From Methanobacteriota archaeon (lineage in GTDB: Archaea > Methanobacteriota > Methanobacteria > Methanobacteriales > Methanobacteriaceae): DNA of 23,036 nt. Both the position numbers and the translations under genes were made by a program. The notes under the pieces are model-generated. The model was not told where the DNA came from and made no database searches. It was given only the letters and a program-made list of their open reading frames with translations. Positions 1-23,036 of the stretch are shown here, piece by piece (the first letter of the stretch is position 1; each line of letters begins with the position of its first letter). The stretch is taken from positions 1 through 23,036 of the forward strand of contig CAWBCJ010000022.1 of the NCBI GenBank assembly GCA_963787255.1. The letters are read 5' to 3'.

Positions 1-391
1 ATGTTATGTAACCTACTTTTAAATCATTGAGTTACATATACTAAATTTAAAATAATAGCTAATATTAGAACTGGTAATGAGCTTAATATGAGATTAAATG
101 TATTAAAGAATAAAACGGAAATTACACCCACTAAAGCAAGAGATAGTAGTATTTCAAATGTTAAAAATTATCCTGAGGATGAAGTATGTAACTACTGAAA
201 CTAACCCTAACGGCATTATTGTAGAAAGATATACCTATGTTGATAGAAATATCCCCAGTTTTATATTTAATGTAATGTATTTCAAAATCGGTAATGATGT
301 ATATGGAATTGGAGTCGATGGGCCAAATTGCTACTTTTAGCAACAAATCACAGATACTACCAATATAGACTTTTTTGGAACTGATAAGTAG
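1..391 (+). pseudogene. Degraded gene for a probable secreted/PsbP-like methanogen protein, cut by the window edge
   Basis: Frame 1 is open 31-198 (…NIRTGNELNMRLNVLKNKTEITPTKARDSSISNVKNYPEDEV). It shifts to the 158-340 frame (TTETNPNGIIVERYTY…YFKIGNDVYGIGVDG). After an in-frame TAG at 338-340 it continues QQITDTT… to TAG 389-391, followed by a T-tract. Family call is from motif memory only. Confidence 0.45.
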
Positions 392-413
392 ACCTCTTTT
401 TTATTTTGTTAAA

Positions 414-511
414 CTATAGCGACCTTGTGGCTAAAAATTCGTTTCAGTTACTTATGTGTCTATTTTTGCTTAATTTTTTAAAATAAGCTTGTGTGAGTCT
501 TTATAATTATA
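414..511 (+). repeat. Element copy A: left end CTATAGCGACCTTGTGGCTAAAAA plus core motif TTGTGTGAGTCTTTATAATTATA
   Basis: 414-436 matches 5810-5833, 12797-12819 and 18890-18910. 489-511 matches 3004-3026 and 4709-4731; its first 17 bp match 22761-22777. Confidence 0.9.
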
Positions 512-561
512 ATTATAAATCTATCATGGTTATACATATATAATTGTTTTTATTTAAAGCG

Positions 562-643
562 AAAAACAGCACTAATTCTATGCATAATCTACTGCATTTA
601 TCAATAAAATGATCAAAGATTCGAAATGATGAATTATAGATTA
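562..643 (+). repeat. Dispersed non-coding repeat X, copy 1
   Basis: Ungapped manual alignment with 9742-9823 gives 68/82 identities. Confidence 0.85.
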
Positions 644-789
644 TAGGAATTGGTAAAAAGTTAATTTTTTTAATATGATCATTAGCTTGGAAATTATCCG
701 TTTTGTGAATTATTGTTGGACATTAACAGTGCTACTGCTCTAGCAAAAAACATGTAAATATAAGGGGCTATCAATAACGCATGTAAAAA

Positions 790-1473
790 AATCCCTATTC
801 TATTTCCTGCAATATCTATAACTAAATATAATTCCAATTAATATATACCACATAACAAAGTCAAACCATCCTATTTCTCCCAATTTTATTGAATATTTCC
901 CGGAATCTGAAGGCCGCTCTAATATCATTCTTATTATTGGCCATATTTGCTATTGCAATTTGTATTATCGGATAAATAACAAAGAAATATAAAACTACAA
1001 ATTAAGCCCCAATTCTGTTGCCCCTAAACTTACCATAAAGCAGGCTGATTCCTAACCCTAAAAGTACAGTTCCAACAAGTGGGCGGCCAATTCAAGATTT
1101 AATGTAGATGGAAAACTTGATAATGCAAAAAATAAAGAAAAACAATTAAGAAGTTAAAATAAAAAAGCGATTTCAACTATATTTACTTTAATGCCATTTA
1201 TGAAAATATCACTCAGATACCTTAAATTACTGAGAGATTTCGATACCTGATAGTGATAAATATATTATTTTAAAACTGTATCCATCTACTAAGAATCTAA
1301 TTATAAAATGCAAAAGAATTAAAAGCCATATTAATATAATATCCATAGGATCAAATAAATTAACAATAAAATATATTTGAGTAACTAACGTAATAACCCC
1401 TAAAATTAAAATTTTCTTCCAGTATAAACAGAGGATATCTTATAGAATCTTTCACTATTTCACTGATATTCAC
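790..1473 (-). pseudogene. DUF4013 family membrane protein pseudogene
   Basis: GTG at 1473 with AGGAG RBS (1481-1485). Fragments MNISEIVKDSIRYP, WKKILILG, GYSFKII, IFINGIKV, AIANMANNKNDIRAAFRFREIFNKIG and EIGWFDFVMWYI are split by several frameshifts and stops. Same family as intact 15762-16523. The 3' end is approximate. Confidence 0.8.
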
Positions 1474-1581
1474 ACTTTAACTCCTTAATTCAAATATTTA
1501 ATTTGAGATAACTTCTCACTAAAGCCAATATGTTTACGATTCAGTAAAAACTATTATTTATATTAGTGTAATTTTATTATA

Positions 1582-1935
1582 TTAATTATTAGAAGCTTCT
1601 TTTAATACAAGATCAATTAAACCTCCAAATGCTCCTAATAACCCAAACACAATCAACATAAGACTTTAAACAGAATTATATAGTACTGGAATAATGATTG
1701 TATGGAAACCTTTGCTATTAATCTAACTGTATAAAAATACTATAGTTGCAATAGAAACATAAACTACTAATTATACCATTAATTATCCCTATTTTCATTT
1801 CTTGCAATAAAGCCAGAAACTAAACCAGCAGCAATAATTACGATATACTCTATTGGCGAAGGAGCATGAATAAAAGTTATAAGTAATCCAGCGGTTGAAC
1901 CAATTAATAAAGGATTTAATCAATTTAATTATTTT
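1582..1935 (-). pseudogene. DUF5518-like small membrane protein pseudogene
   Basis: Fragments NPLLIGSTAGLLI, KIGIINGIISS and LMLIVFGLLGAFGGLIDLVLKEASNN* (TAA 1582-1584) resemble the C-terminus of 22302-22679 (LGLLGGAIGVIVKE). Frame-broken; 5' end approximate. Confidence 0.6.
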
Positions 1936-2222
1936 AATTTCTAATTTAGCAGTCGTAAATTGATTTTCTTGATACGTAGTTGATCTATAAAAAAATAATA
2001 TAAAATTAAATCGTGCTTCTGCAGTTACTTTATCCAACTTTTTTTCATCTCTCTAAGCATTAATTCTAATTCATTAATTTTTGCATTATTTAAGGTATCT
2101 ACCCCTTACTGAACAGCATGAAGTGTAAGGTATTTGGAATTAGCTAATTTACTACTTTTAATAGGGAGTCATCTAGTCATTTTTAAAATGCACGTTAAAA
2201 TATTCTTTAGATTCATTTTTTA

Positions 2223-2775
2223 ATGAATATCGTCACTATCTTCTAATATATTCGCATCATCATCCCCTGTTTAGAAGATAAAAACGGATTACATAAAAAG
2301 CTAGTCATAGATGAAACAAATTTTGGCATTTTTAGAGATGAAGAACTCGAAGATTTTTATGAGCTAAGTAAAAGAACAGTTTATGTTTTTATGGATGGAA
2401 GAGCAATTAAGCCATTTGGAGAGTGGGCTAATAATGCCACGAATTGATTGGTGGAAGGTATATAGAAACTTAAAGCATGATAAAGTTGGGAATAAAGAAT
2501 CTGCGACTTTAAAAATAGTTTTGAATGCACTTGCAGCTTTATTTTTGTTAAATGTGCATCATTATGAAAGTCGTTCCTATTTGCGCTTGGGGTATAACTG
2601 GCGCTCCACTTGATTTGAATAATATTGCTCCACCTTTAACTGATTTAATTGAGATTCTGAATGCTAAACCTTTCAATGCTTCCTGACACCTATTGCTAAA
2701 CTAAGCTTTTTGTCGTATATTGTCCTGATGATGAACATTATTGGAATAGGGGTATTGATAATCCTGGAGAGTGAT
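2223..2775 (+). pseudogene. Frameshifted conserved hypothetical protein (PFxxW…WWxxYxxLKHD…ATLxxVLxALAALFLLN type)
   Basis: LEDFYELSKRTVYVFMDGRAIKPFGEWANN in one frame joins IDWWKVYRNLKHDKVGNKESATLKIVLNALAALFLLNVHH in the 2383-2613 frame. Boundaries approximate. Confidence 0.6.
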
Positions 2776-2982
2776 ACGATCCGGGTAACATATATGGAAA
2801 TATTAAATAAATTGCTTATTTTTAGCTAATCTGGGATAATTACTAGCAATCAACGAATTTTAAGTCAATAGAGTGCATTTACGAGTTAAAGAAGTTGAAT
2901 TTGGATAAAATAACTGTTTAATTAATTTGATGCTTGTTAAAATAAAAATTTTAATTTTATTTGAAATTTTATTGCTTATTTT

Positions 2983-3281
2983 TGCTTTATTTTTAAAATC
3001 AGTTTGTGTGAGTCTTTATAATTATAGCTTCAAAAATGATACTATATAGTTTTGCATACTGAAAACTGTTTAGAAAATTCGAGAATTCCTAAAATAGGCT
3101 TTAGTATCTTGTATTTTACGTTATTAATAGTTTTAATGTCCGTTTATTTAATTGTCACTATATAAAATAATATTATATTTTATATTGTGTTAAAATTTTC
3201 TCTTTTTAGAACTGTTGTATTTCGCTAAAATTGTATTTTGGTGCTTGTTTTCGTGATTTTGATTTTTTTAGCAAGTTTAAA
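2983..3281 (+). repeat. Element copy B: ~300-bp subterminal region, right end lost
   Basis: Colinear with 4686-4985 and 22739-23036: TGCTTTATTTTTAAA, TTGTGTGAGTCTTTATA, AAAACTGTTT, ATATAAAATA-N6-TATTTTATAT (3160-3185), AAAATTTTCTCTT, TGATTTTGATTTT, AGCAAGTTTAAA. Confidence 0.92.
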
Positions 3282-3681
3282 TAAAGAATATTATAAAAGA
3301 GTTAGTATTCTCCTATTTTTTCTATTTTTTATTTTAGAGTTTTTGGTAGATTGCCTTTTGGGATATACCAAATGGGGCAGAAACATAAACTTCAATAAAA
3401 CCCTATAAAAGATTAACAGAATCTATGGAGTTCTCAAGAGGGAGGGTATGTTGGGCAGATGTGGAGTCGGCTACTTGAGAAGACGGTACTGGACTGAGTT
3501 CTGTATATTTTAAGGTTTTAGGTTACTTATGAGATTATATTTAATTTATCAGTTACTTTTATTATATAATCAGATGATTTAGGGACTAAAAAGAAAACTA
3601 TTTTATACTTAAACTGATTCAAGTGTAAGAAATTATTAAAAAAAAACATAAAATTATAAACATAAACCTATAGGAGATTTT

Positions 3682-4312
3682 ATGAACGCATATTTATATG
3701 TACTAAACACATTGGCAGATTGGGAAATTGGTTATATCACTGCTGAATTGAATAGCGGTAGATATTTAGACAAAACAAAACCGCCTATACAGTTAACTTA
3801 AAATTGGAAACACCATCGAGCCCATAAAAACAATGGGAGGAATTACTATTACTCCAGATGAGAGTATTGATGATATCATCTTTAAGGAAGGTGATTTACT
3901 AATTTTACCTGGAGCAGATACATGGATGGAAAGAGGCAATAATAAAATATTGGATATCGTTTCTGGCATTATAGACAAGAAGGTGATTATTGCAGCAATT
4001 TGCGGAGCACCACGGTCGCTCTGGCAAATAACGGACTATTAGACGATAGAAATCACACCAGCAACGACATGGAATTTTTAAAAATGTTTTGTCCAGAATA
4101 TATTGGAGAGGATTTTTATTTAAATCAATCCGCTGTTACCGATGGTAATTTGATAACAGCTAGGGGTCTTGCCCGCTTGAGAATTCGCATATGAAGTATT
4201 CAAAAGAATTGATGTAATGAAACCGGAAACATTGGAAGCGTGGTATCAATTATATATAACTAATGAATCGAAGTATTTCTATGCCCTAATGGAATCCCTT
4301 AAAGAAGCATAG
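3682..4312 (+). pseudogene. DJ-1/PfpI (class I glutamine amidotransferase-like, YdeA-type) protein with three frameshifts
   Basis: AGGAG RBS, ATG 3682. Segments MNAYLYVLNTLADWEIGYITAELNSG / KTMGGITITPD…LILPGADTW…IAAICGA / ALANNGLLDDRNHTSN…AVTDGNLITA / EFAYEVFKRIDVMKPETLEAWYQLY…KEA* are joined by frameshifts near 3797, 4010 and 4180. Confidence 0.9.
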
Positions 4313-4642
4313 AGGAATTTTTTAAATTTTAATCTGATTGAAATTCTTCGGTATAACTTGCTTCAGCGTTCCTGCAGAACAAACAGGTATAGCTGCTATT
4401 AAATTAACTACCTTAATAGTATTTTTTAGTGAAAAATTACATCATTTTGATATGTGTTACATGGGTTTTAGGCAATGCACATATATAGTATCTGTTGTAT
4501 CATGATTAATTCTAGTTTAAATTATAAGGTTCTTTTTAAAGGATATACAATATAATAAATGTAATTAACCTATTTAATAATGTTGAGGAATATATTTGAT
4601 GTTTATTTTTTTTAATTTGTTTAATGTATTTAAAATTAATTC

Positions 4643-5023
4643 AGTCAATTAATATATATTAAAAATTAATCTTAATTCCTAATAGTGCTTTATTTTTAAA
4701 ATTAGAGCTTGTGTGAGTCTTTATAATTATAGTTTCAGAAATGTTACTATTATAGTTTTTGTATACTTAAAACTGTTTTAGAAAATTAAGAATTTAAAAA
4801 TAGGTTTTATTGGGCTTTGGTTTTGTGTAATAACTGTTCTAATTTGCTTTTATAAGTATCCCTATATAAAATAATATTATATTTTATATTCGAGTTAAAA
4901 TTTTCTCTTTGTAACATATGTTAAATTAGCTAAAACTTTTATTAAGAGCTTATTTTCCTGATCGTGATTTTCTTTTAAGTTTAAAATAATAGCTTATTTA
5001 ATTCTTATAGTGGGTATGGCGAA
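4643..5023 (+). repeat. Element copy C: subterminal region ending in degenerate junction AATTCTTATA-gtggg-TATGGCGAA
   Basis: AGTCAATTAATATATATTAAAAATTA (4643) matches ~5874. 4686-4985 aligns with copies B and L. Palindrome at 4864-4889; junction at 5000-5023. Confidence 0.9.
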
Positions 5024-5165
5024 TAATGTTTCAGGAATATATGAAAAACTATTCTTTTTTTTTATTTAAAATTTTATTTGGAATTAATTTAATCAAAGAA
5101 TATCTCGAAAATTATTATTATAGTTTCAACAAAAATAATATTATAATTATATGGATGTGAAAATC

Positions 5166-5444
5166 GTGAAATATATTGTTTTCGGGGAAATGGACTAATA
5201 AGGAAGAAAGACAATTCCAGATATAGAAAAAAGAGTTGAAACTGCACGAAATTTAACAGATGGAAAAATGGGCGTATGCCTTCACTATGGGCGAATACGA
5301 TTTTGTAGCGATAATTGATGTGCCCAACGAAGAGAATATGGTAGAAATTCTCATGAAACTTAACGCTATGGACAATTTTGCAGAACTAAAACACTAAAAG
5401 CTTGGACTGATTCTGAATTCGTGAAAATAGTTTCTGAACTTTAA
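5166..5444 (+). pseudogene. GYD domain protein, frameshifted
   Basis: GTG 5166. Segments MKYIVFG / KWTN..GRKTIPDIEKRVETARNL / FTMGEYDFVAIIDVPNEE / RTKTLKAWTDSEFVKIVSEL* carry the G-x-YD signature. Confidence 0.8.
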
Positions 5445-5512
5445 TTAACGAACTTAGCAAAGGAAAAATGATATCAAACTGCAGTCCTAAGGGTCATTAT
5501 GGAGATGGTATA

Positions 5513-5782
5513 ATGGAAGATATAAAATATGACAGAGCTAAAAAGAGGGTTGAAGAATTTAAGGGATTTTACAGGCATTTAATAACTTATATTATAGTTA
5601 TCACATTTTTTGCCGTTATAAATCTACTAACAAACCCTGGTTTCCCATGGTTCCTCATTATAGCTTTCTTCTGGGGAATAGGACTCATTGCAAATGCAAT
5701 TTCAGTTTTCAGGAAACGTGGAATCTTTTCTAAAGAATGGGAAGACAAAAAAATCAAAGAATATATGAAAGAAGAAGAATAA
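5513..5782 (+). CDS. 2TM domain-containing membrane protein
   Basis: YDRAKKRVEEFKGFYRHLITYIIV…PWFLIIAFFWGIGL…EWEDKKIKEYM is typical of the 2TM family. ATG 5513 follows GGAGATGGT and is preferred over 5468. Confidence 0.85.
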   Translation: MEDIKYDRAKKRVEEFKGFYRHLITYIIVITFFAVINLLTNPGFPWFLIIAFFWGIGLIANAISVFRKRGIFSKEWEDKKIKEYMKEEE

Positions 5783-5809
5783 AACATTTTTCTTTTATTT
5801 TTTCATGAG

Positions 5810-5999
5810 CTATAGCGACCATGTGGCTAAAAAGAGCGAGTTTAACTACGAAAAAATTATTTAAATTTTGTTTAGTCAATTAATGTATATTAAAAATTAG
5901 TTTTAGTTTTTAAAAATGCTCCATTTCGCCTTATCATGGTGTTTTTGGTGTGATTTTTTTCAGTTAGATTATTAAATAATTTTTTTTAAGTCGTTATAG
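5810..5999 (+). mobile_element. Element copy D: 190-bp cargo-less mini-element with inverted ends CTATAGCGAC…GTCGTTATAG
   Basis: Ends match at 9/10 positions as an inverted repeat. The interior contains pieces of the subterminal region. A new left end TGTAGCGAT (6005-6013) follows across the 6-bp spacer gtgcta (5999-6004). Confidence 0.75.
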
Positions 6000-6127
6000 T
6001 GCTATGTAGCGATCCTAGATGTAAGAGATAGTCGAATTAGCCAAATATTTCTTATGCTGGATATGGTGAAATATAATAAAAATGAATATAAATAAATAAA
6101 AATTGAAAAATGAAGGATATTTAAAAA

Positions 6128-6376
6128 ATGAAAAGGATTACTAAAGAACCTTGGTTCGGTAAAAGGCGTATTGGATGGGGATTCAATCCAATAACTTGGC
6201 AAGGATGGGTACTTACACTAATTTTGATATTAATCCTTCTTCTTGATTCTATGTACTTCTACAAAACCATTCTTTTTGGAATTATTCTTATTGTAGCAAT
6301 AATATGCTATATCGTTGTGGCTTTAATAACTAGTGAATTCCTTAGCTACCCTCAAAATGAAGAAGAAATAATTTAA
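6128..6376 (+). CDS. Small conserved membrane protein (PWFGKRRIGWGFNPITWQGW motif, 2 TM)
   Basis: 82-aa ORF with an aromatic/Gly N-terminal motif and two hydrophobic helices. Confidence 0.8.
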   Translation: MKRITKEPWFGKRRIGWGFNPITWQGWVLTLILILILLLDSMYFYKTILFGIILIVAIICYIVVALITSEFLSYPQNEEEII

Positions 6377-6402
6377 AGGGTTTAATTAAGTATGGCTTAA
6401 GC

Positions 6403-6793
6403 TCTTTATAATTATAAATTTTATTGGGTTCTGCCATATATTCAATATTTATACTCTAAAAGACTCCAATTCTCCCAAATTTTAAAATACATATCCTAAC
6501 ATTAGCTACTTATTTTAAACTACTGTCCCATTTAATGCCTTAAAAAAACTAAAAACTTAAAAATAAGACTATTAAATCCATATTTTTGAATACAAACTGT
6601 TTAGGGTCAGTTTATTTAAGTTGTGATATAAAATAAGTATTATATTTTATATTAAATTGAAAATTTCTCTTTGTAACATATGTTATATTTAGTTAAAGCT
6701 TTTTTAAAGTGCTTATTTTCTTGATTTAGATTTTCTTAACATGTTAAAAATATGGCTGTTTTATGTCGTTATAGATGGGTAACGAAATATTTT
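6403..6793 (+). repeat. Element copy E: variant subterminal region (includes repeat Y, 6425-6494) and right end ATGTCGTTATAG
   Basis: 6626-6774 aligns with copies B and C. Right end at 6763-6774 is followed by GGTAACGAAATATTT. 6425-6494 resembles 10583-10654. Confidence 0.85.
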
Positions 6794-6904
6794 TTAAATT
6801 AAAGAAATATGAAACTATTTTTTAAAATTTGTAAAAATTAAATCATCATGTATTTTTGCATTAAAATTAAAATATATATATTGAATTAAAATGGATGATT
6901 AAAA

Positions 6905-7111
6905 ATGAGTGAAAAGCAAGTTCCCACTGGTAGGGTTTACCTTTCTATTGCCATAGCTTTGCTTTGGCTTTTGTTTCTAGCTTTATGGCTGTTCTTTTAC
7001 GCAACAAACTACGGTATAATCCAAAATATAGGACTATTCCTGGCATCAATAGTAGTAGTCGCAATTTTAGAGGTCATCATATGGGTGCCTTGGGGTATGA
7101 AACAAAATTAA
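6905..7111 (+). CDS. Small 2-TM hypothetical membrane protein
   Basis: 68-aa ORF, GGATGA RBS-like sequence upstream, two hydrophobic segments, ends WVPWGMK. Confidence 0.8.
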   Translation: MSEKQVPTGRVYLSIAIALLWLLFLALWLFFYATNYGIIQNIGLFLASIVVVAILEVIIWVPWGMKQN

Positions 7112-7151
7112 ATATATTCAGGAAGTGTTGTTATTGGAACGGAATATAGGA

Positions 7152-7553
7152 ATGGAACGAAATGGAGAATATGTAGGCGCTATAATTGTTAATTTTATTT
7201 TATTGTATATTTTTAACAATTTACTAAACTGGCATGTTTATTTTGTCACCAGCGCGTTTAATGAAGTTTTATGGATTATAAATCTTTCAATAGCAGTGGC
7301 TATTATTGGAAACTTCTTAATGTTAATATATCGGCCGGAATGGTTTCGACATATTACGAAAATAGTTTTAAATATCGTTGCTTTTGCGGCCGTATATTTG
7401 GTCTATACTGTATTTCCCTTTAATTTCAGTAATTCTTTTCTAAACTGGGGACTGAGCGTCTTACTGATACTGGCTTTGATAGGCATAATAATAGCTACAA
7501 TAGTAGAAATTTACCTCATGATAACAGGAAAACAAAAATTAAGAGAAAATTAA
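7152..7553 (+). CDS. Hypothetical 4-TM membrane protein
   Basis: ORF track 7125-7553; ATG 7152 (MERNGEY…) is the more likely start. Four hydrophobic helices. Confidence 0.8.
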   Translation: MERNGEYVGAIIVNFILLYIFNNLLNWHVYFVTSAFNEVLWIINLSIAVAIIGNFLMLIYRPEWFRHITKIVLNIVAFAAVYLVYTVFPFNFSNSFLNWGLSVLLILALIGIIIATIVEIYLMITGKQKLREN

Positions 7554-7557
7554 AAAA

Positions 7558-7752
7558 CTAATAAGAATATATAAGGGTTCTACTTTTATTTTTTACAATA
7601 TCTTTTAAAGTCAGAATGATATTTTCATTTTTTTTCATCGTTTGTGGCATCATTTTAAATCCTTTTTGAGCACATTGACTCTTTGCTTGTACGGGACATT
7701 CATTACAAACACATTTTTGTAGGTTTTCCATATTAAATTCAGGTTTAGCCAT
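7558..7752 (-). pseudogene. DUF2769-like Cys-rich protein, C-terminally truncated
   Basis: MAKPEFNMENLQKCVCNECPVQAKSQCA matches the N-terminal CxCxxCP half; the second Cys cluster is missing. GGTGA RBS upstream. Confidence 0.6.
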
Positions 7753-8047
7753 TATCAATCACCATTTATTACTATATATTAAATAATTAATAAGTATTGG
7801 TATAAGTATGAATAATTTAGAATATAAAAACTTAATTTAAAAATAATCAAACAGAACCCTTCAAACGCTCCAACTCCAACTGCATCTCAGAAACCACATC
7901 ACACAACTGACTATTCTAATCTTTCAATTCCAGATAATTCATCTTTAATTCTTTATAGTCAGAGAGGTAAATGGATTCTATTATGGATAAAATAGATAAA
8001 ATTAATGAAGTTTTCTTTAACTTTAATCCTGTCACTTATTAGAAAAA

Positions 8048-8183
8048 TTAGAAAAGTATGATGCTATGTTCTCCACATTTGGGGCATTTCCATTCTGGAT
8101 TTTTACCTTTTAGTTCAATTAATGTTCCGGATCCGTGAGAATCCGCAGGTGTTGCATCGGTTGTTTATTGTTTTATTTTCCAT
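8048..8183 (-). pseudogene. Zinc-ribbon microprotein with one frameshift
   Basis: MENKTINNRCNTCGFS joins HGSGTLIELKGKNPEWKCPKCGEHSIILF* in another frame (CxxC…CPxCG). Confidence 0.6.
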
Positions 8184-8813
8184 GTTTAATATTTGGTTTT
8201 TGAGTTATATTAAATAAGGAGAATACTATTTTTTTGGGAATTAGAAATTATTCGAATTGGAATAAGAGGGATAAGGGATAAGTTAATAGAAAATATCGAA
8301 GCAAAGCTCCAAAAGACGGAATAGAGAGAAAAATGTTAATGGGTAATAATGATATGTTTGAAAGTGCAATAGATACTATAGTAGAATATAATTGTATCTG
8401 AGAGAGTAATAAATATTGATAAAATGGAATATAATAGCTACTTTAAAGGATGTTAGTTTTTGCTGAATTGAATATAAGGTTACCTAAGGACTTGAAGGGG
8501 ACGTTGTTAAGTATCATCTCCTGGTTGTTGGTGAGCGTGGATTAAGGGAGCAGATTATATTAGGAGGTTTACAATGAATATTATGGAAGAATTAGAAATA
8601 TATCATTTGGATATACAAACAGAATTAAAAATATTTTATGGTTTTATGTACTATGAACATTGGATTAATAATTCATAAAATTAGTATAAGCTGAAGGATA
8701 TCAAGCCGAATATTGGGCAACTAACATCAGAAAGCCCGAACCATCGAGTTACATCTTTTAAAATATGTTAAAACATAATTGTTATTTAGCCATTAATTTT
8801 AAGATGTTTTATA

Positions 8814-9113
8814 TTATTCATTTAAACTTTGATTGGATGAACCAATCTCTTCTAAAATATCATCATAATATTTTTCAAATGCATTCTTCTGTTTAATGAT
8901 ATAATCTTCATTTTCTAATTCATTATCAGTAGGATTTAACTCTAAAATGACCAATATATTTTTACTTCCTTTTGTTTTTATATCAACGTAGGCATTTTCA
9001 TTATACTCTGATAACTTATCGTTGATTATACCTTTCCATTCTTTAGGGGATTCTTCATCTACAAAACACATCTTAATGGGCTTTTCTCCCATCATTCCAG
9101 TATATTCTAACAT
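8814..9113 (-). CDS. Acidic hypothetical protein
   Basis: 99-aa ORF with ATG start, GTGGT upstream and protein-like composition. Confidence 0.75.
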   Translation of the reverse strand: MLEYTGMMGEKPIKMCFVDEESPKEWKGIINDKLSEYNENAYVDIKTKGSKNILVILELNPTDNELENEDYIIKQKNAFEKYYDDILEEIGSSNQSLNE

Positions 9114-9152
9114 ATTACCACAGTTAATATTTGATTTTTATATTTAATCAGT

Positions 9153-9549
9153 TTATTCTCTATAATGTTCAATATGGTCAAATAAGCTGAATATAATTAC
9201 GATAAACATTCCTATTATGGACCAGTGGTAATCATGGAGCTCTTTGGCGTCAGATTTTTCCAATTCTTTCCCTATATCCTCAAGCGCCCCTATATAATGG
9301 TCCAACCTCATTTCCATTCCACCTACTTCAGATTCATAAGGCAAAAGGTCCAGAGTTCCTGGCCTTTATCAGTAAGAAATCAGATATATTCTGTAGAGAT
9401 TTTCCAATTTCCTTTAAATCTCCTTTTTTGATAATATTGGGATCTACCATGCCTTTAATGAATGAAGTACTTGAAGATGCTTCAAAATGGTTTATCATAT
9501 CTATAAAGGATTCTTCAATTTTATTTAGATCTGGTTTATCTGAATTCAT
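9153..9549 (-). pseudogene. Hypothetical protein split into two overlapping ORFs (probable frameshift near 9345)
   Basis: ORFs 9334-9549 and 9153-9344 overlap by 11 nt next to a short T-run. They could alternatively be two coupled genes. Confidence 0.55.
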
Positions 9550-9741
9550 GAATATACTATTGTAAAAAATACTATTTATTTATGTTCCTAATTATTGTAA
9601 CGTGTAATCTCATCATTGCTAACTGTTTTCTTCTCAATAAAACAAAAAAAATATAATTAACAGAACTATTTAAATCCCTTTGCATATAAGAAACAATTAT
9701 GCTTCGACAGTAACTTTATCCAACTTCTTCCATTTTAGCCC

Positions 9742-9823
9742 AAAAACAGCACTAAAACTACTAAAAATAAACTGCATTTAAAAATAAAATGATCAATGTT
9801 TTGAAATGATGAATTACAGATTA
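9742..9823 (+). repeat. Dispersed non-coding repeat X, copy 2
   Basis: 68/82 identity with 562-643. Confidence 0.85.
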
Positions 9824-10024
9824 TTAGAAATTGCGTTTAAAAAATTTAATTATCATAATTATAAAGAATGATTAAAACCTCTTTTCTAACTCGATTTTTA
9901 TGTGGATATCGGTCACAGATAGGTTTACATAGTCTTTTCTGCATTTGTGGATACATAATGTGAAGAAATTTAGAAAAATTTATATTTTATCATTCTAATT
10001 ATTATTTCGGGAGGAATTTTTTTT

Positions 10025-10498
10025 ATGAAGATATTAGTAGTTTTTTATTCGAGAACAGGAAATACAAAGAAGATTGCAGAATCATTATCCGAATCTTTAG
10101 ACTGTGACATTGAGGAAATTATGGATACTGAAAAAAGAGGGGGAGTCATTGGTTATATTAGATCTGGCTATGAGGCTTCTAGAGGTAGGTTATCTAAGAT
10201 AAAAGATCCTAAGAATGATCCATCCCAATATGATTTAGTTATTTTAGGCACTCCTGTCTGGGCAGGAAAGATGGCAGTTCCTGTCAGGACATATATCACT
10301 CAGAATCATGTTAAATTTAATAATGTGGCTTTTTTCTGCACCGCTGGTGGAATGGGGTTTGATGGTACTTTCAGTGATATGAAAGAAGTTAGCGGAGCAT
10401 CTTCAATAGCTGAAATTGGGATAAGGGCAAAGGAAGTACATGATGGAAGTTATAAACCTAAATTAGCTGAATTCTTAACTAAAATCCAAAAAATCTGA
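10025..10498 (+). CDS. Flavodoxin family protein
   Basis: VFYSRTGNTKKIAE FMN-binding loop, YDLVILGTPVWAG and VAFFCTAGG; GGAGG RBS. Confidence 0.93.
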   Translation: MKILVVFYSRTGNTKKIAESLSESLDCDIEEIMDTEKRGGVIGYIRSGYEASRGRLSKIKDPKNDPSQYDLVILGTPVWAGKMAVPVRTYITQNHVKFNNVAFFCTAGGMGFDGTFSDMKEVSGASSIAEIGIRAKEVHDGSYKPKLAEFLTKIQKI

Positions 10499-10582
10499 TA
10501 AATAAAAATTTGAAACCTTCTACGATAAATTTATGAATTCTGGGTCGAATCAGAACTAGATAAAAGTTTTCCTTTCAACTAA

Positions 10583-10654
10583 TGGGTTCTGATATATTGT
10601 TTAATATTTTGGCTTTGAAGGACTCTGATTCTCCCAAAATTTTGAATTACATAT
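10583..10654 (+). repeat. Dispersed non-coding repeat Y, copy 2
   Basis: TGGGTTCTG…GACTC..ATTCTCCCAAA.TTTT…TACATAT is shared with 6425-6494. Confidence 0.7.
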
Positions 10655-10818
10655 ATTTAAACTACATTTAATTTAATGCAAAGACATATAAGTTGTTTAG
10701 TAGGATATTAAGGGTTCAGTTGGGGAGTGTGTATTGATTATGTATTTATAGTTCGTTAAAATTAATCTATGCACTCTTTTTTTTACTGTATATTTTTCTG
10801 ATTTTTTGAGATTAAAAT

Positions 10819-12417
10819 TTATTTTTCATTCACTTCTTTAGAAATGGATTTTATATCAGTTTCATGATATTGGGTCAGCAATTTTTTCTCTTCTTCCATC
10901 TTTGGAAACTTGAAAAATACTATAGCGGCCCCGATTAGGATTGCTATAATTCCTGCAATATAAGCCCAATGGTCTCCGGCTAAAAATGAAATTTTCGCAG
11001 CAGATATGATTTGGGCTGAATATTGAGGGTTTTGCTGTGCAAGTGTGGTAGCGCTGGCAAATGATTTGGTAAGCGTTGCTTCTACGTTGGTGGAGATTTG
11101 CTGTTGAGTGGAGGGGGAAAGACCGCTGATTTGCGTAGAAAATGCCTTGGCATAACCGGCTGTAAGTAATGCACCGAAGATTGAAGTCATGATTGCACCT
11201 CCAAAATCACGCTGCAAGTCTGCAGTCCCTGAAGCCATACCTTCACGTTTAACTGGAACGGAACCTGTAAGTGAATGTGAAGCGGGAGTTCCCGCTAACC
11301 CTACACCAACCCCAACAAGGGCGTAAGCCAGCCCGACTTTCCAGTAAGGAATGTTTTCCTGCCATAACAATAGCATAGCTATAAAACCTAATAAGCAGAA
11401 TAAATAGCCAAGTAACAGTGTAAATCGAGCACCACGTGACTCCACAAGCTTGGCAGATTGCGGTGCTACTAGAATCATTAAGATAGCTGCCGGTAAAATT
11501 GAAAGTCCTGCATCTAAGGTTGAATAGTTAAGAACATTTTGTAAAAACTGCTGCCCAATGTACATGGCACCCATCAGTGACCCAAAGACAATTATTCCTG
11601 CAGCTGCAGCTACCCAGAAGATCCGACGACTGGCGATTTTAAGATCAAACAGTGGATTTTTCACACGGCGTTGGTGCCTTATAAATAAGATTCCTGCTGC
11701 TGCTGCGATAATTAGAAAACTAATTATCAAAGTTCCAGAATTGGGTACTGGAGCAAAATTAATGGCTAGAATCAATGTTCCTAGGAGAATTAGGGACATT
11801 AACCCTCCAATGTTATCAACAGGCTCCTTTGTCTCATTTACGTGAGATGGAACAAACTTGATGGCCATTATTAGGGCTACAACAGCTAGGGGTAATGTGA
11901 TAAGGAAGACTGAACCCCAAGAATTTGATAGAAGCAGATATCCTGAGAGTAATGGTCCAAGGGCGGCAATTGCAGCACCTATACCTGACCATAATGCTAT
12001 TGACCTTGTTCTTGCCGGGCCGGACCATAAGGCAGCTATCAGTGCTAGAGTAGTCGGAAATGCCATTCCTGCAGCTAGTCCGCCTATGATACGGGCCCCA
12101 ATTAGGATCTCAATGGTTGGAGCAAAACCAGCGATGAGAGATGCAGGTATAGCCATCAATGTTCCTATAATGAGCATCATTTTTCGGCCGTGGTGATCAC
12201 CCAAAGCACCAAACCATAGTACTGAAGCAGCCAGGCCCAAGGAGAAGCCTACAGCCACAAGATTAATTTGAACCTGTGAAGCATCAAATGCTAAACCTAT
12301 GGAAGGAAGAGCGACATTAGCAACTGATAAATTCAGATTTGCAACTGCAGCTACCAGTATGAGTGTGACTAAAACAATATTGCCCTGGTCAGAATTTTCC
12401 TTTGTTAAAGGTACCAT
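10819..12417 (-). CDS. MFS transporter, DHA2 (EmrB/QacA-like, 14 TMS) family
   Basis: 532 aa with [12 protein letters not shown], motif [11 protein letters not shown], motif [18 protein letters not shown] and a large loop before the last TM. Confidence 0.93.
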
Positions 12418-12645
12418 ATTCTTTTATAGTTCATCATATTAATTAAATGAATTGATTTTCTTCTTATATTCCGTTTTTAGGGTTTTACTACATTTTGGGC
12501 ATAAATATATGAATGTGGAGGTGCTGTAAATCTATGTGTAAAATTTAAACTCCCCCCGTAGATATATTAAAGAATTACAAAATTAGCACTTAATACCTTT
12601 ATTATAGCATTTTAAATATTTTAAGCCGGTTTATTTTTTTTGTTA

Positions 12646-12830
12646 TGATATAAAATATATATATTATTTTATATTAAGGTAAAATTACGCCTTATTTAAA
12701 CCTGTAGATCTGGATAAGATTGTTTTTCCATGAGTATTATAATAATTATGATTTCTTTTTTTATCATGTTTTAAATATTAAGTCGTTATAGTTATGTATA
12801 ACGACCATGTGGCTAAAAATAGTCAAATTT
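12646..12830 (+). repeat. Element copy F: subterminal region, perfect junction AAGTCGTTATA-gttatg-TATAACGAC, and next left end CATGTGGCTAAAAATAGTC
   Basis: Perfect 9-bp inverted repeat (12782-12790 / 12797-12805) around a 6-bp spacer. Confidence 0.92.
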
Positions 12831-12971
12831 AATGATATAAAAACTAAACATTAAAAAAGAGATATAAAACTAACTTCTTGTTTGGAATATGGAACTGAAA
12901 AATGAAGATAATGCAAAAATATTGCAAACTGTGGTAAAAATTTAAAAAATAGGGGATCTAAAACCTAAGTT

Positions 12972-13739
12972 TCAAATCAATACTATCAATGGCACGATTA
13001 CGTGCAACACGATATCTGCAGAAAAATGAGATATCATAGCTGATTCTAATCCCTTTTTCCAGTAAAGCCATCCGAATATAATTCCACCAATTGCATTTAA
13101 AATGATTATACGGGCAATTAGTAGTGGTGTCGGTGTAGTTATGGCTAATACTGTTGGTAAATGACCGATACCGAAAATAATCGCTGCTAAAGCGATAGCT
13201 AGCCACATACCTGCGTTTGTTGGTTTTCCTTCTTCTGTTTTTTTGATTTTAAAGATTATCCATGCAACAAGTGTCATTAAAAATAATCGCAATAGAATCT
13301 CTTCGTTTATTCCACCATAGAACGATGCAAGGAAGCCTTGCCATGCTGGAGGATAAATTTGACCTGCAACAGCTATATTTGTTGTAATACCTGCAAGAGA
13401 GAATAAATAATCTAGACCAACTATCAAAGCGCCTGCAATTAACCCTAGTCCAATTGATATTCCAAGTATTGATTTTAAATAACTTTTTACTTCTCTTCCT
13501 TCAAGCCAGCCTTCTAATATTGGAAGACCAAGTCCAACCTTCTTTGCAAGGTTCAATCCAATAAAGATGGCAATTGCAAATATAACTGTATTTTGAATAA
13601 TTGTTGCTGTTAATACAACATAAAGAGGCAAATTTTGCGGTAAACCACCTTGAAGAGTTAAACTGTAGGGAATTATGGTTATTGTTCCAAAGATACTTGC
13701 AATTAGTAAAATTATAAATAGTTTCCAGTTAGTTTTCAT
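12972..13739 (-). CDS. CPBP family intramembrane glutamic endopeptidase (CAAX/Abi)
   Basis: Motifs EEILLR, FGIGHL and SAMISHFSAD; multi-TM. Confidence 0.93.
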   Translation of the reverse strand: MKTNWKLFIILLIASIFGTITIIPYSLTLQGGLPQNLPLYVVLTATIIQNTVIFAIAIFIGLNLAKKVGLGLPILEGWLEGREVKSYLKSILGISIGLGLIAGALIVGLDYLFSLAGITTNIAVAGQIYPPAWQGFLASFYGGINEEILLRLFLMTLVAWIIFKIKKTEEGKPTNAGMWLAIALAAIIFGIGHLPTVLAITTPTPLLIARIIILNAIGGIIFGWLYWKKGLESAMISHFSADIVLHVIVPLIVLI

Positions 13740-13752
13740 ATTTTCACCATTT

Positions 13753-15021
13753 TTACTTTATCCATTGTACAATTGAATCTATTACATCTTTTTCTACATG
13801 GCCTTCAACTGTATACTCTTGTGGAGTTGATTTACCCTCACCTGCTATGAACAAATGGTTCAATTTCGGGAAAAGTTCGAAAGTAGCGTTTTTCTTGTGA
13901 CTAAGAGCGGACTTCCAGCCTTTAAAATCTTTAGATTCCAGAACTTGGTAATCACGTCCGCCTTGAAGAATTAATATGGGTATGGTTAATGTTTTTACAT
14001 CATCTGAAGGTTTATGATCATGTAAATCTTTCCAGTAAGCTGGTGAAATCCCTAAAGGTAAGTCCTTGGAGGGAATATCTTTTAAACTTTCAATATTCTT
14101 TACATGGGCTACTTTCTCTTTTAAAACTTCAAGTTCTGCCTTCTGCTCGTCTGTCATTGTTCCTGCTAGACTGTAAAGGTAAGTAAATTGATCTAAAATT
14201 GTATCTTCTAGAGAACGTGTAATTCCGGCCATGATAATTAATCCGGCTATTTCTGGATCTTGTTTACCGATTCGAGGGGCAAGAGTGGCACCTAAGCTGT
14301 GACCAAGCATAACGACTTTTTTCGGATCTATATCTTTTGTTTGTCGCATTAATTCAATTGCAAGCAGTGCATCGTCTATGACTTCCTCTTTCGCGGTTAA
14401 TTTCTCTATTATTTCTGGAGTAAACTGCTTAGCGTGTATAAATGTTCTTTTATCATATCTTAGCACAGCAATGCCTCTAGAGGCTAAACCCCATGCCAGA
14501 TCACGGAATGTTTTGTTGGGACCTATTGTTTCATCCCTATCATTTGGTCCAGATCCATGTACTAAAACAACTCCTGGAAAAGGACCAGAACCATTAGGTA
14601 CTGTCAAAGTTCCCGGTAATGCCCATTTCCCCTCACCAATAGTCACTTCGGTTTCATGAAAGGTAGATTTGTTAATATAGTCTGGTGCATGATACTCTAT
14701 ATTTGTTGGAATAAAATTCAACCCACTGATTTGTTCCTGTTCGTTAAAAACGACTTGTACATCAATTATATCTCTTTGGAAATCACATCTGATAATAACA
14801 ATCTTGTAACCTTCCATTTCAGTTGTACGTGTGGGATTCATTTGCAGTAGAGTTCCTGCCTCTGCTATTGTATTTACCCATGTTTCTTGTAATTTAGCCG
14901 CATCTAAGGCGATTTTCATCTGATCATCGAACATACTAGTAGCAGATGTAAAATCAGCCTTCAGTAGTAGATCAACAAATTTTTGTGCTTTTTCTTTTAA
15001 ATCTTCAAATGATGAATTCAT
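13753..15021 (-). CDS. Alpha/beta hydrolase with N-terminal DUF3887-like domain
   Basis: [18 protein letters not shown] nucleophile elbow, QGGRDYQV and LNHLF (Ser-Asp-His triad); GAGGT RBS. Confidence 0.92.
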
Positions 15022-15065
15022 AATTTAACCTCAATACTATGCATATTAAACTATTCATAACACAT

Positions 15066-15119
15066 AATATTTGCTAACTATAATATATAGTTATCGGAAT
15101 ATTTAGTTATCGGAATATT
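15066..15119. promoter_or_regulatory. Probable operator in the divergent promoter: TAGTTATCGGAATATT x2 plus an inverted variant
   Basis: Perfect tandem 16-mers at 15088-15103 and 15104-15119. 15066-15080 reads TAGTTAGCAAATATT on the minus strand. Lies between the divergent hydrolase and MarR genes. Confidence 0.65.
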
Positions 15120-15148
15120 TATATCAAGAAAACGATAGAAAACTAACT

Positions 15149-15580
15149 ATGAATAATGATAATATAAGGATAGTTACGGCTCTTTTTGATGAAATAAACA
15201 ATAAACTGAGGAAAACAAGTCAAGAAAACCTATTAAAAATTTATAAGAATTTAACTATAGCTGAGGCAAGTGCAATTTATGCAATAGGGCCTGATGAGCC
15301 TAAAACTATGAAACAAATTGCAGAAACATTGGGTGTTGCAGTGAGTACTCCAACAAGAACCATAGATAGGCTTTTAGAAAAAGGGTTCGTAAATAGGACT
15401 GTAGGAGAAAAAGATCGCAGACAACTTTTAATTGAATTAACTCCTAAAGGTAAAGAATTACTGAAGGATATTGACAAAGAAAATTTGGAAATAACCAGAA
15501 AAATGTTAAAAGGTCTTTCAGATGAAGAAATAGAAACATTTAAAAAAATACTGTCTAAAATAAGTGAAAATATCGAATAA
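15149..15580 (+). CDS. MarR family transcriptional regulator
   Basis: TMKQIAETLGVAVSTPTRTIDRLLEKGFVNR…DRRQLLIELTPKG winged-helix signature. Confidence 0.95.
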   Translation: MNNDNIRIVTALFDEINNKLRKTSQENLLKIYKNLTIAEASAIYAIGPDEPKTMKQIAETLGVAVSTPTRTIDRLLEKGFVNRTVGEKDRRQLLIELTPKGKELLKDIDKENLEITRKMLKGLSDEEIETFKKILSKISENIE

Positions 15581-15615
15581 ATTTTTACCTAACCATAAAA
15601 ATCATTTAGTTTTTT

Positions 15616-15663
15616 AAGTCGTTATAGCGCCCTATAGTGATATTGTGACTAAAATAGTCGATT
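15616..15663 (+). repeat. Element junction G: AAGTCGTTATA-gcgccc-TATAGTGAT-ATTGTGACTAAAATAGTCG
   Basis: Colinear with 12780-12830; 6-bp spacer differs. Confidence 0.88.
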
Positions 15664-15761
15664 TATATGAAATAGGAATAATAAATTAATTTATTCTTTA
15701 TATAACGTTTTAATGACATGTACACGAGCTTTTAGTGATGTTTAAAATACATTAATCTTAA

Positions 15762-16523
15762 TTAAGATTCTCTATAAATTAGTGCAATAAATCTTGAATC
15801 AAGCATAATAATATATGGGGCAATTAATTCTTCTGCAATCACAAAACCAAATATATTAGATTTTCCAAGTACTCCTATTAATAATGGACCTCCAATTATC
15901 ACAATGCCTAGAATCACGATGAGGTATCCTATGAACAACTTTTTTAACCCTATTTTTTTAATTTTTCTAAATATTTCATGAAATCTAAATGCTTCTTTAA
16001 AGGCTCCGCCTTTAAAAGCCATATGAGGTATAGCTACTGTAAAAAACATGTCTAAAAGAAATCCTAAAACAAATGCAACAATTATAATGGAAATAGCAAC
16101 TTCTACGCTTACTGCAGGCATCTCAAACTTTATTCTGGAGAAATTATAGTCTAAAACATAAATAAGAATGATAAGTGGCACTGAAAAATACAGTAATATA
16201 AGAACTGTTTCGTTAATACCGTGTTTAAACATGTTAGTAAGATTATTTAACTTTGGAGGCTCTTCAATGCCTATAATACTTTTTTCAATTATTCTAAAGG
16301 CATAACCTGCTTCAAAGAATAATAAAATTATGGCAACTAAAATAAGCAAAATAACTAATTTTAAACTATTATCACCAAAAGCAGGATACAAATATGTATA
16401 GAACTGGTTATAATATCTTAATATTGAAGTCGTTATTAAAATCATTAAACCTAGCAAAAGTAGCTGTTTTATTCCAGAAAATGGATATTTAGCAGCATCA
16501 TACAGAATTTTACTTATTTTCAT
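15762..16523 (-). CDS. DUF4013 family membrane protein
   Basis: MKISKILYDAAKYPFS, GYAFRII, MFKHGI and AIPHMA…FKEAFRFHEIFRKIKKIG. Confidence 0.88.
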   Translation of the reverse strand: MKISKILYDAAKYPFSGIKQLLLLGLMILITTSILRYYNQFYTYLYPAFGDNSLKLVILLILVAIILLFFEAGYAFRIIEKSIIGIEEPPKLNNLTNMFKHGINETVLILLYFSVPLIILIYVLDYNFSRIKFEMPAVSVEVAISIIIVAFVLGFLLDMFFTVAIPHMAFKGGAFKEAFRFHEIFRKIKKIGLKKLFIGYLIVILGIVIIGGPLLIGVLGKSNIFGFVIAEELIAPYIIMLDSRFIALIYRES

Positions 16524-16668
16524 GTTATACTTTCTATTAATTCTAAAATATTTAAATTAATTGTAACTCTTTTAATCCATTAAAAAGGAAATATACCCCT
16601 ATTATGATAATTAAGCCTGCTGTTAAGTATTGTTCACTTTTTGGAATCCATCTACTTAGCTTTAAAGG

Positions 16669-16805
16669 AATATTATATTTTATATTGGGTTGAAACTTTC
16701 TCTACTTAAAACAAGTAAATTCTGGTTAAATCGCCTAATCATAGTTGTTTTCGCAATTTTGATTTTCTTAACAAGTTTGAAATAGAGTTATTTGAGTCGT
16801 TATAG
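16669..16805 (+). repeat. Element copy H: distal subterminal region and right end GAGTCGTTATAG
   Basis: AATATTATATTTTATATT…TTTTGATTTTCTTAACAAGTTT…GTCGTTATAG aligns with copies C and E. Confidence 0.88.
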
Positions 16806-16896
16806 CAGAGTTTAAGAAGGTTAAATGACATTTTTAATGTTATAAACTAAAGTTTAAATAATAGAAGGACTTATAAAGAAAACGATTGGTGTTTAA

Positions 16897-17064
16897 ATGG
16901 CGAATTTAATAGTTAATATATTATATGTAATTTTAGCATTATTTATTGTAGTCTTTATAGATATTAAATATTTTAGATATGAATTTTGGAAACGGTTGAT
17001 CTTGAATATACTAATTGTTTTAGTGTTTGCTGCTTTCTATTATTTGTTTTTAATTAATTTATAA
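16897..17064 (+). CDS. 55-aa 2-TM membrane microprotein (below ORF-track cutoff)
   Basis: MANLIVNILYVILALFIVVFIDIKYFRYEFWKRLILNILIVLVFAAFYYLFLINL*; GGTG RBS upstream. Confidence 0.75.
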   Translation: MANLIVNILYVILALFIVVFIDIKYFRYEFWKRLILNILIVLVFAAFYYLFLINL

Positions 17065-17171
17065 AAAGAGAAGACAAGTAATGCTTTCTAGGGAATAGAA
17101 GCTCCCTTATCCTATAAAAAAAATATTTAATTAAAATCTAATTTTATTTATGATAATTTATTTCTATGAAA

Positions 17172-17387
17172 TCATTGCTCTAACTCTATAGAGATACATT
17201 CCCAAGGTTGAGCTTCCGTATCAATAGTGGCGAATAAATCTTTTTCTACATCCTGGAATAAATCTTCACAACTGAATTTTAAATCTGCAGATTTTTTAAC
17301 AGAATATATTCTGCCTCTAGCACTTTTAACAATTACATCGCCCTCTCGACTTATGCCCAATACTATTTGTTTTATTTCTTTTGCCAT
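17172..17387 (-). CDS. Small conserved hypothetical protein
   Basis: MAKEIKQIVLGISREGDVIVKSARGRIYSVK…; ATG 17387 follows a GGAG RBS. Confidence 0.8.
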   Translation of the reverse strand: MAKEIKQIVLGISREGDVIVKSARGRIYSVKKSADLKFSCEDLFQDVEKDLFATIDTEAQPWECISIELEQ

Positions 17388-17514
17388 ATTGCTCAACTCC
17401 ATTAATTTAATCTTTTATTAATTGCTAAGAATATCTCTAAAACTAAAATATTTCCAATCTATATTTATTATACATCACATTATAAGTGCACTATTATTTT
17501 TTTTCAATTTATAA

Positions 17515-17580
17515 TATAATGACCGGCTAAATATATGTCGAGAATAACGAAATATTTCTTTATAGCGCTATTATTACGGA
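17515..17580 (+). repeat. Element left-end variant I with 36-bp block identical to 18913-18948
   Basis: TATAATGACC-GGCTAAA, then ATATGTCGAGAATAACGAAATATTTCTTTATAGCGC (17533-17568). Confidence 0.9.
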
Positions 17581-17658
17581 TTTTTAAGTATACTACTTTT
17601 TAATAAGAATTATTATATACTATCATAACCATAGTGGCTTAAAAGGGAAGAATTTCAA

Positions 17659-18078
17659 ATGAAATATAATTCTAAAAGATACAAAAAGGGAAATATAGTG
17701 CAAATTTGTATCGATAATGAACTAATTGAAAAAGAGATTATAGAAGCGCGTTATGATTTAGAATCTGCGGAGAATTCTATTACTGCGAGGAATTATAAAT
17801 GGGCCATAATTCAAAGTTATTATTCTATGTTCCATGCTTTTAGAGGACTCCTTTTTAGCAGAGGCTATAAAGAAAAAAGCCATTCAGGTCTTAAATTTGC
17901 AATTAAAACTTTATTTGTAAATTATGGGGTTATAAGTGATGATATTTTCTTAGATTTTGATTTTGCTATGAAAGCAAGAGAAATGGCAGACTATAGTTAT
18001 ATTTATAATGAAAAAATTGCATTGAACATGCTTGAATCAAATAAAAAGTTAATTGGTGAGATAGAAAATTTGCTTTAA
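17659..18078 (+). CDS. HEPN domain protein (MNT-HEPN type, RxxxxY variant)
   Basis: ARYDLESAE…WAIIQSYYSMFHAFRGLL…KSHSGL…AREMADY. Confidence 0.9.
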   Translation: MKYNSKRYKKGNIVQICIDNELIEKEIIEARYDLESAENSITARNYKWAIIQSYYSMFHAFRGLLFSRGYKEKSHSGLKFAIKTLFVNYGVISDDIFLDFDFAMKAREMADYSYIYNEKIALNMLESNKKLIGEIENLL

Positions 18079-18146
18079 GATGAAAAGCAATGAAAAGAAT
18101 TATTACATTCTTAAAAATAGTTTATTTAATTTTTTTTTTGATTATT

Positions 18147-18207
18147 CATGGTGTTTTAGACGTGATTTTATTTTCTTAATAAGTTTAAAGATAGCATTTT
18201 AAGTCGT
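18147..18207 (+). repeat. Element copy J: terminal 60 bp and degenerate right end AAGTCGT
   Basis: CATGGTGTTTT…GTGATTTTATTTTCTTAATAAGTTTAAA…TTTTAAGTCGT aligns with 5936-5998 and 16740-16805. Confidence 0.75.
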
Positions 18208-18340
18208 ATCATAATTGCGTTAAAAGAAATAAAAATTTAAAAAGTGTTATTCGGGATATAAATCTCTTAAAGCATCTCCTAAATAGATATGACCATAATC
18301 CACTTCTTTAAGTGTAGACCATAAAGACCACCATCATTTC

Positions 18341-18817
18341 TTATTTTTTGTTATTCTCATTACATGCGAAGGAAAAGTGAATTACATCCTCTGAAACTCC
18401 GCCAATTTTCTTGTAAAAATCTATGGCATATTCATCCGCGATATCGGCTTGTACGAATATTTCTTTATCCCCATTACTACAGGAAATCTTTTTTAATTCT
18501 TCAATTAATCTGGTTCCTATCCCCTTTCTCTGGAAATCATGATGAACGGCCAGATCATACACATATACTTCATTGGCTTCAAAATATGTCGATGCTAATT
18601 GATGGGCAGTTAATCCTGCTATAATCTCTTCTTCATATTTGGCAACTACAAAAATGGTATTCTCGTTTTTTAATAGCTTCTCTAGATAACCATGAGATGG
18701 ATAGGGGAATGGTTCCATTTCAAAGACATTTTCATAGAGTTTTATTAATTTAACAAGTTCTTCCAAGTTAGTGACACTTAACTGTAAATATTCAATTTTA
18801 TTGTTAATATCCACCAA
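18341..18817 (-). CDS. GNAT N-acetyltransferase resembling the AAC(3)-I group
   Basis: AGLTAHQL…EVYVYDLAVHHDFQRKGIGTRLI…IFVQADIADEYAIDFYKKIG…EDVIHF. Start is TTG 18817 or GTG 18814, after GGAG. Confidence 0.88.
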   Translation of the reverse strand: MVDINNKIEYLQLSVTNLEELVKLIKLYENVFEMEPFPYPSHGYLEKLLKNENTIFVVAKYEEEIIAGLTAHQLASTYFEANEVYVYDLAVHHDFQRKGIGTRLIEELKKISCSNGDKEIFVQADIADEYAIDFYKKIGGVSEDVIHFSFACNENNKK

Positions 18818-18889
18818 AACTACTCCTTTAATACGAAGATCAAATTATTGGATTTTTCCATTACTATTAATTTGATTTTCATACTAAAA

Positions 18890-18960
18890 TATAGCGACCA
18901 TGTGGCTAAAGAATATGTCGAGAATAACGAAATATTTCTTTATAGCGCAATATGACGAAT
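18890..18960 (+). repeat. Element left end K plus 36-bp block and nested site TTCTTTATA-gcgcaa-TATGACGAA
   Basis: TATAGCGACCATGTGGCTAAA is identical to 5811-5831. 18913-18948 is identical to 17533-17568. Confidence 0.92.
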
Positions 18961-18990
18961 TAATTTATAAAAATTAAAATAATATGTATT

Positions 18991-19170
18991 CTATTCTTTT
19001 AAGGTCCAGTAGCACCTCTTAGGAGAATAAATAGTTTCATCTTTTTTGAGTTCTTTCATGATTTTATCAACTTCTTTTTTATCTACGCCAGAGATTTGAC
19101 TGATTTTAGTGGCATTTAAAGGTTCTTCAGAGCCTTTGAAAGCTTTAATTACTTTTTCTGTATCATTCAT
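18991..19170 (-). CDS. 59-aa winged-HTH protein (SPKRCYW-type; below ORF-track cutoff)
   Basis: MNDTEKVIKAFKGSEEPLNATKISQISGVDKKEVDKIMKELKKDETIYSPKRCYWTLKE*; GGTGA RBS. Confidence 0.85.
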   Translation of the reverse strand: MNDTEKVIKAFKGSEEPLNATKISQISGVDKKEVDKIMKELKKDETIYSPKRCYWTLKE

Positions 19171-19546
19171 GATATCACCATACTTGAATTACATTTAAAT
19201 CCATATAATTTGTTATGGTAACAGTTCAAAACTAGTATCACTAAGAATCGCAAAAAAAATAGTAGTCCATTAAATCTTCATAGTTGCGTATGGCGATAAA
19301 ATCCCTAAATAGAAAAGAGTGATGATAATTACGATATATTTGCAACTCAAAAGTGCAGGAGTTAAAGCAGTATTCTTTGCCATATTATTTATTCATAAGG
19401 GCTCATGCACCTAAACTCCTTATTTTGTTTTTGCAGAATTTTTGAAAATTTTATATAACTAATAATAAAATAGATTAGGATATAGATTATTTAATAGAAT
19501 ATCTAATGATGTTAAATTACTTTCAGAAGCTCAAGGGGATTAATAA

Positions 19547-19666
19547 ATGTTAGTGTTGTGGACTTTTTTCCATGGAGGTCCAGGAGGGATTTATGCATTA
19601 ATAATCTTTATAGTTGTCCTAATTATATTAGTCATAGCTCAAATAAAAGGACGGTTATTTGAATAA
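19547..19666 (+). CDS. Putative 39-aa single-TM microprotein
   Basis: MLVLWTFFHGGPGGIYALIIFIVVLIILVIAQIKGRLFE*; AGGGGA upstream. Confidence 0.5.
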   Translation: MLVLWTFFHGGPGGIYALIIFIVVLIILVIAQIKGRLFE

Positions 19667-19797
19667 GACCTTAAAACTAAAATATTATAATGGCTTGGAT
19701 TTGCATGAGTTAAAAATATTTTTTCCATTTATCTCTTCTATAAATTCCCCATACACTCTTTAAATTTCATTTTATTGAAAAACTTCATTATATCGTT

Positions 19798-19917
19798 CTA
19801 TAACGATTTAATGAACTACTATTTTTAACTTGTTAAGAAAATTAAAATCAGGGAATGTTGGAACCTGTACTATTATTTAGCATAGTATGAACAAGCTAAA
19901 ATTAAGCTTTTTAGCCA
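19798..19917 (-). repeat. Element copy M in reverse orientation
   Basis: Minus strand reads TGGCTAAAAAG…TGATTTTAATTTTCTTAACAAGTTAAAAATAG…AAATCGTTATAG. Confidence 0.8.
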
Positions 19918-20025
19918 ATTAATTAATTTTTTTTCTTTTTTTCTTTTTTAAATACATCATTTTATATAGTATCAAAAATAAAAAGTCATTTAAGCCTTTT
20001 TTGGCTATATTTAGGACGTGATTAA

Positions 20026-20250
20026 ATGTTTGGAAATAATAATAGAAATAATAATAGAGAAAGTTCATCTCCTTTAAACGAAGGACAAGAATATGATGTT
20101 AAAATTGAAGATATGGGAAGAGATGGAGACGGAATTGCTAAAATTGAAGGTTTCGTAGTTTTTGTATCTGGAGCAAAAGTGGGCGATGAAGTTAAAATCA
20201 GAATTACTTCAACAAGAAGAAACTTCGCTTTTGCAGACATCGTAGAATAG
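20026..20250 (+). CDS. Single TRAM domain protein (archaeal RNA chaperone/cold-shock type)
   Basis: [46 protein letters not shown]…FAFADIVE. Confidence 0.95.
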
Positions 20251-20708
20251 TTTAAGTTAATTTTTAATGCTCATTATCTATGTTAATGCTTTAAATTATT
20301 ATTGACGATTATATTAAAGGTTTTTATTATAATTAAGATATTTTTAATCATTAAAACTAGTCATGAGCTTTTTAAAATTTAATTTTCATTTAAATTTATC
20401 TATTTTTTTTATTTTTTTTAAATTCAGTAATTAAATTTAATTAATTTTTATTGATTATATGAATTTTAGTTAAAAGTAATTCAAAAATTTTATGATCATC
20501 TGGTTGAGTTTGGAGTGTGTTCTACTTTTTATTTTACTATTCCAGTTAGAAATGAAGATGGTAGCTAAATTTTACTCTTAATTTACCTTATTTTTTCAAT
20601 TAAACCGTTCTTTTTGAATATTATCTTTAATAATAATATAAATATTGAACAATTTTATTTTCTGGGCATGAAAAGAATATCAATATTAATATGCCAATAT
20701 AAATTTCA

Positions 20709-21458
20709 ATGGTTAACCATAAAGTTTTCTCAGCAAAAGATAATAAAAGTTTCATAAAAACTACATCCTTCTATGAATTGTATTCTATATTGAAAACATT
20801 AAAAACATCTAAAGGACGTTTTGTACTTGTTTTAGGTGCGCCGGGCACTGGTAAATCTGCTAACATATATCAGACACTTTCTCTACTTGATCTGGACGTT
20901 TATGATGCTTTTTTATTTATAGATACTGATTCAAAACCTCAAGACGTATACAAAATTTTATGGGATACTCTTAAGGAGGATATGGGGGTTAAATCCAGAA
21001 AAGAAATTTATAAAAAGGCTGGAGAATATGATTTGATTCTCTTTGCTGATCCTTTCCTTGATTCAGAATACATTGACCGTGATAAAGTGGGTTTAGGGCT
21101 TTGGACTGAAGAAAATGGTCCAAGTACGTTTCCATTCTATTTTAAAGTGTTATTTGAATATATTAAACATTATATGGATTTGAAAAATGTTAATGTCGTT
21201 GCTCAGACATCGTGGGTATTGAAGTTTCGGGGAGTTCGGTATGATATTCTTACCGATTTCAATTTTCTATCAAAAATTTTGGTTTTTTTATTGAAAAAAT
21301 TATTTGAAGTGGTTTTGATATCATATACTAAAGAAGAAATGATTAAAATTGTTAGAAGTCGTCCTGGTGCTGGTAATGATGAAAAAATTAAAAAATGTAT
21401 AAAAAAATACGGTAACAGGCCACGTTTTATCTTTGAAGCTTTGGATAAAGAAGAATGA
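20709..21458 (+). CDS. Hypothetical P-loop NTPase-like protein
   Basis: FVLVLGAPGTGKS Walker A; candidate Walker B LILFAD. Confidence 0.8.
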   Translation: MVNHKVFSAKDNKSFIKTTSFYELYSILKTLKTSKGRFVLVLGAPGTGKSANIYQTLSLLDLDVYDAFLFIDTDSKPQDVYKILWDTLKEDMGVKSRKEIYKKAGEYDLILFADPFLDSEYIDRDKVGLGLWTEENGPSTFPFYFKVLFEYIKHYMDLKNVNVVAQTSWVLKFRGVRYDILTDFNFLSKILVFLLKKLFEVVLISYTKEEMIKIVRSRPGAGNDEKIKKCIKKYGNRPRFIFEALDKEE

Positions 21459-21840
21459 TTAAAAAATTTTCCTAAAGGGTTAAAAATAGTTGCATTTTAA
21501 GTTTTATTTCTAAAGTTTCATCAAATCTTTTGCTGAACAAACTGTTTTTCTTGGAGGTATGGATAAAAAAAATCTAATGGATTTTTAATTTTTAGATGAT
21601 CGTGCCATTTTATGAAGTCTTTTCTAGGAAACAAGTAAGTTATTAGTTCTTTGGAATATTTATGGCCGGAATGCTAGTATATTTTCATTCATTTTAATAG
21701 TTATTAATAATTTTGTTATTGATCATAAGATATATTTGATATGATGTTTAAATACTGTAGTGAAATAAGTTGAAATGACAACTTAAAAAAAAAATTGAGT
21801 ATTGTATGAATTAATTTATAAAAAAAAGAGGTTGATCAAT

Positions 21841-22017
21841 ATGTGGAGTAAACACATGGGTGGAATGAGTATGATGAATGAAAAAATGATGGAAATGATG
21901 AGTAAAGAAGATATGATGATGATGTATGCTATGAAAATGGATGAGAAAATAGCTATGTTAGAGCTTAAACTAGATTATATGAAAAAAATGCGTGATATGT
22001 TAAAATCTAAAATGTAA
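21841..22017 (+). CDS. Methionine-rich 58-aa protein
   Basis: GAGGTTGA RBS before ATG 21841; 20 of 58 residues are Met. Confidence 0.75.
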   Translation: MWSKHMGGMSMMNEKMMEMMSKEDMMMMYAMKMDEKIAMLELKLDYMKKMRDMLKSKM

Positions 22018-22301
22018 GATTCAATAAAGCTGATAGACTCCTAATTGAGTTTATTAATGCCCAATTTTTTTTTAAAGTTAGATTAGATAAAAGAAAATAC
22101 AGAACCGAAAACAATTAAATTTATTGGCAGAAGAAACTTAGCCATACCCCCTTTTTTGCTTTAATAGCCATTGAAATAGCATTCATTTCTCCAAACATCA
22201 GTAATTATATCTTATTTGCTATTATTTGCAATTAAATCCAAATAAGCATTTATCCTGAATTATAAAAACAATAATTAAAAAGGAGGATACAAAAGTCTAC
22301 A

Positions 22302-22679
22302 TTATTCTTTGACAATAACTCCAATGGCCCCTCCTAATAATCCTAAAACAAGGCTTATGACTATTGATAATTGAATGATGATATATCCGGTGATTAAGGT
22401 ATTGCCGGCTATTGTCCCTATTATGGCACTTATATCTCCAAAGCCCAGAATGGATAATAAACCTATTATTAAACCGCCAATTAATCCCGAAATGGCCCCT
22501 ACAACCATCCCATCTTTTTCATCCATTTTTTCATAATCTTCATATCCTTTGCTAAGGTAAGATGCTAAGAACCCTCCACTAAGCGGGCCTAAAAATAAGA
22601 GAGGGAAGAAAATTAATGATAAGACAATAGTTAAAGCAGTATTAATTAGAGCACTTAGTCCTATAATTTTCCAGTCCAT
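22302..22679 (-). CDS. DUF5518 family membrane protein
   Basis: MDWKIIG…GPLSGGFLASYL…DGMVVGAISGLIGG…LGLLGGAIG. Confidence 0.88.
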   Translation of the reverse strand: MDWKIIGLSALINTALTIVLSLIFFPLLFLGPLSGGFLASYLSKGYEDYEKMDEKDGMVVGAISGLIGGLIIGLLSILGFGDISAIIGTIAGNTLITGYIIIQLSIVISLVLGLLGGAIGVIVKE

Positions 22680-22738
22680 TTAATCAACTCAAATAAAAGT
22701 TTATAAGTATCTTTAAATTTTTTTTATTCCTTTTAAAT

Positions 22739-23036
22739 TGCTTTATTTTTAAATTAAGGTTTGTGTGAGTCTTTATATATTATAGTTTCAAAAAATGTTA
22801 CTATTATAGTTTTTGTATACTTAAAACTGCTTTAAAAAATTAAGAATTTAAAACTAGGTTTTATTAAACAGTATTTTAACATATGAAACTTCTATGATCT
22901 GCTTATTATATGAAATTAATATTTATATTGAGTTGAAAATTTCTCCTTGTAAAAATTGTTATCTTTTGGTTAATATTGCTGTTTAATGCTTATTTTTATG
23001 ATTTTGATTTTATTAGCAAGTTAAAAAAAAATAGGG
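22739..23036 (+). repeat. Element copy L: subterminal region running off the window end
   Basis: Colinear with 4686-4990 and 2983-3281. Confidence 0.92.

Follow-up and report, generated by a model that had tools for sequence, protein, structure and literature searches.

The window, as we call the whole stretch of 23,036 nucleotides that was analysed, is the entire contig C22 and carries an array of junctions in a single orientation, each made of a right arm, a variable 6-bp spacer and a left end (Table 1). The explanation that we favor, at about even probability, is that this contig represents an accretion island built from integrative elements and from derivatives that arose from them by deletion, which in this genome would now be non-autonomous. 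The original prediction had proposed stacked non-autonomous cassettes mobilised by a recombinase encoded elsewhere; the inverted termini and the arrays stood, whereas the arrays themselves turned out to contain integrase remnants. These remnants, together with the intact integrase islands of sister species, fit an accretion island better than a dedicated cassette platform.

Table 1. Features of the array, with positions in the window
Feature	Position	Strand	Remarks
Junction parts			Right arm AAGTCGTTATA; 6-bp variable spacer; 40-nt left end TATARCGACCWTGTGGCTAAA...
Left end	415..452	+	nhmmer E 6.4e-7; without preceding right arm
Hybrid segment	467..555	+	Subterminal 5' part (..GTGTGAGTC TTTATAATTATA) fused to a copy of the HrcA-wHTH/CBS regulator promoter of C24
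Tyrosine integrase C-terminal remnant (weak)	2040..2207	-	tblastn with C24 fragment, E 0.007, 39% identity
Subterminal region, full-length	2967..3290	+	E 2.5e-69; right arm degenerate
Conserved non-coding segment	3314..3491	.	91.5% to L023 5348-5524, 84% to L022
Subterminal region, full-length	4670..5027	+	E 1.3e-72; followed by degenerate junction AATTCTTATAG TGGG TATGGCGAATAATG
Empty element	5811..5998	+	188 bp: left end, subterminal remnant, right arm
Full core	5988..6015	+	Right arm, GTGCTA, weak left arm; 3 mismatches to consensus
Membrane-protein module	6005..6773	+	ORF 6128-6376; partial subterminal region 6539-6773, right arm 6763-6773
Integrase C-terminal tail remnant (clear)	7850..7966	-	Residues 346-384 of intact G122 integrase; E 1e-8, 67% identity
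Subterminal region, partial, with core and left end	12568..12836	+	Core 12780-12807, left end 12797-12836
Perfect core	12780..12807	+	AAGTCGTTATA GTTATG TATAACGACCA; 0 mismatches, best site
CPBP module	12797..15626	+	CPBP protease, alpha/beta hydrolase, MarR
Core	15616..15668	+	Right arm, GCGCCC, degenerate left end; C9 counterpart 27507 better preserved
DUF4013 module	15633..16804	+	Partial subterminal region 16639-16786, right arm 16794-16804
HEPN module	17515..18212	+	Left end with 5-nt deletion; right end degenerate
Left end	18890..18928	+	22-mer match, nhmmer
Degenerate full core	19270..19297	+	AAATCTTCATA GTTGCG TATGGCGATAA
Inverted right arm and subterminal piece	19798..19848	-	End of TRAM-gene module
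Subterminal region, full-length	22722..23036	+	E 1.1e-74; cut by contig end

With at most one mismatch allowed, the right arm was matched eight times in the window against 0.52 expected (the largest count in shuffled sequence was 3), and six of these matches correspond to the junctions at 5988, 6763, 12780, 15616, 16794 and, inverted, 19799 (predicted at 19798). The remaining two, at 14308 (-) and 16427 (+), lie inside ORFs and look like chance. Two more of the predicted right ends, 5000 and 18201, are degenerate copies, the latter with an intact counterpart in contig C9. Under the same mismatch limit a 22-mer of the left end gave four matches (415, 5811, 12797 and 18890), all on the + strand, where shuffles led us to expect 0.00. 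The other three of the seven left ends originally listed are degenerate yet real: those at 15633 and 17515 have better-preserved counterparts in C9, and a full site has its weak arm at 6005. Beyond the earlier list, junctions were found at 3290 (degenerate) and 19270 (a degenerate full site), and the contig ends inside a copy of the subterminal region. All copies but one had been predicted to share an orientation, and indeed the right arm near 19798 is the only inverted one.

The module termini are imperfect inverted repeats (left TATARCGACC..., right ...GTCGTTATA), which had been expected to be joined across a variable 6-bp spacer. The spacing peaked at exactly this value: counting palindromic sites on both strands, 27 arm pairs of this genome were 6 bp apart against 0-15 at each of 30 other spacings, and at loci of other species the figures were 34 and at most 5. 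A control with the backwards motif gave no peak, with 12 (this genome) and 4 (other species) pairs at 6 bp. The spacers are unlike between junctions (GTTATG, GCGCCC, GTGCTA, GATGGG and GCAGAG). The junction site is a putative tyrosine-recombinase core and not an attC site, the unlikeness to attC being as anticipated.

The modules hold from none to about five accessory genes in 0.2-6 kb, and the orientation of the cargo genes within arrays is mixed. Pfam agreed with the cargo names given from the sequence (an Rce1-like CPBP protease, an alpha/beta hydrolase with DUF3887, MarR, DUF4013 and HEPN), and gave no match for the small membrane-protein ORF. The element described as empty indeed lacks any ORF of 45 aa or more. 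Both ends of the HEPN module have intact counterparts in C9 (29418 and 32255), where the TRAM-gene module has the opposite orientation. Flanks read by eye showed a target-site duplication in none of the six two-ended modules, a result that bears on the idea of transposon relics, cut-and-paste or single-strand, in which MITE-like copies would have the ends as terminal inverted repeats and a transposase elsewhere. The imperfect inverted-repeat termini (TATAGCGAC ... GTCGTTATA) with their sharp outer boundaries, the existence of a 188-bp empty copy and the dispersal of site copies over 10 of the 29 contigs would suit such relics. Besides the missing duplications, they are contradicted by adjoining elements that meet at exactly 6 bp, by a genome with no matches to PF01548 (IS110 transposase) or PF00239 (resolvase) and just one match, of 78 aa, to PF07282 (TnpB/Cas12f-like), and by tyrosine integrases being the only recombinase remnants in the arrays. 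We therefore consider this origin highly improbable.

Junctions had been said to separate whole genes, and they were intergenic in all 47 cases; in fact, an ORF of at least 80 aa overlapped the left end in 0 of 47. The left end has a sharp outer boundary: over 46 copies drawn from 25 sources, the information content is 0.36 bits at position 0 and 1.17 bits at position 1, is maximal at positions 1-21 and fades by about position 40. On each side, neighboring genes were in the opposite orientation in 24 instances and in the same one in 22. This intergenic location without an orientation link to genes argues against a promoter, terminator or UTR role.

The left end is distributed throughout the genus. 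Allowing two mismatches, a 21-mer was found in 17 of 20 other sampled Methanobacterium species genomes and, among 180 genomes representing 26 further genera of its family, in one of three genomes of one genus and in 0 of 177 from the remaining 25; the hits form same-orientation clusters, and the backwards 21-mer gave 2 hits across the 201 genomes. Exact matches numbered eight among 185,579 species genomes, seven of them in records titled Methanobacterium, Methanobacteriaceae or Methanobacteriota. The eighth is a chance match within a bacterial coding sequence. Comparable arrays are present in two single-contig genomes (G085 and G185), which rules out an assembly artefact.

A conserved non-coding region ahead of the right ends, also foreseen, is real: this subterminal region of about 330 nt precedes many right arms, and nhmmer found it 16 times in the genome, including 6 times in the window, always on the + strand of the contig concerned. 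The degenerate junction that follows the copy at 4670 recurs at C25 297339. In the genus the region is present in just 7 of 23 genomes, and most left ends of other species have no right arm, a point that we count against the accretion reading; the three parts are thus not an obligate unit. The hybrid segment is 95% identical to C24 11534-11597 and 93% to C24 15091-15178. The non-coding segment at 3314, which gave no folding signal, is located about 135 nt before the right arm in the sister species G150 and inside the island in another, G122.

It may be asked whether these repeats are element ends at all, rather than small-RNA genes or sites bound by a regulator or by a protein that organises the chromosome. 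Such roles would agree with the conservation of the left end across species, sometimes at what appear to be orthologous positions (G057 and G178 share the flanking sequences around it), and with the TATA-box-like sequence at the start of the subterminal region. We find them very doubtful, given that orientation is unrelated to neighboring genes, that RNAalifold returned no consensus structure of the subterminal region on either strand (12 full-length copies, 2 species), that Rfam had no match in the window, and that the sites cluster in variable accessory-gene regions with integrase remnants.

The clearer of the two integrase remnants of the window belongs to the same family as two fragments in C24 and one in C25 (296998-297239), the last having a palindromic core on one side and, on the other, part of the subterminal region together with a right arm; window 1986-2090, which overlaps the weaker remnant, matches C24 12311-12415 at 83%. 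All the fragments are C-terminal and truncated at differing residues. The window contains no intact cognate recombinase, and no intact copy of the candidate integrase was found in the genome (an assembly 95% complete), which counts against the accretion reading. On the other hand, in the sister species G122 and G150 an intact integrase of 376-384 aa, with PF00589 in both and PF16795 added in G122, adjoins a helicase-like protein of 668-676 aa. The two integrase-helicase regions are 78% alike over 3.4 kb and have a right arm of the same type distally. Intact integrase genes do lie in islands with a right arm of this kind. No left end was found in these G122 and G150 elements, and this too weighs against accretion. 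An integrase or its remnant is located at most 5 kb from one conserved regulator gene, beside arrays, in 7 of the 23 genus genomes. As the integrated region of G150 and G122 is bordered by copies of about 90 nt of the promoter of this gene, the integrase may use that site and not the 11-6-11 core.

Cargo differences had been expected to break at the spacers. Homology with other species often stops at the module ends. Alignment of the window with other species' loci gave 118 HSP ends. A junction boundary lay no more than 10 bp from 14 of them, where 1.6 were expected, and no more than 25 bp from 28, where 3.8 were expected; this enrichment is partly due to the repeated subterminal region and is based on a boundary list of our own choice. 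Cross-species homology of the CPBP module begins at 12836 and ends, at MarR, at 15613-15616; other blocks span 16816-17552 and 18221-18915, and homology of the wHTH block shared with C25 145423-145739 ends exactly at the 19270 right arm. Of the 6-8 breakpoints read in the paralogous arrays of C22, C9 and C18, about three fall at an arm boundary and none could be placed inside the 6-bp spacer. Between C22 and C9, a 9.3-kb difference starts at the MarR stop codon, a 2.1-kb difference ends 65 bp ahead of a right arm, and the inverted TRAM block terminates on one side in a short inverted repeat of unrelated sequence; C22 and C18 are 99.3% identical and their sole indel, of 159 bp, has no module ends. 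Breakpoints thus fit the module ends in part only.

Those many breaks away from cores would be expected if the arrays were frozen relics, in which whole elements inserted serially at hot spots such as the HrcA-wHTH/CBS promoter through another att site. The ends would then be inherited internal or terminal element sequence, the modules leftovers of deletion, and recombination at the spacer would never occur. The promoter copies bordering the G150 and G122 region point in this direction, as do the subterminal/promoter hybrids (at window 467-555, C24 15091 and C9 12288) and an integrase left only as C-terminal fragments cut at different residues; moreover, tandem integration at one locus and loss of the integrase gene are known for archaeal mobile elements, according to PMC8371274. 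Decay alone does not account for an exact 6-bp spacing with unrelated spacers in several species, and the sharp outer boundary of the left end, the empty element with both ends and the frequent stop of cross-species cargo homology at the arms are also left without explanation. In addition, some left ends are found in arrays distant from the regulator locus, e.g. G122:C1. We regard frozen relics as possible, although rather unlikely.

In the accretion island that we favor, two termini would form an 11-6-11 core of the tyrosine-recombinase-dimer type wherever modules abut, and presumably also in an excised circle. Strand exchange would take place at the borders of the 6-bp spacer and, since the spacer varies freely between junctions, would probably be independent of spacer homology, as in coupling sequences of the Tn916 type. 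For a circle with a joined core, the target would be a junction already present or a poorer match to one, and insertions of this kind would give rise to tandem stacks in the same orientation with half-sites at the edges. Blocks would be lost or relocated when two junctions recombine with each other. Neither an excised circle nor an empty site was seen, which counts against this reading. We infer in this way the position of the crossover, the circular form and any present mobility of a module. Most likely, the recombinase is an integrase of about 380 aa encoded by the elements themselves, presumably the one that sister species still have intact in related elements. The subterminal region would be an accessory DNA region of the arm type. 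Since nothing but C-terminal remnants of this integrase is left here, the genome's modules would now be non-autonomous or frozen.

A different enzyme is conceivable, namely XerA acting on the 11-6-11 cores as on dif, with the modules behaving like pdif modules or Xer-exploiting elements and the subterminal region being accessory as in the plasmid sites cer and psi, which have an accessory region on one side of the core. The 11-6-11 layout with near-palindromic arms, a conserved region likewise on one side of the core only and the lack of an internal recombinase gene in most arrays are in line with this proposal. Of the 23 genus genomes, 22 have PF00589 matches of XerA strength (E ~1e-45 to 1e-49), whereas the best match in G164 has only 2.6e-13. 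The XerA of P. abyssi needs no partner protein to recombine dif plasmids (PMC2958812). The best dif candidate of the genome, at C25:230185, reads ATCAGATATAA TGGAAA TTATATCTAAA, with 2 mismatches to P. abyssi dif against 4 for the next best site, and similar sites with TGGAAW-type spacers exist in other genus genomes (3 of 23 at one mismatch, a looser search being noisy). Its arms (AGATATAA) and those of the modules are unlike at most positions, which makes XerA unlikely, and the comparison with Xer modules drawn in the original prediction fails on this point. Furthermore, the left end is restricted to one genus while XerA-like genes are widespread, and all the sites point the same way, unlike those of pdif modules, which have inverted sites on their flanks. 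Our estimate for this alternative is accordingly low.

A full-text literature search, covering the main text of articles, found no printed description of a Methanobacterium module array. In the sections of the archaeal tandem-element literature at hand (PMC8371274) we met no 11-6-11 joint, no genus-wide 40-nt end and no arrays of one-gene modules in Methanobacterium.

Among the closest known systems, integrons and CALINs, including archaeal integrons (PMC9668308), consist of small accessory-gene units between recombination sites, often with no integrase nearby, and integron cassettes generally share one orientation, with attC sites that form hairpins and an IntI distinguished by an additional domain. 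The arrays described here are similarly split into small accessory units, but their cargo orientation is mixed, their site is a duplex-type core that is conserved in sequence and has a 40-nt end, and no IntI accompanies them. The pdif/Xer modules of Acinetobacter plasmids, with small cargo, 28-bp 11-6-11 sites, variable spacers and a recombinase acting in trans, resemble ours in being small and bounded by such sites; they differ in that our sites are unlike the host dif candidate and in one orientation, with integrase remnants of another family in the arrays. In Streptococcus thermophilus, islands with ICESt1 and ICESt3 grow by site-specific insertion beside a resident element, and cis-mobilizable derivatives that have lost the integrase retain their att sites in direct orientation; growth by adjacent insertion and such derivatives would be common to both systems, but the ICEs have att sites in direct repeat at the end of a tRNA or gene, where we find an 11-6-11 joint of inverted termini. 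The tycheposons of Prochlorococcus are reportedly tyrosine-recombinase elements that carry cargo and, together with satellites lacking an integrase, form stacks in genomic islands much as here; theirs are said to be bacterial and located at tRNA genes, with partial tRNA repeats at the flanks. Archaeal tandem elements (PMC8371274) would share with our arrays the integration of several elements at one locus, the loss of the integrase and the exchange of modules between tandem elements. Finally, elements of the Tn916/CTnDOT type have imperfect inverted ends, a joint with a short variable spacer and no target-site duplications, and the Tn916 integrase does not need homology of the coupling sequences and forms heteroduplexes (PMC5812530); differing spacers would likewise imply recombination without spacer homology. 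The modules of this archaeal array are tandem units of 0.2-6 kb devoid of Int/Xis and transfer genes, and by analogy a coupling-sequence mechanism might operate on them.

At the junctions of the array the right arm, AAGTCGTTATA, is followed by six variable bases and then by the left arm, TATARCGACCA, the two arms being mutually inverted repeats; the left arm extends into a 40-nt left end with the consensus TATARCGACCWTGTGGCTAAAnATAGTCGAGTTTAACGAA. Both kinds of end had been proposed from the sequence alone and both are real: the 22-nt left-end motif occurred four times in the window at up to one mismatch (0.00 expected), and the 11-nt right arm eight times (0.52 expected), two of these eight copies lying inside ORFs and probably being due to chance. 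The strongest single number came from the distance between the arms. In the source genome, G000, 27 arm pairs were found at a spacing of 6 bp against 0-15 at any other spacing (0 to 30 tested), and in loci of other species the count was 34 against at most 5 at other spacings, reversed motifs giving no peak. The spacer sequence was different at every junction and the spacing was fixed at 6 bp. Cores of this build, inverted repeats around a spacer of constant 6-bp length, are the hallmark of tyrosine recombinases, and 11-bp arms set 6 bp apart are the arrangement seen in Xer/dif-type sites.

Full sites, those carrying both arms, are listed in the table together with the other features discussed here; the remaining junctions of the window combine one good arm with one weak arm, and lone right arms have, 5-6 bases further on, sequences that weakly resemble a left arm (TAACGAAAT, TTTAAGAAGG and TATGGCGAAT, for example). 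The gene assignments of the cargo were borne out by Pfam, and the small unit described as empty indeed has both ends and no gene. The alternative that these are IS or MITE copies (DDE or HUH) with target-site duplications found no support, as none of the six two-ended modules (0/6) showed a target-site duplication when their flanks were read, and the genome contained no match to PF01548 (IS110 transposase family) or PF00239 (resolvase family) and one 78-aa match to PF07282 (TnpB/Cas12f-like family).

Positions of junctions, recombinase genes and remnants, and cargo features
Feature	Contig or locus	Position	Remark
Full sites	window	5988, 12780 (perfect), 15616, 19270 (degenerate)	
Empty two-ended unit	window	5811-5998	188 bp
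Regulator promoter copy joined at TTTATAATTATA to subterminal start	window	467-555	hybrid
Same	C24	11534-11597	
Same	C24	15091-15178	hybrid (15091)
Same	C9	12247-12337	hybrid (12288)
Near-perfect palindromic site	C25	296820	
Candidate dif	C25 (L056)	230185-230212	
Intact tyrosine recombinase, 378-382 aa	C18; L018	64804-65937; 6804-7940	
Integrase C-terminal remnants	C24		two
Integrase C-terminal remnant	C25	296998-297239	
Integrase C-terminal remnant	window	7850-7966	E 1e-8
Integrase C-terminal remnant	window	2040-2207	weak, E 0.007
SIR2-like and 928-aa genes	L022 (G122)	13150-17062	
Non-coding segment	window	3314-3491	175 nt
DJ-1/PfpI-family fragments	window	3643-4321	short ORFs 3833-4042, 4000-4194
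Intact DJ-1/PfpI-family gene	L017	3890-4516	208 aa
Broken GYD-domain gene	window	5152-5397	four in-frame stops
Intact GYD-domain gene	L055 (C25)	789-1088	99 aa; Pfam GYD, E 2e-19
MFS transporter gene	window	10819-12417	
High-G+C reading frames	C17	1-900	

The first T of TATA marks a sudden onset of conservation in the left end, which then declines towards the inside across some 40 nt, as expected at the terminus of a unit that recombines. None of 47 left ends was overlapped by an ORF of at least 80 aa, the genes flanking 46 left ends were divided into 24 in opposite and 22 in the same orientation on each side, and the modules of the window carry genes on both strands; roles as promoter, terminator or leader therefore do not fit, since left ends never lie in genes and their neighbours point either way. 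The conserved region noticed before the right ends was likewise confirmed as a subterminal region of up to 330 nt that precedes many right arms, with 16 copies in the genome, six of them in the window, in a single orientation per contig. A structured RNA was considered and set aside, as RNAalifold predicted no pairs on either strand in 12 copies and Rfam, searched at gathering thresholds, gave no match in the window. No tRNA was found in the window. The subterminal region is instead taken to be protein-binding DNA.

The subterminal region starts with ...GTGTGAGTC TTTATAATTATA G..., and the same 12 bases occur in the promoter of the gene encoding a regulator with HrcA-wHTH and CBS domains. Three hybrids in which the left part of the subterminal region is joined to the right part of this promoter are present in the genome, in the window and on contigs C24 and C9, so that the join between promoter and subterminal region looks like a second recombination junction. 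In two other Methanobacterium genomes, G150 and G122, the integrated region as a whole lies between copies of roughly 90 nt of this promoter, implying that the integrase may use the promoter site; the 11-6-11 core may then be part of a second recombination layer.

The regulator gene is present in all genomes of the genus (23/23), it borders arrays in G000 (on C24), G085, G107, G164 and G178, and in seven of the 23 genomes it has an integrase, whole or as a remnant, no more than 5 kb away. Intact array-linked integrases of 384 and 376 aa were found in G122 and G150, respectively, next to a 668-676-aa protein without Pfam or PHROG match and without match in plasmid or phage collections; its placement in the protein Atlas near DEAD/ResIII helicases of phages and other elements is only a lead to a helicase-like function. 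The two elements are 78% alike over 3.4 kb and have a right arm of the same type at the distal side. Only the right arm was found in these islands, with neither a left end in them nor a left arm beside the 3' end of the integrase genes, and no convincing direct repeats other than the promoter copies flank the G122 element. Five C-terminal fragments of this integrase family were detected in G000. The fragment on C25 has a palindromic core on one side and, on the other, a subterminal piece carrying a right arm, and looks like a deletion derivative of an autonomous element. A split by integration of the SSV type would leave the N- and C-terminal parts of the gene on the two flanks of the element; no N-terminal fragment was detected at E <0.05, although N-terminal parts may be too diverged for detection. 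These data tie this integrase family, the third considered, to the arrays, and its assignment as the enzyme is made with only moderate confidence because of the possible use of the promoter site. In G122, the interval from the intact integrase to the regulator gene encodes two proteins that may be defence cargo of that element, one SIR2-like (387 aa, Pfam SIR2_2) and one of 928 aa without known family.

Two other tyrosine recombinases were weighed among the four PF00589 matches of the genome, which correspond to a XerA-like gene (C26), a 382-aa integrase (C18) and fragments in C24 and C17. The P. abyssi dif sequence given in the methods of PMC2958812 was used for a scan, which returned one outstanding site on C25, ATCAGATATAA TGGAAA TTATATCTAAA, with two mismatches (four in the next best site). 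By a strict pattern this candidate dif occurs in 3/23 genomes of the genus, and near-identical sites (up to one mismatch) are present in at least two besides G000; with a loose pattern the controls were nearly as frequent, which precluded counting. As the best dif candidate differs from the module core at most arm positions, XerA is unlikely to be the recombinase of the modules. The intact C18 integrase is not adjacent to arrays, and its neighbourhood (PAS sensor, integrase, ABC transporter) is kept in two species, G000 and G057. It has relatives in 147 of 200 family genomes and 24 of 27 genera, including orthologues of 72-83% identity in several genera; with such conserved synteny and so wide a presence, its co-occurrence with arrays was uninformative, and the enzyme looks domesticated. 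Immediately ahead of the fragment in C17, the reading frames are long, overlap one another and are high in G+C, in contrast to the remainder of the genome; this contig end may be chimeric or foreign.

A search of other Methanobacteriales had been proposed, and it revealed a genus-wide left end that is nearly absent from the rest of the family: with two mismatches allowed, it was found in 17/20 other genomes of Methanobacterium, in one of three genomes of one other genus and in none of 177 genomes of the remaining 25 family genera. Among 185,579 species genomes the main motif had eight exact matches, seven in records titled Methanobacterium, Methanobacteriaceae or Methanobacteriota and the eighth, by chance, inside a bacterial coding sequence. 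Left ends usually form same-orientation clusters of 3-7 within 2-20 kb, and in other species most have no right arm before them; full right-6-left sites do exist there in local variants (for example ACTTCATTATA ACATAA TATAGCAACC... in G122), and several species also have near-perfect palindromes, ACTTCGTTATA-N6-TATAACGAAGT. The distribution of the subterminal region is more restricted (7/23 genomes of the genus, one of them with a 40-kb array in a single-contig genome). Viral contigs gave no match to two patterns, and no small circular contig was found in the pattern scans of viral and metagenome contigs. The metagenome scan returned 18 contigs, of which about eight carried true left ends; each was a single copy, and almost all came from short contigs, one match (L036) being on a 1.1-Mb contig; no module comparison was obtained among the 18.

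The original prediction placed the gain and loss of cargo exactly at the 6-bp spacers. The breakpoints agree with this only in part and speak against a clean cassette arrangement: about three of the 6-8 breakpoints read between C22, C9 and C18, the related arrays of G000 (mutual identity 92-99%), touch an arm boundary, but none could be placed inside a spacer. The 9.3 kb by which C9 exceeds C22 begin at the MarR stop codon and end where a right arm starts; another difference between the arrays, of 2.1 kb, begins with one right arm and stops 65 bp short of the next; and a TRAM block is inverted between arrays, its right arm coinciding exactly with one end of the inversion and an unrelated inverted repeat of 9-10 bp lying at the other. 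Positions 1-4897 of C18 are 99.3% identical to 17336-22234 of the window, and the sole indel between them (159 bp) has no module ends. The source assembly comprises 2.47 Mb in 29 contigs (completeness 95%, contamination 4.6%), C22, to which the window corresponds in full, having a G+C content of 29% and a right end that falls within a repeat; given that contamination, the stretches shared by C9, C18 and C22 are either real paralogous islands or a strain mix. In comparisons of the window with other species, 14 of 118 HSP ends lay within 10 bp of a junction (1.6 expected) and 28 within 25 bp (3.8 expected), an enrichment partly due to the repeat itself and measured against a junction list of our own choosing. 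Cargo homology also ended at junctions for CPBP (from 12836), MarR (to 15613-15616) and the blocks 16816-17552 and 18221-18915, and a wHTH block common to the window and C25 stops exactly at the right arm.

Several remnants and acquisitions were observed in the window. The fragments of a DJ-1/PfpI-family gene have 82% DNA identity to an intact gene of another species, and the broken GYD-domain gene corresponds to an intact copy on C25, where the same degenerate junction precedes it. Around the MFS transporter gene the G+C content is 42-44%, against a contig average of 29%, which suggests recent acquisition; a 77%-identical copy is present in the G122 array. A non-coding segment with a higher G+C content than the adjoining sequence shows 91.5% and 84% identity to segments within the islands of the two species with intact integrases, and has neither an Rfam match nor a folding signal (z-scores 0.22 and -0.87).

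The site family is a genuine feature, of recombination type, that most sampled species of the genus share, its activity and enzyme being putative. It is possible, even though we regard it as rather doubtful, that Methanobacterium has a gene-capture system of its own, apart from integrons, in which modules would be excised as circles and re-inserted at any resident junction by a trans-acting tyrosine integrase without spacer homology. Modules would then range down to the empty unit, one-gene modules would be shuffled, inverted and exchanged between islands and species, and directionality would be set by the subterminal region (330 nt) and the left end (40 nt) in the role of arm sites. Such a system would be an archaeal counterpart of cassette and pdif-module traffic on a different site architecture. 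To our knowledge, little is known about the gain and loss of accessory genes in methanogens, and the archaeal integrons we know of are rare and found only in metagenome-assembled genomes. Here an easily recognised recombination-type site marks variable islands in nearly all sampled species of one genus, with cargo of the niche-fitness kind (transporters, regulators, hydrolases, a HEPN-domain protein and small membrane proteins). Were the sites active, gene flow in Methanobacterium could be followed through them directly, the genus, poor in genetic tools, would gain a candidate site-specific one, and homology-independent tyrosine recombination could be put to the test in archaea; as relics, they would still delimit islands precisely and help to date insertion events.

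No description of this site family or of such Methanobacterium arrays was found in the freely accessible full texts searched. Integron attC sites are long imperfect hairpins with RYYYAAC ... GTTRRRY cores, their cassettes are generally in one orientation and an IntI integrase with an IntI-specific domain is encoded beside attI. The junctions studied here lack such cores, as had been noted, and the orientation of their cargo is mixed, in contrast to the generally single orientation of cassettes in integrons and CALINs (PMC9668308); thus, the array is not an integron. Xer/dif (pdif) modules share the 11-6-11 layout but resemble the host dif, a likeness absent here. The variation of the spacer among sites points to exchange that requires no homology there, as PMC5812530 describes for the Tn916 integrase. 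Tn916-like elements also share variable short spacers at their ends and the lack of target duplication; they carry the integrase between the ends, where the arrays of G000 show only remnants and the islands of G122 and G150 an intact gene with a right arm but no left end, and they pass through a circular intermediate with joined ends. Tandem integration with loss of the integrase has already been reported for archaeal elements (PMC8371274). In its working, the system is most like coupling-sequence tyrosine-recombinase elements and tandem-accretion islands that leave integrase-less derivatives.

Follow-up and report, generated by a model that had tools for sequence, protein, structure and literature searches.

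Several described recombination systems offer points of comparison for the locus reported here. Cre acts on loxP, in which 13-bp arms flank an asymmetric 8-bp spacer. Tn916 and CTnDOT move by conservative transposition and join across non-identical coupling sequences of 6–7 bp. The attC sites of integrons carry boxes of the form RYYYAAC and GTTRRRY, form a hairpin and span 57–141 bp. For ICESt1 and ICESt3 of Streptococcus thermophilus, tandem accretion is reported, in which elements with an integrase and integrase-less cis-mobilisable elements (CIMEs) gather at one attachment site. To our knowledge, few mobile elements and no cassette system have been described in the Methanobacteriales. According to PMC2958812, which treats Thermococcales and Sulfolobales, not Methanobacteriales, archaeal dif sites have 11-bp arms, and a single dif per Thermococcales genome is predicted in the replication-termination region by way of conservation among relatives. 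Cassette arrays of the integron type, with attC and attI, are reported from archaeal metagenome-assembled genomes (PMC9668308).

The locus that we compare with these systems lies in the genome of a Methanobacteriota archaeon (GCA_963787255.1; G000 hereafter, with other G numbers denoting compared genomes). The window, meaning the whole stretch of DNA analyzed, is an entire 23-kb contig (C22; 23,036 nucleotides) of an assembly that comprises 2.47 Mb in 29 contigs, with 95% completeness and 4.6% contamination. Pseudomurein-binding repeats on a sister contig, together with matching genomes, place the organism in Methanobacterium. The window has a G+C content of 29%, versus ~33% genome-wide, and its first 5 kb are gene-poor. 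An alternative genetic code (table 4) was rejected, as the gene-poor stretches stay closed under it; since no frames open there, we take these stretches to be non-coding repeats. The accessory cargo of the window includes an MFS transporter, a CAAX protease, a hydrolase, a 2TM protein, and MarR, DUF4013, HEPN, GNAT and DUF5518 genes. Two further contigs, C9 and C18, carry blocks of the window at 91–99% identity, reordered and with insertions, deletions and one inversion; these shared blocks may be paralogous regions or co-assembled strain variants.

Searches for other kinds of mobile or structural element in this setting were negative. No transposase domain was found among the scanned ORFs (13 on C22 and 50 on C9), and G000 has neither a serine recombinase nor a Y1 transposase; a single TnpB-like fragment of 78 aa lies on contig C1. 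No Rfam family exceeded its gathering threshold in the window. We likewise found no sign of tRNA anchoring, as the window has no tRNA and 15 related loci hold one unrelated tRNA-Ala. Two side observations concern the assembly. A stretch of ~160 nt with no obvious ORF (C18:4897-5056, C9:37950-38102) is absent from the window near 22230, where the flanks are near-identical; it may represent a gene for a small RNA or a short inserted sequence. The first 900 nt of contig C17 (C17:1-900, L027) have high G+C and Ala/Arg/Gly-rich frames, unlike the remaining genome, and are probably a chimeric or contaminant contig end.

The preliminary description of this DNA reported a perfect 9-6-9 palindrome with an asymmetric extension on one side, and both are present in the sequence. 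The palindrome reads GTCGTTATA (12782-12790), gttatg (12791-12796) and TATAACGAC (12797-12805), and is followed by CATGTGGCTAAAA. Its left arm belongs to the end of a non-coding repeat of ~330 nt (E330), which we term End A, and its right arm opens a second conserved motif, End B. The features that define the palindrome and its two sister junctions are as follows.

12782..12805, plus strand: reported dyad (left arm 12782-12790, 6-bp spacer 12791-12796, right arm 12797-12805)
12780..12791, plus strand: 12-mer of End A, AAGTCGTTATAG, with which the conserved part of E330 ends
12797..12833, plus strand: End B motif, the right arm with its CATGTGGCTAAAAATAGTC... extension
5990..6040, plus strand: second junction (left arm 5990-5998, spacer 5999-6004, imperfect right arm 6005-6013)
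15618..15668, plus strand: third junction (left arm 15618-15626, spacer 15627-15632, right arm 15633-15641, End B-like extension)

The two sister junctions had been described as equivalent to the dyad. This holds for the left arm, which is identical, and for the spacers, gtgcta (5999-6004) and gcgccc (15627-15632), but the right arms, TGTAGCGAT and TATAGTGAT, are imperfect, each being complementary to the left arm at 6 of 9 positions. The degenerate End B of the second junction runs to ~6040, and the third junction sits between the convergent ends of the MarR and DUF4013 genes. On contig C9, the orthologous junction has one additional base and therefore a 7-bp spacer. Each arm has a copy of a direct repeat, AAAAATAGT, ~10 bp to its outer side. 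No target-site duplication flanks any of the four units compared, whose flanks are non-identical. The dyad lies at the seam between neighboring gene modules.

Taken as a lone palindrome, the dyad is only mildly unusual. No other perfect 9-6-9 with 3 or more G/C in each arm exists in the window; when the window was simulated 300 times with a first-order Markov model, 8 runs contained one or more of this kind. Genome-wide, each spacer length from 0 to 12 is represented by 6 to 15 perfect palindromes with 9-nt arms, and length 6 does not stand out. The signal resides in the recurrence of these particular arms rather than in the palindrome as such: when up to 2 mismatches are allowed, the window contains 11 copies of the 12-mer AAGTCGTTATAG, where 2.3 are expected, and none of 100 shuffles reaches 11.

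A recombination site with a spacer of constant length had been predicted to give a sharp 6-bp peak once junctions were collected, and this prediction was borne out, in a small sample of related copies. We assembled 17 non-redundant left-arm sites from G000 (at least 13) and G019, starting from 22 automatic finds, removing 9 without a recognizable E330 tail, adding 6 that the filter had missed and counting orthologous C22, C9, C18 and C25-C8 copies once. A right arm was called at 6 or more of 9 matches to TATARCGAC, for which the background is 1.9% per position. It lies exactly 6 bp away in 11 of the 17 End A sites, 5 bp away in one and 4 bp away in two; one site scores again at 14 bp, a secondary match to a site already counted at 6. 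The mean arm score is 5.9 at spacer 6, versus 1.8 to 3.0 at all other offsets from 0 to 15, and the reported dyad matches at all 9 positions. The nominal binomial P for 11 of 17 (~1e-15) overstates the significance, since related copies are not independent. The same layout recurs in a G005 copy whose left arm has an indel; this copy was left out of the count. Spacer sequences differ at every End A site, and conserved arms beside free spacers argue for constraint on the arms. The constant spacing could be inherited rather than selected, the sites being related copies.

This anatomy can be set against the two site types invoked at the outset. The locus resembles Xer/dif in having inverted arms, a 6-bp spacer (here at 11 of 17 sites) and a tyrosine recombinase as the presumed partner, and G000 carries a XerA-like gene (C26:35355-35879), but a role for XerA is unsupported. 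In contrast to dif, a single site with 11-bp arms, the arms here are 9–10 bp long and multi-copy, with at least 13 left-arm sites and 18 End B sites in G000, and the End B pattern is found in only part of the genus (13 of 22 other members); we conclude that this is not a dif-like site. Nor is the geometry of the lox type, the layout here being 9-6-9, and we treat the resemblance to loxP as coincidence.

In E330, a T-rich tail (GATTTTGATTTTCTTAACAAGTTAAAAATAGTAG) is followed by ~7 variable bases and then by End A. The repeat occurs in 12 of 23 genus genomes and is multi-copy in G019, G006, G005 and G013; the complete chromosome of G019 holds 20 matches within ~65 kb. The copies and related End A sites of the window are listed below.

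2969..3292, plus strand: full E330 copy
4671..5016, plus strand: full E330 copy, with an End A-like end at 5001-5009 and, after a 5-bp spacer, the right arm TATGGCGAA
6535..6781, plus strand: 5′-truncated E330 copy
6765..6790, plus strand: End A, then a 4-bp spacer, then TAACGAAAT (second box of End B)
12538..12784, plus strand: 5′-truncated E330 copy with T-rich tail and End A (nhmmer, profile positions 94-326, E 3.6e-17)
16796..16804, plus strand: End A left arm beside an unrelated right-hand sequence of the TTTAAGAAG class
19798..19809, minus strand: End A at the outer edge of a 690-bp TRAM-gene segment inverted on C9
22728..23034, plus strand: E330 copy at the contig end

Copies of E330 are cut back to varying extents on their 5′ side and retain End A. 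At sites with End A only, the right sides are unrelated and conservation ends at the spacer; the right side of the TTTAAGAAG class also follows End A in G013. We ruled out a protein-coding role for E330, as six copies share no ORF, and a structured RNA in its 3′ half (including End A), for which RNAalifold predicts 0 pairs over 19 copies. The repeat contains an invariant TATA-like TTTTATATT and AT-only palindromes. One of these, itself a perfect 9-6-9 within a longer palindrome (3161-3184 and 4865-4888), lies beside TTTTATATT, and the two could form a bidirectional TATA element or an unwinding element. The TRAM segment (19797-20488, 690 bp) is inverted between C9 and C22, with one edge exactly at End A and the other at a short ATTTTTGAA repeat. 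A multicopy region of ~500 bp within it (19921-20407) was considered as a mobile element and rejected; it belongs to a TRAM-domain gene family, the gene here (20026-20250) being one of about seven paralogues in the genome.

End B is a motif of ~46 bp that opens with the right arm and continues with CATGTGGCTAAAAATAGTCGAGTTTAACGAA. The extension that had been suggested as a possible source of directionality is real, and it is the best-conserved part of the site. Several End B sites in the window stand apart from the three junctions.

415..449, plus strand: End B without left arm
5811..5845, plus strand: End B without left arm, 28 nt past the stop of a 2TM-domain gene
17172..17582: 76-aa gene (17172-17402, minus strand) with an End B-like site to its right (17490-17582, plus strand)
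18890..18935, plus strand: End B variant without left arm, ~40 nt upstream of an opposite-strand GNAT gene

A strict End B pattern was detected in 14 of 41 genomes, comprising G000, 13 of 22 other genus members and none of 18 genomes outside the genus, and reversed-pattern controls gave 0 matches. An exact-pattern scan of a genome collection returned 25 loci, 13 of them in records labeled Methanobacterium or Methanobacteriaceae; the remaining 12 are bacterial records that, by inspection, have no conserved bases flanking the pattern. In a metagenome scan, 8 of 35 loci had the full End B context. Among 60 unique End B sites, the left arm is absent from 57, whose left sides are unrelated; it accompanies 3 of 18 sites within G000 and 0 of 42 outside it. 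The symmetric palindrome singled out in the preliminary description is therefore not the conserved unit.

The arrangement of End B sites is orderly. Matches by nhmmer (E ≤0.01) are co-oriented in G017 (14/14 in a 26-kb stretch) and G005 (4/4) and largely so in G020 (4/4 at one locus, 2/3 at the other), with about one gene per site in G005 and G020. The flanking genes face both ways, some sites lying between convergent ends and others between divergent starts, and the distance from End B to the nearest start codon ranges from ~40 to >350 nt. Co-oriented sites, about one gene per site and flanking genes in either direction argue for a function at the level of DNA over one at the level of genes, and speak against a promoter, operator or terminator of a simple kind. 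The 76-aa gene and its End B are common to G000, G005 and one metagenome contig, with homology ending just past End B, and in G020 the gene is present without End B. Neither an integrase remnant nor E330 lies near the G017 End B array, and End B was not found at the right boundary of the G017 island described below. On metagenome contig L077 (~620-700), two End B units stand in direct tandem with a period of ~33 nt. End B can accordingly be described as ~1.3 copies of a short repeat, with its second box (TTTAACGAA) starting the next unit.

The proposed enzyme for such sites would be a tyrosine integrase. Neither C22 nor C9 has an integrase ORF; the window contains remnants, of which one was confirmed by alignment.

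2028..2099, minus strand: frameshifted C-terminal integrase remnant, 15/19 identical to the C24 fragment (E 3e-8)

Two shorter remnants were recognized by eye near 7850-7900 and 9690-9735. G000 has four Phage_integrase matches, one of which is a 128-aa C-terminal fragment on contig C24; its G019 orthologue has a 326-codon reading with one internal stop and lies inside the E330 array of that genome. The family matches phrog_1 integrase and Pfam Phage_integrase, with weak XerA-like structure matches, and the array-associated integrase scores as a generic phage integrase type. Full-length members of 376 to 438 aa occur in other genus genomes. Contigs C97 of G013, C13 of G017 and C11 of G002 are among those with a full-length member. 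No intact integrase of this family was found in G000 (95% complete), and no relatives were confirmed on viral contigs.

Eroded C-terminal integrase remnants adjoin E330 copies, in the same orientation, in G000, G019, G005 and G006. They begin at residues 251–337 of 376 and retain the C terminus. An attachment site inside the integrase gene, as in SSV, was considered and rejected, since the remnant starts vary over this range with no fixed truncation point. Variable remnant starts, together with E330 copies that are cut at the 5′ side and keep End A, fit internal decay of elements whose ends persist. Loci with a full-length integrase carry dyads of the End A type, with 6-bp spacers, 3.4 to 6.5 kb away (G013, 5660; G017, 5405 and 5432), and the G017 dyads lie at the far edge of the intact-integrase island. 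The islands with intact integrases (G017 C13, L164 13151-17063; G013 C97, L163 7763-8623) hold SIR2-like and TIR-domain genes, typical cargo of anti-virus defense. A conserved ATTTTTAAATTAAGTTTTTATATTACTTT follows the integrase stop (window ~7800-7850; C24 ~12300; also in G019, G005 and G006) and is itself followed, after ~50–60 nt, by a gene for a small hydrophobic protein that may be a conserved companion of the integrase.

The integrase family has a preferred chromosomal neighborhood. A gene for an HrcA-like/CBS regulator is single-copy in 23 of 23 genus genomes (C24:10636-11514 in G000; L020, L170), and an integrase-family match lies within 5 kb upstream of it on the same strand in 11 of the 23 (G000, G004, G005, G006, G007 [weak], G011, G013, G015, G017, G019 and G021). 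By tblastn, an integrase is found within 1.5 kb of the gene in 4 of 21 genomes. In G019 and G006, E330 arrays lie within 5 kb of the gene on its integrase side; on that side, G018 has fragments of the 5′ end of E330. The region upstream of the HrcA-like gene is an integration hotspot. Moreover, a block of ~190 nt from the promoter region of this gene is duplicated on C24, and a further copy appears in the window.

466..674, plus strand: att-type hybrid consisting of E330 left arm, TTTATAATTATA and a copy of the C24 block upstream of the HrcA-like gene

The sequence TTTATAATTATA, which lies near the 5′ end of E330 and ~300 nt from the dyad, occurs in three contexts. In the alignment, the copy beside the HrcA-like gene has chromosomal sequence on both sides; copies at C24 ~15,075 and in the window (455-700) are flanked by the E330 left arm at one end and by the chromosomal block at the other; and full E330 copies have element sequence on both sides. 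The alignment shows a textbook att-type switch at TTTATAATTATA. On C24, two copies of the TTTATAATTATA block ~3.5 kb apart, which we estimate to be roughly 90% identical over ~150 columns, bracket integrase-bearing DNA. On contig C97 of G013, two copies enclose a 7-kb element that encodes an intact integrase and carries rep-like genes, and an End A-type site (5660) is internal to this element, at a seam between backbone and a glycosyltransferase gene, after the rep-like genes and an AT-rich non-coding stretch of 330 nt. In terms of a lambda-type identical core, the spacers differ at End A/End B, and direct-repeat blocks are found at TTTATAATTATA. The crossover made by the integrase could thus fall at TTTATAATTATA instead of at the dyad.

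Among the systems outlined above, two come closest. As in Tn916, imperfect inverted ends lie 6 bp apart in the joint, the flanks are unduplicated and a tyrosine integrase is associated; here, however, no circular intermediate and no Xis or conjugation genes were seen, the joints are chromosomal and lie between modules, and the integrase prefers one locus. With the S. thermophilus elements ICESt1 and ICESt3 the locus shares co-oriented end repeats, modules that mostly lack an integrase, eroded integrases and a hotspot beside a conserved gene. It differs from them in belonging to an archaeal methanogen, in targeting the region upstream of the HrcA-like gene rather than a gene 3′ end or tRNA, in having a 9-6-9 dyad with variable spacers rather than identical direct repeats, and in that End B arrays also occur away from the hotspot. 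By analogy, the joint would work most like a Tn916-type joint combined with tandem accretion, differing in host, target locus and site design.

We tentatively favor, at a little less than an even chance, a reading in which the palindrome is the core of a composite attachment-type joint between modules, within a tandem pile of decayed tyrosine-integrase elements and integrase-less cassettes. One module would have the left half (E330, T-rich tail and End A) as its conserved right end, and the module after it would have the right half (End B) as a conserved end. Two integrase subunits would occupy the inverted 9-bp arms, and strands would be exchanged at both borders of the 6-bp spacer, with the AAAAATAGT repeats and E330 serving as accessory or arm-type DNA. 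Exchange with weakly similar partners would leave half-sites (End A only or End B only), and a second insertion beside a resident end would re-form the full A|B joint. As spacers differ and no direct repeats flank the sites, either non-identical spacers would be tolerated or the sites may now be fossils. Integrase binding, the positions of cleavage and present-day activity are predictions made from sequence.

What the sequences show directly is how the site is built, that its spacing is constant, that half-sites exist, that the sites are co-oriented and that an integrase family accompanies them. A recombinase site fits the 6-bp spacing, the free spacers, the half-sites, the unduplicated flanks and the tyrosine integrase. 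Comparison of C22 with C9 points the same way, in that the two contigs differ by module insertions and deletions and by one inversion, of which one edge falls exactly at End A. Against a composite joint, the two largest C22/C9 differences have breakpoints that do not coincide exactly with the spacer, and neither an excision product, a circular joint nor an empty site was observed. It is further weakened by the absence of the left arm from all 42 End B sites outside G000, so that most End B sites are not dyads; by the separate att-type switch at TTTATAATTATA, with End A of G013 internal to the direct repeats; and by the G017 End B arrays without integrase remnants, the 7-bp spacer on C9 and the lack of an intact integrase in G000. 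The earlier proposal of a homology-tolerant tyrosine recombinase therefore fares unevenly: the module seams, the 6-bp peak, the variable spacer and the integrase family speak for it, and the missing left arm at those 42 sites and the clearer switch at TTTATAATTATA speak against it.

The clarity of that switch is an argument for placing the crossover at the TTTATAATTATA block shared with the HrcA-like promoter region and regarding the dyad as a protein-binding element (for instance an operator, or a site used by a replication origin or an accessory factor) bordering the E330 control region. The alignment of TTTATAATTATA captures chromosome/chromosome, element/chromosome and element/element states; its direct repeats bracket integrase DNA on C24 and on C97 of G013, where End A is internal; and E330, with its invariant TTTTATATT, AT-only palindromes and no conserved RNA fold, would suit such a region. 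However, a binding element gives no reason for half-sites conserved exactly up to the spacer, leaves unexplained the End B arrays far from any E330 or integrase, and sits poorly with the junction at 15618 between convergent gene ends and with the lack of a fixed promoter geometry (~40 to >350 nt); we judge it somewhat unlikely. A different emphasis falls on End B alone, which may be an attC-like site used by some recombinase to stack single-gene cassettes, the A|B palindrome being incidental where an E330 cassette ends in an inverted form of the first 10 bp of End B. Arrays with a single gene for each co-oriented End B, the shared 76-aa gene with End B and its G020 counterpart without it, the conservation of 57 of 60 End B sites without a left arm and the tandem duplicate on L077 are all consistent with this. 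As in integrons, cassettes mostly hold a single gene, the site is lineage-specific and co-oriented, and many arrays lack an integrase, like CALINs. But cassette genes occur in both orientations, End B at ~46 bp is shorter than the range of attC and is conserved in sequence rather than structure, the integrase is of a generic phage type, and G017 End B arrays have no integrase beside them. By inspection of the 60 sites, no compensatory change is seen in the CGAC/GTCG or TTAAAC/GTTTAA stems. The arm boxes CTATAAC and GTTATAG each miss the attC consensus at one position. Certain copies of End B have GTTAAAC or GTTTAAC at their end, each a fit to one attC box, with no conserved paired partner. The dyad/End B is not a canonical attC, and the 6-bp dyad spacing at End A sites is left unexplained, so that this account, too, appears unlikely.

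The remaining explanations are far weaker. If End A and End B were terminal inverted repeats of a DDE transposon or MITE, the palindrome would mark two elements end to end; End B and End A are indeed inverted copies of each other over their outer 10 bp (CTATARCGAC / GTCGYTATAG), and a geneless 190-bp unit (5811-5999) has both ends. Yet the four units have no target-site duplication, C22 and C9 have no transposase ORF, the AAAAATAGT repeats past the outer 10 bp are direct rather than inverted, and the copies are co-oriented, which is not expected of random transposition, making such an origin very improbable. An RNA or single-strand DNA hairpin, such as a terminator or processing signal, would profit from a possible perfect 9-bp stem and from the T-runs, like those of archaeal terminators, before End A. 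It is the least probable of the readings considered, since right arms are mostly imperfect with no compensating change in the left arm, neither Rfam nor RNAalifold (0 pairs, 19 E330 3′ halves) detects a fold, and one chromosomal orientation is kept whichever way the neighboring genes run.

Returning to the composite joint between modules, we speculate on a broader role that would combine it with cassette capture. Methanobacterium may possess a gene-capture platform, similar to an integron and built from other parts, in which End B would bound single-gene cassettes, E330/End A would act as docks, and a non-IntI integrase homed upstream of the HrcA-like gene would carry out 6-bp exchange without spacer identity. 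We consider this extension quite unlikely as it stands.

Within the titles and abstract openings of the literature searched, no such site is described in Methanobacterium. If it is a fossil, the locus is a decayed island of the ordinary kind whose repeat is unusually tidy. If it is active, it would provide a concrete site (9-6-9 plus End B), a candidate enzyme family and a defined chromosomal hotspot, all of which would be testable in the genus isolates M. oryzae DSM 11106 and Methanobacterium sp. ACI-7, and it might yield a tool for site-specific integration in methanogen genetics. An active system would also explain how accessory genes, including transporters, MarR/TetR-type regulators and GNAT, HEPN and SIR2/TIR-type genes, are shuffled in soil and wetland methanogens.
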